This document shows positions 1 to 64,000 of a DNA stretch of 64,000 nt, piece by piece (positions within the stretch are counted from its first letter, which is position 1; every line of letters starts with the position of its first letter). This stretch comes from Eledone cirrhosa (lineage: Eukaryota). Both the position numbers and the translations under genes were made by a program. Where the stretch lies: the NCBI GenBank assembly GCA_964016885.1, contig OZ024742.1, positions 180,730,001 through 180,794,000 on the forward strand. Reading direction: 5' to 3'. The notes under the pieces are model-generated. The model saw only the letters and a program-made list of their open reading frames with translations, was not told the DNA's origin and made no database searches.

Positions 1-26
1 ATAATTTCATTATTATTATTATTATT

Positions 27-1728
27 GGTCACCTTTCGGAACCTTTCAACATCATGCGCTTGGTCCGCCAAGGATGTCCTCTCTCGTCCCTGTTGTACGC
101 ATTGACTCTCGAGCCATTACTGCACAAACTGCAGACGTTGAGGGGGTCCCGCATGAACTAAGATGCAGAAGAACCATGTCAGCATATGCAGATACCATCA
201 CCGTAGTGGTGTAGAACGCCAAACACATCGAGGCGATTGGCACCACACTAAGAGAATACGTGGTGGTGACAGGAGCAATGATCATCCAGGAAAAATCAGT
301 AGGCCTGCAACTCAGCATCTGAAGAGGCAGGTCCATGCCATCCAACAACGTCGTCGGGTGGTGGATGGATGGACCGGTTAAATTGCTAATGGTCTGGTTC
401 GGTCCAGACCTCCAGATGGACCAAAACTGGGAGGTGGTGACGAGCAAGGTGGCTTCTCTCACCCAGAAATGGTCCAAGAGGAAGCTATCCCTGAAAGGTC
501 AAGTGAAGGTGGTGAACACGTACATAACGTCCATCATCTACTACATGCCTTGTCCTAAGCCTCACCTGACTGCACTGGAGCGTTTGCTCTTTTGCTTTTT
601 GTGGAAGGGACGTGCTCCGATGGTCAGGCAGTCCATCTGCTGTCAACACCCGCTACGCAGAGGGCTCGACAATGATCAGGTGTGGTCACCCTTTGCTAGA
701 CACATGTTTCCCCAGCTCATCATATTGACGGAGCTGCAGTCTTGGGTTAAGTGAAGACCGAGAGGAAGAGCTTGGAGACTAGAGTGTCTTCAGGCACTTA
801 CAGCCCTCGACCAGTCGGGCAATACGATCGCTGGAAACTCCACCTTGGCTTTCTATAGAGGGTTAGTGGAAGGAAAGAGCAATGATGTCCTTGGGGAGAC
901 TCTAGGCGTCGATGAAAACCAACTAGCCAATCTCTTCGGGAGAACTTTCGGGCCGGGGCCCATGGACAACTTCCAGAAATCCCTGGCCTGGCAGTTCTAC
1001 CGAGGAGTCTTGCCAGTTCGGAATAAACTCTACAGGCATGGAAGTGCCGTCAGCCGAGCCTGTCCGAGATGCTTGCAGGGTGATGAAACCGTCCTGCATG
1101 CACTTGTCCAGTGTCCGAGCATGGCTGACTTGTGGGTTTATGCTGAATACCTGCTGTTACGTGTAGAACGGATCCAGCTATCAGCTAAATCCATCATGAG
1201 AATTGCCCCGCCGCCTTCCTTTAGCCGAGAAGGGCAGGCAGTTTTTATCTGCCTGGTGGCCATGGTAAAAGAGATCGTATGGGGGGGACACGTCTGAAAG
1301 GCTTGACGACGGGTACTTTCCTCTTCAGTGACACCCTCATTAACTTTTTCAGGTTTCACCTGGAAAGGAAAAACAGGATGGAGAGGGAAGTGCTGACTTC
1401 CAGACAGTTTGTTGAAAGATGGGTGAGAGAGGCAAGAATGATCTGTGTGAATGGGTCTACCCTGAGTGTGTGCCTGTAGCATTGTAGGAGGAAAACTGGA
1501 AGAGGGCATTTGCCCTAGCGGTCAGGGTAACAGTGGCTTTTCTCATGGGATTTCTCCACGAGCGACTCTCAGAGGTCTCCCACCTATTGGGGAATCTTTT
1601 CATTGTTTCCACATACTCTGTTTTTGTTTTTTTTACATGCAGAAATGCCCATTTGTATTGTCCTGTGTTGTCCTTAATGTTATACTTTGTGTCAACCCTT
1701 GTGGTTAATAAAGAAAGCATTATTATTA
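27..1728 (+). mobile_element. 5'-truncated, decayed Tx1/L1-clade non-LTR retrotransposon, copy 1 (end of RT, C-terminal CCHC zinc finger, 3' UTR)
   Basis: Frameshifted ORFs 335-754, 845-1297 (CPRCLQGDETVLHALVQC, zf-RVT type) and 1279-1479; AYADTITV remnant near 180; AATAAA at ~1707; (ATT)n on both sides; collinear with 3285-5030. Confidence 0.9.
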
Positions 1729-1729
1729 T

Positions 1730-1920
1730 GGTTGGTGAATTGGCAGTATCAGTAGACGGTTGGACGCCATGCTTTCTGGCATAGTTACGTCCCTTTACAG
1801 TCTGAGCTCAAATCCCATTGAGGTTAACTTTGTCTTTCATCCTTACGGGGTCGATAAAATAAAGTACCAGTAATGTACTGGGTAATTGCTGGCCTTGTGC
1901 CAAAAGTAGAAACAATTATT
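1730..1920 (+). mobile_element. tRNA-derived SINE family A (MetaSINE-like central domain)
   Basis: A/B-box head, CTTTCATCCTTACGGGGTCGATAAAATAAAGTACCAG core, (ATT)n tail; more than 12 copies in the window. Confidence 0.85.
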
Positions 1921-1947
1921 ATTATCATTATTATTATTATTATTATT

Positions 1948-4900
1948 GGCGACCTACCTAGTGATTGTATCATCGTGAGCTCTGCAAAGGTTTGTTATTT
2001 TCAGTTATTTAAAATTGCCATTTATGGAAAATTTTTATTGTTAACTGTATATAAGTGCACATACATTGATTTCTGAAAAGGACACTCAAAAATATTGGGG
2101 CCTTGAGCCCAAAATTTAAACTTTTTATAATTATCAAACAAAAATTTTTCTTTGAAAAATCATGGATGTCTCAGAGTCACTCATACCTCACAATCTAACA
2201 CCTCACACCGACACCACCATTGTAAATATTGCTACGTTTGCCAACACTGGAAATGTAAGCAGTAGCAATATTTTAAATTTGTCTCAGGCAGACGTTCATT
2301 TCCCGCCATTACCAATGACTGCAGGTGTTTTAGCCACCACCACCACCACCACCACGACAACCAGCACCCCCACCACCACCACGGCGACAACAGAAACAAA
2401 AGAAAAAAATAACCAATTCTTCAATGCAAAGCACGAAGGCTGCGTTGTCAGAGCTAGGGTGCGTGCTCTCAGACACGAGGGGACAAAAGCCGTTCAATGG
2501 GCCCGAGTGGCGGAGGCGCGTGGTGGCAACAAAGCCACGATCCGGTCTTTGGTGGACCATGACGGGCGCATGCTACTCGATCCCGGGCAAATGTGTGAAG
2601 CTTTTCAGCGACACTTCGCTCAGTTGTTCGGGGCAGCGGCGGGCCGGATCGAGGGTGGACTTTAGTGTCTACCTCGATGGACTGCCGCGGAGTGTTGCGA
2701 AAAGCCGATAACAGCCGCTGAAGTGCGGGAGGCAATGACTAGCTGCACAAGGGATAAATCGCCTGGTTTGGATGGTCTGCCCTATGAACTTTACGTACAG
2801 ATGCCAGACTTGTTCGAAGGCCTCTTAGCGGACGTCTACTGCAACTGGCAAGAGAACCGGAGAATTCCCAGCTCTGTGAGCCGAGTAGCTGTGGCGCGGC
2901 TGAGAAAGGATCCGAACAAGGGGGATAACATAGATAATTTTAGGTCCATAATTCTGCTAAACACAGAGTTCAAGATTTTGGCGAAGGTGCTAGCAAAGAG
3001 GTTGGCGCTTGTCGTTGGCGGTCTGGTGAGAGAGGCGCAGACATGCGCCATTCCCGACAGATCCATCCGTGACAACCTCCTCCTCATGCGATACATCGTA
3101 GAGAGGGTAGCTAGGGAACCTGGCACGGATGGGTCCTTGATCAATTTAGATCAGTCGAAAGCTCTCGATAGGGTCGACCATCGTTACCTAGCGGCAGTCC
3201 TGAGGGCGGCTGGCTTTGGGCCCGTCTTCAGAGGCTGGATCGCTGCCATGCACAGCGACATCTGCTCTGTGGTGAGAGTGAACGGTCACCTTTCGGAACC
3301 GTTCAACATCATGTGCTCGGTCCGCCAAGGATGTCCCCTTTCGTCCCTCTTGTACGTATTGACTCTCGAGCCATTACTGCACAAACTGGAGACGTTGAGG
3401 GGGTCCCGCGCGAACTAGGATGCGGAAGATCCGTGTCAGCATATGCAGACGATGTCACCGTAGTGGTGTCGAACGCCAAACACATCGAGGCAATCGGTAC
3501 TACACTAAGAGAATACGAAGCGGTGACAGGAGCAATGATCAACCAGGAAAAGTCAGTGGGCCTGCAGCTCGGCACCTGGAGAGGCAGGTCCATGCCGTCC
3601 AACAGCGTCGTTGGGCGCTGGACGGATGGACCAGTTCTCCAGACGGACAAAAACTGGGACGAGGTGACGTGCAGGGTGGCTTCTCTCACCCAGAAATGGA
3701 CCGAGAGGAAACTATCCCTGAAAGGTCGAGCGGAGGTAGCTAACGCATACATCGCGTCTGTCATTTGTTACCGCCTGACCGTCGTACCTTGTCCTAAGCC
3801 CCGCCTGACTGCTCTGGAGCATTTGCTCTTTCGCTTTTTGTGGAAGGGACGCGCTCCGATGGTCAGGCGGTCCATCTGTTGTCAACACCCGCTACGTGGA
3901 GGGCTGGGCATGCCGTGGCTGATGATGCGCAGACACGTGCTCAGGCTACGACATCTCCACCTCTTCCTCGACGGTGATCAGGTGTGGTCGCCCTTTGCTA
4001 GACGCGTATTTCCCCAGCTCGTTTCCTTGACGGAGCTGCAGTCCTGGGTCAAGCGAAGACCGAGAGGGAGTGCCTGGAGACTGGAATGTCTTCAGGCACT
4101 CACAGCCCTCAACCAATCGGGCAATGTGATCGATCGAAACTCCACCTCAGCGTTCTATAGAGCATTATCGGAGGGGAAGAGCAACGACGTACTTGGGGAA
4201 ACTCTAGGCATCGACGAAAATCAACTAGCCAATCTCTTCGGAAGAACTTTTGGGCCGGGGCCTATGGACAACTTCCAGAAATCTCTGGCCTGGCAGTGCT
4301 ACCGAGGAGCCTTGCCAGTTCGAGATAAACTCTACAGGTATGGAGGTGCTGTCAGCCGGGCATGTCAGAGATGCGCGCAGGGCGACGAAACCGTCCTGCA
4401 CGCACTCGTCCCGTGTCCGAAAATTGCTTACTTGTGGGTTTATGTCGAACACCTGCTGTCGCGTGTAGGACGGATCCGGCTATCATCTGAGTCCATCGTG
4501 AGGATTAACGCGCCCTCTTCCTTTAGCCGGGAAGGGCAGGCAGTTTTTATCTGTCTTTGGCCATGGCGAAAGAGATAGTATGGTGGACACGTTTGAAAGA
4601 GCTGAAGACGAGCACTTACCTCTTCGGTGATGCCCTGATTAACTTTTTCAAATTTCATTTGAAAAGGAAAATCAGGGTAGAAAGGGAAGTGCTCTCTTCC
4701 CAGCATTTTGTTGAAAGATGGGTGAGAGAGGCAAGAATGACTCGAGTGGATGGGCCTACTCTGAGTATGTGTCTGTAAATTAAAGGTGGAAAACTGGGAG
4801 AGGGCACAAGCCCTGGTGGTCAGGGTCACTGTGGCTTTTTAATGGGCTTTCTCCACGAATGTCCCTCGGAAGTCTCCCCCCTATTGGGGAATTTTTTCAT

Positions 4901-5030
4901 TGTTCTATTATTACATCCTCTGTTTCTTGTTTTTTACACGCAGAAATGCCCATTTGTACCGCCCTGTATTGTCCTGTACTGTCCTTAATGTCTACTTTAT
5001 GTAAACCCTTGTGGTTAATAAAGAAATCAT
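1948..5030 (+). mobile_element. Tx1/L1-clade non-LTR retrotransposon, copy 2 (RT plus zinc finger, frameshifted; endonuclease absent)
   Basis: ORFs 2723-3418 (KSPGLDGLPYE, DQSKALDRV, RQGCPLS), 3313-4578 (AYADDVTV, CQRCAQGDETVLHALVPC) and 4557-4778; AATAAA then (ATT)n. Confidence 0.92.
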
Positions 5031-6004
5031 TATTATTATTATTATTATTATTAATATTATTATTATTATTATTGTACTAAGCCACACATTCAAAAGTTTG
5101 CGGCAATCCTAGCCACTTGTGAATATAGCTATTCCTTTTCCACTGAATGATCTTGAAACATATTAGTGTGATTTCATACATTTGTAGCTGCTCCACTCAT
5201 TATATCAACTAAAAGATGAGTACAAATTTATGTTTTAATACTTGCATTAGAATATGCAATATGATATCACTACAGTTTTTAAATGCAATATTTTTCAATT
5301 GGAAATACAACTTAATTTAGCTTCTATTGCACTTGATAATCTGATACTGCATAAAAATCAACTTATCAACATTTTGATTTTATTTACTTTTTCTTGAAAA
5401 TTCATTTTCATATAAAAGGAAAATGGTTAAAATCAAACAGATTATATTTATTTATATGAAATAACATATTTGCTATGCTTAGATTACACATAATGTACTA
5501 AAATAGTATTAAAACATTTCAAATAGAAAATTTAACTGTATATTTATTGAATATAAAATGCACTATGTTTAAAAGAATGTGTTTTGTGATATATTCTCTG
5601 TACTACTACTACTACTACTACTACTACTGCTAAATTCATCCACTTCTTTGCGGTGACATGAATAAACTTTCCATCTCATCTGATCCAACATTAACACCCT
5701 CAGTTCTTCACCAGACAATTCTGTATCTTCTTCAATGATTCTTTTGAATGTCTTGAGAGATCTTCTGCATTTGTGTTCACCTTAGTGGGCTCCCATAGTA
5801 ACAATTTTGTAGTAGCTTCATTGCCTCTCATGGCATAACCTGCAAGCTAGAAATGCCTGATGTGGATGGTATGGCTAATGAGCAGTAGCTTCCTGTAGAG
5901 AATTTTGTTTGAAACAAAGTTGAGAGGTTTGATATTTTTTATCCTTCTTGGCGTTCGGATTTAGCAACTATCTAAAGCTTTAGCGACATCGTAATATAAA
6001 TATA

Positions 6005-6221
6005 ATGGTTTCTGATTTAGGCACAAGGCAAATAATTTTTGGGGAAGAGAAAGTCGATTAAATCGATCCCAGTGTGTTACTGGTACTTTATTTATCGACC
6101 CCACGAGGACGAAAGGCAAAGCTAACTTCGGCGAGATTTGAACTAAAAAAATAAGGGACAGTAACTCTATGCTATGAAGCCGGGTGTGTGATGCTTTATC
6201 GATACTGCCAATCCACCACCC
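6005..6221 (-). mobile_element. SINE family A
   Basis: Reverse complement of the family A core (CTGGTACTTTATTTATCGACCCC) and head. Confidence 0.8.
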
Positions 6222-6235
6222 TAAAAATATTAATA

Positions 6236-6976
6236 ACTAGCAGTGGTGCCTGGCGTTGCATGGGATAAGGTATTTTGGAACGCGGGCCACCAACAGACCT
6301 AATCGTGGAAAAACTGCATGGACAATATGTAAAGAAAATAAACTGATGAATACCCTGATGGCTGGATAATCTTTAAGATTTTCCTCGATGAAGCAGGAAA
6401 AATGCATGTTTTCACCTAATGTGGGCCCTAGAGGATCAAGAAAATGAATTTTTTTAATGTGCATAGTATGCCTTGAAAATTCAGGAAAATCGGCTAGACG
6501 TAACGCCTCAAAGAAACCCTAAAAAGCTGAAAAAACGTAGTTTTTCACCTAATGCGGGCCCTAGGGTATCAAAAAGGTGTATCCATGAAACATAAGTAAT
6601 ACACATGTAAAGTTTGAAAAAAATCGGTTGGGAACTTCTCGAGTTTTAGGGATTCAAACTCACACACACAGACATCCTCAGGGAAGTGACGTAATGCAGA
6701 CAGCCAGACATACAGACAGATATTATAAGGGCGCGATGTTATATCTATGTATCTATCTAAAAAGAGAAAGACTAAGAATTATACAGAGAGATCGCTAAAT
6801 CACCTAATGCGGTCCCTAGGGCATTGAAAATTTGAAATTATTTTTGCTCAGAACACTCCCTGAAACATAAGTATTACATGTGTAAAGTTTGAAAACAGCC
6901 GGTTGGGTGGTTCTCGAGTTTTAGGGATTTGAACTCATACACACACAGACATACATCCTCAGTTTTATATATATAG
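6236..6976 (-). mobile_element. Non-autonomous Helitron-like element
   Basis: Minus strand begins CTATATATATAAAA and ends with a GC-rich imperfect hairpin followed by CTAG(T); internal repeats (CACCTAATGCGGGCCCTAGG x3; ~95 bp block at 6586 and 6861). Confidence 0.7.
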
Positions 6977-7309
6977 TTGATGTACCCTCTGTCAGTTTCA
7001 ACTGAGGTGGGGAGGATGCTAAACATTTCTTAAATTAATATGTAAGTGCCTATGTATACCACAGACACATGTACCCTTAATGTAATTCTCAAGCAGAATT
7101 GAGGTGACACAATATTTAATATGGCTGAATGTTTCACTTGCAGGTACAATTTAATCGATAGGCTTCCATTCAGGTTCTGTCAGTTCAATTTTGACTTAAG
7201 ACTACGGTAAGCTGACCCTCAGTGAGGTCAGACTCAGGAACTTATCATTGTGAAGCAAACTTTTTAACTACTCTGCATTAATAGTATTATTCTTATTATA
7301 GTGATATAA

Positions 7310-7530
7310 GGGTGGTGGATTGGCAGTATCGGTAGCGCATTGGACACCCTACTTCACGGTATAGAGTTACAAGCCTTTATGTTCTGAGTTCAAATCCTGC
7401 TGAGGTTAGCTTTGCCTTTCATCCTTACAAGGTCGATGAAATAAAGTACCAGTCACGCACTAGGGTTGATTTAATCGACTTTATTCTCCCCCAAAATTGC
7501 TGGCTTTGTGCTTAAATCAGCAAACATTAC
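7310..7530 (+). mobile_element. SINE family A
   Basis: GGTGGATTGGCAGTATCGGTAG head, GAGTTCAAATCC B box, family core. Confidence 0.85.
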
Positions 7531-8358
7531 TTTGATGATATAAAATATTATTGTTTTTATTAAGTATGAAATCATTATCATGTTGCTGTTGTTAATTAGA
7601 ACCCAAGTCAGTCTTGACTGAGCAGGCCTATAATCAAAGGAATTTCCACTATGATCATCCCTTCTTTTTATCAGGAAAAATATATTTTTGATAACATCAT
7701 CAAATATGTTCTTTTATTGAAGACATCAGAGTCTGGTTTGAAAAACATTTGACTGCTATGTATTTAATTATACAACCTTATATAAAACTGTGATCTATCA
7801 TCATCATCATCATCATTCCATCCACTTTCCATGCTATCATATTTTGCATGTTGTTTCTTGGTTTGACTCCCCCTCCCTAACACCAACCACCTTACAAAAA
7901 AAAGTAACAGCAACAGCAACAAAATACAAATCCCAAAACGCAATCTAAAAAAAAGACAAATACATAGGTAGAACAAAGTCACTATAACTTTGTAGATATA
8001 TGCTTGATTATGGTTTGAAAATATGGAAGAATATTCTTGTAATTGATTTAAATGAATGTAAAATGAATTATGACAATAGAAGGAGTGACAAGAGGGAAAA
8101 GGATAATAGAAACTTGAAGATTTATGCATCTTTTTACAAAATGTTGTAATTAAAGAATTCTTGAATTAAATTTTTTTTTACTATAAACCCCATGGTTTTT
8201 ATGGGTAATAATTCTACTATGTAAATATATATATATTTATATATATATATATATTTTTTTCTTATGAGGAAGAAAAATGTATTTTTCTTCCTCATAATCG
8301 TCTCTTTCTCCCTATTTTCATATATATATATATATTTATATATATATATATATATATA

Positions 8359-8535
8359 ACGAGGGACGTGTGGTAAGGAACCAGATGGACCATAACGCAC
8401 CAGAGTACTCAATACTTAGGGTAGTAATAGGAAAATGTTTAACCCCAATGGTAGAGCTCAAGCCGTTTCGACACCATTTCTGGAAATAGCCATTGAAACG
8501 GCTTGAGATCTGCTGTCGGTGTTAAACATTTTCCT
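8359..8535. repeat. (TA)n-flanked repeat with terminal hairpin; second copy at 17722-17845 in opposite orientation
   Basis: TAGGAAAATGTTTAAC...GTTAAACATTTTCCTA inverted repeat; GGAACCAGATGGACCATAACGCACCAGAGTACTCAATACTTAG shared with ~17783-17826. Confidence 0.75.
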
Positions 8536-8556
8536 ATATATATATATATATATATA

Positions 8557-8595
8557 GTGCTCTACCACTACAGATATTACCTTCCAGTGTTCTAC

Positions 8596-8639
<44 letters not shown>

Positions 8640-8746
8640 GTAGAACACTGGAAGGTAACGTCCATGGGATGAGTTTGGTAGAAGTAGTAACACAACAGTT
8701 AGTTCACCATACTGAGCATTATGGTGAACTAACTGTTGTGTTACTA

Positions 8747-8750
<4 letters not shown>
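8557..8750. repeat. (TA)n-flanked double-hairpin repeat; relative at 55703-55848
   Basis: TTACCTTCCAGTGTTCTACCTCTC.../...GAGAGGTAGAACACTGGAAGGTAA and AAGTAGTAACACAACAGTTAGTTCACCAT/ATGGTGAACTAACTGTTGTGTTACTACTT. Confidence 0.75.
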
Positions 8751-8810
<60 letters not shown>

Positions 8811-9427
8811 TATCTATTGAAAAACATTAAACATTTAGAGAATTAAGACACAATATTTCAATTTTCTGGTAACAAATAGAAATGGATAGCTGATTGGGTG
8901 CAATTTTTTTTTATAGATATAAAATCTATCACAGAAATATGAAATAAAATCCAAATTATTTATTAATATATTTCAGCATAACTCACCTTCCTTAGGACAT
9001 GTTAGAATTAAAGTTTGAAATCCATTAATTCAGCACAGAAAGCCAAACAACATCTGTTTTTGATGAATGTATAAATTAGAAAGTCAGATCATCATCATCA
9101 TTATATATCTGCTTTGCATGCTGGCATGAGTTGGATGGGTTGTCACAGTCTGAGACCAGACTGTCTGAGTCACTTCAACTTGCAGATACACTATATTTGT
9201 TATGGTTTCTACAATTGGATGTTACCTTACATGGTAGAAATCATGCCAAAAAATCTTTAATCATGAAATATGACAATCCATCCAATAAATTTAAGTAAAG
9301 AAAGCAGACGTAAAATGATGATGATGATGATATATATATGCAAAAAGTAAAGGTAAACATAAAAGTAATTAACACATTACCATGAAGAAATATATTAACT
9401 TAATGCTTGATATAGTAGGAAAAAATG

Positions 9428-9463
9428 TCCTGACGTTTTGGACACTAGTCCTTCATCAGAAGA
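9428..9463 (-). ncRNA. Degenerate minimal hammerhead ribozyme motif (family also at 44872, 47384, 51754)
   Basis: Minus strand TCTT-CTGATGA-A-GGAC TAGT GTCC-AAAA-CG-TC-AGGA; core G12 changed to A. Confidence 0.55.
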
Positions 9464-11324
9464 TAGAATGAGAAATAAAAGAAGAAATAGAAAGATAGAG
9501 AGGTAGACATTTTTTTAGTAAAAGTATTTAGCCAGCCATTTTGGATGCTATCATGGGTTCGATGAGTTGTCCTGTAGTGAGCAATGCCAGGTCAGGTAAC
9601 AATGTCTTACTCATACAGAACTGATTTTGGCTTGGTTTCTACTGCTGGATGTCCTTCCTAATGCCAACCACATTTACAGTGATTACTGGGTACTTTTTTA
9701 TCATGACACCTACACAATCACTTTACAGTGTGGACTGGGTGCTTTTTTTATGACACATACACGACCACTTTACAGTGTAAGCTGTGTGATTTTTGTCGTG
9801 TTGCCATCATGTTCACTTTACAGTGTGGGCTGGAGGCTTCACTAGATGTATGCTTCAGACTACCCTTATAGGAGATGTATGGGAGGGTGATATAAATATA
9901 TATATAATATTACCAAATTCCTTCAGCAAACATATTTGGTGATTAATTTTTAGTTTTTGATATTTTGTACTTAAACCTTGATATCCTGTAATAATTTAGC
10001 AGGAAATATCTAAAAAGTGGGTTTGTCAATTCATATGCTTAAAGTATCTTTATTAATGTACAGATGATTGTGAAAGTATGCGGTATTAGGGTAAAGATTT
10101 AACTTTTAATGTTACTGTTTTGTACTTTCCAAAAATGTGTTCCTAATGTTGTTTCATAAGGTACAGTATCATCATAAGCATCATCATCATTATCCTCAAC
10201 ATCCCTGTTTTAAGTTTATTTTCCATGCTCACAAAGTTTAGAGGGGCTGTTGATTAGAGGCTAGACATGTAGGTCAGATGGCAAGGTATTTGTTATACAT
10301 TACATTTTGACATGGTTTCTATGGTTGGACGCCCTTCCTAATGCCAACCACTTCATGGCATGTATCAGATTTGTTTTCTCATGTTACCACCACTATCACT
10401 TGACATGGTGAACTGGATGTTTTTTCTGTGGCACCAGCACTACTACTTTACAGAGTAGGCTGGGTGTATTTTATTGTGGCACCAGCACTACTATTTTACA
10501 GAGTTGGCTGGATGTATATTATCATGGCACCAGTACTATTACTTTACTGAGTGGGTCAGGTGAATTTTATTGTGGGATCAGTACTACTACTTTACAGAGT
10601 AGGCCGAGTGCATTAAATTGTGACTCCCTTCACCTCTTTGTCTGGCTGAGCTGATGTGAAGAGATAATTAAGTTTATTAGGTAATTAATCAGTATGGAAC
10701 AGATCAAATAACTTCCTTATTTACTATTATCTCACACAAATTTCCTATTGCGATCTTCATATATTAGCTATATTAATAACCATATAAATGCATATAATTA
10801 GCTTTCTAATATTGATAACTGATTTTGCAGGTGGATGAATGCTGGGTGGTTGTGTGGCAAGGTGGCTAGTGGATGAATAGTTTATCGTAGTTTCTGAAGA
10901 TTTTCGGTTTTAATTAAATTTAGAAACCTGTGTTCTTTGTCATTTGATATTGTTACATAGAGTATGGTCTCTTGGGAATTGTTGAAATATCCACGTGTAG
11001 AATATTGAAACAGATTTCATTGTATTTCTCTGATACTCATCTCATACATACATATAGAGATGTGTGTGTGTGTATGTATTTGTATATATACATATGTATA
11101 TAAACATAGAGTATATTATTAAATTTACAACAATATGTACATTCATATGTATATCACTATTTCAGAGCACCAATACAAATATATATACACAAACACACAT
11201 AAATTTTAAGCAATTTCGTGAATATAAGGAAGTGTACTCAGTATTTTGTGCAACATAATTATATTTATAATAATATAGTAGTTAAATTTTAATACTTTCT
11301 ATGCGTATAAATTTCCTGCTAAAT

Positions 11325-11513
11325 AATTGTTTCTACTTTTGGCACAAGGCCAGCAATTACCCAGTGCATTACTGGTACTTTATTTTATCTACCCCGTAAG
11401 GATGAAAGGCAAAGTTAACCTCGGCGGGATTTGAACTCAGAATGGTAAGGGCTGTAACTCTATGCATCAAAGCATGGCGTCCGACCCTCTACCGATACTG
11501 CCAATCCACCACC
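11325..11513 (-). mobile_element. SINE family A with target-site duplication
   Basis: Family sequence flanked by duplicated ATTTCCTGCTAAATAAT (11311 and 11514). Confidence 0.88.
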
Positions 11514-11628
11514 ATTTCCTGCTAAATAATGCATTCATAAGTTCTTTACTGTAAGAAGTACTAGATACTTCCCCTATTCTGTCATGGCTTACTAGCTTTA
11601 TATGGCCGTTTAAATTGATTAAATAAAT

Positions 11629-11941
11629 GGAAGCACATGGCTTAGTGGTTAGAGCATTGGCCTTGCAGTCGAAAGGTTGTGAGTTCAATTCTCAGACCGG
11701 GTGATGTGTTGTTTCCTTGAGCAAGACACTTTATTTCACATTGCTCCAGTTTATTCAGTTGTAGAAATGAGATGATAGGGCAAAGTGGTCGTGGAGGTGG
11801 CACGGCAAAAAAAGCACCCAGCACTCACGGTAAATGAGGTTGGTGTTAGGAAGGGCATCCAGCTGTAGAAATCAAGCCAGAATCAGTTCCCGTCCCACCC
11901 TTGCAAGCAGGGAAAAGCGGACGTAAAATGATGATGATGAA
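11629..11941 (+). mobile_element. tRNA-derived SINE family B (CORE-like domain, RTE-derived 3' tail)
   Basis: A box TGGCTTAGTGG, B box GAGTTCAATTC, GTTTCCTTGAGCAAGACACTT core, GGTGTTAGGAAGGGCATCCAGC tail shared with the RTE LINEs, (TGA)n end. Confidence 0.85.
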
Positions 11942-12025
11942 ATGAATAAATAAATAAATACATTCTGGTTTCAAATCCTGCACTTTATATCCCTGCACTT
12001 TATACCTGTTAAGTACTGAGTTGAT

Positions 12026-12432
12026 TTAACCCTTTAGCATTTAAACCAGCTGCATTCAGCCAGAATTCGCACAATTCTTTCTGTTCAAGTCGGCTGTAAC
12101 TAGTTGCTCATACTGATGTTAAGGTATTTTTCTCAACATAAATAATATAAAAATCTCATAGATTGGTTATTATGTAAGATAATTGTGAGGTAAAGCCTTC
12201 ACCACAAAAACATAATAGTAAATTTAGAGTAATTGTTTCTACTGTTGGCACAAGGCCATAAATCACCCAGTACATTACTGGTACTTTATATTATCGACCC
12301 TGTAAGGATGAAAGGCAAAGTTAACCTCGGCGGGATTTGAACTCAGACCATAAAGGGCCGTAACTCTTTGCTGGAAAGCATGGCATCCGACCTTCTACCG
12401 ATACTGCTGTAATCTAAATTCTAAAGGGTTAA
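12026..12432. mobile_element. piggyBac-type MITE with nested SINE A (12230-12408)
   Basis: TTAA-CCCTTTAG ... CTAAAGGG-TTAA termini; relatives at 13686-13895, 24230-24440 and 42499-42725. Confidence 0.8.
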
Positions 12433-13419
12433 TCAACTTTCCCCCTCCTTAAAATTATTTTGTCTGTACACACAGCACTTACTTTGAAGGACAAAGAAGT
12501 ATCTATATAGTTACTTAACCTTCTAAAAATAGCAGCCAAATCTGTCTCACATCACAGCCTATTACCACAAAAATGAAAGGTCAGGATGATATAGTCTTAT
12601 AGGAACAGCACCTAAATAATAATAGTGGCATGATGATAGGTCTGATGAATCAGGCTTCTCCTTGGGCTAAACAACAACAGCAATAGTGTTATGTTATTCA
12701 ATCATTTAATCAACAGTAGTTACACTGTAGAAATTATGAATGATCTTGTTGGCTTGCAGTAGTAAGTACACCAATCTATTGCCATTACCTCCTTAAACTG
12801 GGAAATTGATCTATGATAGACTGGTATCTTCTCTAGGGGAAGGTTTATTCTCCAACTCCTTACTGCCACAGAAATTAGAAGTAACTGCCATCCCAGTAGA
12901 CTGTGGTCAGTGGATACAGATGATGATAAAGAAGGTGCACATGGAGAGTGCATAAAGAGAGAGTATCGGGGGATGGGTGGAGAGGGGGGGGTGACAAAGT
13001 GGAACAGGGGAGGGATTGAAGGAGTAGGAGTAGGTGGAGGCGTGAAGGGGAAAAGGAGGAAAAAAGATTTTTCTTTGCGTCCTTTTTCTTTCATGTCAAC
13101 CGGTTATCGATAGTTACACTGCTAATTAGTTAAACACTATTTATTAGACAATTAATTAAACAGCCATCTTCATAATGTCCTTAATGATAATTAATCAAGC
13201 CTCTTTTAGCATGACATAGCTCTTTTCATGTGACTATTTCAACAGGAATGAAATTTAATGGATGGCAACTTGTAGATTGCAATATCAATTTTAAAAGCTG
13301 ATTTTACCAACCATTATCATTGTTCTATGATAAGGAAATAGAAGGAGGCAACAAAAGAATGAATGACAGAAACAAAATAACCAAATAAACCAGCTAAACT
13401 AGCCAACTATCAGTGAAGA

Positions 13420-14090
13420 GCTAATGGTAAGACCATTAGAAAAGTCCTTAAGAGTATCATAACCAAAAGCCTTTAACAGCTGCAAAGTCAAAATTCTTTA
13501 ACAGCAACAGAATTGATCTTTAATGGCACCAATGATAAATATTAGTTGTATGGGCTTTATAAAAGTGTTTAACAGCTTAAAAAATAACAATTAGTGGTAA
13601 GATATTTAGAGAAGTCATTAATAGCACCAGAGCCATGAATTGGAAGTAAGTTGTTGAGAAAAGACCTTAACAGCACCAAACAAAATTAACCCTTTACCCA
13701 TTTAGCATTTAAATTACTCTATATATACAATTAGATTTTCACAGTAAAGTCTTTATCTCACATAATTATCTCACATAATATCGAATCTATGAGATTTTGA
13801 TGTTATTTATATTGAAAACAACACCTTTTCATCAATATGAGCAGAAAGAGGTGAGAGAATTCTGGCCAGACATGGCCAGCTTAAATGCTAAATTTAAGGC
13901 ACCAACACTAAAAATAAGTTGCATGAACTTTATAAAATTGTTTAATGGCTCCAAATATGAAAAGCAAAGAATCAGTGGTAACATCTTTAGAAAACTTCTA
14001 AACGGTACCAAAGAATTGGTGGTACGACTTTTAGAAAAGTCCATAAAGCTAAGAATTGAGATAAAATGGTCATAAAAGACCTTAACAGCA
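13420..14090. repeat. Old degenerate ~40-45 bp tandem repeat interrupted by a piggyBac-type MITE
   Basis: Recurring TTAGAAAAGxCxTTAACAGCACCAAA / TTAGTGGTAAGA-like motifs on both sides of the MITE. Confidence 0.5.
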
Positions 14091-14846
14091 AATATATTAA
14101 TTCACTCCCCATCTAGCTTTTGCATGCCTTTAGTTGAGTTTAGTTTGTTGCAAACATTCAGTCCAGGTATCCAGTTTAAAATATATTTTTCTACCCACCA
14201 CCTGTTATAGGCTCTGAAAAGATTCTTGGGTGCAGCCCTCCCCTCCCCTACTCTCCTTTACCAAATAAGAAATATTTCCAAGAATGAGTGGTGGGAAACA
14301 TTGGAAATTTACATATCAAAGAAATAATATCATTAACTAGACCAGATCTACCATAAACAGGAGTGGGTTGCATTAAGCCGATTAGCTATTATGAGTACAC
14401 CAGTCTATTCATATATGTGGATATATATATCCTAAACGGACGTTAGTCTGTTTAGTAATATTGTTGTGGTCGTGTTTTCGTTGGCAATCGTCTGTTTACG
14501 ACAGTACAGCGCGGCTCTACTTTATTTAACTGAGATAAAACTTATATGAGCATAAACAGTAGATCATTACGCATCTTTTGGCTTAAAAATCTAGAAATTT
14601 GGTCCAGCGGGAAAAAGTTTATAATCAAAGTTTGCTGATAAATCTTGTGTTCAAGTGAGTGAGTAGTAAGCGTGACGCTAGGGGAGGTAATCCAGAAATG
14701 ACGTAGCTTTGTCATTAAGCCAGTTGCCTCAACTAGATTGCAATTATACTCAAAAGAACTTTAAAATGTCAATCACTTGTCAGTAATTCACTATGATCAT
14801 TTAATTATTAGATAGTTGTTGCTTGCATTGCCTTAAAAAATAGTAG

Positions 14847-15945
14847 ACCAGATAGAAAAATGCGTACAGCAAAAAAAAGTAATATTGTTGGAATATAAAC
14901 CTTTAAAAATACAGGACAAGAAACTAAAATAAAACTTTAAAAGAATAGGACAAGAAACTAAGATAAAACTTTAAAAGAATAGGACAAGAAACTAAGATAA
15001 AACTTTAAAGAATTGGACAAGAAATAAAAAATTTTACAATAATATTAGTGGCAACATTTTTTTATTCGTTTCCTGTGCTATGCCCCAGTATCTTCTTGAT
15101 TAGTGCATAATAATTGTCATGCTTTCATTGTGCATTGCCCCTGAGCGGTTGGTTCTGGTTGGGGTTGGTTGGCTGAGCAGTTCTGCTCCGTCAGAATGAC
15201 CATTGCAAGAAGAATTGGCCGATGCAGCTGCAGGTCTCCTCCAAGAATGCACTTCTGGTCCCGCAACACCAGACGAAGATGGAGAAGACGACCGGGACAA
15301 GATGTCGACTCTGACCACCGACTACGGCACCTCCCTCAACCACCGGTCCTCCCTCTGTCCCGTCATCCCTCCAGTCCTCCTGCTCCCCCTTCCTGTACCA
15401 GAAAGCTGTGGCACGCATTCATCTGGACTGCCGGACTTGAACTCAAGGACAAGATGCAAGGAGAAGATGGACGGGTTGGTCAAGATCAAGGATGAGCGGG
15501 ACGACAAGACCGTCCGCTGCTGCTCAAGATCTGTGCTCATGGGCCCATGGGTCCATTCACATTATGCATGACACATGAGGCGTGTCGCCGAATGATGAAA
15601 TAGGGGTATGGTTATGGCCCAATTGGTGTTCAAACCAGGATCAAATGATCCCCCCCCCCCCCGGTCTGACGACGACCTCTGAATGTTGAACCCAGAGCCT
15701 ATGAATGTGGAACTCGATTTTTTACCAATAAAAATTTTGCCACTAATATTATTGTAAAATTTTTTATTTCTTGTCCAATTCTTTAAAGTTTTATCGTAGT
15801 TTCTTGTCCTATTCTTTTAAAGTTTTATCTTAGTTTCTTGTCCTATTCTTTTAAAGTTTTATTTTAGTTTCTTGTCCTGTATTTTTAAAGGTTTATATTC
15901 CAACAATATTACTTTTTTTTTGCTGTACGCATTTTTCTATCTGGT
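14847..15945. mobile_element. Element with ~210 bp near-perfect inverted repeats (internal ~31 bp tandem units) around a GC-rich core
   Basis: 14847-15060 is the reverse complement of 15730-15945; repeated GGACAAGAAACTAAGATAAAACTTTAAAAGAATA. Confidence 0.8.
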
Positions 15946-15960
15946 ATATATATATATATA

Positions 15961-17157
15961 GTGAAAGATTGAAGAGTAACATGGTCGGCTGTACAACAAG
16001 TGGCTTTATTTCAAGTATTAACAATTGTTTCATTGATCAAGTGAGTCTAGAGATCGCTAATCACTCAAACTTGCATCACTCGACCTCCAATACAGTGTTT
16101 ACCTCTGATCAAATCCTCAGAATACGAAAGAAGTCACATATGGCATGGTATATATATAGATACAGCGTAGAATCAAAACAATAACATCAATAATAAAATA
16201 TAATGATAAATAGGTAAAGAAATTACAGATGTAAAAAGTAAGAAAAAAAAAATAAAGGAATAAAAAATAAGTAAAAGCATATAAGTACAGAATACGATAG
16301 ATGATAATAGTGGTGGAGGTGAGTAAGTGTCTGTATAGGGATGTGGGGGTGGAGGTAGTACTAACATGAAAAGCAATATTCGATACATACATAGATACAT
16401 GTAGAGAATAGGAGGTAGTAACAAATAACAGATAAAAGAAAAAAACAATAAATTAGAATTTAAGTGTGAGATACTAGCATGAGACATAAGGGCTAAGGAT
16501 GGATGGTGAAGTGGGGTTTTGATATGTGTGTGGTAAATATTTTGCCTGCTGATTGTCTTATCGTAATGGGGTTGATGTGGTTTCAGGGAGAGAGGGTGAA
16601 AGAAAGGTTAGGAGATTTATGATCTAGTGACCAGTTGGTCAGTTGACAGCTAATAACAGTGTGGTGGTATATATTCCATATGTTAAATTTCGGGTGGTTC
16701 AGTTCGAATTTTGGGATTGCTGGGTTGAATCATGGTGGTTTGACATTTGTGAACTTGGTAGCTGTTTTGTGCCTACAGAAAATTGATCTTTCTATTTTGC
16801 TGTAAAGCAGCATCTTATCGTACCTTAAAATATAGAATAGCTCCATATTGCAAAGTCCGCAGGGGACATTCCATTGTTGTAGGCCCTTGCTCCCGATAAT
16901 TTTGACCAGTTAATCCTATATTCCTGGTTTGTGTTCTTAAGCTACCAGATTTTATTGGCGAGCGTTCTAGAGTTCTCCAGTCTACGGTTCTTCATGGAGT
17001 GTCTGTGAACGTACCATCTATTTTTGAACTCCCCAGCCGTGGAACCTATGTAGCACCATGTAAAGTTGCCTGAATTTATAGTACACAGGTACACCATACT
17101 TGAATCCAGGCATCTATTTTGTAGTTGGCACTTATCCAGTAGGTGGCAGTTACACAC
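15961..17157 (-). mobile_element. 3' fragment of a Naiad-like Penelope-like element (GIY-YIG endonuclease plus 3' UTR)
   Basis: CNCHLLDKC (CxCx5C), MVY..YIGS..FKNRW..H, then after a TAG and a frameshift CGLCNME..CRHK; (TA)n flanks. Confidence 0.8.
16015..16125 (-). ncRNA. Type I hammerhead ribozyme with long stem II insertion
   Basis: Minus strand GTATT-CTGAGGA-T-TTGATCA...TGATCAA-T-GAAA-CAATTG-TT-AATAC; complete core, palindromic stem III. Confidence 0.75.
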
Positions 17158-17184
17158 ACATATATATGCATATATATATATACA

Positions 17185-17247
<63 letters not shown>

Positions 17248-17252
<5 letters not shown>

Positions 17253-17641
17253 TAAGAGGAATTCCAACTTTGTCTGATTTACTCGTTTTATTTACAATCC
17301 TTTAAAATATATATAATGGTATTATAATGAAATAGTATGATAGAATATTAAATTCTAAGTGTTAATTGAACAAGTACGTTCATGCTTTCGCAATCTTCAG
17401 GTTCATGATATGTGGTGACAGTCGAGTTTGCAAGTTTCAACGGTGCAGTTGAAAATTGCAAACTCGACTGTCACCACATATCATGAACCTGAAGATTGCG
17501 AAAGCATGAAAGTACTTGTTCAATTAACACTTAGAATTTAATATTCTATCATACTATTTCATTATAATACCATTATATATAATTTAAAGGATTGTAAATA
17601 AAACGAGTAAATCAGACAAAGTTGGAATTCCTCTTATTAAT
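17248..17641. repeat. Near-perfect ~394 bp palindrome (arms ~194 bp, 6 nt loop) next to (TA)n tracts
   Basis: Arms are reverse complements with about 3 mismatches; centre at 17442-17447. Confidence 0.95.
17484..17522 (+). ncRNA. Minimal type I hammerhead ribozyme in palindrome arm
   Basis: TGAAC-CTGAAGA-T-TGC GAAA GCA-T-GAAA-GTAC-TT-GTTCA; stem I 5 bp, GNRA-capped stem II, palindromic stem III. Confidence 0.75.
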
Positions 17642-17684
17642 ATAATCTTCTATACACAATCATACACACCCGTGTATATACCTA

Positions 17685-17724
<40 letters not shown>

Positions 17725-17844
17725 AGAAAGTATGATCCCAACGGCAGAGCTCAAGCCGTTTCGATGGCTATTTCTGGACTACTCTAAGTATTGAGTACTC
17801 TGGTGCGTTATGGTCCATCTGGTTCCTTACCACAATTCCTCCGT

Positions 17845-17871
<27 letters not shown>

Positions 17872-17875
<4 letters not shown>

Positions 17876-18221
17876 AGGCACATGGAGGCACATGGCTTAA
17901 TGGTTAGAGCATTGGCCTTGCAATCGAAAGGTTGTGAGTTCAATTCTCAGACCGGGTGATGTGTTGTTTCCTTGAGCAAGACACTTTATTTCACATTGCT
18001 CCAGTTTACTCAGCTGTAGAAATGAGACGATAGGGATTGAGATCCATATCATTCCACTGCAAAGTGGTCGTGGAGGTGCCACGGCAAAAAAGCACCCAGC
18101 ACTCACTGTAAATGAGGTTGGTGTTAGGAAGGGCATCCAGCTGTAGAAATCAAGCCAGAATCAGTTCCCGTCTCACCCTTGCAAGCAGGGAAAAAGCGGA
18201 CGTAAAATGAAATGATGATGA
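17872..18221 (+). mobile_element. SINE family B
   Basis: Same head, core and RTE tail as 11629; (TA)n on both sides. Confidence 0.88.
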
Positions 18222-18414
18222 TATATATATATATATATATATACACACATTTTTGAATATGACATCATTACAGTTTTTAAAGGCAATATTTTTCAATTGG
18301 AAATACAACTTAATTTAGCTTCTATTGCCCTTGATAATCTGATACTGCATAAAAATCAACTCATCAGCATTTTGATTTTATTTATTTTTTCTTGAAAATT
18401 CATTTTCATATAAC

Positions 18415-18735
18415 ACGGGCATGCCTACAAAGTCAAAAAACAGCACAGCTCCCATGACTTTCAGAAACATTTCTTCATGCTCAGAGTTGCTGAAGCATGG
18501 AACAAACTACCTGCATCAGTTGTTAGCTGTCGAGACACTGCATCCTTTAAAACCTCCATGCTTCCTGAAATTCGCCAACACTACACCTGATATCCCCTCT
18601 TCATACACACACACGCATGTATTTCATAACTGTTCATTTTCTTGACATTTGAACATTATTCTATGTACTATACATGCACCTTTGATGAGTTGTAGTGCAC
18701 CTGAGCACTGTGCACAATAATTTCATTATTATTAT
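18415..18735 (+). mobile_element. 3' end of a CR1-like LINE
   Basis: Translates RKHFFMLRVAEAWNKLPASVV..FK; tail CAATAATTTCATTATTATT, matching window positions 1-26. Confidence 0.7.
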
Positions 18736-18736
18736 T

Positions 18737-18925
18737 GGTGGATTGGCAGTATTGGTAGAGAGTCGGATGCCATGCTTTCCAGCAGAGTTACGTCCCTTTA
18801 CAGTCTGAGTTCAAATCCCGCCGAGGTTAACTTTGCCTTTCATCATTACGGGGTTGATAAAATAAAGTACCAGTAATGTACTGGGTAATTGCTGACCTTG
18901 TGCCACAAGTAGAAACAATTATTAT
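18737..18925 (+). mobile_element. SINE family A inserted in the (ATT)n tail of the CR1 fragment
   Basis: Family sequence bounded by (ATT)n. Confidence 0.85.
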
Positions 18926-19238
18926 TATTATATATAAACACACACACATAGAGACAGATATATATATATAGTCAAACCAAAAGCTTGCAGGGATTTAGAA
19001 CATTTTTTATTCTACATACATTTCAATGACAATAAGGAGTAATATATAATCGATAATTTCAATTAATTAATTACTTTCCCTCATCACCTCATCCTTAAAA
19101 TGGGCAATTTGTTTTAATCATCTAGCACACTTATTACAAAAATAAGAAGTGCAGGTTTGATTTCCACGCATGCTGCTGCCCATTTTCTTCTGTTCCTGGG
19201 TCTTATACAGTATGTCCTATTATTATTAGACTATAGTT

Positions 19239-19562
19239 AAGGCAGTCGATTGGCAGAATCAGTTGAGTACGGGACAACATGCTTAGCGACATCGAGTTAT
19301 GGCCATTTACGCCCTGAGTTCAAATCCCACCGAGGTTAGCGTTGCCTTTCATCCTTACGAGATCGATAAAATAAAGCACCAGTAATGCACTGAAGTCGAT
19401 TTAATTGACTTTCCCCTCCTCTTTAAAATTTACTGGCCTTGTGCCTAAAGTTGAAATCATTATTAGACTTTGCCTTTCATCCTTACGAGGTCGATAAAAT
19501 AAAGTACCATTAATGTACTGGGTAATTGCTGGCCTTGTGCCGAAAGTAGAAACAATTATTAG
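19239..19562 (+). mobile_element. SINE family A plus an adjacent 5'-truncated copy
   Basis: Core motif present twice (~19343 and ~19470). Confidence 0.8.
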
Positions 19563-20714
19563 ACTGTAGTAAAATAAATATGGTGAAAGTTACTAATTCA
19601 ATTCAATTTTTATATAATGTTCAGCAAATTGCTATACTGCAGGCATTTGCTTTATGGGAGATATAAACAAATATCAACGTTTTAGACATGACATTTGTAG
19701 TGACTGGAACACACACGCATACACACACACACACACACAAAAGATACATGTCCAAGATATCAAGCAGTATGACTGACCTTGAAATCATGTGGTTCCAAAT
19801 TGAACTTCTTAATCACCCGGCCATGCCAGCATCTATTACATTATGCTATTTTATCCTATATTGTAACAATCCTGCCAATCCACCACCACTATAAACACCA
19901 TTTTGCTACAGTACGGAACAACAGACACACAGACACATTTTACACTACACATCTACATGAGTGTACATAAGCAAAATGCAGAGCCCCTGGCCTGTCTAGG
20001 AAATCAATAGCTCTGCTTCAGTACTGAATTGGACTAAGTAGACCTGTTCAACCCTTGCTAGTAAGGAAAGCAGATGTTAAAATGATGATGATGAGGTTGA
20101 TATATCTGTAGTCAGGTGGTAGTATTACCAATAAATGTCATAAAGATTTCTAATTTATACACAAGTTTAGCACTTTAGGATGTGAGGAAAAGTTATTGGT
20201 ATTGAACCCAGTACTTGCCTGGTACTTTGCATTTCCTCCTTCCTGGGTTGACAAAATAAAGTTAACCTTGACAAGATTTGAACACTGAATATAGAATTGT
20301 ATTTAAATACTGCAAAGCATTTTTCGGCACCCTACCATTACAGGCAAACAGTGACATAATCAGTGAGCCATTGTATCTTTTCTGCCTTAAATTGGTGTTT
20401 ATAATGTTTCTAATATAGTTCAATGTGTTTAAAGTCTGGTGATGGACATGATTGATTGTCGAGGCTAAAGAATCAATGGTATTAAATAACATTATGTGTG
20501 GTAAGCTGTTTGTAATTATATCAAACGTTTTGGATAATCAGAGAGATCAATGTAGAGAACAGCTCACTGTTTTCATGTCTAATAACTACAGTCCATGTGG
20601 TTATATTTATTGTCAAAACATGACAGCATCCTAAGGGCCAAAGCAATAAATCATTAAGAAGCAGACTACAAATTTTAATTGCTATAATTGGAAGGAATGG
20701 GTTAAATGAGTTCA

Positions 20715-23601
20715 TTTAACCCATTCCTTGCCATAATACTGAGAGATACAGCCTATGGTTTTCAAATTATTTGTAAAATAACCAAGAATTTGGAAGTATT
20801 TAGTAACAAAGCTAACTTCCTTGTTAAGTTCATACATAAAATTATTATGGAAATTTTAAAGATAAATATAAACACTCTAAAACAAGCAGGTTTGTAATAT
20901 GGAACAAAGAGCATTTTCATGTGGTTAAAAAGAATATATTTCATATTCTGATTTCATCTGGATAACTAATGAAAGATTCTGCCTGTGATTGTCAAATCAT
21001 TTTGAAAATAATCAAGATTTTGGTTGGATTTAGTAAAACAACTAACTTTCCAACTACTGTTGAACTGATGATCGGAACATAACAAAGCTTCTTGGAAAAT
21101 AGATGTGAAATGATAACAAAACTTTAAAAGAAGCAGTTATATATTGTAGAACCAAGGACAGTTTGGTATTGAAAAGGTCAGTTCTGAATATAGTTTTTAG
21201 AATACTTCTGAGAATAATCACATAACAATTGCATGATTGCAATTTACCATATTTCTAATGAAAATCACAACTTATAATATTGAAATAATTTAAAAAATAA
21301 TCAAACTTGTGGAAAAATTTATTAAAATAACTTTCTCATTAAGCTAAAGAATGGAGCAAAACTTAACAAAGGTCCATATATAAAATTATGAAGGAAGGTT
21401 TTTAAATAACTATACTCAGTTTAATACAAGTAGTTTTGTATTGTAGAACTATGGTTGCTTTAAGGCTGTTTGGTATTGCAAGCATTAAGCATCTGTAATA
21501 TAGCCTTGAGAATAATTCTGTAAATCATAATATACCAAAGAAATTTTTATTGCAATTTTAGCATACTTGCTAGTTGAATATTTGATGTATATAATAAAAG
21601 AAATCTACATAATTTAGATGCAAAGCACTTCTATATATTTTAGTATATCTTAATACTTAATAAGTTCTTGAGAAACTACTGAAGTGTTTTTCTTTAATGC
21701 TTTCATCACCATATTTCTTATGAAAGACACTGCCTATAATTTTCACATCACATAATTCTGAAAATAATAACATCTGAAAGATTTTATTTGTTTTGTGATT
21801 TCTAATTTAGGTACAAAGCTAGCAATTACATCGACCTCAGGCCTTAACTGGTACTTTATTTGATTGACGTTGAAAAGATGAAAGGGAAAGTTAACCTCTG
21901 TGAGATTTGTACTCAGAACATAAAGAGTTGAAATAAATACTGCAAGGTAGTTGTCTGATACTCTAACTACTCTGCCAACCCACCATGCTAACAAACTCTC
22001 CATTATTAAACTAGAGTTTGGAACATAACTTAAAGGTGCTTAGATGATGAAAGGTTTTTAAATAAATATAAGCACCTTAAGTCAAATAGTTCAGTATCAG
22101 TGAATCTTTGAACTGGAGTCAGTTTCAAATGTTTGATATTAAAAGTGGTAGGTCATAGTTTCAAATATTGATATTGTCTGTTTGCATGCATTAAAGTTTT
22201 GTGATGTGCTGTCCCTACTTTGTATGTTTATTCACTGTTATTGTTTCCGGTTTTTCTCAAACTCAATGTTGATTTGTGCATTGATCTCTACATATTTATC
22301 TATAACATTTTATCATTTGACCAACATACCAACAGAAATGATTCTATCTTATCTTCTGGCATATTGGAATTTTGAAAGTAATCTTCTACCGGCTGATATC
22401 ATCATCATCATCATCATCAACGTTTAACGTCCGTGTTCCACGCTTGGATGGGTTTGGACGGGGGTTTTCCCACTTGAGGCAAGAGTGATTGTCTTGCTCG
22501 CATAGGACTGTCTGGCAGGTTTTCTACAGTTGGATGCCCTTCCTAACACCAACCACATTTACAGTGTGGGTCTGGGAGGTTTTTACCGTGTTGCCTACAC
22601 AGCCACATTACAGCGTGGACTGTGTGTTTTTTTGTCGTGACACCTACACGATCTCATTTGTTTCGGCCTGGATGGTGTGGCACCAACATAACTTTACATA
22701 GAAGGAGGCGGTGTGGATGGGGGGGGGGGGGGTGTATTTTGTTAGAGATCCCTACTGACTGTAGTAGGTTTTACTATGTATTTAGGTATGCATTTATTTA
22801 ATCTTCCTTGCTATAAACAGTTTTGTACAGTAGAACCAGGAGTGGTTTCAGTTGATTTCATATCAGAAGAGTTAATGTAATATATTGCAAGCCTCTCAGC
22901 CAGGAAATACCTATCTATCTAGGAATGTTGACAACGTCTGAAAATTGTAGATAGAACTAGACCCATGCCTAACAAGCTATTTATAATATTTGCAACTTCG
23001 AACAATAATGCATGTATACATGTCCTGTAACTCTTGAAGGAGTCATAAGGGTGCCATATCGACACACAGCATTTCGAGGGCATTTTTAAACCTTGCAGAG
23101 CCGATCTCCATTTCTTCCAGAGAATGATAGAAAGCGAGAGAATGGAAGTGAGAAAGTGATATAGAGGAAGAATTGACCCCAATATTAGACTGTTACTTTT
23201 TTTATCGACTCCAATTGGATGACAGACCAAGTTGACTATTATAGGATTTGAACACAAAGAACAGAGAAGCAAAACAAATACTGCAAAGCATTCTATCTGA
23301 TGTTCTAATGACTCCATCAATTTGCCACCTTACAAAGATTACAAAAACTAAACCTTTTGTTACCAAATTTATAATGAAAGACACTGCCTATGACTTTCAA
23401 ATAATTTTGAAAATAATCATCAATTCAAAGAAATATAGTAAAGTGTTTCATTATTAAACTGGTATGCGGAACATAACTTGAAATAGTTCTTACATAAAAT
23501 TTAGATTGAAGGGTTTTAGAGATAAACATGAATACTAACATAAATGGGTTTGTTTAGATGAACTTGTGTGGTTTCAGATGGTTTAAAATTAAAAGGGTTA
23601 A
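20715..23601. repeat. Cluster of at least 5 degenerate co-oriented ~250 bp piggyBac-type MITEs (second family), mixed with SINE and RTE tails
   Basis: Recurring CCATATTTCTAATGAAAGACAC..AAAATAATCAA..GGAACATAACTT; AAAAGGGTTAA end at 23601; inverted relatives at 25433-25680, ~35492 and ~39200-39545. Confidence 0.6.
22398..22790 (-). mobile_element. RTE LINE 3' UTR fragment
   Basis: (CAT)n tail plus GGATGCCCTTCCTAACACCAACC; similar pieces at 30873-31226, 40062-40265, 43150-43513 (+), 48365-48750 and 52428-52680. Confidence 0.8.
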
Positions 23602-25777
23602 CAATTTGTTAGAGTTGCACAAAACATTTATAAGATTATACAAACAATTCAACATGATTTTTACTGCAAGACTTGGCAAATTACAATATTTCAATATTTT
23701 TAATTGCAGTCTCTTGCCATTTCTCACACTACAAGATTTCACGGAGAACTTGGTAACTGTATAGCTACAAAAATTAGTACATTTCTATACATTTCTATAC
23801 TTTAACAAATTTTATTTGAAACAATTAATGCTTTAAAGTACAATTTCAAAGTTAATTAGTCAATACAAATGTAACATGCCAACTAAAAAGAAATATAGAT
23901 AAATAAAAATATTAAAAAATACATTAAAAATAAACAAAATCTTTAAATTATGAACAATTGTAAAAAAAAGATAATTTTACTCAACACTGCAGATTATTAA
24001 TATTCTGCTATATTGTAAAATAATTTCATTAATATATTTCGATGGCTGCCACTTTTCACAGCAGGGTACAATGAATTCATAGAATTTTCACAGAAAATTT
24101 TAAAATATTATTTTTTCTTTTATACCAACTCTATCGCTACTTTATTTGCAATGTTATTTTTTTCAAGATCAGAATTGTATAGAAATACTAGTCCAACATT
24201 GTTGGATTAGTATTTCTATACGATGGACATAGCATATAAACTGGCCATATCCGTCCAGAATTCTCTCACCTCTTTCTGTTCAAACCAGTCATAAATGGTC
24301 ACTTATAATGATATTAAGGTATTATTCTCAAAATAAATAACATCAAAATCTCATAGATTCGATATTATGTGAAATCTCATAGATTTGATATTATGGGGAA
24401 ATACAATAGTAAATAGAGAATAATGTAAATGCTAAAGTGTTTTGTGAGGGAGTTTGGTAGAGAGCTACTATAAAGGAAGCCCCTCATATAAATATATATA
24501 TATGTGTGTGTGTCCTCATTTTTAGAATAGGCATTCAAAGCACTTGAAGATTAGGTCACAAATTTGATTCCTTTTACAATCTGGAGATATGGCCAATATT
24601 GGGCATTGAAACCTTACAGAGTGCTTTTGTTCCGTATATGAATATAGATAAATAATATATTTCAGCTCTCATCCCTGATTGAGCACTGTTTTCCTTTTTC
24701 ACACCTACAGATATTTACTACACACACATATTCGGTTGAGGACACAACAATCACTCTAATGTTGATGACAAGATAAAATGCACTCTTTAAATTGATAGTG
24801 CCTGTACTACTGTAAAATGTACCCATTAAAGTGGTTGACATGAACAGGAGCATCCTACCATAGAAAACCTGCCAAAATGGAACATATGAGCAGAATATAG
24901 TGATCTTATTTGTCTCGTCTCAAAGCGAGAAAACCCATCCAACTCATGCCAGCAGGGGAAGCTGATATAAAATGGTGATGAATATGATGATGACACATAC
25001 CATACAAATTGTCAAAGTATGATAAAATGTTTAAACAAATTTTAAGAAATTGATCCACAATTTTCAAATTTAGTGAGAGAGGAAAAATGAAATTAATATG
25101 AAGCCATGACCATATTTTTGTTGTTTATCCCCAGGTCAGCTCTGACTAAGCAGACCCATGATCAAAGATATTTGAACCATGATCATGTTGCTTCTTTACC
25201 CCTATGTTAATCCTAATCAGAGCAGATTTATGATCAAATATATTTCAGTCACAACTATAAAACTTTTTATTCATTTTTTTGTTTGTTTTGTAGGACTACA
25301 TTGTACAACATGGTTTTCATTTTATAAGACTGTAACTGTTGTTTCTAGCATTTCAAACAACAACCTAGCAGCATCTTCATTGTCCTGCTAGTTTAGTTAT
25401 TCAGATGAAGTCAAAATTTAAGTAAATCCTCCTTAACACTTTTGATACCAAAGAACCTGATGTCACCATTGCTTACATGTTATAATCCAGCTTGTTTTAA
25501 ATAGCTTATATTTATCTAAAAGCCTTCCATCATAATTTCATATATGGTCCTTTGTTAAGTTATTCTCTAAACACCAGTTTAATAAAAAGAAAGCAAATGA
25601 CAAAATCTCTCCAAATTCTTAATTATTTTAAAAATTATAGTTATTATCTTATATTATAAATAAGATAACAAAAGGGTTAAAGTGTTCATATTTATCTACA
25701 TGCTTCCAAACACTTATTTTCAAATTTGTTTGAAAATTATAGACAGTGTTCTTTCATTAGAAAGCAGCAGCAGAAGC

Positions 25778-25833
<56 letters not shown>

Positions 25834-26719
25834 ATAATCATAACTCAAGATAGAGAGTTCAATAGATTTTATTTATACAATAAAGATATGAACAAGTTAG
25901 TTTGTGTGATAAATGTTGAAGGACTTTCAATATAAGGTTGTCGCTGCTGTCTTATGGCAGGCAATATTAACAGCAACACAAATGCAGGCATCTTTATCAG
26001 GAAAGATATATTGTATGATAATATAATATCATATCAATGTCTCAGATATTGAATTAACAGCAGAAGATAGAAACTATAAATTGCTAATCAAAACAATGTA
26101 TGGTGAATAATATACTGAAAAAGATTCTATTATGTATGGAAGGATATAACAGCAATAAAAGTTATGTTCCCACACATACACACAGATATGTATATAAAAT
26201 TTGTTAAAAATGGTGACTGTTTACTTTGAAGTCTCATTGCTGTTATTGGCTTAACACAACACTCTCTTGGTAAACTGATAACCTTGGCGAAACTTTGAAG
26301 CAAACAGTCATGATTATTAACAAAAATATTGATTCTATATAATGAATATGAGTCTTTTGTGCAGTGGAAGTTTAGTACGTTTATTACACAAAACCATAAA
26401 ATAAGTGGTTGATGATAGGAAGGGAATGTAGGTGTAGAAGACAGGCCAAAAGAAAAAAAGTTGAGAGAATTCTCCAGTTTTGTCAAGACTACAGCTACCT
26501 CTCTAGTGTTGGTGCCATACAAAAACACACCCAGTACATTCTACAGAGTGTGGGAATGTACGTAAGCATGATGCCCCTACTCTCAGTTCTTCTGTGGGGT
26601 TAGTATCTCAGGCTAGGTATAGACTTGTTCTAGATTAACCCATCCAACAAATACTAGCTAGAAAAACTGATATTAAATAATGATAATGTTAATTCCTTGT
26701 ACGACAACTACAGGAGAAG

Positions 26720-28392
26720 TACCTAGCTTAAGTAAACCCCTCTACTTAGCTTTTGTAGACCTGGAGAAAGCTTTTGACAGAGTCCCCCACTCCATTATCT
26801 GGTGGGCTCTTAGAAAACGAGGTGTAGATGAATGGCTTGTGAGAGCTATACAAGCTATGTATAAAGACAGTCAGTAAGGTTAGAATTAACAATGAATATT
26901 GTGAAGAATTTAGTGTAAAAGTTGGTGTTCATCAAGGCTCTGTCCTTAACCCCCTCCTATTTATTATTGCCCTTCAGGCTATAACATAGGAGTTCAAGAC
27001 CGGCTGCCCATGGGAACTGCTAAATGCAGATGATCTAACTCTCATAGCTGAATCTATGGCTGAACTAGAGAAGAAATTCCAAACATGGAAGCATGGCCTA
27101 AAATCAAAAGGCCTTAAAGTTAACTTGTCTAAGAGTAAAGTTCTAGTTTGTAGAAAAGAAAATAGGACACAGGTGCCCTCAGGGAAATGGCCATGCTCAG
27201 TGTGTAGGAAAGGAGTAGGCAGAAATTCAATTTTATGTCCCAAATGCAAACTATGGGTACATAAAAGATGTAATGGGATCACAGGTAAACTATCTAAGAA
27301 TGTAGACTTTATATGTGGCCGATGCTCAGGTGCAATATGTAGCAAGTGTCCACAGGATACTAGCTCCTTCTATTGCCCAGATGGTTCTATAAAAATAGTG
27401 GACACTTTCCATTACCTGGGTGACAAAATCAGCAGTGGTGGAGGGTGTTCTGAAAGTACAGTAGCCAGAGTCAGAACGGGATGGAAAAAGTTCAGAGAGC
27501 TTATACTGCTGTTGGTCACATAAGGTTTCTCTCTAAAAATGAAAGGCAGATTGTATGATGCCTGTATACGAACAGCAATGCTACATGGCAGTGAGACATG
27601 GGCATTACGTGCAGAGGACCTGCACAGACTGGAAAGGAACGAAGCATGCATGTTCCGTTGGATGTGTAATAGTAATATACATGAATGGCAAAACATAAAT
27701 GAACTAAGGGAGAAATTAGGAATAAGAGGAATCAGTTGTTATTTACTTGAGAGAAGACTACGTTGGTATGGCCACGTGATGCGCATGAAAGACGACAGCT
27801 GTATAAAAAAGTGCAGGGCAATCAAAATTGATGGTAGTTACGGAGTAGGTAGACCCAGAAAAACCTGGGACGATCTGATAAATTCTGACCTTACTCACTT
27901 GCACCTCTCTAAGACAATGTCACTGGATGGAGATCTTTGGCGCTACGCAGTAATACAGAAGACCCGCCTTGCCTATGTACAAAGCAAAACCTACAGTCAG
28001 TAGGCACCTCTTAACCAAATATACACTTCAATCCACTACCCCTACCCTATCCTCCCACTCCCACCAACACCACCTTCTCTCTGTAAAGTTGGTACCACAA
28101 CATCCAGTCGAAATAAATGAGACAATGAGATCGAGATCGTGTAGGTGTCACGACAAAAAAAACACACAGTCCATGCTGTAATGTGGTCATCTAGGTAACA
28201 TGGTAAAAAGTTCCCAGTTCCACACTGTAAATGTGGTTGGTGTTAGGAAGGGCATCCAGTCGTAGAAAACCTGCCAAATAGTCCTATATGAGCGATACAC
28301 GGTTACCCGACCAACCTTGCCTCAAGTGGGACAACTCCCATCTAACCCATGCTAGCATGGAAGATGGACGTTAAACGAGGATGGTGATGATG
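26720..28392 (+). mobile_element. 5'-truncated RTE-clade LINE (RT, PHD-like Cys finger, C-terminus, 3' UTR)
   Basis: LAFVDLEKAFDRVP, VGVHQGSVL, LNADDL, WPCSVCRKG..CPKCKLWVHKRC..CGRC, RRLRWYGHV, GRPRKTW; stops and frameshifts. Confidence 0.92.
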
Positions 28393-28551
28393 ATATATAT
28401 ATATATGCGTGTGTGTGTGTGTGTGCATCCTGGGTTCAATCAAGCCTAAACACAGTAAGTAAGGTACTCAATACATAGTAGAATATATACAATATTCAAT
28501 ATAGAAATGGCTTCTACAAGACTAGAACTGTTTCATTCGAAGGGAATATAT

Positions 28552-28814
28552 AGTGGTCGTGGAGGTGCCACGGCAAAAAAGCACCCAGTCCACACTGTAA
28601 AGTGGACGTGTAGGCGCCATGGAAAAAAAGCACTCAGCACTCACTGTAAATGCGGTTGGTGTTAGGAAAGGCTTCCAGCTGTAGAAATCAAGCCAGAATC
28701 AGTTTCCGTATGAGCACGGCATTGTCAGCCGACGGCTACTGCCCACAACAGGACAACCCGTCTAACCCATGCTAACGTGGAAGAACGGACGTAAAACGGT
28801 GATGATGATGATGA
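28552..28814 (+). mobile_element. RTE 3' UTR fragment, tail-to-tail with the next element
   Basis: Ends in (GAT)n abutting (ATC)n. Confidence 0.8.
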
Positions 28815-30130
28815 TATCATCATCATCATCACTGTTTAATGTCAATTTTTCCACATTAGCATGGGTTAGACGAGTTATCCTGTTGTGAGCAATGTTAGGT
28901 CGGGTGACCATGTCATGCTCGTACAGAACCGATTTTGACTTGATTTCTACAGCTAGATGCCCTCCTTAGTGTGAACCTCATTTACAGTGAGTACTGGGTG
29001 CTTTTTGTCATGGCGCCTACACAACCACCTTACAGTGTGGACTGGATGCTTTTTGCTGTGACTCCAACACGACCACTTTACAGTAAGGGTTGGGCGCTTT
29101 TGCCTAAATGCGACCACTTTACAGCATGGGCTGGGCACTTTTGCTCAATTGCAACCACTTTACAGCGTGGACTAGTTGCTTTTTGCTGTGACATCAACAC
29201 AACCACTTTACAGTGTAGGCTGGGTGCTTTTGCCAAACACGATCACTTTACAGCATGGACTGGGTGATTTTTGCCATGACATCTATGCAACCACTTTATA
29301 GTGTGGGCAGGCCACTTCTTGTCACGTTGCCACCACAACCAATTTACAGTGCTGGCTGGAGGATGCACTGGATGTATGTATGGAGTTGTATGGGGTGGGA
29401 TGGTGTATATTATACATATGCTTCATCTTTGGCCTGTGTCCATGGGAAGTCGGGTCTTCTGTATTACTGCGTAATGCCAGAGATCTCTGTCCTGTGTCAT
29501 CACCTTTGAGATGTGTAAGTGGGCAACATCAGCTTTTATCACCTCATCCCAAGTCTTCCAGGGTCTCCCCACTCCATGGCTTCCATCACCTTTGATTGCT
29601 CTGCACCTTTTTATACAGCTGTAATACTTTGTATGCATAATATGCTCATACCAGCGCAATCGCTTCTCCTGCACATTGCATCTAGTTTCTCTCTCAGTAT
29701 GTTTATGCTTTGCTGTTCATGTAGATTATTATTACCTATCCATTGGAGCATGCAAGTTTCATTCCTTTCTAATCTACACAAGTCTTCTGCATACAGTGCC
29801 CAGGACTTACATTGATGTTCGTATGCATGCATTATACAATCTGTCTTTCATTTTGAGGGAAAAGCCTTTTGTAGCTAGCAGTGGTAGTAACTCCCTGAAC
29901 TATTTCCATCCCATTCTTACTCTGGCTACTATACTTTCAGAACACCCACCTCTGCTGTTTATTTGGTCACCAGGTAGCAAAAACTGTCTAATGTTTCTAC
30001 CAAGCCTGCCCAGAATTTGATAGTGTTGTTTGCATTTGGGGCAGAGAATGGAATCTCTACCTACACCTTTCAAACATACTGAGCAAGGCCATTTACCAGA
30101 GGGGATCAGTGTTCTGTTTTCTCTTATAAT
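28815..30130 (-). mobile_element. Decayed RTE LINE 3' part with expanded tandem array in the 3' UTR
   Basis: EKRLRWYEH, GRPWKTW, GKWPCSVC; about 9 units of ACCACTTTACAGTGTGGxCTGGGTGCTTTT at 28975-29360. Confidence 0.88.
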
Positions 30131-30159
30131 TACCATAGATAAAAATGATAATAATGGTT

Positions 30160-30358
30160 TCTTATATAGGCATAAGGCCAGCAATTTGTGGGGAGGAGAA
30201 AGTTGATTAAATCGACCCCAGTACATTACTGGTGCTGTATTTTATCGACCCTGTAAGGATGTTAGGCAAAGTTAAACTTGGCGGATTTGAACTCAGAATG
30301 TAAAGGGTCATAACTCTATACTGCAAAGCATGGTGTCTGATGCTCTACCAATACTGCC
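30160..30358 (-). mobile_element. SINE family A
   Basis: Family core and head on the minus strand. Confidence 0.8.
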
Positions 30359-31225
30359 TAATAACAACAATAATATGGACAAGGTGTTAAAATTTCATTA
30401 CATTTATTGAGGCGCGATGCGCATTATGTAAATATGGGTTATATCGAATTATTATAATAATATTTGATTTGTTTGGAAACAAACGGCCTCATCATGCTAT
30501 TTTGTTCTTGAAGATTATCATCATCTGTTTGTTCAACAGTACAATCAAGGAACAGCCAACATGTTTCTGGATCATTTCCTTTCATCAGGAGATTTGGGAA
30601 ACTCGGAGTAGTTAGGAAGGTAAACACCATTATGCCATGTATTTTGTAGTTTATATATATATACTTGCTCTGTTAAAAAAGTATCCAACTTTATTTTTCC
30701 TGTAAGAAATAATGAATTTAGGGAGACAAATGTGTTCTGTATTGAAATGCATACATTTAGGTTCATGTGTATTTTTTTTTTTTTTGTGAGGTTACTGGAT
30801 GCATCTGTTGTCAAGAAATCAGCATGTAAGGTGCTTTGTCAGCTATTCTTTTCAAAAACCCATGTATGTATATATCATCATCATCGTTTAACGTCCATAT
30901 TCCACGCTTGCATGGGTTTGGACGGGAGTTTTCCCACTTGAGGCAAGAGTGGTTGTCTTGCTCGCATAGGACTGTCTGGCGGGTTTTCTACGGCTGGATG
31001 CCCTTCCTAACACCAACCACATTTACAGTGTGGAACTGGGAGGTTTTTACCGTGTTACCTACACGGCCACATTACAGCGTCGACTGTGTGTTTTTTGTCG
31101 TGACACCTACACGACCTCATTTGTTTCGAGCTGGATGTTGTGGTACCAACATAACTTTACATTGAAAGGGGTGGTGTGGATGGGGTGGGGGTAGTGGGAC
31201 GGGGGTGTATTTTGTTAGAAGTGCC

Positions 31226-31312
<87 letters not shown>

Positions 31313-31719
31313 TAAAATAACAGATTTACTCTAGGGTTCTTATATATTTGATATATATTTATCCTTATCGAACCCTCTTTGGATTTTAGTCTTCAAATTT
31401 ATTATTATTACTATATATATATATATATATATAATGTGTGTGTGTGTATGTTTGTATAAACAGTTTGACTCATCATAATCATCATCATCATCAGCGTTTC
31501 ACGTCCATTCTTCCATGCTAGGATGGGTTAGACTCAGAATGGTATTATTATAGGAATGAGAGAATACATTCCTGTAAAACTTTAAGTAATGCAATTTTGA
31601 GGCAAACTGTTCATACAAAGGATATATGCTCTAAAAATGTATTGAGTACTCTTTTCCTTTATTTGTATACCCATCTATATATGTATGTGTGTATTTTTAT
31701 ATATAAATGTTTGGTGTGT

Positions 31720-34025
31720 ATCATCATCATCCTTATACATCCGCTTTTCCCTGCTTGCAAGGGTTGGACAGGTCCTATTCAGCACAGCATCTCTCCACTT
31801 GTCACGGTCCTTCGTCATCTCCTCGGTGAGTTTCAGCGATCTGAGGTCTGCTCTCACCACCTCCGCCCATATTTTACATGGTCTATCTACCTCTTCTGCG
31901 TCTTCCTTCTACTGGGATTTCTTGGCACTTCTTTACCCAACGGACATCCTCCATGCTCATCACATGCCTGTACCATCTCAGCTTTCTCTCCTGCACACCA
32001 CAACTTATCCCTCTTATACCCAGTTTCTTTCTCAACTCGACCATGCTTGGTCATTCACGCACATTGACATTGCACACCCAACAAAGCATACTTGCTTCAT
32101 TTCTCTCCAGCCGTCGCATATTCTCTGCAGTTGCCGCCCATATCTCACTACCATGCAGCATCGCGCATCTCACACAGGCATCATATAACCGTACTTTCGT
32201 ATGCAGGGAGAAACCCTTCTTTGTCAACAAAGGAAGCAGCTCCCTAAACTTCTTCCAACCCATCCTTATTCTAGATATTATATCCTCGGAAACCCCCCCC
32301 CCCTTCCATGCTAATCTGATCTCCTAGGTACCGGAAGCTATCAACCACTTCTACAGAACCCACCTGTATTGGAAAAATGTGTCTATTACTGCGATTAATA
32401 CTGCCAACTTTCCCTGTACATCTACTGCATACGTAGTTTTCCCTACCTGCTAGTTTGCCTGCTATCCCACTACATCTCTTGTGTATCCAAGATTTGCATT
32501 GCGTACATTTTATGGAATTTATGCTAGTTCCTTTCCTACATATCGAACATGGCCATTTCCCTGAAGGAATCGGAGTATTGTCCTCTCTTCTACTTATCAA
32601 CACTTTTGTCTTAGCTATGTTCACTCTCAGTCCTCTTGATTCCAACTGCTGTTTCCATAGCCAGAATTTATTCTCTAGCTCCTCTCCTGATTCTGCTATA
32701 AGAGCCAGATCATCTGCATAGAGAAGTTCCCATGGGCATCCAGTCTTAAACTCCTCTGTTATGGCTTGGAGGACTATAATGAACAAGAGCAGGCGGAGGA
32801 CTGAATCCTGATGTACACCTACTTGTATCTGGAATTCCTCACTAAACTCCATACCTACTCTCACTTTACTGACAGCACCCCTGTACATAGCTTGCACTCC
32901 CCTCACAAGCTATTCCACCACACCTAGTTTCCTTAGGGACCACCAGATGACAAATCAGGGTAGTCTATCAAAGGCCTTCTGTAGGTCAACAAAAGCTACA
33001 TATAGTAGCTTATTCTTCTCTAAGAACTTCTCTTGTAGTTGCCTCACTAAGAAGAGGGCATCTGTTGTACTTTTTCCAGGCACAAAACCAAACTTCATCT
33101 CATCTAGTTTGACCCTTTCCCTAATCAGTTGCGCTAATATTCTCTCTGCCACTTTCATAACCTGATCCATCAGCATTATGCCCCTATAATTGCTCCTCTC
33201 GAGAGCATCCCCTTTACCTTTGTAGCAATTTATGAGAATACTGCTGCACCAGTCTTTGGGTATGACACCACCATATATAACTTGATTGATGATGCATGCA
33301 ACCAGTTTAATGCCTACTTTACCTGATGCATTCAGCATCTCAGCAACTATCCCCGACGGTCCAGCAGCCTTACCATTCTTCATTTCTTTAATAGCCTCTT
33401 GTACCCTATATTCGTCAATCTCAATAGCTGGTCCCTCTGTTGGATCTACTGAGGGTAATTTCTCTCTCTCCCATTCGTTCTCCACATTCATCAGTCTCTC
33501 ATAATGACATTTCCAGGCCTCCTTTTTCTGATTATTCGTGACACTAAGTACACCGGCATCATTCCGGACACATTTATCTCCAATAACATCCTGATTTACA
33601 CTGACACACTGCCTTGCAATGCGGAACACTGCATGTCTCTGATCTTCCCGTAGCAGAACATTGGCAAACCTCCTACTCTCAGCCTCCCTGCGTGCTATGT
33701 ACACCTGACATCTAGCTTCTCTCCTAGCAACTGTGTATCCTTCCTTACTCTCACCATTTTTCCAAGCCTTCCATGCCAGTCTTTTGTCTCTAATGGCCCT
33801 ATCTACCATGCTGTTCCACCACCAGATCACTCTCTGTCTGGTTGAAGCCCTGCCCCAACCACAAGTTTCTTCAGTAGTATGCAGTAAGTTGTCACATAAG
33901 AAAGTCCAGTTATCATCTATGTCATACAACTCAAAATCGTCTTCTTTTTCGTCATACACGTCTTGAAGAGCTTTGCTAAATTTATTTTTAATGAAAGGTC
34001 TTTTAGCTTCCAGATCTTTTTCTTT
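31720..34025 (-). mobile_element. 5'-truncated RTE LINE (second subfamily, short 3' UTR)
   Basis: ORF 32955-33959 (KAAGPSG, NYRGIMLM, FGFVPGKSTTDA, FVDLQKAFD) and 32271-32906 (LYADDL, Cys finger); its 3' end also occurs at 45003-45368. Confidence 0.93.
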
Positions 34026-34466
34026 TCATAATATATTCACAAGGGAGAGGTTATCGTACAGCGTCGGGCATGTATACCAAACGTGGTGGAGGTGGGTGGG
34101 CGGGTTTGAAGTCAGAAGGAAATATGGCTATACACACAAATTTAAATATTAACATTCACATCACATATACATACACATACATACATATATATATATATAC
34201 ATATATATACATATATACATGTCACATACCTACATATATATATAAATAAGTACAAATCTCATGCGAACCAAAAATTCTTGGAGATACGAATAATAATAAT
34301 AAACTTGAACTTATCTCAATGGATTCTCCAAATTATGTATCATATTCAACCAAGAGGTCTTACTGCATTTTAGACCATTAGCGAATACACTTCCGGTCCA
34401 TCAAAACAAACTTAAATATGGCTATACGCATAAATTTAAATATTAACATTCACATCACATATAAAT

Positions 34467-34497
<31 letters not shown>

Positions 34498-35088
34498 TGG
34501 AGGCTGCCAACTCGTTTTCGAGTACGGCCACTACTTTATATCCATGTAGGAGAACCCCCTACCAATGCGCTGAACGAGTGTGACTTTTTAGTCCAGCCAG
34601 CGACTTGAAAACTCTGGTACAAACACTACACTTGTGACAATTATTGACACATAGTGCTGGGCCTATGGTACCTTGTGACGACAAGTGCAGAGAGATCTCC
34701 AGATATAAAGCAATGCCTGTGCCGTGATGCTTTTATAGTGAGCAAAGGCACTGCACAAAGCCAGTCCCATTCTCTTAACCAAGATGATATTTACCAAAAA
34801 GAAGAACAAGTCAACATCATTGGATACCATCAGAGTTGCAGGTGTTATATCAGAGTTTTCCTTCTCCTAGAATTCTGCCTTGACAAAGGCTAAGGGGTCA
34901 TCTCTCCCGGTGATTAAGAGCTCCTTTTCCCTTTGACAGGTTTTGTTTTTATTCCTGCAGGATGTCCAAAGTCACCCTCCTCACCAAGAAACCTTGGTGG
35001 GGTTGCCAGTTTAGTCGCCAACGACCCGACCATGGGACAGGTTGTACTGGGATACATGTTACCAGTAGCACCAACTGGTGACCTGACA
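34498..35088 (-). mobile_element. Probable isolated 5' UTR of an RTE-type LINE, (TA)n-flanked
   Basis: Minus strand CTAGGAGAAGGAAAACTCTGA motif that I recall from RTE/RTE-X 5' UTRs; several stems at the 5' end. Confidence 0.5.
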
Positions 35089-35102
35089 TATACATATATA
35101 TA

Positions 35103-35148
<46 letters not shown>

Positions 35149-35998
35149 CCTACATATATATAAATAAATATATACAAATCTCATGCAAACCGAAAATTGT
35201 TGGAGATACGAATAATAATATTTATAATTATATATATACATATATATTTAATTCACACATTGTACTATGTAAAATGTGAGATTGTATATGAGCAAGATGC
35301 AACCACTGGCCAGTTTGAGAGGTCAGCAGCTCAACTGGTTAAGTAATAACTTGGTCTGTAATAACACACCCAAGCTCTGCTGACTGACAAAATGGACATT
35401 AAATAGTGAAGAAAGTAATGAAATATAATCTGTTGTAAGATTTAAAAACTTGTCTATCATTGTAGTAATATAGCTGAGATATGTATGTGCCTTAACCCTT
35501 TTGATACCAAACTGCCCTAAACTGCACATTCATTCTGCAATAAAAAGCTCTTTGTTTTAATATGCTTATTTTTGTCTAGAAATCTTCATATCATAATTTT
35601 ATATAAGAACCTTTGTTAATTTATGTCCCCAATACCGGCTTAATAATGAGAAAATTAGTAATATTACTGAATCCCTCCAAATTCTTGGTCATTTTCAAAA
35701 ATATTTTAAAGCTATAACTAAAGACTTTCATTAGAAATACAAGACAAGAAATAATGTATGTAGTAAGATTTAAACAAACCTCTATTATGTTGGTGATCTA
35801 GCAACTTTAATTCACAACACTTTTGGTTCACACCATTTTCACTGAAGAGATATTTAAATGATCACATTTCCCATTTTATTAATATATAAATATGTATTTT
35901 CCGTAGTTGAAAACTTAATATCCTGAATGCAGTCGAATATCTTTGGTTTCATTTAATCAACATTTTCTTAAATATTAACATTCACATCACATATACAT

Positions 35999-36050
<52 letters not shown>

Positions 36051-36052
<2 letters not shown>

Positions 36053-37165
36053 TCATCATCATCATCATCATCATCATCGTTTAACGTGCATCTTCCACGC
36101 TTGCATGGGTTTGGACGGCAGTTTCCAATTTGAGGCAAGATTGGTTGTCCTGCTCATATAGGACTGTTTGGCGGGTTTTCTACGGCTGGATGCCCTTCCT
36201 AACACCAACCATGTTTACAGTGTGGACTGGGAGGTTTTTACCGTGTTACCTACACAGCCACATTACAGCGTCGACTGTGTGTTTTTTTTTTTTGTGACAC
36301 CTACACCACCTCATTTATTTTGGACTGGATGTTGTGGTACCAACATAACTTTACATCGAAAGGGGTGGTGTGGATGGGTGGGGTGGTGGGGCGGGGGTGT
36401 ATTTTTGTTAGAGGTGCCTACTGATTGTAGGTTTTGCTTTGTACTTAGGCAAGGCGGGTCTTCTGTATTACTGTGTAGCGCCAAAGATCTCAGTCCAGTT
36501 ACATTGTCTTGGAGAGGTGTAAGTGTGTGAGGTCGGAACTTAGCATGTCGTCACAGGTTTTTCTGGGTCTACCTACTCTGTGGCTACCGTCTATTTGTAT
36601 TGCCCTGTCGTCTTTCATGTGCATCACGTGACCATACCAACGTAGTCTTCTCTCGAGTAAACAACATCTGATTCATCTTATTCCTAATTTCTACCTTAGT
36701 TCATTTATGCTTTGCCGTTCATGTATATTACTATTACACATCCAACGGAGCATGCAAGCTTCGTTCCTCTCCAGTCTGCGTATATCCTCTGCACACAATG
36801 CCCAAGTCTCCCTGCCATGTAACATTGCTGTTCGTATGCAGGCATCATACAGCCTGCCTTTCATTTTTAGAGAGAACCCTTTAGCGGCCAATAGTGGTAT
36901 AAGCTCTCTGAACTTCTTCCATCCCGTTCTGACTCTAGCTACTGTACTTTCCGAGCACCCTCCCCCACTGCTGATTTTGTCACCCAGATAACGGAAGGTG
37001 TCCACTATTTCTATAGAACCATATGTGCAATGGAATGAGCTAGTATTCAGTGGGCACTTGCTGCTACTTATTGCACCTGAGCACCGGCCACATATAAAAT
37101 CTATATTCTTAGTTAGCTTACCTGTGATCCCACTACATCTTTTATGCACCCATACTTTGCATTTG

Positions 37166-37170
<5 letters not shown>
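36051..37170 (-). mobile_element. 5'-truncated RTE LINE
   Basis: ORF 36691-37239 closely matches the 27056-28003 translations; (TA)n on both sides. Confidence 0.92.
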
Positions 37171-37202
<32 letters not shown>

Positions 37203-37369
37203 TATACATACAGGTGATGTTCAGAATACAATCAGTCAAAAGGTATTAAAAAGTATGCTTCACAATAGTGAGATCTTGGGTTCATTCCAATTGTATTTAC
37301 CATAACCACAGGCTAAACCAAGCTTTAAAAGTGAAATTGGATGGATTGAAACTGTGTGGGAATCCATCA

Positions 37370-39025
37370 GATATATTCTACTTGGTGATTTTAATGGCTA
37401 TGTTGGGCAATTCTGTGGTGGCTTTAAAGGGATCCACAGAAGTTATGGATTCGGAGCTAGAAATGAGGAAGGTCCAAGGCTTCTGGAATTCTGATGATCT
37501 CTCTAACTGTAATACAAAAACAGACAATCATTTGATCACCTATAGATCAGGTGAGCATGCCAGCCAGATAGACTTTATCCTCACAAGAAGATGAGATAAG
37601 TGACAGGTCTAAACACAAAGTCTCTCCTTGGTGGAGAATGCACATCCCAATATAACCTAATAGCTAGTGACCTTATAGCTAAGGCTAGTCAAACTTGACA
37701 ACAGAGGACAGCCTGGCAGAGAAGAATATGGAAGTTAAAGGACCTCACAACCAGTAACAAATTTAGAGGTATGTTGTTTGATGCTTTTGACAGTAAGGAA
37801 AGCAAATAGAGACCTACAATATAGAGCAACAGTGGGAATTCCTGAAAGATAACCTACTGAAGGCAACAAACAAAATCTGTGGTTGGAATAGGTCTCTAGG
37901 AAGAAGTAGAGTGACTTGATGGTGGAACAGTAAGGTGGAGGAGACAATTAAGGCCAAAAAAGGCTAACATGGAAAGAATGGTAGAATGGGAAAACTAGAG
38001 AGCACTACGAGGATGCCAGGAGAGAAGCTGTGACAGATATACTTTGCTAGAAGGGAAGCAGAAAAGAAAAAATTTAAACATGTTCTACAGTGCAAGGAAC
38101 AAAGACACAAAGTGTTCAGGATTATGAGGCAGTGTATCAAGGAAAATTGTGATATTGATGGAAAGAAGTGGGTCCAAGATGATAATTGTGTACTTGCACT
38201 CACTGAAGCCAAAAAGAAGGGAGCATGGAAGTGCAAATATGGAAGAATAGTGAAAGATGAAACTGTGTGGGAAGAAGATAGCTTGCCCTAATTAATCCAA
38301 ACAGAAAGACCGCTCAAAGTTGAGGGAAGTTATGGTGTAGGAAGACTTAGGATGAGGTTATAAAAGCTAACCTTGCACAATTGCACCTCTTGTAGGTGAT
38401 GATACAGGATCGAGATATCTGGTGATATGCAGTAATACAGAAGACCCACCTACCTATGTGCACAGGTTAAACCATACATCTAATGTGCACTATCTTTCCC
38501 TCCCCCTTCTATACATCCTAATACCCTTGCTTTTGTCCATGTCTTTCCTGCTCTAGTACCTCCCACATCCTAACACTCCACACATTCCCAAACACTCTGC
38601 TCCTCGCTCACATCCCTAGATTTACTCCCCAATTCCCACACACCTTATTCCACGAAAGTCCCTAGCACACACTGTAAAGTGGTTATGATGGCGACATGAC
38701 AAAAAGTGCCCAGCCCACACAGTAAAGTTGTTATGTAAGTGTCATGACAAAAATCACCTAGCCCACACTGTAAAGTGGGCATGTAGGCAACATCACAAAA
38801 AGCACCAAGCCCACACTGTAAAGTGGTTGTGTAGGCGACACAACCAAAAGTGCTGTGAATGTGTTTGGTGTTAGGAAGGGCATCCAGCCATAGAAATCAA
38901 ACCAAAATCTGTTTCGTATGAGCAAAACATTTTTATCTGATCTGGCTTGTCTCACAGTGGGGCACCTCGTCTAACCCATGGTACCATGGAAAAATGGACT
39001 TTAAAAGGTGATGAGGTTGATGATG
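37370..39025 (+). mobile_element. Internally deleted, decayed RTE LINE (endonuclease remnant and linker joined to C-terminus and 3' UTR)
   Basis: LGDFNGYVG, HLITYRSGEHASQIDFILTRR; jump near 38310 to KVEGSYGVGR; tandem 3' UTR units. Confidence 0.75.
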
Positions 39026-41002
39026 AATTTAAAAGTCCAGCATGTCACATATTGTTCCATGCTGACTGACTGAAAACTTCATTAAAGGTACAGGTGTTTA
39101 TGAAATACTCAACCACTTACACATTAATTAATTCACAAGCTGGATGTTCAGTTGCTCAAACAACTGAGTGGAAAAGGATCCATCACATCATTATTTCTAC
39201 TGATACCAACCCGGCCAAAACCACCCATTGTAAAGGCTTTCTATTTGAATTTAAATCTCCCAGTATAATTTTATATAAGAACTATATGTTGCCATGTTAG
39301 TAATTTAATAATTAATAATTTTTGCAAATCCCTCAAAATTCTCTAATAGCACTTTTGATGCCTATCCAACCCAAATCACCCATAATAAAACTTTCCAACA
39401 TGATTTTACTTTTAAGTTATGATATAAATACTATCTTAACAATGAAATAATTAATAACTTTACTAAATCTCTCCAATTTCTTCAATAACTAATTTGAATA
39501 CAGTGATACAGTATATTTGATTAGAAATATGGTAGCAAAAGGGTTGAAAGAGTTATATGTTGGACAAAAGGCATTAATGGCATTGTAAATTCCAAGTTCA
39601 AATAACCATAGCCACAGATATTTGTAGTTAAGTTTTGCTTTGCAACTGCATTAGACCAAGTTCAATGCTACTGCACAGCACCTTGAACAAGAGTCATTAT
39701 TCTATGGTAGCGAGGCAACCAAAACTATGTTAGTGGAATTTAGTAGATACAAATTATGTGATGACGTTCAGAGGATCCATTCCTGTTTTTGGTTGAAAAA
39801 CCTAATCCATCATCCGATTATCTCTATTGATACTAACCTGGTGAGAAACTAGCTCTGGTTCTATGAAATAATAACCACTAATTATAAAGAGTCCCTATAT
39901 AAATTAAAATCTTCCAGCAAAATTTTATACAAGAATTATATGTTACGTTGCTATCTTAGAAATGAAATAATTAGTAATCTAAAAATTCATTATTAAACAG
40001 AGTGTATTTCATTGTGAATATGAACAAGTACATTGTGGTATAATGAGGTTTGCTGTGGTTCTCATCATCATCATCATCATCATCATCAACGTTTAACGTC
40101 CGTGTTCCACGCTTGCATGGGTTTGGACGGGGGTAGTCCCACTTGAGGCAAGAGTGATTGTCTTGCTCGCATAGGACTGTCTGGCAGGTTTTCTACAGTT
40201 GGATGCCCTTCCTAACACCAACCACATTTACAGTGTGGGTCTGGGAGGTTTTTACCGTGTTGCCTATGAAACAAAAACCACATATCTTAAAGTGCTCTTA
40301 CTTATATTAAAATATTCCAACATACTTATTTATTGTTTATTTATAGTATCAATTTAAACGTCCATATAGAGCTAGTAAGACGTGACAGTTGAGAAACCAA
40401 AAACAAGATATACAGTGATAAGTGAAACAAAAAATTAAATTTAAAAATAAAAAATAAATAAATAAATTGAACTAGGGAAGGCCAACTGGGGGCAAAATAA
40501 GTATAAAAAACATAAAGAAGAAATAAGGGAAGCTGTAAAGCAGCTAAAAGTTACTGTTATTGAAACTTTTCAAAACTTCATTGCTTTCAAAGATCTTCTT
40601 TATAGTAGGAAGATATTTTACAATATATTGAATCTCAAATCTTGATAGTTTTTAATGATTAGCCTCAAGGTGTGCTCTCCTTCAGACTGATAGTTTTTAC
40701 GTTGGAACAAATAGTGCCAAATTGTCACCACAAGGACACAGCTGTGATTCTCTATGACCAGTTCATAATGAAATCTAATTCAAGGGTATATGTTCAGTAT
40801 AATCTCTTTTCTTAAAATTGCTCAGTGTCTCACATGTTTTGAATGTCAGATCTGGTTGAGTAAGTGGAAGACTGGAATTTGAGAGCTTATCTCTAGATTC
40901 TTCTCAAAAGTTTCCTCACCCTTCACTAATTATATTTTTTTCTAAATGATTTCACTTGTGATAGATTTGGGATGTATTCTATATCTATTATTTCCCATGT
41001 GA

Positions 41003-41185
41003 ATTGGCAGTATCGGTAGAGGGTCGGACGGCATGCTTTGACGTATAGAGTTACAGCCCTTGCCATTCTGAGTTCAAATCCCACCGAGGTTAACTTTGCC
41101 TTTCATCCTTACGGGGTCGATAAAATAAAGTACCATAATCTACTGGGTAATTGCTGGCCTTGTGCCAAAAGTAGAAACAATTATT
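41003..41185 (+). mobile_element. SINE family A
   Basis: Family sequence flanked by duplicated TTATTTCCCAT. Confidence 0.85.
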
Positions 41186-41259
41186 TCCCATTGTGTTCAC
41201 TCCTTTGCTAATTCATCTTCTTTCTTATTTCCTCTAATATCTGTATGACCTGGTATCTA

Positions 41260-42498
41260 AATCTATGTTATTTGTTTATTATTCCCTGAGAGGTAGTTTT
41301 ATCTATTCTAAGCAGAGCATTCTCAATATCTCTAACCTGACCACTTTTTTTTTTATTGAAACATTTCCCCATGGTATTTCTTTAGCTGAATTTATGGATA
41401 ATATAATTTCCCACCACTCTGCTTTAAATATTGTGAAATCACAATGAAATATGAAGTTCATATCTCTGTTATTTTTGAAAGACCAAGTAGCATAGCTCCA
41501 CATCCAACTCCCATGACTGAATGTGCCCCATATGTGTAACTGAGCCATTTGCTAAAACTGATTGACTGTGATAATGTTATTGAATTATGTTGATTCCTCT
41601 TTTGAGGTTTTAATTGTTATTTTAATCAATTTTAATTGTTTTACCCATGGAGGAAGCCAAATATCATGCTGCTTTCTTTTGCATTTAAACTGAGCAGTTG
41701 GCAGTTTATGTTTCCTAGACCCTTCTATCAACAAGTCAGTGGGATTTAACCATGCTTCGCAAAAAATAACTATCGTGTGAGTAAATCTTAGATATCCCAA
41801 TATAATTTTGCCAATTTGGGTATGAAATCCATCGATATGTTGAAGATAGCTAGTTCTTCTTCCTCCTCCCGAAACCCAGCTGCCATACAAAAGCTTTATT
41901 ATACAATCTTGAGTGTTTATATGTTAGGCAGTGAACTTTCTTTGAAATAACATGTCATGTTGAGATCATTCTTTCAGTGAGTCCTTGAGATGAGTTTCCC
42001 ATTTCAAGTCAGATTGTAACCAAAAATACCAAGGATCTTTATGGATTTTTGCGGTATGAATAGTTGATGATTCATTAATTATATTTCATTATATTGATAA
42101 TTGATAAGTTCAGGATTATGGAAGTGAATCAATTGTGATTTAGAGGGATCAAATTGTTGGCCATTTTCTTTTGCCCAATCAGTTGTAGGTGATAAGGCTG
42201 TGCATAATTTGGTTTTGTTATTGTTGATGATACTAGATGAAGTATATAAGTTGATACCTGAAAAACCTGATACTTCCACAATTCTATTTAGAAATGTAAA
42301 CAAGTCCATTGTGCAATATAGAATGAAAATAGATGAGACTAGAGAACCCTGTGGAAGTCCCTTCAGAAGGTAAATAATTTTGCATTTCTTGTTTCCAAGA
42401 ATCAGTCTTGTACTACCACTAGAAAGAAAGCTTTCAAGCCAGTTGCAAAGATAGTTCAGAATTTCAAATTGATGCAGTTTTCATATAAGAATCACATG
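41260..42498 (-). mobile_element. Highly decayed non-LTR retrotransposon RT region
   Basis: GLPQGSLVS at ~42335-42362, WAKENGQQFDPSKSQLIHF, IKILGIF. Confidence 0.65.
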
Positions 42499-42725
42499 TT
42501 AACCCTTTAGCATTTACATTACTCTATATATACAATTGTATTTTTGTGGTAAAGGCTTTACCCCACATAATTATCTCACATAATATTGAATCTATGAGAT
42601 TTTGATATTACTTATTTTGAAAACAATACCTTAACACCAGTATCAACAGCCAGTTACAGCTGGTTTGAACAGAAAGAGATGAGAATGCTGGCCGGATACA
42701 GCTAGTTTAAATGCTGAAGGCTTAA
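42499..42725. mobile_element. piggyBac-type MITE
   Basis: TTAA-CCCTTTAGCATTTA ... TAAATGCTGAAGGC-TTAA. Confidence 0.8.
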
Positions 42726-43520
42726 ATTAGTATCTTAGTGATGAAACAGTAAATAAAGTTACTTTATTAATTAATCAAAATCAGGTGTATTTCATTAGAT
42801 ATATGATCAAAGAGGACTAAACACAACAACATGATGCACGAATGTCATTAGACAAGTTTAATACGTTGTATGCACTTCTGCCAGACCTTCAGTATAAGAA
42901 TAAATTCCTCTCATCCTCCCACTGGCCACCAAGCCCCCAAAAAGGGTCATAAGCACTCTTCCTCTTCTTCAGACCATGTCATACACACAGATACACATAT
43001 ATGTGTATCTGTGTGTATCTGTGTGGGTGTGGTTGTATATTATATATATATGTATACACACATATATATATATGTAAATTATATGTCTATATAAATATAA
43101 ATATATATATATGTATATATAATATATGTATATATATAAATATATAACAAAATACCCCCCCCCCCCCCCGTCCCACTACCCCCACCCCATCCACACCACC
43201 CCTTTCAATGTAAATTTATGTTGGTACCACAACATCCAGCCCGAAACAAATGAGGCCGTGTAGGTGTCACGACAAAAAAAAAAAACACACAGTCCACGTT
43301 GTAATGTGGCCATATAGGTAACACGGTAAAAACCTCCCAGTTCCACACTGTAAATGTGGTTGGTGTTAGGAAGGGCATCCAGCTGTAGAAAACCCGCTAG
43401 ACAGTCCTATGCGAGCAAGACAACCACTCTTGCCTCAAGTGGGAAAACTCCTGTCCAAACCCATGCAAGCGTGGAATATGGACGTTAAACGATGATGATG
43501 ATGATGATGATGATATATAT

Positions 43521-44150
43521 ATCATCATCATCATCACCGTTTTACGTCTGTTCTTCCATGCTAGCATGGGTTAGACAGGTTGTCCTGTTGTGGGTAGCAT
43601 CTGGTTGGCTGACCATGCCTTGCTCATACAGGAACTGATTCTGGCTTTATTTCTACAGCTGGATGCCCTTCCTAACACCAACCTCATTTACAGTGAGTGC
43701 TGGGTGCTTTTTTTCCATGGCGCCTACACATCCACTTTACAGTGTGGCCTGGGTGCTTTTTTGCCGTGGCACCTCCACGACCACTTTGCAGTGCGAGGGT
43801 GTGGGGGCATATTGTCTATATGCTTCAGCTTGTACACATGGGAGGTCAGGTACTCTGTATTACTGCATGACGCCAGAGGTCATGGCCTTTGAGAGGTGTA
43901 ATTGGGTAAGTTCAGCTTTTATCACCTCATCCCAGGTCTTCTTGGGTCTCCCCACTCTGCGGTTTCCAATGACTTCCAGTGCTCTGCACCTTTCTATGCA
44001 GCTGTCATCCTTCATTATCATCACATGTCCAGACAAACGCAACTGCTTCTCCTGCACACAGCATTTGATTCCTCTTATGCCCAGTCTCTCTCTCAATTCA
44101 TTTATGCTTTGCCGTTCGCATATATAACTATTACACATCCATCGGAGCAT
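43521..44150 (-). mobile_element. RTE LINE 3' fragment, tail-to-tail with 43150-43513
   Basis: MLRWMCNS..LGIRGI..GRPKKTW; (CAT)n tail. Confidence 0.88.
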
Positions 44151-44164
44151 ACATACATATATAA

Positions 44165-44204
<40 letters not shown>

Positions 44205-45426
44205 CATATGTATATCATATGTATGTATATCATATATGTATGTATATCATATGTATGTATATCATATGTATATATGATATACATACATATGATATACATA
44301 TTTATATATATATACATATAATATACAACATTTATATATTTATATATGTATGTATGTATATATATATATATACATACATTCACTAAAGTCAATTCTATCA
44401 ACTTCAATCTTTTACATTTACAGAACTGGCTTCTTGCCTGATGAAAAAATCAATACATAAGACATATATATTTGGTCATCGATACGTAAGACATATATAT
44501 TTGGTCGTTAAATCTCTAAACACTATCAGGAATATTACTTATTGGTTTTATTTCATTTGATTCTTTTAAGATTGTATTTTCATTCAAAGAATTACTATTT
44601 TCAATATACAGTATACCATGTGTCTTGAAATGGAAAATAGAAAGAACAGATAAAATTATGACATTGTAAGACATAAACAACCAGCTTCTCTCACATAGAC
44701 GTACAATCACACACCCTCCCCCAACAAAAACCCTCCCACACTACACCCTCCCATGCTCACACCCACTCACACGCCCTCATTCACACACATATGTGTTTAT
44801 ACATATTTTCTTTTCAGTCCTTCCTCTTCTCGCTTTCTATCTTTCTATTTCATCTTTTATTTCTCATTCTATCTTCTGATGAAGGACCAGTATCCAAAAC
44901 ATTAAGACTCTTTTCCTACTATATCAAACATTAGACTAAGATATTTCTTCATTGTACTCTATTATTTGCTTTGTTGTTTCCATTTAAGTTTTGCATATAT
45001 TTCATCATCATCATCATCATCATCATCTTTTTACGTCCGTTTTTCCCTGCTTGCAAGGGTTGGATGGATCCTATTCAGCACAGCATCTCTCCACTAGTCA
45101 CGGTCCTTCATCATCTCCTCGGTGAGTTTCAGCGATCTGAGGTCTGCTCTCACCACCTCCGCCCATGTTTTACGTGGTCTACCTCTTCTGCGTCTTCCTT
45201 CTACTGGGATTTCTTGGCACTTCTTTACCCAGCGGTCATCCTCCATGCACATCACATGCCCATACCATCTCAAGCTTCTCTCCTGCACACCACAACATAT
45301 CCCTCTTATACCCAGTTTCTTTCTCAACTCGTCCATGCTTGGTCGTTCACACACATTGACATTGCACATATTTATATATATGTATAATTAAAAAAAAAAA
45401 ATATCGCTCTACATGACTGAATACAA

Positions 45427-45949
45427 TAAATGTAATCTGAGTTTTTCGAATATTAATAATAATATTCGATTCGTTTGCAATTATGCAAACAGCCTCTAAT
45501 ATGCAAATCAGGCCCACAGTCACTGCATATTTTAGAAAATATATATTTTCACTAGCTCTGGCAGGTGAACAGTGAACTGCACTGATGAAGCGTAATGCCC
45601 AGAAACATTAGTGTCTGCAGTTCTGTTTACACGCCAACACAAGAGCAAGAATGAAGGGCTCATTCTACTGACATGGCTTTAAAAAAGAGGGTGCTTGCAT
45701 AATTGCAAAGGAATCGAATATTATTATTAATAAAGGCGGTGGATTGGCAGTATCGATAGAGAGTCAGACACAATGCTTTGAAGCATAGAGTTACGTCCCT
45801 TTATGATCTGAGTTCAAATCGCGCTGAGGTTAACTTTGCCTTTCATCCTTACGGGGTCGATAAAATAAAGTACCAGTAATGTACTGGGTAATTGCTGGCC
45901 TTGTGCCAAAAGTAGAAACAATTATTAATATTCAAAAAACTCAGATTAC

Positions 45950-45954
<5 letters not shown>
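45427..45954. mobile_element. Inverted-repeat element with central hammerhead; right arm split by SINE A (45733-45925)
   Basis: TAAATGTAATCTGAG..TTTGCAATTATGCAA is the reverse complement of 45696-45731 plus 45922-45954. Confidence 0.8.
45574..45623 (+). ncRNA. Type I hammerhead ribozyme
   Basis: GAACTGCA-CTGATGA-(weak stem II)-GAAA-CA TTAG TG-TC-TGCAGTTC; 8 bp stem I, GUC triplet at 45613-45615. Confidence 0.75.
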
Positions 45955-45991
<37 letters not shown>

Positions 45992-45995
<4 letters not shown>

Positions 45996-47280
45996 ACAGG
46001 GAGAAAGAGACGATTATTAGGAAGAAAAATTTTTTTTTTCCTTTTTTATTTCTCTCTCTCTTTTTTTCTGGGTTAGAAAATGATTAAAACGAAATGTTTA
46101 ACTTTGTGTGAAGTGTTAAGGTATTAGTTGATTTATTTATTATTTAACAATGGCATTTATTTATCTATTTATATATTTAATAATTGTCTATTACCGGTTT
46201 CAGCATTTTTATGCATTATCAAATGATAAGGTGCAGAAATAATAATATTATTTATAAACAAGGTTTATGAAGTGAAAAGAAAAAAGAAAAAGGAAAAAAA
46301 ACGTGCATAATGTCGAGCATAAAAAGTCAATGTGGAAGAAAAAATAATTTTATTTACAGGCATAGTTATTGAAGTTAAGCAGATCAAAATGTGTTAATAT
46401 AGCAAGAGTGCTTAGTTGATCCATGATTCCGTGATGGAGGCAAATGGTGGACTGAGGTTTGATATGATTTCCCTTTTTAGAGAGTTAATATGCAAGGGGA
46501 AGCAATTCTTGCTGGATGATATTTAATTTATTTAAGAAAAAGGATTAGGTAGGGTGTGAGGGAGGTAACTATTGTAAATGTTCGATTGTTTGTTGCAGTT
46601 TTAGATTGGTCCGATTTTTAGAGCATTAAGTAGTAATTGGAATTTGTTAATGAAATATGTTTCCTTATTTGTACGTTGGATGAAAGTAGCGTTGTCTATG
46701 AATTTGTAAATAGGGAACATTTTAAAGTTTGGATGTGGTTGTGAGCACAATTGGCGATATGTTCACTAAATGCAATATTTCTGTATTCCTGTATTTTAAT
46801 TTGTGATTTATGGACGGTCATACGTTGACGGAGGCTGTTTTTTGTCTGTCCTATGTAGGGCTCTTGACAACCTGAGCAGGTAATAACATAGATAAGGTTT
46901 TCAGATGCACATGTAAAGGTGTGTTTAACTGTGAAACACTGTCCTTGTTTAAAATGGAATATTGAACATTCTATTAGATTTATGCATATGCCACAGTTGG
47001 GCCTTCTGTGTTTTGTTACTGTAGGGTTCATTGTGAGAGTTTGCTGGATTTTGGCTTGTGTGGGGATGTTTTTTATGGATTTAGGTTGTCTTTTGCTCTT
47101 TATGATGTTGTGTGTTTGGAAGATTTTGTTCCTTCTTGGGTCTCTTTTTAGTAAAGGAATGTTCTGGAGGATGGTGTTGAATGCCTCATTGTTGAGGGGT
47201 TGTGTGTAGAGATGTATGGTAGAGTTTTTTGTTGCAGTTCATTCCTGGGTTTGGGGTCTCTGAGTACCTGGATGTCTAGT
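45992..47280 (-). mobile_element. 3' fragment of a Neptune-like PLE (GIY-YIG plus 3' UTR)
   Basis: RPNCGICINL..NLIYVITCSGCQEPYIGQT..RMTVHK; degenerate hammerhead at 46188-46226; (TA)n flanks. Confidence 0.88.
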
Positions 47281-47639
47281 ATATATATATATGTATTTAA
47301 AAGGTAAACAGAAATAATAACACAATCAGTACAGTATATGGAAGGAATATATTAGGTTAACGCTTGAAATAGGAGGAAGAGGGTCTTAACAGTTTGGAGA
47401 CTAGTCTTTCATCAGAAGAAAGAATGAACAATTAGATTGATTGAAGGGACGGGCAGGGTGGAATTGGAAAAATGTCTTTAGATAAAAATAACAGGTCCTT
47501 TCATGTTGCCATCTCTTGGAAAACTGTTGATGCTGGCGTTTTGTGTATCATATATTTTTTTTAGAAAGAGGATGATGGAGTGCGTCAAACACATATATTT
47601 ACATATCGTCATTGCATCCAATCAAACAGGCCTGACAAT

Positions 47640-48345
47640 ATCTCTCCAGAATTCACTATTTTCTATTACTTATGACAACTGCACCCTACTGAGGTTTGTA
47701 TCATCTGAGAAGTGTTCAAGTCCTTGCACCTGATCCAAACAACATCACTGACTCATTTTGATTTTTCTGGGAAGATCTGACTTTCATATCTTTTCACCAA
47801 CTTCCATTTTGTTCATTGCAGCCCAGTATTTGACATTCCATTAATTATGTCCTTTTTTGAACTCATCCCGTTGCCCAAATATAGAAAATCATCAACTTGA
47901 TTTAGTATTCCACCAACTAGTGGGACAAGATTTCCATCTTCTTGGTAACATTTATATGTAGAACAATTTTCCTGGCAGAGAATTCAATTTTATGAAGAAG
48001 TTCTTAAATTTGATTAATGGTATTTGATAGAAGAACTATGTCATCAGCAATATCTGTATCACATATAGCAGTTAAAGGGGTTCACTTACTTCTCCTTTGT
48101 GTTAATATCAAGCCGAGATCTTGTTAATTAATAATGGCTTCCCTCATGGCATAGTCCAGAGCGATTATTAAAAGATATAGTACCAATGTGTCATATTGAA
48201 GAACACCCGCTAGGATTTCAAAGACTCAGTATCAACATCAGGAATGAGAACTTGAGCTTCTGTGTTTATGTAGAGTAAATCTATAGCAAAAACTATGGCA
48301 TCAGGTATGCCATATGCAACTAAGATTGACATAAGCTTTCCTCAA
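47640..48345 (-). mobile_element. Decayed RTE-X-like LINE RT fragment
   Basis: EILAGVLQYDTLVLYLLIIALDYAMREA and QVDDFLYLG remnants. Confidence 0.65.
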
Positions 48346-49539
48346 TGCATACACACATATATACATCATCATCATCATCATCATCGTTTAACGTCCGTGT
48401 TCCACGCTTGCATGGGTTTGGACGGGAGTTTTCCCACTTGAGGCAAGAGTGATTGTCTTGCTTGCATAGGACTGTCTGGCGGGTTTTCTACAGTTGGATT
48501 CCCTTCCTAACACCAACCACATTTACAGTGTGGGGCTGGGAGGTTTTTACCGTGTTGCCTACACGGCCACATTACAGCGTGGACTGTGTGTTTTTTTGTC
48601 GTGACACCTACACGATCTCATTTGTTTCGGCCTGGATGTTGTGGCACCAACATAACTTTACATTGAAATGGGCGGTGTGGAAGGGGGGGGGGGTGTATTT
48701 TGTTAGAGATGCCTACTGACTGTAGTAGGTTTTACATTGTATTTAGGTATAAAGATATATATATACTTAATAAGTAGCTTTCTATAGGGGATCAGGAGGT
48801 GACCACAGTTAAAGAAGATATTCAACACATTAGTAGAGTATAAGCATCTTTGTTCAATACAGGGGATCAGGAGGTGATCATATCTTGATTATACAGATCT
48901 GGATTTTGGCTTGGTTTCTATGGTTGAATGCCCTTCTTAATACCAACCATTTTAAAGTATGGACGGGATGCCTTTTATCGGGCCTCCAAAATAAACTTCT
49001 AACTGGGGGGACTGGATGCTTTTTCAACATGTCCACCCAACAAACGGACAGAGTGGGTTGAGTGCTTTTTGTCGCATTACCAGCATAACCACCTCGAAGG
49101 TGAACAGTGTTCTTTTTTATTCTCTTGTCACCAATAAAACCACCGTGTAGGGTGGACTGGGTGCTTTTTTTCTCATGTTACAAACACGACCACTATACAG
49201 AGTGGACTGGGAGCCTCTTATGTCACCAGCATGACCTCCCTTACAGGGTGGACTTAATGCTTTCCTTTTTGTCATCGCACCATCATGATAGAAAAAAATG
49301 TGAAACGCATCCAGCTTTCCGTACATATGCGCATGTGTTAGACAGAAGAGATATATCAGAGGTGTGGGTGTGGGGGTTGGAAGAGGGGCAGCCAAGTATG
49401 CAAGTTGGACATGAATAAGGTGAGTGAAATATTTAGTTAGTGGTGGGGGCAGGGGTATTAAGACTCAAAAGAGTGAATAGTTTAAGGGTAGGGAAAAGAT
49501 TGGTGCAGATTTGTGTCCTCTACAAGTTTGTTTCATCCT

Positions 49540-50200
49540 GTGTACATGAGATGGCTCAAGGTTTCCTAAGACTTCTTCTCCCATAGTTTCCATCAAATTT
49601 GAGCACATTGCATCTTTTTATATGGATGTTATCCTCCATATGCATCACATGTCCATAGCACCACAACTGCCTTGCCTGCAAACAGCATCTGTCCCCTCTT
49701 ATGCCCAGTTTCTTTGTCAGTTCATTGACACTTTATCATTCATGCTCACTACTATTGCATTCAGCAAAGATTACAAGCTTCATTTCTTTCCAATCTATAT
49801 AGGTCCTCTGCACACAGTGCCCAGGTCTCACTTCCATGCAGCATTGCTGTTCATACACAGGCAACATACTCTCTGCCTTTGGTTTTGAGGGGAAAATTAA
49901 TTTTAGCTAACAGCAATTGTAGATCCCTAAACTTTTCCCACCTCCACTGCACATTTTGTTACCCAGGTAACAGAAGCTATCAACTATATCTATGGAGGCT
50001 TCTGAACATTTAACAGAGCTTGTTTCTCGTGAGCTCTTGCTGTTTACTGCTCCTGTGCATCGGCCACGTTTGTTAACCACTACATCTCTTTTGTAGCCAT
50101 AATTTTCATTTGGGATAGAGGATGGAATTTCAATCCAGTCCTTTACTGCACACTGAGCAAAGTCATTTCCCTGAAGGGATTGGGGCTCTGTTTTCTTTAC
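49540..50200 (-). mobile_element. Decayed RTE LINE fragment
   Basis: Collinear with other RTE copies (Cys finger, AMLHGSETWAL). Confidence 0.75.
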
Positions 50201-50224
50201 AACTAACTAGGACTTTATCAAGAT

Positions 50225-50640
50225 GATTTTAAAAGATTTAGAGGCGGGAAGACAAGTGGAGCTGGAATGTCTGAGTGAAAGTTTCATGGGGTCAGATAGA
50301 TCTGAGGAACAGTGGCCGTTGTAGTAGCAGTTAAAAATACAGAGTAAGGAGACAGAGCAACTGTGAGCCAGAGTCTGGAGCATGCCTGTCAGTGACTTTA
50401 AGCCAATCAATTGAATCACCTTTTTTCTGAATGTCGGTCTTAACTGAGCTTTGTAAAGGATCAGAATTTGTTAAGAGCTGGATTAATTTCTGATTCTGAA
50501 GAGAAGAGCCATTCTTTTAGATACAATTCTAGCTATGTTTATGATGTGCATTTTTGATGAGAGATTAAGGTCTAGCATTTGGAGTGAACGTGAAGGTTAT
50601 TCTAATCCCATGCTGTTCGTGTTTAAGGGTGGTGAGGTGT
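50225..50640 (-). mobile_element. Decayed LINE 3' region (Jockey/CR1-group-like)
   Basis: LQTLAHS..SLLCIFNCYYNGHCSSDL resembles the C-terminal motif of these LINEs. Confidence 0.5.
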
Positions 50641-50914
50641 GTTGATGTTTTAGTTCCATACACATACAATCAACAAATCAAATGAATGATAACAATAAAA
50701 ATGAATTAGATCTTTTAATTATTTGGTTTCAGTTATACAACAGTCATAAATAGTTTCAATGATCATAGCTACCCCTGAACTATTACACACTTTATTGATT
50801 TAAAACTGCCAAACTTCAACAAAATAGGACAAAAGTAATAAAGCACATACATATGCATGCACACAAAATTATGCCTCACTATACCACAATGCCATGCCAG
50901 ACCACAATCTGCTT

Positions 50915-51162
50915 CACCCCACCACACTACACTACACCACACTACATTACACCACACCACACTACACTACACCACACCACACTACACTACACCACACTAC
51001 ACCACATCACACCCCACCACACTACACCATATCACACCCCACCACACCACATCACACTGAAACCTCAATCTAAGAGAGACATCATTCATAAGAAGAGAGT
51101 TAGTCTGTTTTTACTGGTCTTCATAACCAGCATAACCCTTCTCTCTCTCTCTCCCCCCCCCC

Positions 51163-51235
<73 letters not shown>

Positions 51236-51240
51236 CTGTG
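50915..51240. repeat. (CACTA/CACCA)n pentamer microsatellite and (CT)n
   Basis: Direct inspection. Confidence 0.95.
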
Positions 51241-52239
51241 TGTCTGTGTATCTATCTTTCTTTATTTCTTATATTTAGATTTCAAGAATATGAAAGATCT
51301 TTGTTGCCAAAGAATTTGTTGTGAATCTGACACTGTATATTGACAATGACATACATTGTTGTTCAAAAACTTCTATAGGTCACAGGTTAGTTATTGTTAA
51401 TAAGATTACAATTTCACCTACTTTTAACCTCATTGGTAAAAATGAAAAAAAATATATATATATTAAAATCTGTAATTTCATAATATTTATATCTACAATA
51501 CATTTCCATCAGTTTTAACCTCCAATCATCATCAAATGTCTTATTCCTGAATGCACAAGTAGTCCCTGGAGACTGGTTTCAAATATTGATTGATCTCCAA
51601 TCATCATAAGATGCCATATTTTTATAAATTTTTTTCAAGATAGCTGACTATCTCCTATCTACCTTTTTACCATTTTATTTATTTTCTACTCTGGTGTATC
51701 TTCTTTATTCTTCTTCTCTCATCAAGAACACCTTCACTTCTCCCTCTCATTCTATCTTCCAATGAAGGACTAATGTCTGAAATATAATGACTCTTTTCTA
51801 ACTATACCAAGCATTAAACTAATATACCATCATTTCATTGTGTTGTTCTCACATCTTACTTTTCCTTGTTAACTTCATACAAACATGCATATATATATCA
51901 TCATCATCATCACCACCATTTAACATCCATTTTTCCATGCTACCATGGGTTAGATGAGCTGTCCCATTGTTACCCAAGCCAGGTCAGTTGACCATATCTT
52001 GCACATAGAGAATGGATTTTTGCTTTGTTTCTACAGCTGGTTGCCCTTCCTAACACCCAACCACATTTATAGTGTATACTGGGTACTTTTTTCATGACCC
52101 CCTACACAATGACTTTAGAGTGTGGGCTGGGAGCTTTTTGTCATGTCACCAACACAACCACATTAGAGTATATATATATATATATATAATGAAGAAGTGA
52201 AGAATAACATGGATAAGCTATACAGTAGGGTTTATTCCA

Positions 52240-52361
52240 AGTATTAACATATGTTTCATTGGCTAGTATGTGATTAGATGCATCTAAAAATTGCTATCTG
52301 CAATGGTGGTGTGACACTTGATTTTAAATATTGCTAATACCAGTCAAATTATCAAAATACT
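52240..52361 (-). ncRNA. Degenerate long-stem-II hammerhead in a PLE-like terminal fragment
   Basis: AGTATT-TTGATAA-T-TTGACTGGTAT...ATACTAGCCAA-T-GAAA-CATATG-TT-AATACT; flank homologous to 15961-16035. Confidence 0.6.
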
Positions 52362-52684
52362 GGTTTTGGATCTGGCAATACAATGTATTCATACTGAGGA
52401 TATAGCCCACCAGTGTTTTACTATATATCATCATCATCATCATCATTGTTTAAGGTCCATCTTCCATGCTAGCATGGGTTAAACAGATTTGTCCCATTTA
52501 GAAGCAAGTTGGGTCGGGTGACCATATCTTGCTCATATAAGACTGTTTCTGGCTGGTTTTCTACGGCTGGATGCCCTTCCTAGCGCCAACCACATTTGCA
52601 GTGTGTGCTGGGTGCTATTTGTCATGACACCTACATGACCAATTTACAGACTGGGCTGGATGTTTTGTGGTACCAATGTAACAT

Positions 52685-52718
<34 letters not shown>

Positions 52719-52737
52719 TTTTGTGTATATACATATA

Positions 52738-54548
52738 TCATCATCACCTTCATCTTATGTCCATTTTCCACGCTAGCATGGGTTAGACAGGTTGTCCTAT
52801 TGTAGGCAATGCTAGTTCAGGTGACCATGTCTTTATCACACAGGATTGATTCTGGCTTGGTTTCTACAGCTGGATGTCCTTCCTAACACCAACGTCATTT
52901 ACTGTGAGTACTGGGTGCTTTTTGTCATGACACCTACATGACCACATAACAGTGTGGGCTGAGGGCTTCACTGGATACATTTAATTTGGCTTGTCCTCAT
53001 GGGGGTGTATGGGAGGGTCGGGTGGGGCATATTGTATATATGCTTTGGCTTATGCTTTTAGCAAGTCATGACTTCTGTATTACTGCATATCACCAGAGAT
53101 CTCAGTCATATGTCATCACCTGTGAGAGGTGCAATTAGGTATGGTCAGCTTTTATCAGCTCATCCTGAGTATTTCTGGACCTCCCCACTCCAAGGCTTCC
53201 ATCGACTTTGAGCACTCTGCACTTGTTTATGCAGCTCTCATCCTTCATACGAATCACATGTCCATACCAACGTAATCTTCTCTCCTGCACACAGCATTTG
53301 ATTCCTCTTATACCTAGTTTCTCTCTCAGTTCATTTATGTTTCACCATTCTTGTATATTACTATGACACATCCATCGGAGTGTAACGGATAGTTTGGATT
53401 GATGGTATGATGGTTTTGATGAAAAGAATAATGCTATGATTGAGTTGTTAACAATGTTTATTTTATAATAACTGTTTCTATTTTAGGCACAAGGCCAGCA
53501 ATTACCCAGTGCATTACTGGTACTTTATTTTATCGACCCCGTAAGGATGAAAGGCAAAGTCAACCTCGGCGGGATTTGAACTCAGATCGTAAAGGGACGT
53601 AACTATGCTGGACAGCATGGCGTCTGACCCTCTACCGACACTGCCAATCCACCGCCATATTTTATAATATTTTATAATAACAATATTCGATTAGGACATA
53701 GAATGATAGAATTTATGACACAAATATATCCGTACAATAAATTGGTAGCTGCTAGGTGTTACATAAATGTATGTATCAGAGAAGACGATATAATATATAA
53801 GTTGGGTTGTGTCTTGCAGATACAATATGGCAGGAAGAATAGGATGAGAGTATAATATAACAATATGAACTTACTATGCATGTCGGTGTGTGTCTATTCT
53901 TAGTTTATCTTATTCTCATAGTAGTAATGGTCAGTCTGTCAGGTTGGCATGGCTGGCTGTCTGTCTGGCTGGCCGAGAGGGTAAGCCAGTAAGAGTCAAG
54001 AGAAAGATAGAGTGAAAGGTCTACTGACACCACATAGTTACCTTCTTGACTGCTGCTTTGATTCTCCTCTTGTTCCCTCAGTCCTTGTATTTATAATAAG
54101 TGCTAAGTTAGAAGGATGGATATATCATCTGATCTGTGGTTAGCATCTCCCAAGGGGTTGGAGTCACAAGTCAAATGGAATGTCATCCATCATCGTTGAC
54201 AACTTCCAACTATGGCTTGTCCCAAAGGTGGGAAAGCTCAGATTCAGTTTCGAATCTTCGCCAGTATAATGTAGGAGTATTCCGTTGTAGGAGCATGCAA
54301 GCTTCATTTCTTTTAAATCTATGCAAGTCTTCTGTGCACATCACCCAGGTCTTACTTCCATGCATCATACAGTCTGCCTTTCATTCCGAGTGAGAAGCCT
54401 TTTGTTGCCAGCAGTGTAGTAGCACCCTGAACTTCCTCCATCCTGTTCTTAGTCTGGTTACTGTACTTTTAGAACACTCACCACAGCTGCTAATTCAGTC
54501 ACCTAGGTAGCAGAAACTGTCTACTGTTTCTATAGAGCCATCCCAGAA
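52738..54548 (-). mobile_element. RTE LINE 3' fragment interrupted by a solo LTR
   Basis: RTE sequence ..CATCCATCGGAG resumes as GGAGCATGCAAGC at 54290. Confidence 0.85.
53381..54289. mobile_element. Solo LTR with 4 bp TSD, containing nested SINE A (53470-53657)
   Basis: Termini TGTAACGGA...TCCGTTGTA; GGAG duplicated at 53377-53380 and 54290-54293. Confidence 0.75.
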
Positions 54549-54688
54549 TTATATATATATGTATATATATATATATATATGTGTGTGTAAATGAAGTAAT
54601 TCCGTCGGAAAAGTCCTGGAAAAAAGAGTGCTCTATGTAGGTAACAGGGCGTAATAGTTATGTAATAAACAACATAAGGCAATTATTA

Positions 54689-54938
54689 TATAGTTATGTA
54701 ATAAACAACATAAGGCAATCATTTCAAAAAATATTGCTTTCAATCATCAGAATGAAAAAATCCTGGTGTATTTATTGACGTTGGATTTTAAAAAACAAAA
54801 ACCAAAGATTTTTGTTTTTAAAATCCAACGTCAATAAATACACCAGGATATTTTCATTCTGATGATTGAAAGCAACATTTTTTTTGCTTTTAAGAAACCA
54901 CTGGTAAATGAAATAATTGCCTTATGTTGTTTATCACA

Positions 54939-54945
<7 letters not shown>
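54689..54945. repeat. (TA)n-flanked palindromic element centred near 54803
   Basis: Arms ATAGTTATG..AAACAACATAAGGCAAT and CCTGGTGTATTTATTGACGTTGGATTTTAAAAA are mirrored; left arm has an internal deletion. Confidence 0.9.
54852..54913 (+). ncRNA. Canonical type I hammerhead ribozyme
   Basis: TTTCATT-CTGATGA-TTGAAAGCAA(loop)TTGCTTTTAA-GAAA-CC ACT GG-TA-AATGAAA; 7 bp stem I, 10 bp stem II, GUA triplet ending at 54906. Confidence 0.88.
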
Positions 54946-54973
<28 letters not shown>

Positions 54974-54977
<4 letters not shown>

Positions 54978-55147
54978 CTAGGATTTAAAGCTTTAATGGC
55001 TCTAAATGTAATCTGGGCTACTGCTACAGGACGTAATACATCTGGCTGTAGTTTCATAGGTCGGAATTCTACAGAGATAGCATCATTTGGAGGTGATAAA
55101 GAAATGCCTGTAACATGAACAGGTCTCGAGCCTCTATTTACCAGATT
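54974..55147 (-). pseudogene. TMEM131: Isolated 58-codon fragment resembling TMEM131
   Basis: NLVNRGSRPVHVTGISLSPPNDAISVEFRPMKLQPDVLRPVAVAQITFRAIKALNPRF aligns, from recall, with vertebrate TMEM131 LLNSGTKDVPITSVRPTPQNDAITVHFKPITLK..VASISFDASKAKKP; no flanking AG/GT; bounded by TA repeats. Confidence 0.65.
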
Positions 55148-55156
55148 ATATATCAT

Positions 55157-55496
55157 TTCATTTTCATTTCATTTTACGTCCGCTTTTTCCCTGCTTGCAA
55201 GGGTGGGACGGGAACTGATTCTGGCTTGATTTCTACAGCTGGATGCCCTTCCTAACACCAACCTCATTTACAGTGAGTGCTGGGTGCTTTTTTACCATGG
55301 CACCTCCACGACCACTTTGCAGTGGAATGATATGGACCCCAGTCCCTATCATCTCATTTCTACAGCTGAGTAAACTGCAGCAATGTGAAATAAAGTGTCT
55401 TGCTCAAGGAAACAACACATCACCCGGTCTGAGAATTGAACTCACAACCTTTCGATTGCAAGGACAATGCTCTAACCACTAAGCCATGTGCCTCCA
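55157..55496 (-). mobile_element. SINE family B
   Basis: Reverse complement of 17872-18221. Confidence 0.88.
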
Positions 55497-55517
55497 TATA
55501 TGTATATAATATAATAT

Positions 55518-55702
55518 AACTGTTTCTACTTTAGGCACAAGGACAGCAATTACCCAGTCCATTACTGGTACTTTATTTTATTGACCCCGTAAGGATGAAA
55601 GGCAAATTCAACCTCGGTGGGATTTGAACTCAGATCGTAAAGGGACGTAACTATGCTGGAAAGCATGGCGTCCGACCCTCTACCCATACTGCCAATCCAC
55701 CA
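55518..55702 (-). mobile_element. SINE family A
   Basis: Family core and head. Confidence 0.85.
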
Positions 55703-55866
55703 TAACACTGGTAGGTTATATCCGTAGTAGTAGTGCAATCAGTCCATGGGACGAGTTTGGTAGAAGTAGTTCCACAACAGTTATTTCACCATTACCGAGA
55801 ACAATTGTTCTCAGTAATGGTGAACTAACTGTTGTGGAACTACTTCTTTCCCACACCCCACACCCC

Positions 55867-55917
<51 letters not shown>

Positions 55918-56024
55918 ATAATAGTAATAATGATGATCCCACTAAGGGTGAAATACGAAATTATTTTCTAAAACTTTTAAACTGTGCTAATAATAAATAT
56001 ATATACATATTGTACATATTGTGA

Positions 56025-56378
56025 AGGTGCATGGCTTAGTGGTTAGAGCATTGGCCTTGCAATTGAAAGATTGTGAGTTCAATTCTCAGACCGGGTGACG
56101 TGTTGTTTCCTTGAGCAAGACACTTTATTTCACCTTGCTCCAGTTTACTCAGCTGTATCATTCCACTGCAAAGTGGTCGTGGAGGTGCTACAGCAAAAAA
56201 GCACCCAGCCCACATTGTAAAGTGGACATGTAGGCACCACAGAAAAAAAGCACCCAGCACTCACGGTAAATGAGGTTGGTGTTAGGAAGGGCATCCAGCT
56301 GTAGGAATCAAGCCAGAATCAGTTCCCGTCCCACCCTTGCAAACAGGGAAAAGCAGGCGTAAAATGATGATGATGATG
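56025..56378 (+). mobile_element. SINE family B with one extra 3' UTR repeat unit
   Basis: Head, core and RTE tail; flanking ATTGTACA/ATGTACA. Confidence 0.85.
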
Positions 56379-56819
56379 TACAACTGGTGTCATAAAATAA
56401 AATTTACCTAGTGTACTCTGTAAAGTGATTGGTTGGAGAGAGATAGATAGATAGAGAAAGAGAGAGACATAGACAGAGAGTTAGGTTTACAATTAGATCA
56501 ATGATAAATAAATAAAAATCACCAAAAGAAAGACAAACATAAATATAGATATATAAATATATGGAAAGATGGGTGGTTTGATAAAAATGAAGAAAGGGAA
56601 CAATAGTTGACAGTTAGTCAAACTTTATTTTTAATATATGTCTTGCACATTGAATAGAGACAGATCATAAATCATATTTATTTAATTTTGAAAAAAAAAA
56701 ATTAAACAATGAGTGAAAATTAGTGAGAGGGGGAAATCATTCTATACACACCTACACACAAACTGAAGTATTAATACATGCATACACACACACAGATATA
56801 TATATATACTTAAAAAATG

Positions 56820-56851
<32 letters not shown>

Positions 56852-57560
56852 ATATTTCATTTTTTATATATATATACGTCATTTTTGAATTCGTTTGGGA
56901 AGATTTCTTATCTGAAAACGCGGGTTGAAACGGATATTGTTATACTTTGGAAGGAGAACTCCAGGATGGGAAAAACTCATCAGCACTCCACCAACATGCC
57001 AAAATAGAAGAAAAAGTTTTAAAATAAATTTATTTTAAAACTTTTTCTCTATTTGCTAAACCTTGATTTTATATGTTCTGGCTTGTTAATTTATTAACCT
57101 GCCATAGAACCACATTGGCATACGGTTGGATAATACTTGTGTCCCTATATGTATTTTTTACACGTAGGAAGACATACTTTATTATTAATCTCCCCTAAGG
57201 CTGAGATAACTTTTGGTCGTTTGAACTACTGCTATTTTTAGTAGCAGGACATTGACCTATCCGCCCTGCCTTTTGTCTTTACACACAGCGCTAGACAGAA
57301 TTGTTTCTTTCATCATTCACTCTCATTCGGGAACAGTTTTGTATGGCGCCAGTTTGTGATTTGAACTCATGAATTTTATATTCTCCGAGCGAGAAAAACC
57401 TTCTGACGAAAACTCCCTTTCTCAATGGAAATCCACTTGGATTATCTATTTATTTGGGGTTTGAAACCGTGCGGTAAAGGCACATATAGTAAGTACAGTG
57501 AACTTTTTTTAATTTATCTTAAAACTTTTTCTCTATTTGCTAAACCTTGATATTATATAT

Positions 57561-57849
57561 ATGTCTATGTCTAAGGCGGGTAAAATTCCCGAGATCCATG
57601 GACGAGTTCTCTCCAGCGGTCTCTGTCCCTCATTATCGCTGCCATGTCCTGCATCTCCAACAGACCAGTGTCTGTCCTTAGGGCATCAACATACGTTAAC
57701 CTTGGTCTTCCTCTTCTAGTGTGTCCATGTAGGGGCTCCCAAAGGATGAAAAACTCAGAGCTGTATGGGAGCATCCCAAAAGTCAGCTCAAAAGTGACAC
57801 AGAGGAGACTGAGGTTAGCTGGACATGCTCACCGACATCCAGAGTTGAC

Positions 57850-57852
<3 letters not shown>
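57561..57852. mobile_element. RTE-X-like LINE 3' fragment with 5' inversion
   Basis: Minus strand ILWEPLHGHTRRGRPRLTYVD with (TAGACA)n tail; plus strand NSELYGSIPKVSSKVTQRRLRLAGHAHRHPEL. Confidence 0.85.
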
Positions 57853-57902
<50 letters not shown>

Positions 57903-58529
57903 TTTGTTATATATCAATACATACTACTGTACATCTGTATACATATATGTATGTACGTATACATACTTACAATCTTAAATTTTATGCTTAACAATTGTAA
58001 CTATATATTTAAAATTGTAATTGTTTCAGCTTTTATTCCCAATAATCAAAATAATTGAAATATCATATTAAATGAATAAATTACACATGTTGATTAGAAC
58101 AAACTGGAAAATTGAATGGAATAATTTACCAACTTGCCTTTGATATGATGAAGACAATGAAGATGACAGTATTACTGAAATCAAGCAGTGGTGCATGCTG
58201 TAGCCTTGCCACAGATCACTGGATGAAACAGATAAATAATATAAAAGAATGTCTTTAAAATTCAATTAGAGAATCAATTTTAAATATATTTTCAATTGTC
58301 TGTCAAGCTAGCTATCTGTTTGTGTGTCTACACAAAACTTTCTCAGGCTACAAGTCAATAAATATGCTGGCAGGCAAGAACCACTCCTTGCAACAGTATG
58401 TTTTGGGTGCTTTTTGTCATGACACCCACGTGACCATTTTACATTGTCGGCTGGGTGCTTTTTGTAGTGACGCCTACATGACCTACTGTGTGGGCTGGAT
58501 ATATTTTGTTTAGCCAGCAACAGTAAAAG

Positions 58530-58745
58530 ACAAAAATACACCTTGTACAGATTTGTATCCCACCATGATCCCCCTGTCCTTCTCCACAGCTGAAAAAGTG
58601 TAAAGAAGTGACAAACAAAGAAAATCTTGGTCTTACAATATCAAGTACTGGACAGATCAAAACACTGTAACTCTTTGGCATATGATGGAGGACAGAAACC
58701 AGTGGCGATTGCTGACTACTAGAGTTGGTCTGGCTATATCAATGA
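58530..58745 (+). mobile_element. Decayed RTE 3' coding remnant
   Basis: KKSWSYNIKYWT and MMEDRNQWRLL. Confidence 0.5.
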
Positions 58746-59435
58746 CTAGACACATCAAAACAATATGACGCTTCTTTATATAACAGAGGACACGGATCTG
58801 TGGTAATTGTTGACTACTATAACTGATCAGGCAACATCAACAATGTGACTTTTATGTGTATGATGGAAGAAAGATTGTAGTGAGTTTTGACTGTTAAAAT
58901 GTCTAGAGTGGCATGCCAATGATACGCTGTACACGTTATGGGAACATGATGATGATATTGGTGTTTTGGTGGTGCTTCTGTTATTGACAGGGTCAGCAAT
59001 GATGGTAGTTATGAGGCACCATGTCATGAAAAGCATTTTTTTTTTTTTTTCAATTATTCAGTCTGAGTAATGTAATTATTTTATATAATGGTTTAGTCAA
59101 AGCGAAAGAATAGTACCCATGACCCTTTTCAGAACTTCTGAAACAGATTGGAAGAAAGGTGTAAGTTAACCCAAAACTAAAGATGAAACTCTTGTCAATG
59201 TGGGAACAATTAGAATTGAAAAGGAAGTTGACAAACTACTATTTTTAATGAAATGAAGTGTTTTTATAGCCATAATTTTATTTATAGCGCAAATAATAGA
59301 AGTAAATATATTTTTATAGTGACATTTTTTTTCTTTCATAGCAAGCTCTCTATGTTTATTGACCATAAACATATCATATATGTTTTCATATACAAACATA
59401 TTAAAGCCATTAAGGAGTTATTGTGTGTCAACCAC

Positions 59436-59494
<59 letters not shown>

Positions 59495-59495
<1 letters not shown>

Positions 59496-62400
59496 AAAAA
59501 AATAGAGGTGTGACACACGAGTTATGATATATTAGTAAAAAGGAAAAGAAAATGCTGACAAATTTTTCCCACTGAAAAATCGTTTAATTAGGAATAAGTA
59601 TAAATTAGTAATAAGTATTGGTTAGTATTCAGTTTTAGTTTTAAGTTTTTACCGGTTGCGCATTTCTAATGCTTTTCAAAAATAATTTTGAGATAGAGCG
59701 CTCGTGATAGTTGCTCTAATCTGATCAGTTTTGGAAATTCTTCCTGTTTTATGTGAAAAAAGTGGTTCCAGAGGTATTAAGATTTGGTTGGTTGTTGAAT
59801 GTCACGTGAATGTACTATAAATTTTGCGCCAATTCGTGTTGCAAAAATTCTTGTAGTCAAACAAATTTTGATTGGTCAGTAGAGGTCACGTGAATGTTAA
59901 AAATTGATTTTAGCACGAACTGGTTTGGCGCCAAATGTAGGTTTGTCGAAGAGTGTCCTTTTTCGATTGATTGAGAAGTCACTGAAAAAATGTCTATTAA
60001 GACAAATAAGTGTGTGTGTGTGTGTGTAGTAAAGAGATTCATTGTTGTGATCATGGTCAGTAGGGATGTGTGTGTGAGTTGCAGTCATGTTGAAAGGTCA
60101 AAGTTCAGATGTCTATTAAGACAAATATGTGTGTGTGTAGCAGAGTGATTCGAGGTAGAGGGAATGAATCGGTCAGTAGGTATGAGTGTGTGTGTGTGTG
60201 TGGGGGGGGGGGGGGTATTTTAACATGTTGAAACATTTTTCAGCTCTTGTCTTATACGGAGAAGTGTGTGTGTGTATGTCTGTTTGTATGCTAGTGTACG
60301 CGTGTGTGTGTGTGTGTGTGGATGGACCAGTATTTTTGTGATACTGGTAAAAATGGTGTACATTATTCGATATTTTCAGTCATTTGCAAAAACGATTCTC
60401 TCAAAAGAACATCAAAAACATTACTAATAAAAGAGGTGAAATGATGTATAGTATTGTCATAACACCAAGGTGTGTGTGAGTGTCCAGATTGTACGTACTG
60501 CAAGGGGAATCCATTAGGCCCTACTGTATGGGATACTTGTGTACAAATATGCATGTGCCCATCAATGTGCAATACATGTGTGTGTATGTGTATGTGTGTG
60601 TGTCGGCACGTTTATATCTATAAACATCAAAAGGTATGCAAATTTGTGTATATTTGTGTTGCACCATAGGACATGTGTGTTTACGTATGTCATTATGTTT
60701 ATATGTGGATAGAAATGTATGTAGGATGTATGCTGAAGTAGGTATGTATGTTGACGTGTGTATGTTGTGGGTTCGTGTTAGGGAAGCGTTTAGACGGGGT
60801 CCGTATTTGTTAATAAAGTGAGATTGCTTTCTGATGCGCTGGGTGTGGGTGGCATTATCTTTAAATTTGTAGAGGGGAAAGATTCTAAAGTTAGGATGAT
60901 TTGGGGCGGCACAGGTATCAATGTGTTCACTCAGTGGTATTTTTCTGTATTCCCGTATTTTAATTTGGGATCTATGGAGAGTCATGCATTGGTGGAGGCT
61001 GTTTTTGGTCTGGCCTATGTATTGTTTTCGATAACCTGAGCAAGTTAATACATATATTAGATTTTCTTATGCGCATGTGAAATTGTGTTTTACTATAAAA
61101 CGTTGTCCTTCTTTGAAATAGAATTCGAACCCTCTATTAGGTTGATGCAGATGCCACAGTTGGGTCTATCGCATTTTTTTACTGAGGGTTTCGTTGTTGC
61201 GGTTGGCAGTACTTTGGCATGTGTTAGGAGTTTTTCATTGAATTGACTTAGATTGTCTTTTGCTCTTTATGATATCGTGTGTTCGAAGGATTTGGTTCAT
61301 TCTATGGTCCTTTTTTAACACAGGGATGTTCTGGAGGGTGGGTGATGTCAAATGCCTCATTGTTGAGGGGGTTGTGTGTGGAGATATATGGAAGAACTTT
61401 TAGTTTCGGTTAATTTACTTTCGGGTGTCTAAGGTCCTGGGTACTGAGTTTTAGGGCACGTTGGATTACATTGTCAATTAGTGATGCAGGGTAGTCCCTG
61501 CTTATGTGTGTGTCCCTTAGTTCTTGTAGCCGTAAGTAACAGGTGTTTTTATTGGAGACTATAATACAGATTCTCTTGGCTAAGTTGTAGGGAATATTAA
61601 TTTTAACGTGTCTAGGGTGGCAAGAATTGAAAGGAAGATATTGCTTGGAGTCTGTGGGCTTGTAGTATATGTCTGTTTCTATTTTTGTTATGAATCTTTA
61701 CGAGGATGTCGAGGAAGGGGAGTTGTTGATGGCTGTATTCCATCGTAAAGTTAATATTCGCGTTGAGCCCATTTATAAGGGTGTGAAATTCTTAAAGTTT
61801 CTCGATGTTTTCATGCCAGATGATGAAGCAGTCATCTAGATATCGCTTCCAGTTCTTTTCTATGTGTAAGTGGAGAGTGTTTCTAAATTTGTTTAGTACC
61901 TTAGTGTAGAGGGTGATTTCCAGGTATCCCATGACTAGGTTGGCATAAGTGGGGGCCGTTTTCGTTCCCATAGCGGTCCCAGATTTCTGCCTGTAGGATT
62001 TGTTATTGAAAACGAAGTAATTGTTCTCCAAGATAAATTTGAGTCCTTCTATCAGGAATTCTTTTGTGATGCGTTGTGAGAGTTCATTGTGGTAATTATC
62101 CAGCCAGAATTGGATAGCTTCTATTCCTAGGTTGTGGGGGATGTTGGAGTATAAGTTGACTACATCGAACGTCACTAGTAGGGTTTGTTCAGTAAGGGAA
62201 CATATTAGGGAAGTGATTGAGCATATCTAGGTCGTCCCTTATATAGCTTTTGATGTGTTTGAGAAAAGGCTTGAGAAGGGTGTCAATGAAGTTGCTAAGG
62301 CGGTGGGTTTCGCAAGCGGGGCCTGCTATTTGAGATCATTGGGTGAGGGGACGTTGATGACTATGTCTGTGGCTTCCTTGCATGCCTTACTTATTAATTC

Positions 62401-64000
62401 GCTTTTATGTACTTTAGGGATACCGTAGAAAAGGCTGGATTTACTTGTGAAGTCTGTGATGAAGCTGAATTCCTTGTTAGTGAGTCCTTCTTTGCATTGG
62501 TTGATCAGAGCTTTTAGGCTTCTCATAATTTTCTGTTGATTGTAGTGATCAGCCTTTTCGTAGTATGTTTCGTTTTCCAAAGTGGAGAGCGCTAAGTTGA
62601 TATAGAATTCTGTCTCCATTAGGACTACTGCACTCTCTTTATCAGCCTCTTTAATTCTAATAGTTCTGTCGGTTTTTAATCTATTTAATTCTTCCCATTC
62701 TTTCTTGTTGAGGTTTGGTTTGTGTGTTTGTCTGTGCAAGTGTTGGTAATGGACGTTTGTGATGTGTTCACAGAATTCGTCCAGGATTTTATTTCTACCT
62801 TTTGATGGGATGTAGTTGCTTCTATTTCTGGCTAATGATTCATCCTCATTGTACTAGTCGAATAGTTCTTCACTGAGTCGTAACTTTCTACAGAAGTCTG
62901 TGATGTCTTCCTTCATTTCATAGTAGTTAGGGTCGGTGTGAATTTAAAACCTTTGGAGAATAAGTTGATAAGGTTGGGAGTTGGTTCTGCACTAGTTAGA
63001 TTGATAATTTTTATTACTCTCGGTTTCTCCTCCCTGTCTTGTGTTATTTTGTTTGCCTGTGTCTGTGTGCTGTGTCTAAAAAATGTTTGGGGTAGAGGGG
63101 TTGTTTGCTGATGTTCAGTTGTCTCCTGCGTTTGTTATATTCCTTCTTGTTGTAAAATGTGGTTCGGGTTTGTGGTTGTGGATTGAATGGGGTGTTCCTG
63201 TATTGCGAGTATGGATGTGTGTTTCTATGTGCCATGTTGGATTGTGGTGTTATAGGTGGCCTAAGTTGTTGGTTGTATCGTGTGGTGTGGGTTTGTTGTG
63301 TATTGTGGAATCGAGAGTTGAGAAAATGGAAATTACCTTGCTGTCCCCTTGTGGCGGGGAAGTTGTTACATCTATCATGATAGTGGTATCTTTTCCCTAT
63401 GTTTGACGATGAGGCATCTGCGTAGTAGTTGAGTGATTTGCTATGGTATCTCCTTGAAGGGGGCAAGTTGTAAATGTCATTCTGGGGGTGATGATTTCTA
63501 AGGTTTTTGTTCCTTCTTATGGAAGCGAAGTTGGGAAGTTCATCTTCGGTGTGGTGCTTCCTTCTTCTTTTGCTGGGGAAGGGGGGGGTCCGAAGTTGTT
63601 GTGCGGTTGGGTTATCGGTTTTCCTATTTTATGAACGGGTTATTGGAGGTGTAATCCGTTTGAAAAGTCGATTCATAGTTTAGGAACCAAGCGGCACTTT
63701 TTTCCCAGCGTTAAAGGGATTTCAGCTCTTCTTTGTTGCAGTCCTCTTTCCATAATTTAGAGATCTTCTCTACGTTGGGTCCTTCAGTCTTATTGTTGAT
63801 TTCAAGGAGGATCTCTTCATCGATGGTTTTGATTTTTTCCTCATTTGTCTGGGCTTTCAATTTAAGAAGTTCAATTTCTGTCTTCATTTTTTCCAATGCC
63901 ATTCTTTCCCTAAGGTGTCTTTGAGGCTCGGGTTCATTTGGAATGGACATTATTTGTATTTTACGGGGGAGAATTAGAGGGGTTGAGTTAAGCCATTTTT
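59495..64000 (-). mobile_element. Large decayed Neptune-like Penelope-like element (N-terminal region, RT, GIY-YIG, ~1.3 kb 3' UTR); continues beyond the window
   Basis: FSKGFKFTP, IKEADKESAVV, FYGIPKVHK, FDVVNLYSNIPH, YRQKSGTAMGT, WKRYLDDCF, CDRPNCGIC, NLIYVLTC..YIGQT; stops and frameshifts; degenerate hammerhead at 59646-59684. Confidence 0.93.

Follow-up and report, generated by a model that had tools for sequence, protein, structure and literature searches.

Three hammerhead-bearing inverted repeats

The window, a 64,000-nt stretch of the Eledone cirrhosa genome, contains three inverted-repeat elements that are mutually unrelated in sequence and all lie in (TA)n (Table 1). Their existence is borne out as described in the initial annotation, and so are two lesions in the mirror arms: the A>C change at 17378 in element 1 and the loss of ~20-25 nt near 54720 in element 3. 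The boundaries are redrawn, as each element carries an additional tail on one side, and part of the right arm of element 2 is an inserted SINE-like repeat that is found at the identical insertion point in other copies of its family. In element 2, only ~70 nt are inverted, and no palindrome surrounds the ribozyme.

Table 1. Features of the three elements, in window coordinates. PLE types are assigned by motifs, and cut sites and folds are predicted.
Feature	Position	Strand	Remarks
Element 1 tail-less arm	17248-17443	-	5' hotspot to internal start site 1; adjoins (TA)n
Element 1 mirror hammerhead	17400-17372		A15.1>C at 17378
Element 1 sense arm	17446-17641	+	First ~197 nt of Neptune/Nematis-type PLE RNA (5' UTR/pLTR)
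Element 1 hammerhead	17484-17522	+	5-bp stem I, 3-bp stem II, palindromic stem III; predicted cut after 17517; dimer fold predicted
Element 1 tail	17642-17686	+	Between start sites 1 and 2; sense arm only
Element 2 tail	45391-45426	-	On inverted arm
Element 2 short inverted arm	45427-45495	-	~70 nt
Element 2 monomer part	45496-45732	+	5'-truncated piece of ORF-less ~438-nt monomer
Element 2 hammerhead	45574-45623	+	8-bp stem I, stem II weak in window copy; predicted cut after 45615
SINE-like repeat in element 2 right arm	45733-45920	+	10-nt target duplication at 45723-45732 and 45921-45930
Element 2 sense arm remainder	45921-45955	+	Stops at start site 1 against (TA)n
Element 3 tail	54588-54653	-	Left side only
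Element 3 duplicate of arm end	54654-54687	-	34 nt; between tail and left arm
Element 3 left arm	54690-54800	-	~20-25 nt missing near 54720: stem III and GAAA core gone
Element 3 sense arm	54805-54945	+	5' UTR/pLTR of Hydra-type PLE; stops at start site 1 against (TA)n
Element 3 hammerhead	54852-54913	+	7-bp stem I, 10-bp stem II; predicted cut after 54906; monomer or dimer in prediction

Type I hammerhead topologies are located at 17489-17517, 45582-45615 and 54859-54906, each with a stem I and a short palindromic or near-palindromic stem III. All three possess the CUGANGA and GAAA cores, a UH cut site, and three stems with stem I open. A strict scan finds two matches in the window compared to an average of 0.02 across 200 block-wise dinucleotide shuffles, four of which contain one match. 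The three complete cores reported at these places are real and above chance. Element 2 fails the strict stem II test because the window copy departs from its family by a G>C change; in the family, stem II is intact. An Rfam scan at E<=1 reported no hammerhead. Its only matches are hairpin miRNA models below the gathering score, and these are not read as miRNA genes.

Variation in the hammerhead core is lower than in the flanks in family 3 (1.7% vs 5.4%, 105 arms) and family 2 (3.0% vs 6.6%, 75 arms), and the recurrent changes preserve pairing or fall at N7. In family 1, core conservation is not above that of the flanks (2.5% vs 2.2%) in a sample of 128 arms that the query enriches for the A>C variant. 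This variant, as at 17378, occurs in one arm at 12 of 37 loci and in both arms at three, retrieved with a query that itself carries it. It is absent from the aligned arms picked by their tail, accounts for less than 20% in short-read contigs, and completes a 5-bp local inverted repeat. It is probably a recurrent templated mutation. The disabled mirror had been taken as a trait of a class, yet both cores are intact in 10/17 and 9/12 two-armed family 1 copies and in 16/19 family 3 copies. The disabled mirror hammerhead is a copy-level accident.

Transcripts of the elements had been expected to be long self-cleaving hairpins, which folding does not support. In the whole-element fold of element 1, the hammerhead bases pair with the mirror arm, and a read-through transcript is predicted to form a hairpin that masks the ribozyme. 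The hammerhead is read as a passenger of the PLE repeat that could fold only in transcripts initiated at the centre and directed outwards.

Source elements of the three families

Genome searches, in each of which 40 candidates were scored, returned 337, 1710 and 2098 candidate loci per family. The arms recur dispersed on many contigs, and those of families 1 and 3 are also joined to PLE ORFs. The question posed at the outset, whether the palindrome recurs as a unit or as a PLE terminus, is answered for the terminus by these ORF-linked copies; a fixed palindromic unit is not supported, as the centres vary.

Three copies encoding RT and GIY-YIG domains have a 3' end with 94-97% identity to the family 1 arm, and the parent has Pfam RVT_1 and GIY-YIG matches. 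It carries the GxKF and DKG motifs, a CX2-5CxxC linker and CCHH in the endonuclease (motif list from PMC8557442). In six of seven fetched family 1 regions, the arm, the tail and a short TA run lead into ORF1; the window haplotype is present in five, and two of the six start exactly at the hotspot. By sequence, element 1 is the 5' UTR/pLTR of a full-length PLE located elsewhere in the genome, with motifs of the Neptune/Nematis type. Selection by the tail alone gave 29 family 1 copies, of which 14 begin no more than 5 nt from the hotspot and four more no more than 17 nt away; five are shorter, six extend more than 350 nt further, and none starts between. The summed depth of short-read contigs, which is not a copy number, rises ~tenfold at this hotspot. 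A cap-derived extra G is not established there, since a single junction is unambiguous.

The parent of element 3 was pieced together from two different decayed copies. At locus L245, the arm starts at the hotspot and is followed by the tail and an ORF with the RWK and DKT motifs. At locus L244, the ORF, a 1.7-kb 3' UTR and the hammerhead are uninterrupted. The parent has RWK, DKT, CxCX5C and a (TA)n target, and CCHH is absent. Its fragments have no Pfam match and were assigned on the basis of motifs and tblastn similarity to other PLE-type ORFs. On these motifs, element 3 is the same 5' UTR/pLTR part of a Hydra-type PLE. A tandem at C28 was considered as the family 3 parent and has no ORF.

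Element 2 belongs to a family of tandem units. The tandem period is 427-443 nt in 11 of 13 cases, and 28 of 30 monomer starts are preceded by the family's own tail and none by coding sequence. No PLE ORF continuous with the monomer was found in the 90 loci searched, some of which overlap, and no autonomous partner was found in these loci or in the genome search scoring 40 candidates, for which the query was made without the tail. Hydra-type fragments near family 2 copies are separate neighbours, apart from one direct junction in L162. The family fits the description of non-LTR retrozymes, with short tandem ORF-less monomers and a type I hammerhead. Element 2 is likely an ORF-less tandem unit with PLE ends that was moved in trans by a PLE enzyme.

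These assignments divide what had been described as a single class of ORF-less palindromes: elements 1 and 3 are read as PLE termini, and element 2 as a tandem monomer. The suggestion of fold-back PLE termini stands for elements 1 and 3, where the arms match the terminal repeat of ORF-bearing PLEs. The other suggestion, a non-autonomous ribozyme retroelement, applies to element 2 only and without the hairpin unit, since the monomers are head-to-tail tandems. Mobilisation by the local PLEs is not supported, because no terminal sequence is common to the three elements and the window PLEs at 46.0-47.3 kb and 59.5-64 kb. These PLEs have 28-53% protein identity to the element 1 partner and belong to other families.

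Arm architecture and origin of the palindromes

Each arm is a stretch from a fixed 5' point to either of two alternative 3' ends. A tailed end is paired with a tail-less end in 34 of 36 palindromes picked without the tail (15/17 in family 1 and 19/19 in family 3). The tails, 35-65 nt long and on one arm only, are a known PLE signature, and elements 1 and 3 have the other features of endonuclease-bearing (EN+) PLE termini, namely an inverted 5'-truncated copy and partial tandems. It is highly probable that elements 1 and 3 are head-to-head terminal repeats (the first 150-240 bases) of two endonuclease-bearing PLEs, with a likely twin-primed origin, and that element 2 is a tandem unit whose ends are alike and which was likely mobilised in trans. 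In the proposed reaction, a dimeric RT-endonuclease would cut the (TA)n site, and one cDNA would be primed per DNA end, using two adjacent internal sites on a single RNA. Both cDNAs would run off the RNA 5' end and then join there. The 5' point would correspond to the transcription start, both cDNAs would come from one RNA or one source locus, and joining would occur via short microhomology and template jumps. In favour of this reading, the arms within a copy differ at 1.96 positions compared to 6.77 between copies (25 loci, 189 columns).

The same origin could also produce the second arm by fold-back, in which the cDNA 3' end primes itself and synthesis returns as far as the first TA-rich site, or self-priming occurs on an antisense template. 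Self-priming has been proposed for head-to-head PLE palindromes (PMC3846280). The arms of a copy have subfamily alleles in common, and private variants occupy 18 columns in both arms, in mirror form, vs 26 columns in one arm; fold-back, or later arm-to-arm conversion, would also give such mirrored variants. The junction at the hammerhead cut site, moreover, has a 3-4-bp stem and a 5-nt loop. Against fold-back, long copies of families 1 and 3 end at start site 1 as well as at start site 2, and the commonest family 1 centre would require a 1-nt loop. In several copies (L100, L125, L134), the tail-less arm extends further 5' than the tailed arm, which is impossible for a copy of the tailed cDNA unless a later deletion trimmed the tailed arm. 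Fold-back is considered unlikely.

Head-to-head junctions also occur at the cut site. In family 1, 35 junctions fall exactly at the cut site vs four at a control centred on the 8-nt stem III palindrome, and both arms extend to the cut site in L339 and L340. L351/L352 is an 8.7-kb double full-length insertion joined at this point, with two 4321-nt arms that differ by three mismatches, open frames and a one-sided tail. A natural 4-bp inverted repeat lies exactly at the cut-site junction, and a 6-bp repeat located 14 nt downstream hosts a comparable junction in one of 29 tail-picked copies vs two of 29 for the cut site. No cut-site excess was seen in the fetched loci of families 2 and 3 or of eight other hammerhead families, which are small samples and in which TA-run noise beyond +25 was ignored. 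Short-read contig depth around the cut site is noisy. The clustering hints at in vivo cleavage without proving it, and the balance tips slightly towards a minority of family 1 templates having been cut by the hammerhead, so that their cDNAs end at the cut site.

The short palindromes, cut-site junctions included, might instead be longer head-to-head insertions whose centres later collapsed by deletion at small inverted repeats. Some centres do lie at natural hairpins (L108, L147, L347-L350, and a window palindrome at 55753-55855 centred on a stem III palindrome and not on the cut). Such collapse is improbable given that the main hotspot is common to single-armed and full-length copies, that the longer 8-nt palindrome is used so much less than the cut site, and that both arms stop at the cut site in L339 and L340.

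Slightly less probable still is a self-propagating non-autonomous class copied as a unit, whether MITE-like or a hairpin retroelement. The hundreds to thousands of candidate loci per family would suit it, as would a few recurring complex centres; L008 and L011 have one unusual centre, lie 44 kb apart and have unrelated flanks. The likely promoter and both start sites persist in every arm, which could make secondary sources of some palindromes. A unit-copied element would have a fixed interior and symmetric ends, but the centres differ among near-identical copies and the tails are one-sided. The subfamily haplotypes, the window's own included, are common to ORF-linked copies and palindromes, and beyond (TA)n there is no fixed target duplication or terminal motif. 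Assembly fold-back, which near-perfect palindromes in AT-rich DNA could suggest and which had been named as a refutation, is excluded at the level of families by the within-copy arm differences, the one-sided tails, the dispersal over many contigs with variable centres, and the junction sequence in short-read contigs from one study, possibly of the source sample.

Twin priming can also be read in a stricter form, for which the case falls a little short of even and which is offered tentatively. The stubs would be a fossil record of the PLE reaction, in which the dimer is bound to start from site 1 at one DNA end and from site 2 at the opposite one, the cDNAs run off at the transcription start or at a hammerhead-cleaved 5' end, and the two are joined. 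If this is true, the hammerhead cleaves in germline RNA and sets an alternative 5' end of productive templates, with the 8.7-kb L351/L352 insertion as an example, and family 2 is a retrozyme-like RNA whose mobilisation by a PLE is shown by its ends.

Relation to known PLEs and retrozymes

The three elements are, as judged from sequence, no new element class, and elements 1 and 3 derive from known kinds of PLE. They are ordinary PLE debris and belong in annotations under PLE termini rather than under MITEs, miRNA hairpins or a new ribozyme class. The junction map outweighs the elements themselves in importance. In the portions of the PLE literature available, the role of the hammerhead is called unclear, without in vivo evidence, and the steps to inverted structures are called unvalidated. 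Both the hammerhead role and the origin of inverted structures become testable in a young family that combines intact full-length copies with a sharp 5' point and cut-site junctions that can be counted. Titles and abstracts, including few subscription papers and no Repbase, contained no report of PLE junctions at the hammerhead cut site or of tandem units that lack an ORF and end in PLE tails.

Typical EN+ PLE insertions are described as an inverted 5'-truncated pLTR in head-to-head arrangement, one end of which has a tail of 30-40 bp (Arkhipova et al. 2013, PMC3846280; Craig et al. 2021, PMC8557442). The present elements resemble these insertions in the head-to-head repeat, the one-sided tail, the hammerhead in the repeat, the (TA)n target and the partial tandems. 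Compared with the units in those accounts, the stubs have no ORF sequence and appear several-fold commoner than ORF-linked copies, both arms stop at one sharp 5' point, and the tails are 35-65 nt. Pairs of minimal hammerheads that lie 100-700 bp from each other on opposite strands have been read as truncated PLEs (Cervera and De la Pena 2014, PMC4209133). They share the strand arrangement, comparable spacing, palindromic stem III and dimer fold; the present analysis differs in that the parents are traced and the junction positions mapped.

Frangieh et al. (2024, PMC11167929) describe a PLE protein that extends both target strands in vitro, with starts at two internal sites bounding the tail. 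This Poseidon element of Anolis, PAc, is alike in its two internal start sites around the tail, AT-rich target, extension of both strands and predicted dimer. In the present families, however, the 5' UTR contains the start sites, whose TA-rich sequence would permit short homology to the target. For PAc, that study saw no RNA ends at the hammerhead cut site, whereas family 1 junctions cluster there.

Metazoan non-LTR retrozymes are described with monomers of 170-400 nt, and their mobilisation by PLEs is no more than a proposal there (Cervera and De la Pena 2020, PMC7229834). Family 2 is similar in its ORF-less head-to-tail monomers, single type I hammerhead, low GC and many copies. Its ~438-nt monomer is slightly longer than those described in that source, and it differs in having PLE ends (tail, inverted arm and TA target). 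Family 2 thus provides sequence-level support for the proposed link between PLEs and retrozymes. By motifs, the element 3 parent resembles the Hydra clade (PMC8557442, section 11) in RWK, DKT, CxCX5C, the lack of CCHH, the hammerhead and (TA)n, and it differs from the elements of that section in its 1.7-kb 3' UTR, which is rich in microsatellites.

Palindromic stubs and their parent PLEs

The three inverted repeats of the window (elements 1 to 3, table) are real features of a known kind, the debris architecture of Penelope-like elements (PLEs). The 3.0-Gb genome of the window was searched, with first-look candidates of 337, 2098 and 1710 for the three families and 40 loci scored per search. 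Every element belongs to a dispersed family, and 40/40 scored family-1 loci, of the 337 candidates, match nearly the entire palindrome at 91-100%. The initial annotation asked whether each palindrome recurs as a unit or only as a PLE terminus. The centres (head-to-head junctions) vary between the dispersed copies, and the arms of elements 1 and 3 are PLE termini. In the copies, one arm stops at a TA-rich internal site that borders (TA)n, and the other extends 35-65 nt further as a tail, which the limits first drawn had cut off. In palindromes selected by a query that lacked the tail, exactly one end is tailed in 15/17 of family 1 and 19/19 of family 3. Elements 1 and 3 share this head-to-head, tailed architecture with PLEs already described (PMC3846280, PMC8557442), and hammerheads paired on opposite strands 100-700 bp apart have been read as truncated PLEs (PMC4209133).

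Window features of the elements and their surroundings
Feature	Window positions	Strand
Element 1	17248-17686	
Element 2	45391-45955	
Element 3	54588-54945	
Type I hammerhead topology, element 1	17489-17517	
Type I hammerhead topology, element 2	45582-45615	
Type I hammerhead topology, element 3	54859-54906	
Local PLE (GIY-YIG at 46.7-47.2 kb), decayed, ends in (TA)n	45995-47300	-
Degenerate hammerhead-like motif in this local PLE	near 46190-46230	
Local PLE (RT at 61.8-62.2 kb plus GIY-YIG-like), decayed, ends in (TA)n	59490-64000	-
Mini-palindrome, 22-bp arms plus tail, 88% like local PLE end at 46.0-46.05 kb	8266-8321	
TA-flanked repeat family with internal hairpin, adjoins element 1, many loci	17722-17846 and 8360-8535	
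Old family-2 end fragment, 75% identical	30426-30490	
SINE-like repeat	45733-45920	
Fourth small palindrome; its centre is the 10-nt palindromic stem III of a further hammerhead family	55753-55855	
Related sequence	8670-8750	

The arm of element 1 is a PLE terminal repeat plus 5' UTR, because it matches the 3' end of an ORF-bearing parent and precedes its ORF1. A GIY-YIG frame lies upstream in three family-1 loci selected by their tail; between the arm and the 3' end of these three RT plus GIY-YIG copies, identity is 94-97%. On the 5' side, 6/7 fetched regions read arm, tail, short TA run, ORF1, and 5 of the regions carry the haplotype of the window copy. The RT-endonuclease frame of the parent has GxKF, DKG, YLDD, a CX4CxxC linker and CCHH, the Neptune/Nematis pattern as set out in PMC8557442; this assignment is by motifs. 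In the family-1 parent (L352:299-3960; L308, L310-L312), ORF1 has ~450 residues, no Pfam match and a frame different from that of the RT-endonuclease. In all copies read, the two overlap at a U-rich site that looks slippery, and a programmed -1 frameshift is likely. Beside one family-1 copy lies a young PLE of another type (L153:3330-5123, - strand), with a 598-residue open frame and 839-nt inverted repeats that are 99.9% identical.

Element 3 also has an ORF-bearing parent. In locus L244, one continuous stretch runs from an RT-endonuclease frame through a GT-rich 3' UTR of 1.7 kb to the hammerhead arm, and L245 runs from arm through tail to ORF start. Pfam gave no match to these parent fragments. 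RWK, DKT and CxCX5C are present and CCHH is absent, which fits the Hydra clade as characterised in PMC8557442. On contig C28 (L149/L150), a tandem array with a ~2-4 kb unit joins the family-3 end and GT-rich UTR to a repeat with its own hammerhead-like core.

The earlier reading as fold-back PLE termini therefore fits elements 1 and 3, whose arms equal the repeats of ORF-bearing PLEs, but not element 2. Mobilisation by the local PLEs was also proposed. These belong to other families, have no termini in common with the elements and encode proteins 28-53% identical to those of the element 1 parent, so they were rejected as parents. The mini-palindrome has the same stub design, from the local PLE family whose end it resembles. 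TA flanks of PLE families are frequent insertion targets for one another.

A non-autonomous unit behind element 2

The alternative proposal of a non-autonomous unit suits element 2 and not elements 1 and 3. Family 2 is an ORF-less tandem monomer whose tail continues into the next monomer, with a period of 427-443 nt in 11/13 measurements. The family's own tail, whole or in part, precedes 28/30 monomer starts and an inverted arm the other 2; coding sequence precedes 0/30. Like those of families 1 and 3, the copies have short inverted arms, a tail on one side and flanking TA sequence. Element 2 probably works like a non-autonomous PLE, and it is built like a metazoan retrozyme; PLEs are proposed, not demonstrated, partners of such retrozymes (PMC7229834). 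The window copy consists of a short inverted arm and a truncated monomer with the SINE-like insert, which recurs at the same AT-rich family-2 site in seven loci (L064, L078, L080, L082, L165, L174, L175). In a single case (L162), rearranged coding fragments of Hydra type directly abut a family-2 tail, a possible hint to the enzyme that moves family 2.

Hammerheads and cut-site junctions

A descriptor scan bears out the three type I hammerheads noticed initially. Under strict settings there are 2 window matches against 0.02 expected (200 local shuffles), and element 2 fails owing to one stem II change. An Rfam search of the window reported no hammerhead. Among the three elements there is no sequence resemblance. 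Predicted folding gives dimeric hammerheads for elements 1 and 3, a monomer as well for element 3, and none for the window copy of element 2. The core is kept better than its flanks in families 2 and 3, and no better in family 1.

The initial annotation saw a single class of long self-cleaving hairpins with disabled mirror arms. The mirror-arm defects of elements 1 and 3 are present in these window copies, but both cores are intact in 10/17 family-1 and 16/19 family-3 palindromes and in 9/12 tail-picked two-armed copies. The full element-1 hairpin is predicted to pair the ribozyme bases away, and family 2 is built differently from families 1 and 3. The single-class reading thus fails.

The interest lies instead in the junction map, through which PLE mechanism and ribozyme role become testable. 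The ribozyme role is called unclear and without in vivo evidence in the PLE literature (as stated in PMC8557442), and no RNA ends were seen at the cut site in the Anolis PLE work of PMC11167929. In family 1, an arm starts at the predicted cut site in 2/29 tail-picked copies. The cut-site junction has 35 exact genome matches, a few of them no more than 2-3 kb apart, versus 4 loci for a control junction centred on the 8-nt stem III palindrome. Short-read contigs also contain the cut-site junction, and the 12 fetched loci have differing flanks and several haplotypes, with both arms reaching the cut site in 2. At L351/L352 (G000:C1:21.872-21.881 Mb), two full-length family-1 PLEs are joined at the predicted cut site in a ~8.7-kb palindrome, with arms of 4321 nt each (3 mismatches, 99.93% identical). 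Both PLEs have open frames, and one end of the palindrome bears a tail. Speaking against cleavage, the cut-site junction falls on a 4-bp inverted repeat, a similar repeat lying 14 nt further downstream forms the junction once in the same 29 copies, and ten other families, in small samples, gave no cut-site excess. On these junctions, we lean modestly towards in vivo hammerhead cleavage as their cause.

At least 8 further hammerhead families with a palindromic stem III lie in the flanks of many loci, several as head-to-head pairs; one has a covariant core U3-A8. The family of the fourth small palindrome is also present in fetched loci.

Start points and arm formation

Most family-1 arms share a start. 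Among the 29 tail-picked copies, 14 begin within 5 nt of one point and another 4 within 17 nt of it; 5 copies are shorter, 6 long (two of which look like one duplicated locus), and 0 start in between. Of 6 full-length copies, 2 start at the same point. Summed contig depth, which is not copy number, rises ~tenfold there in two short-read runs. In family 3, most arms begin 0-25 nt inside a comparable point, and some "long" family-3 calls are microsatellite noise. The family-1 point is probably a transcription start, because Penelope carries an internal promoter located in its repeat (as reported in PMC2377424). A cap-derived extra G was looked for at the 5' junctions and none was demonstrable.

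An enzyme that begins synthesis 197 or ~235 nt from the 5' end of its own mRNA would run off that end, yielding a short cDNA, and two such cDNAs, one from each cut DNA end, would make a palindrome. The PLE protein described in PMC11167929 extends both strands in vitro, and its synthesis starts at two sites, one at each limit of the tail. Both arms of one copy probably derive from one RNA or source, because they differ less within a copy than between copies (1.96 vs 6.77 differences). Fold-back synthesis of the second arm, or later conversion of the arms, is kept in play by private variants, which are mirrored in both arms at 18 columns and one-sided at 26. Two palindromes 44 kb apart on contig C7 (L008 and L011) have unrelated flanks and the same unusual centre in opposite orientation relative to the tail, which may reflect a template jump that occurred repeatedly, or conversion of one neighbour by the other.

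Follow-up and report, generated by a model that had tools for sequence, protein, structure and literature searches.

How does an internal piece of a host coding sequence come to lie inside a TA tract, next to a hairpin repeat and apart from every other exon of its gene? The question is raised by a short segment of the 64,000-nt stretch of Eledone cirrhosa DNA analysed here (the window), where an earlier note, made from the letters alone, had recognised a TMEM131-like fragment beside a hammerhead hairpin and read it as a piece of cellular mRNA copied in through a template jump by a TA-targeting PLE or RTE enzyme. The TMEM131 retro-fragment is real, derived from RNA and recurrent; which enzyme made it is a question on which its neighbours, its sister copies elsewhere in the genome and the shape of their ends all bear.

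A spliced TMEM131 fragment in a TA tract

The segment and its surroundings comprise the following features, in window coordinates:

54585..54942, minus strand: candidate non-autonomous PLE-type hairpin element (family W), from repeat search and alignment of copies
54654..54723, unstranded: 36-bp tandem duplication that replaces part of the hammerhead of the other arm
54852..54913, plus strand: predicted type I hammerhead fold in the inverted arm, from our own descriptor
54943..54976, unstranded: (TA)16 tract with two extra bases at the 3' end of the fragment, the presumed priming end, from sequence
54977..55147, minus strand: spliced TMEM131 mRNA fragment, CDS 1018-1188, 166/171 identical to the joined exons of the parent
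55148..55153, unstranded: 6-nt TA remnant at the 5' end of the fragment, from sequence
55154..55496, minus strand: SINE with an ATG/GAT-repeat tail that abuts the 5' flank of the fragment

The segment derives from spliced TMEM131 mRNA and has been inserted, as DNA, into a TA tract. Its peptide agrees at 52 of 57 residues with octopod TMEM131 aa 341-397 (91% with TMEM131 of Argonauta hians and Octopus sinensis), which bears out the identity given in the earlier note. By Pfam placement this part of the protein sits between two Ig-like domains, in a region without a Pfam model, and the peptide itself returned no Pfam family. The stop-free frame of 174 nt that had been described does run along the minus strand, the plus frame being interrupted by stops, although the TMEM131-derived part measures 171 nt (54977-55147) and the other 3 nt belong to the flank; likewise, TA repeats bound the piece on both sides but in a lopsided way, with (TA)16 proper (54943-54974) against 6 nt. 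Splice signals were absent, as the earlier note had it, with no AG acceptor within the 35 nt upstream and the first GT 34 nt downstream, beyond the TA tract. Moreover, no second TMEM131 piece was found in the 64-kb window, the only other tblastn match having an E value of 0.35.

An intact, intron-bearing TMEM131 parent lies on chromosome C1, the window copy being on C3. The parent could be rebuilt as 37 exons and 5538 nt without a stop, with a script that required GT-AG introns (present at 36/36 joints), and shows 1743 identities over 1846 aa to protein P0003; the last TMEM131 exon was not found within ~44 kb downstream. Alignment to this parent, which the earlier note had proposed as the decisive comparison, reveals that the fragment contains the end of exon 10, the whole of exon 11 and the start of exon 12, and that it crosses the exon 10/11 and 11/12 joints exactly (at window 55109/55108 and 55000/54999), intron bases being absent. 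Since two exon junctions are crossed and the introns are gone, the window copy came through RNA. A TMEM131 match is thus present and parental intron sequence is not, two of the points on which that reading had been staked, and the precise loss of introns at a site away from an intact intron-bearing parent is what is expected of a retrocopy. The piece is also internal to the mRNA, as had been claimed, its 3' end falling at CDS 1188 with no poly(A). A 101-nt contig from an unlabelled public sequencing run, which may be the assembly's own source, covers 55075-55175 with no differences and bridges the first exon junction; since the bases of the window are found there across this junction, the fragment is unlikely to be an error of assembly. 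The TMEM131 fragment is almost surely inert, and the window copy taken alone is ordinary debris.

Sister copies and the favoured stretch of the mRNA

A first genome search with the fragment gave five matches, namely the window, an exon of the C1 parent, two short copies (C2 and C14) and, on C4, a long copy without introns. A query of 2009 nt taken from this long copy had 23 matches: 18 fell in parent exons and four in short copies scattered over the genome, the remaining one being C4 itself. The copies, with the identity of the short ones to the parent CDS, are:

Window: CDS 1018-1188, 97.1%
C2: CDS 1043-1239, 93.9%
C14: CDS 1084-1217, 94.7%
C3b: CDS 1143-1234, 98.9%
C4:43382725-43384901: long spliced TMEM131 copy of ~2.2 kb, with stops and frameshifts

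All four short spliced copies come from one stretch of ~220 nt (CDS 1018-1239), and a narrower query on this favoured stretch returned six matches, every one already known. Within the screened CDS 1-4156, roughly three quarters of the coding sequence, no short copy was found elsewhere; ordinary poly(A)-primed copies may exist for the part from there to the end of the 3' UTR. Control queries, of a different type from the main query and not identical to it in sensitivity, matched parent exons and nothing else (8/8 for aa 670-1017 and 1/1 for aa 993-1377). Under uniform placement over CDS 1-4156, the probability that the three other copies all overlap the window copy is ~2.5e-4, and that of four out of five 3' ends falling within 52 nt is ~4e-5, a width picked after the data had been seen. 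It is the 3' ends of the short copies that cluster in this manner, their 5' ends being scattered over 125 nt.

The classical poly(A)-primed processed pseudogene was rejected for this family, as the window copy ends at CDS 1188 and none of the five copies reaches the 3' end of the mRNA. Poly(A) is absent in all five, and TA flanks accompany three. Truncation at preferred internal 3' sites (four of the five ends in CDS 1188-1239) without oligo(A) is instead the pattern of tailless retropseudogenes. Derived changes common to any pair of copies numbered zero in all ten pairs, at a divergence of 1-6%, which points to separate events spread over time. The C2 and C14 copies are older and lie outside TA tracts, adjoining SINE-like DNA at their 5' ends through joints with 2-6 nt of possible microhomology; their position counts against a PLE origin, and they fit a LINE or a repair route equally well. 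No target-site duplication was seen at either, and at the TA-flanked copies TA would mask one; public contigs, which are short, contained no empty-site joints skipping either fragment.

On the other hand, the C4 copy lies between TA tracts. It begins ~190 nt upstream of the start codon and has an internal end at CDS 2017, in a TA tract, and is flanked on either side by PLE-type DNA that includes a 1740-bp direct repeat. Beside it lies a separate young repeat family (L007:1149-3300) whose copies are 99% identical across chromosomes and carry a 293-aa frame; this family was probably active recently. Pfam found no family in the frame, which has two unnamed homologues, and its motifs look to us like the end of a PLE reverse transcriptase followed by GIY-YIG.

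Two side observations concern the same stretch of mRNA. Two contigs in a run of another species (X3, records 26 and 27; L016:1504-1690) hold spliced sequence from the favoured stretch but extend less than 31 nt past the junction on one side, which makes them a hint only, and in one other-species contig the spliced piece is a 90-nt island inside 2279 nt; the favoured stretch may be shared between species. The sole change in the youngest copy (L029) is an A>G at CDS 1225, and the C2, C14 and C4 copies carry one A>G each in the favoured stretch, possibly a trace of RNA editing.

What singles this stretch out may be its predicted fold. A two-tier stem-loop at CDS ~1141-1200, spanning the exon 11/12 joint (z -4.4), ranks second by z and fourth by energy among 548 windows, is followed in one predicted fold by an AC-rich loop, and is overlapped by all four short copies. 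Near CDS 701-770, however, lies a window that folds more strongly and is not covered by any short copy, and as other strong folds lack copies the stem-loop remains a lead. Sequence likeness to four PLE ends and two SINE tails was no better than in shuffles (200/200 scored as high), and mimicry of an RTE, SINE or PLE 3' end was accordingly rejected as the cause of the favoured stretch. This includes the RTE-tail mimic in the mRNA, which was not significant against shuffles.

The hairpin neighbour and PLE tail joints

The element at 54585-54942 is a complete insertion by itself, with both arms and its tail present: a head-to-head inverted arm, a direct arm and a one-sided tail of ~70 nt, between TA tracts. 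Family W has 2121 first-look candidates in the genome, of which 40 were scored, and its copies show two inverted arms, a variable centre and mostly TA flanks, TA following the element in 19/20 loci. Each arm holds a predicted type I hammerhead, defined in our descriptor by a CUGAUGA core, a 10-bp stem II, GAAA, a short stem III, a GUA triplet and a 7-bp stem I, which is present in 19/20 family W loci and gave two matches on both strands of the window. The minimum free energy fold of the isolated motif forms stems II and III, stem I being absent (z -1.3), and Rfam returned nothing at gathering and no hammerhead family among 43 E-value matches, just generic hairpins. The hammerhead of the earlier note is sustained by the descriptor, but not by Rfam.

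With a type I hammerhead in a pLTR, a head-to-head truncated arm and a one-sided tail, the element is a hairpin of PLE type. Compared with the canonical pLTR hairpin insertions with hammerhead and tail that are described in the available part of Craig et al. (2021, PMC8557442), it shares the inverted 5'-truncated arm, the one-sided tail, the hammerhead fold and the TA flanks, but its tail is longer (~70 nt versus 30-40) and it has no ORF. The palindrome was also considered as a MITE or DNA transposon, a reading dropped on account of its asymmetric ends, one-sided tail and hammerhead fold.

What this neighbour says about the fragment is limited. PLE pieces of four screened families touch at least 4 of the window's 31 merged TA tracts, in two cases through the 54585-54942 element, so that a shared target explains the adjacency, which alone says little. 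As the hairpin needs no TMEM131 piece to be whole, this locus offers no demonstration of a template jump from it, or from the SINE on the other side; of the proposed jump, the TA target and the PLE neighbour stand. Against a PLE origin, the window copy carries no fused PLE sequence. The SINE tail, found in 20 distinct copies in the sequence compared, stops 6 nt from the fragment, and such tails often run into TA; we presume this SINE to be RTE-type. Other structures nearby are an inverted pair of one SINE (55185-55496 and 56022-56352, 91-93% complementary, 525-890 nt apart), a loopless, near-perfect 43-bp hairpin at 55762-55847 near a CT/TA tract, and a second hammerhead-like descriptor match with a long stem II at 57399-57480 on the plus strand.

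A direct link to PLEs is seen in C3b, a sister copy outside the window. There, a TA tract is followed by 18 nt of an inverted family-X 3' tail, then by sense TMEM131 and again TA, the tail being joined head-to-head to sense mRNA with zero spacer. Family X is TA-flanked, with 3005 candidates, and 20/25 copies carry the 17-mer of the C3b tail; a hammerhead-like stem upstream in one copy and a tandem layout suggest that it is a PLE. A genome pattern for a family-X tail truncated to 16-22 nt and continuing into other DNA, designed to admit C3b and letting through ~1 random joint in 6, had two matches (C3b and a within-PLE jump at 20 nt) and none in the reversed control. At L086:1501-2330 the family-X tail was copied for 20 nt and then continued elsewhere in the element, with a tandem unit of ~630-760 nt.

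The equivalent test for family W gave seven matches, with arm lengths partly set, as for family X, by the search patterns. Four are mini-hairpins in which a tail arm of 19-21 nt stands head-to-head with a truncated sense arm; a fifth consists of nothing but a 16-nt tail, and a sixth (L105:1522-1582) has a foreign piece of 61 nt separating its tail arm from its sense arm. At L110:1370-1530, on the minus strand, a 16-nt family-W tail stands head-to-head with the 3' arm of a third family, also seen at L077, which carries a canonical hammerhead. The L105 insert, purine-rich on its reverse strand, had no match among the sequences compared and is possibly another piece of host mRNA.

By this layout, C3b would be a PLE mini-hairpin one arm of which is host mRNA. 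If the arms of such a hairpin come from two RNAs, one of them a spliced sense mRNA, fold-back on one template is excluded and two-ended priming is favoured. The C3b and L110 joints could also have arisen by later deletion between two neighbours in one TA tract, and neither family W nor family X yielded an autonomous parent, which counts against the PLE interpretation.

Origin of the copies and its bearing on PLEs

On balance we consider it probable that a TA-targeting PLE reverse transcriptase, acting in trans, started inside the host TMEM131 mRNA rather than at poly(A). The PLE endonuclease would cut both strands of a TA tract, and each cut TA end would prime its own cDNA; usually both cDNAs would be copied from PLE RNA to give a hairpin, and sometimes one would be copied from another bound RNA, such as a host mRNA. 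At the window locus only the mRNA arm would have been kept, and as this arm alone is present the enzyme is assigned by analogy (TA target, lack of a tail, sister copy). The weakest step is that the stem-loop formed only after splicing might attract the enzyme, with starts at CDS 1188-1239. The case for this mechanism is built on one gene and one PLE-mRNA fusion.

In vitro, according to the portion of Frangieh et al. (2024, PMC11167929) at hand, the PLE protein PAc/Poseidon cleaves AT-rich DNA on both strands, extends both of them and initiates inside the RNA, at two sites in an AC-rich stem-loop, giving the tail with no need of target homology; its template there is the element's own RNA, and the use of a host mRNA is our extension. 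Trans-mobilisation of host genes by PLEs is treated in the accessible sections of Arkhipova et al. (2013, PMC3846280), where introns are kept and the genes lie between pLTRs with duplications. The likeness extends to PLE machinery acting in trans on host sequence and to head-to-head inverted structures; unlike those captures, ours have a spliced sense mRNA as template and no pLTR frame (at C4, PLE-type DNA lies on both sides, across TA tracts). A PLE-mobilised host gene of the Adineta type was thus rejected for the window copy, which is spliced and, with a complete, separate hairpin on one side only, not framed by the pLTRs of one element. The tailless retropseudogenes of Noll et al. (2015, PMC5322556), as far as the sections seen describe them, belong to therian L1, have target duplications and derive mostly from small RNAs. 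They resemble our copies in being RNA-derived, 3'-truncated at preferred ends and free of oligo(A), and are read as internal priming; ours differ in coming from an octopod, as mid-CDS pieces of a multi-exon mRNA in TA-tract targets; duplications are not visible, a PLE tail is fused to one copy, and there is no tie to L1. PLE-made spliced retro-fragments were not found in targeted literature searches, which reached few subscription papers, and a search of the literature on TMEM131 brought up no relevant work.

Other routes have to be weighed against the same ends and joints. Internal priming by a LINE enzyme (RTE- or CR1-type), yielding tailless retropseudogenes whose PLE neighbours merely share the TA target, seems to us unlikely. 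SINE-like DNA does lie close upstream, in the same sense, at 4/4 short copies, L1 tailless copies with defined 3' ends are known (PMC5322556, in the sections cited), and the favoured stretch contains a SINE-tail-like string, GGAAAAA-N5-GTAAAAT, beside which the C14 copy ends; but this string was chosen post hoc and its alignment score is not above shuffles, C2 and C14 lack a visible target duplication, and the PLE tail fused at C3b is left unexplained. The absence of duplications, with joints that are blunt or show 1-6 nt of microhomology, would suit templated patches, in which double-strand breaks at fragile TA tracts or hairpins are mended from an unusually stable TMEM131 fragment, present as cDNA or RNA. 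The long palindrome adjoining the window copy and the non-TA sites of C2 and C14 agree with such repair, which nevertheless gives no reason for 3' ends so much tighter than the 5' ends, nor for a PLE tail of mini-hairpin length at C3b, and we judge it improbable.

Two further proposals concern the template. A circular RNA of exons 10-12 (CDS 938-1271, 334 nt) would confine the copies to this stretch, and all four short copies do fall wholly within these exons, but none of them runs across the back-splice joint (their flanks match the CDS over 7-12 nt at most), an outcome with a probability of ~0.09 by simple arithmetic for a circle of 334 nt, and the clustered 3' ends are left unexplained, all of which makes it very improbable. 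Scarcely credible is the excision of the short copies from one earlier DNA retrocopy, either that of C4 or a lost one, followed by spread as DNA. A long spliced copy is indeed present on C4, but the short copies keep the parent base at every C4-specific site that they cover (2, 6, 4 and 4 sites per copy), which largely rules out an origin from C4, and their ends and flanks all differ. A lost source should have left changes in common, of which no pair has any.

If priming by a PLE enzyme is retained, a wider proposal can be put forward, though tentatively and with more doubt than confidence: PLEs would build their head-to-head hairpins by priming each end of a cut TA tract on a different RNA, and this second RNA may belong to another PLE family or be a host mRNA after splicing; the splice-made structural decoy of the TMEM131 mRNA would have caught the enzyme at least four times; and in cephalopods PLEs would be generating internal, tailless retro-fragments of mRNAs, a role so far unrecognised. 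In this regard, hairpins made from two RNAs bear on the open question of how PLEs make head-to-head inverted ends: the self-priming from an antisense template that PMC3846280 proposes would not account for arms derived from two RNAs of which one is spliced and sense. Four hits on one host mRNA within 220 nt also provide a natural substrate with which to work out what the enzyme recognises, and the suggested route would scatter coding pieces that poly(A)-based retrocopy screens miss. The value of the finding is mechanistic: together, the favoured stretch and the PLE-mRNA fusion make a question of PLE mechanism testable.
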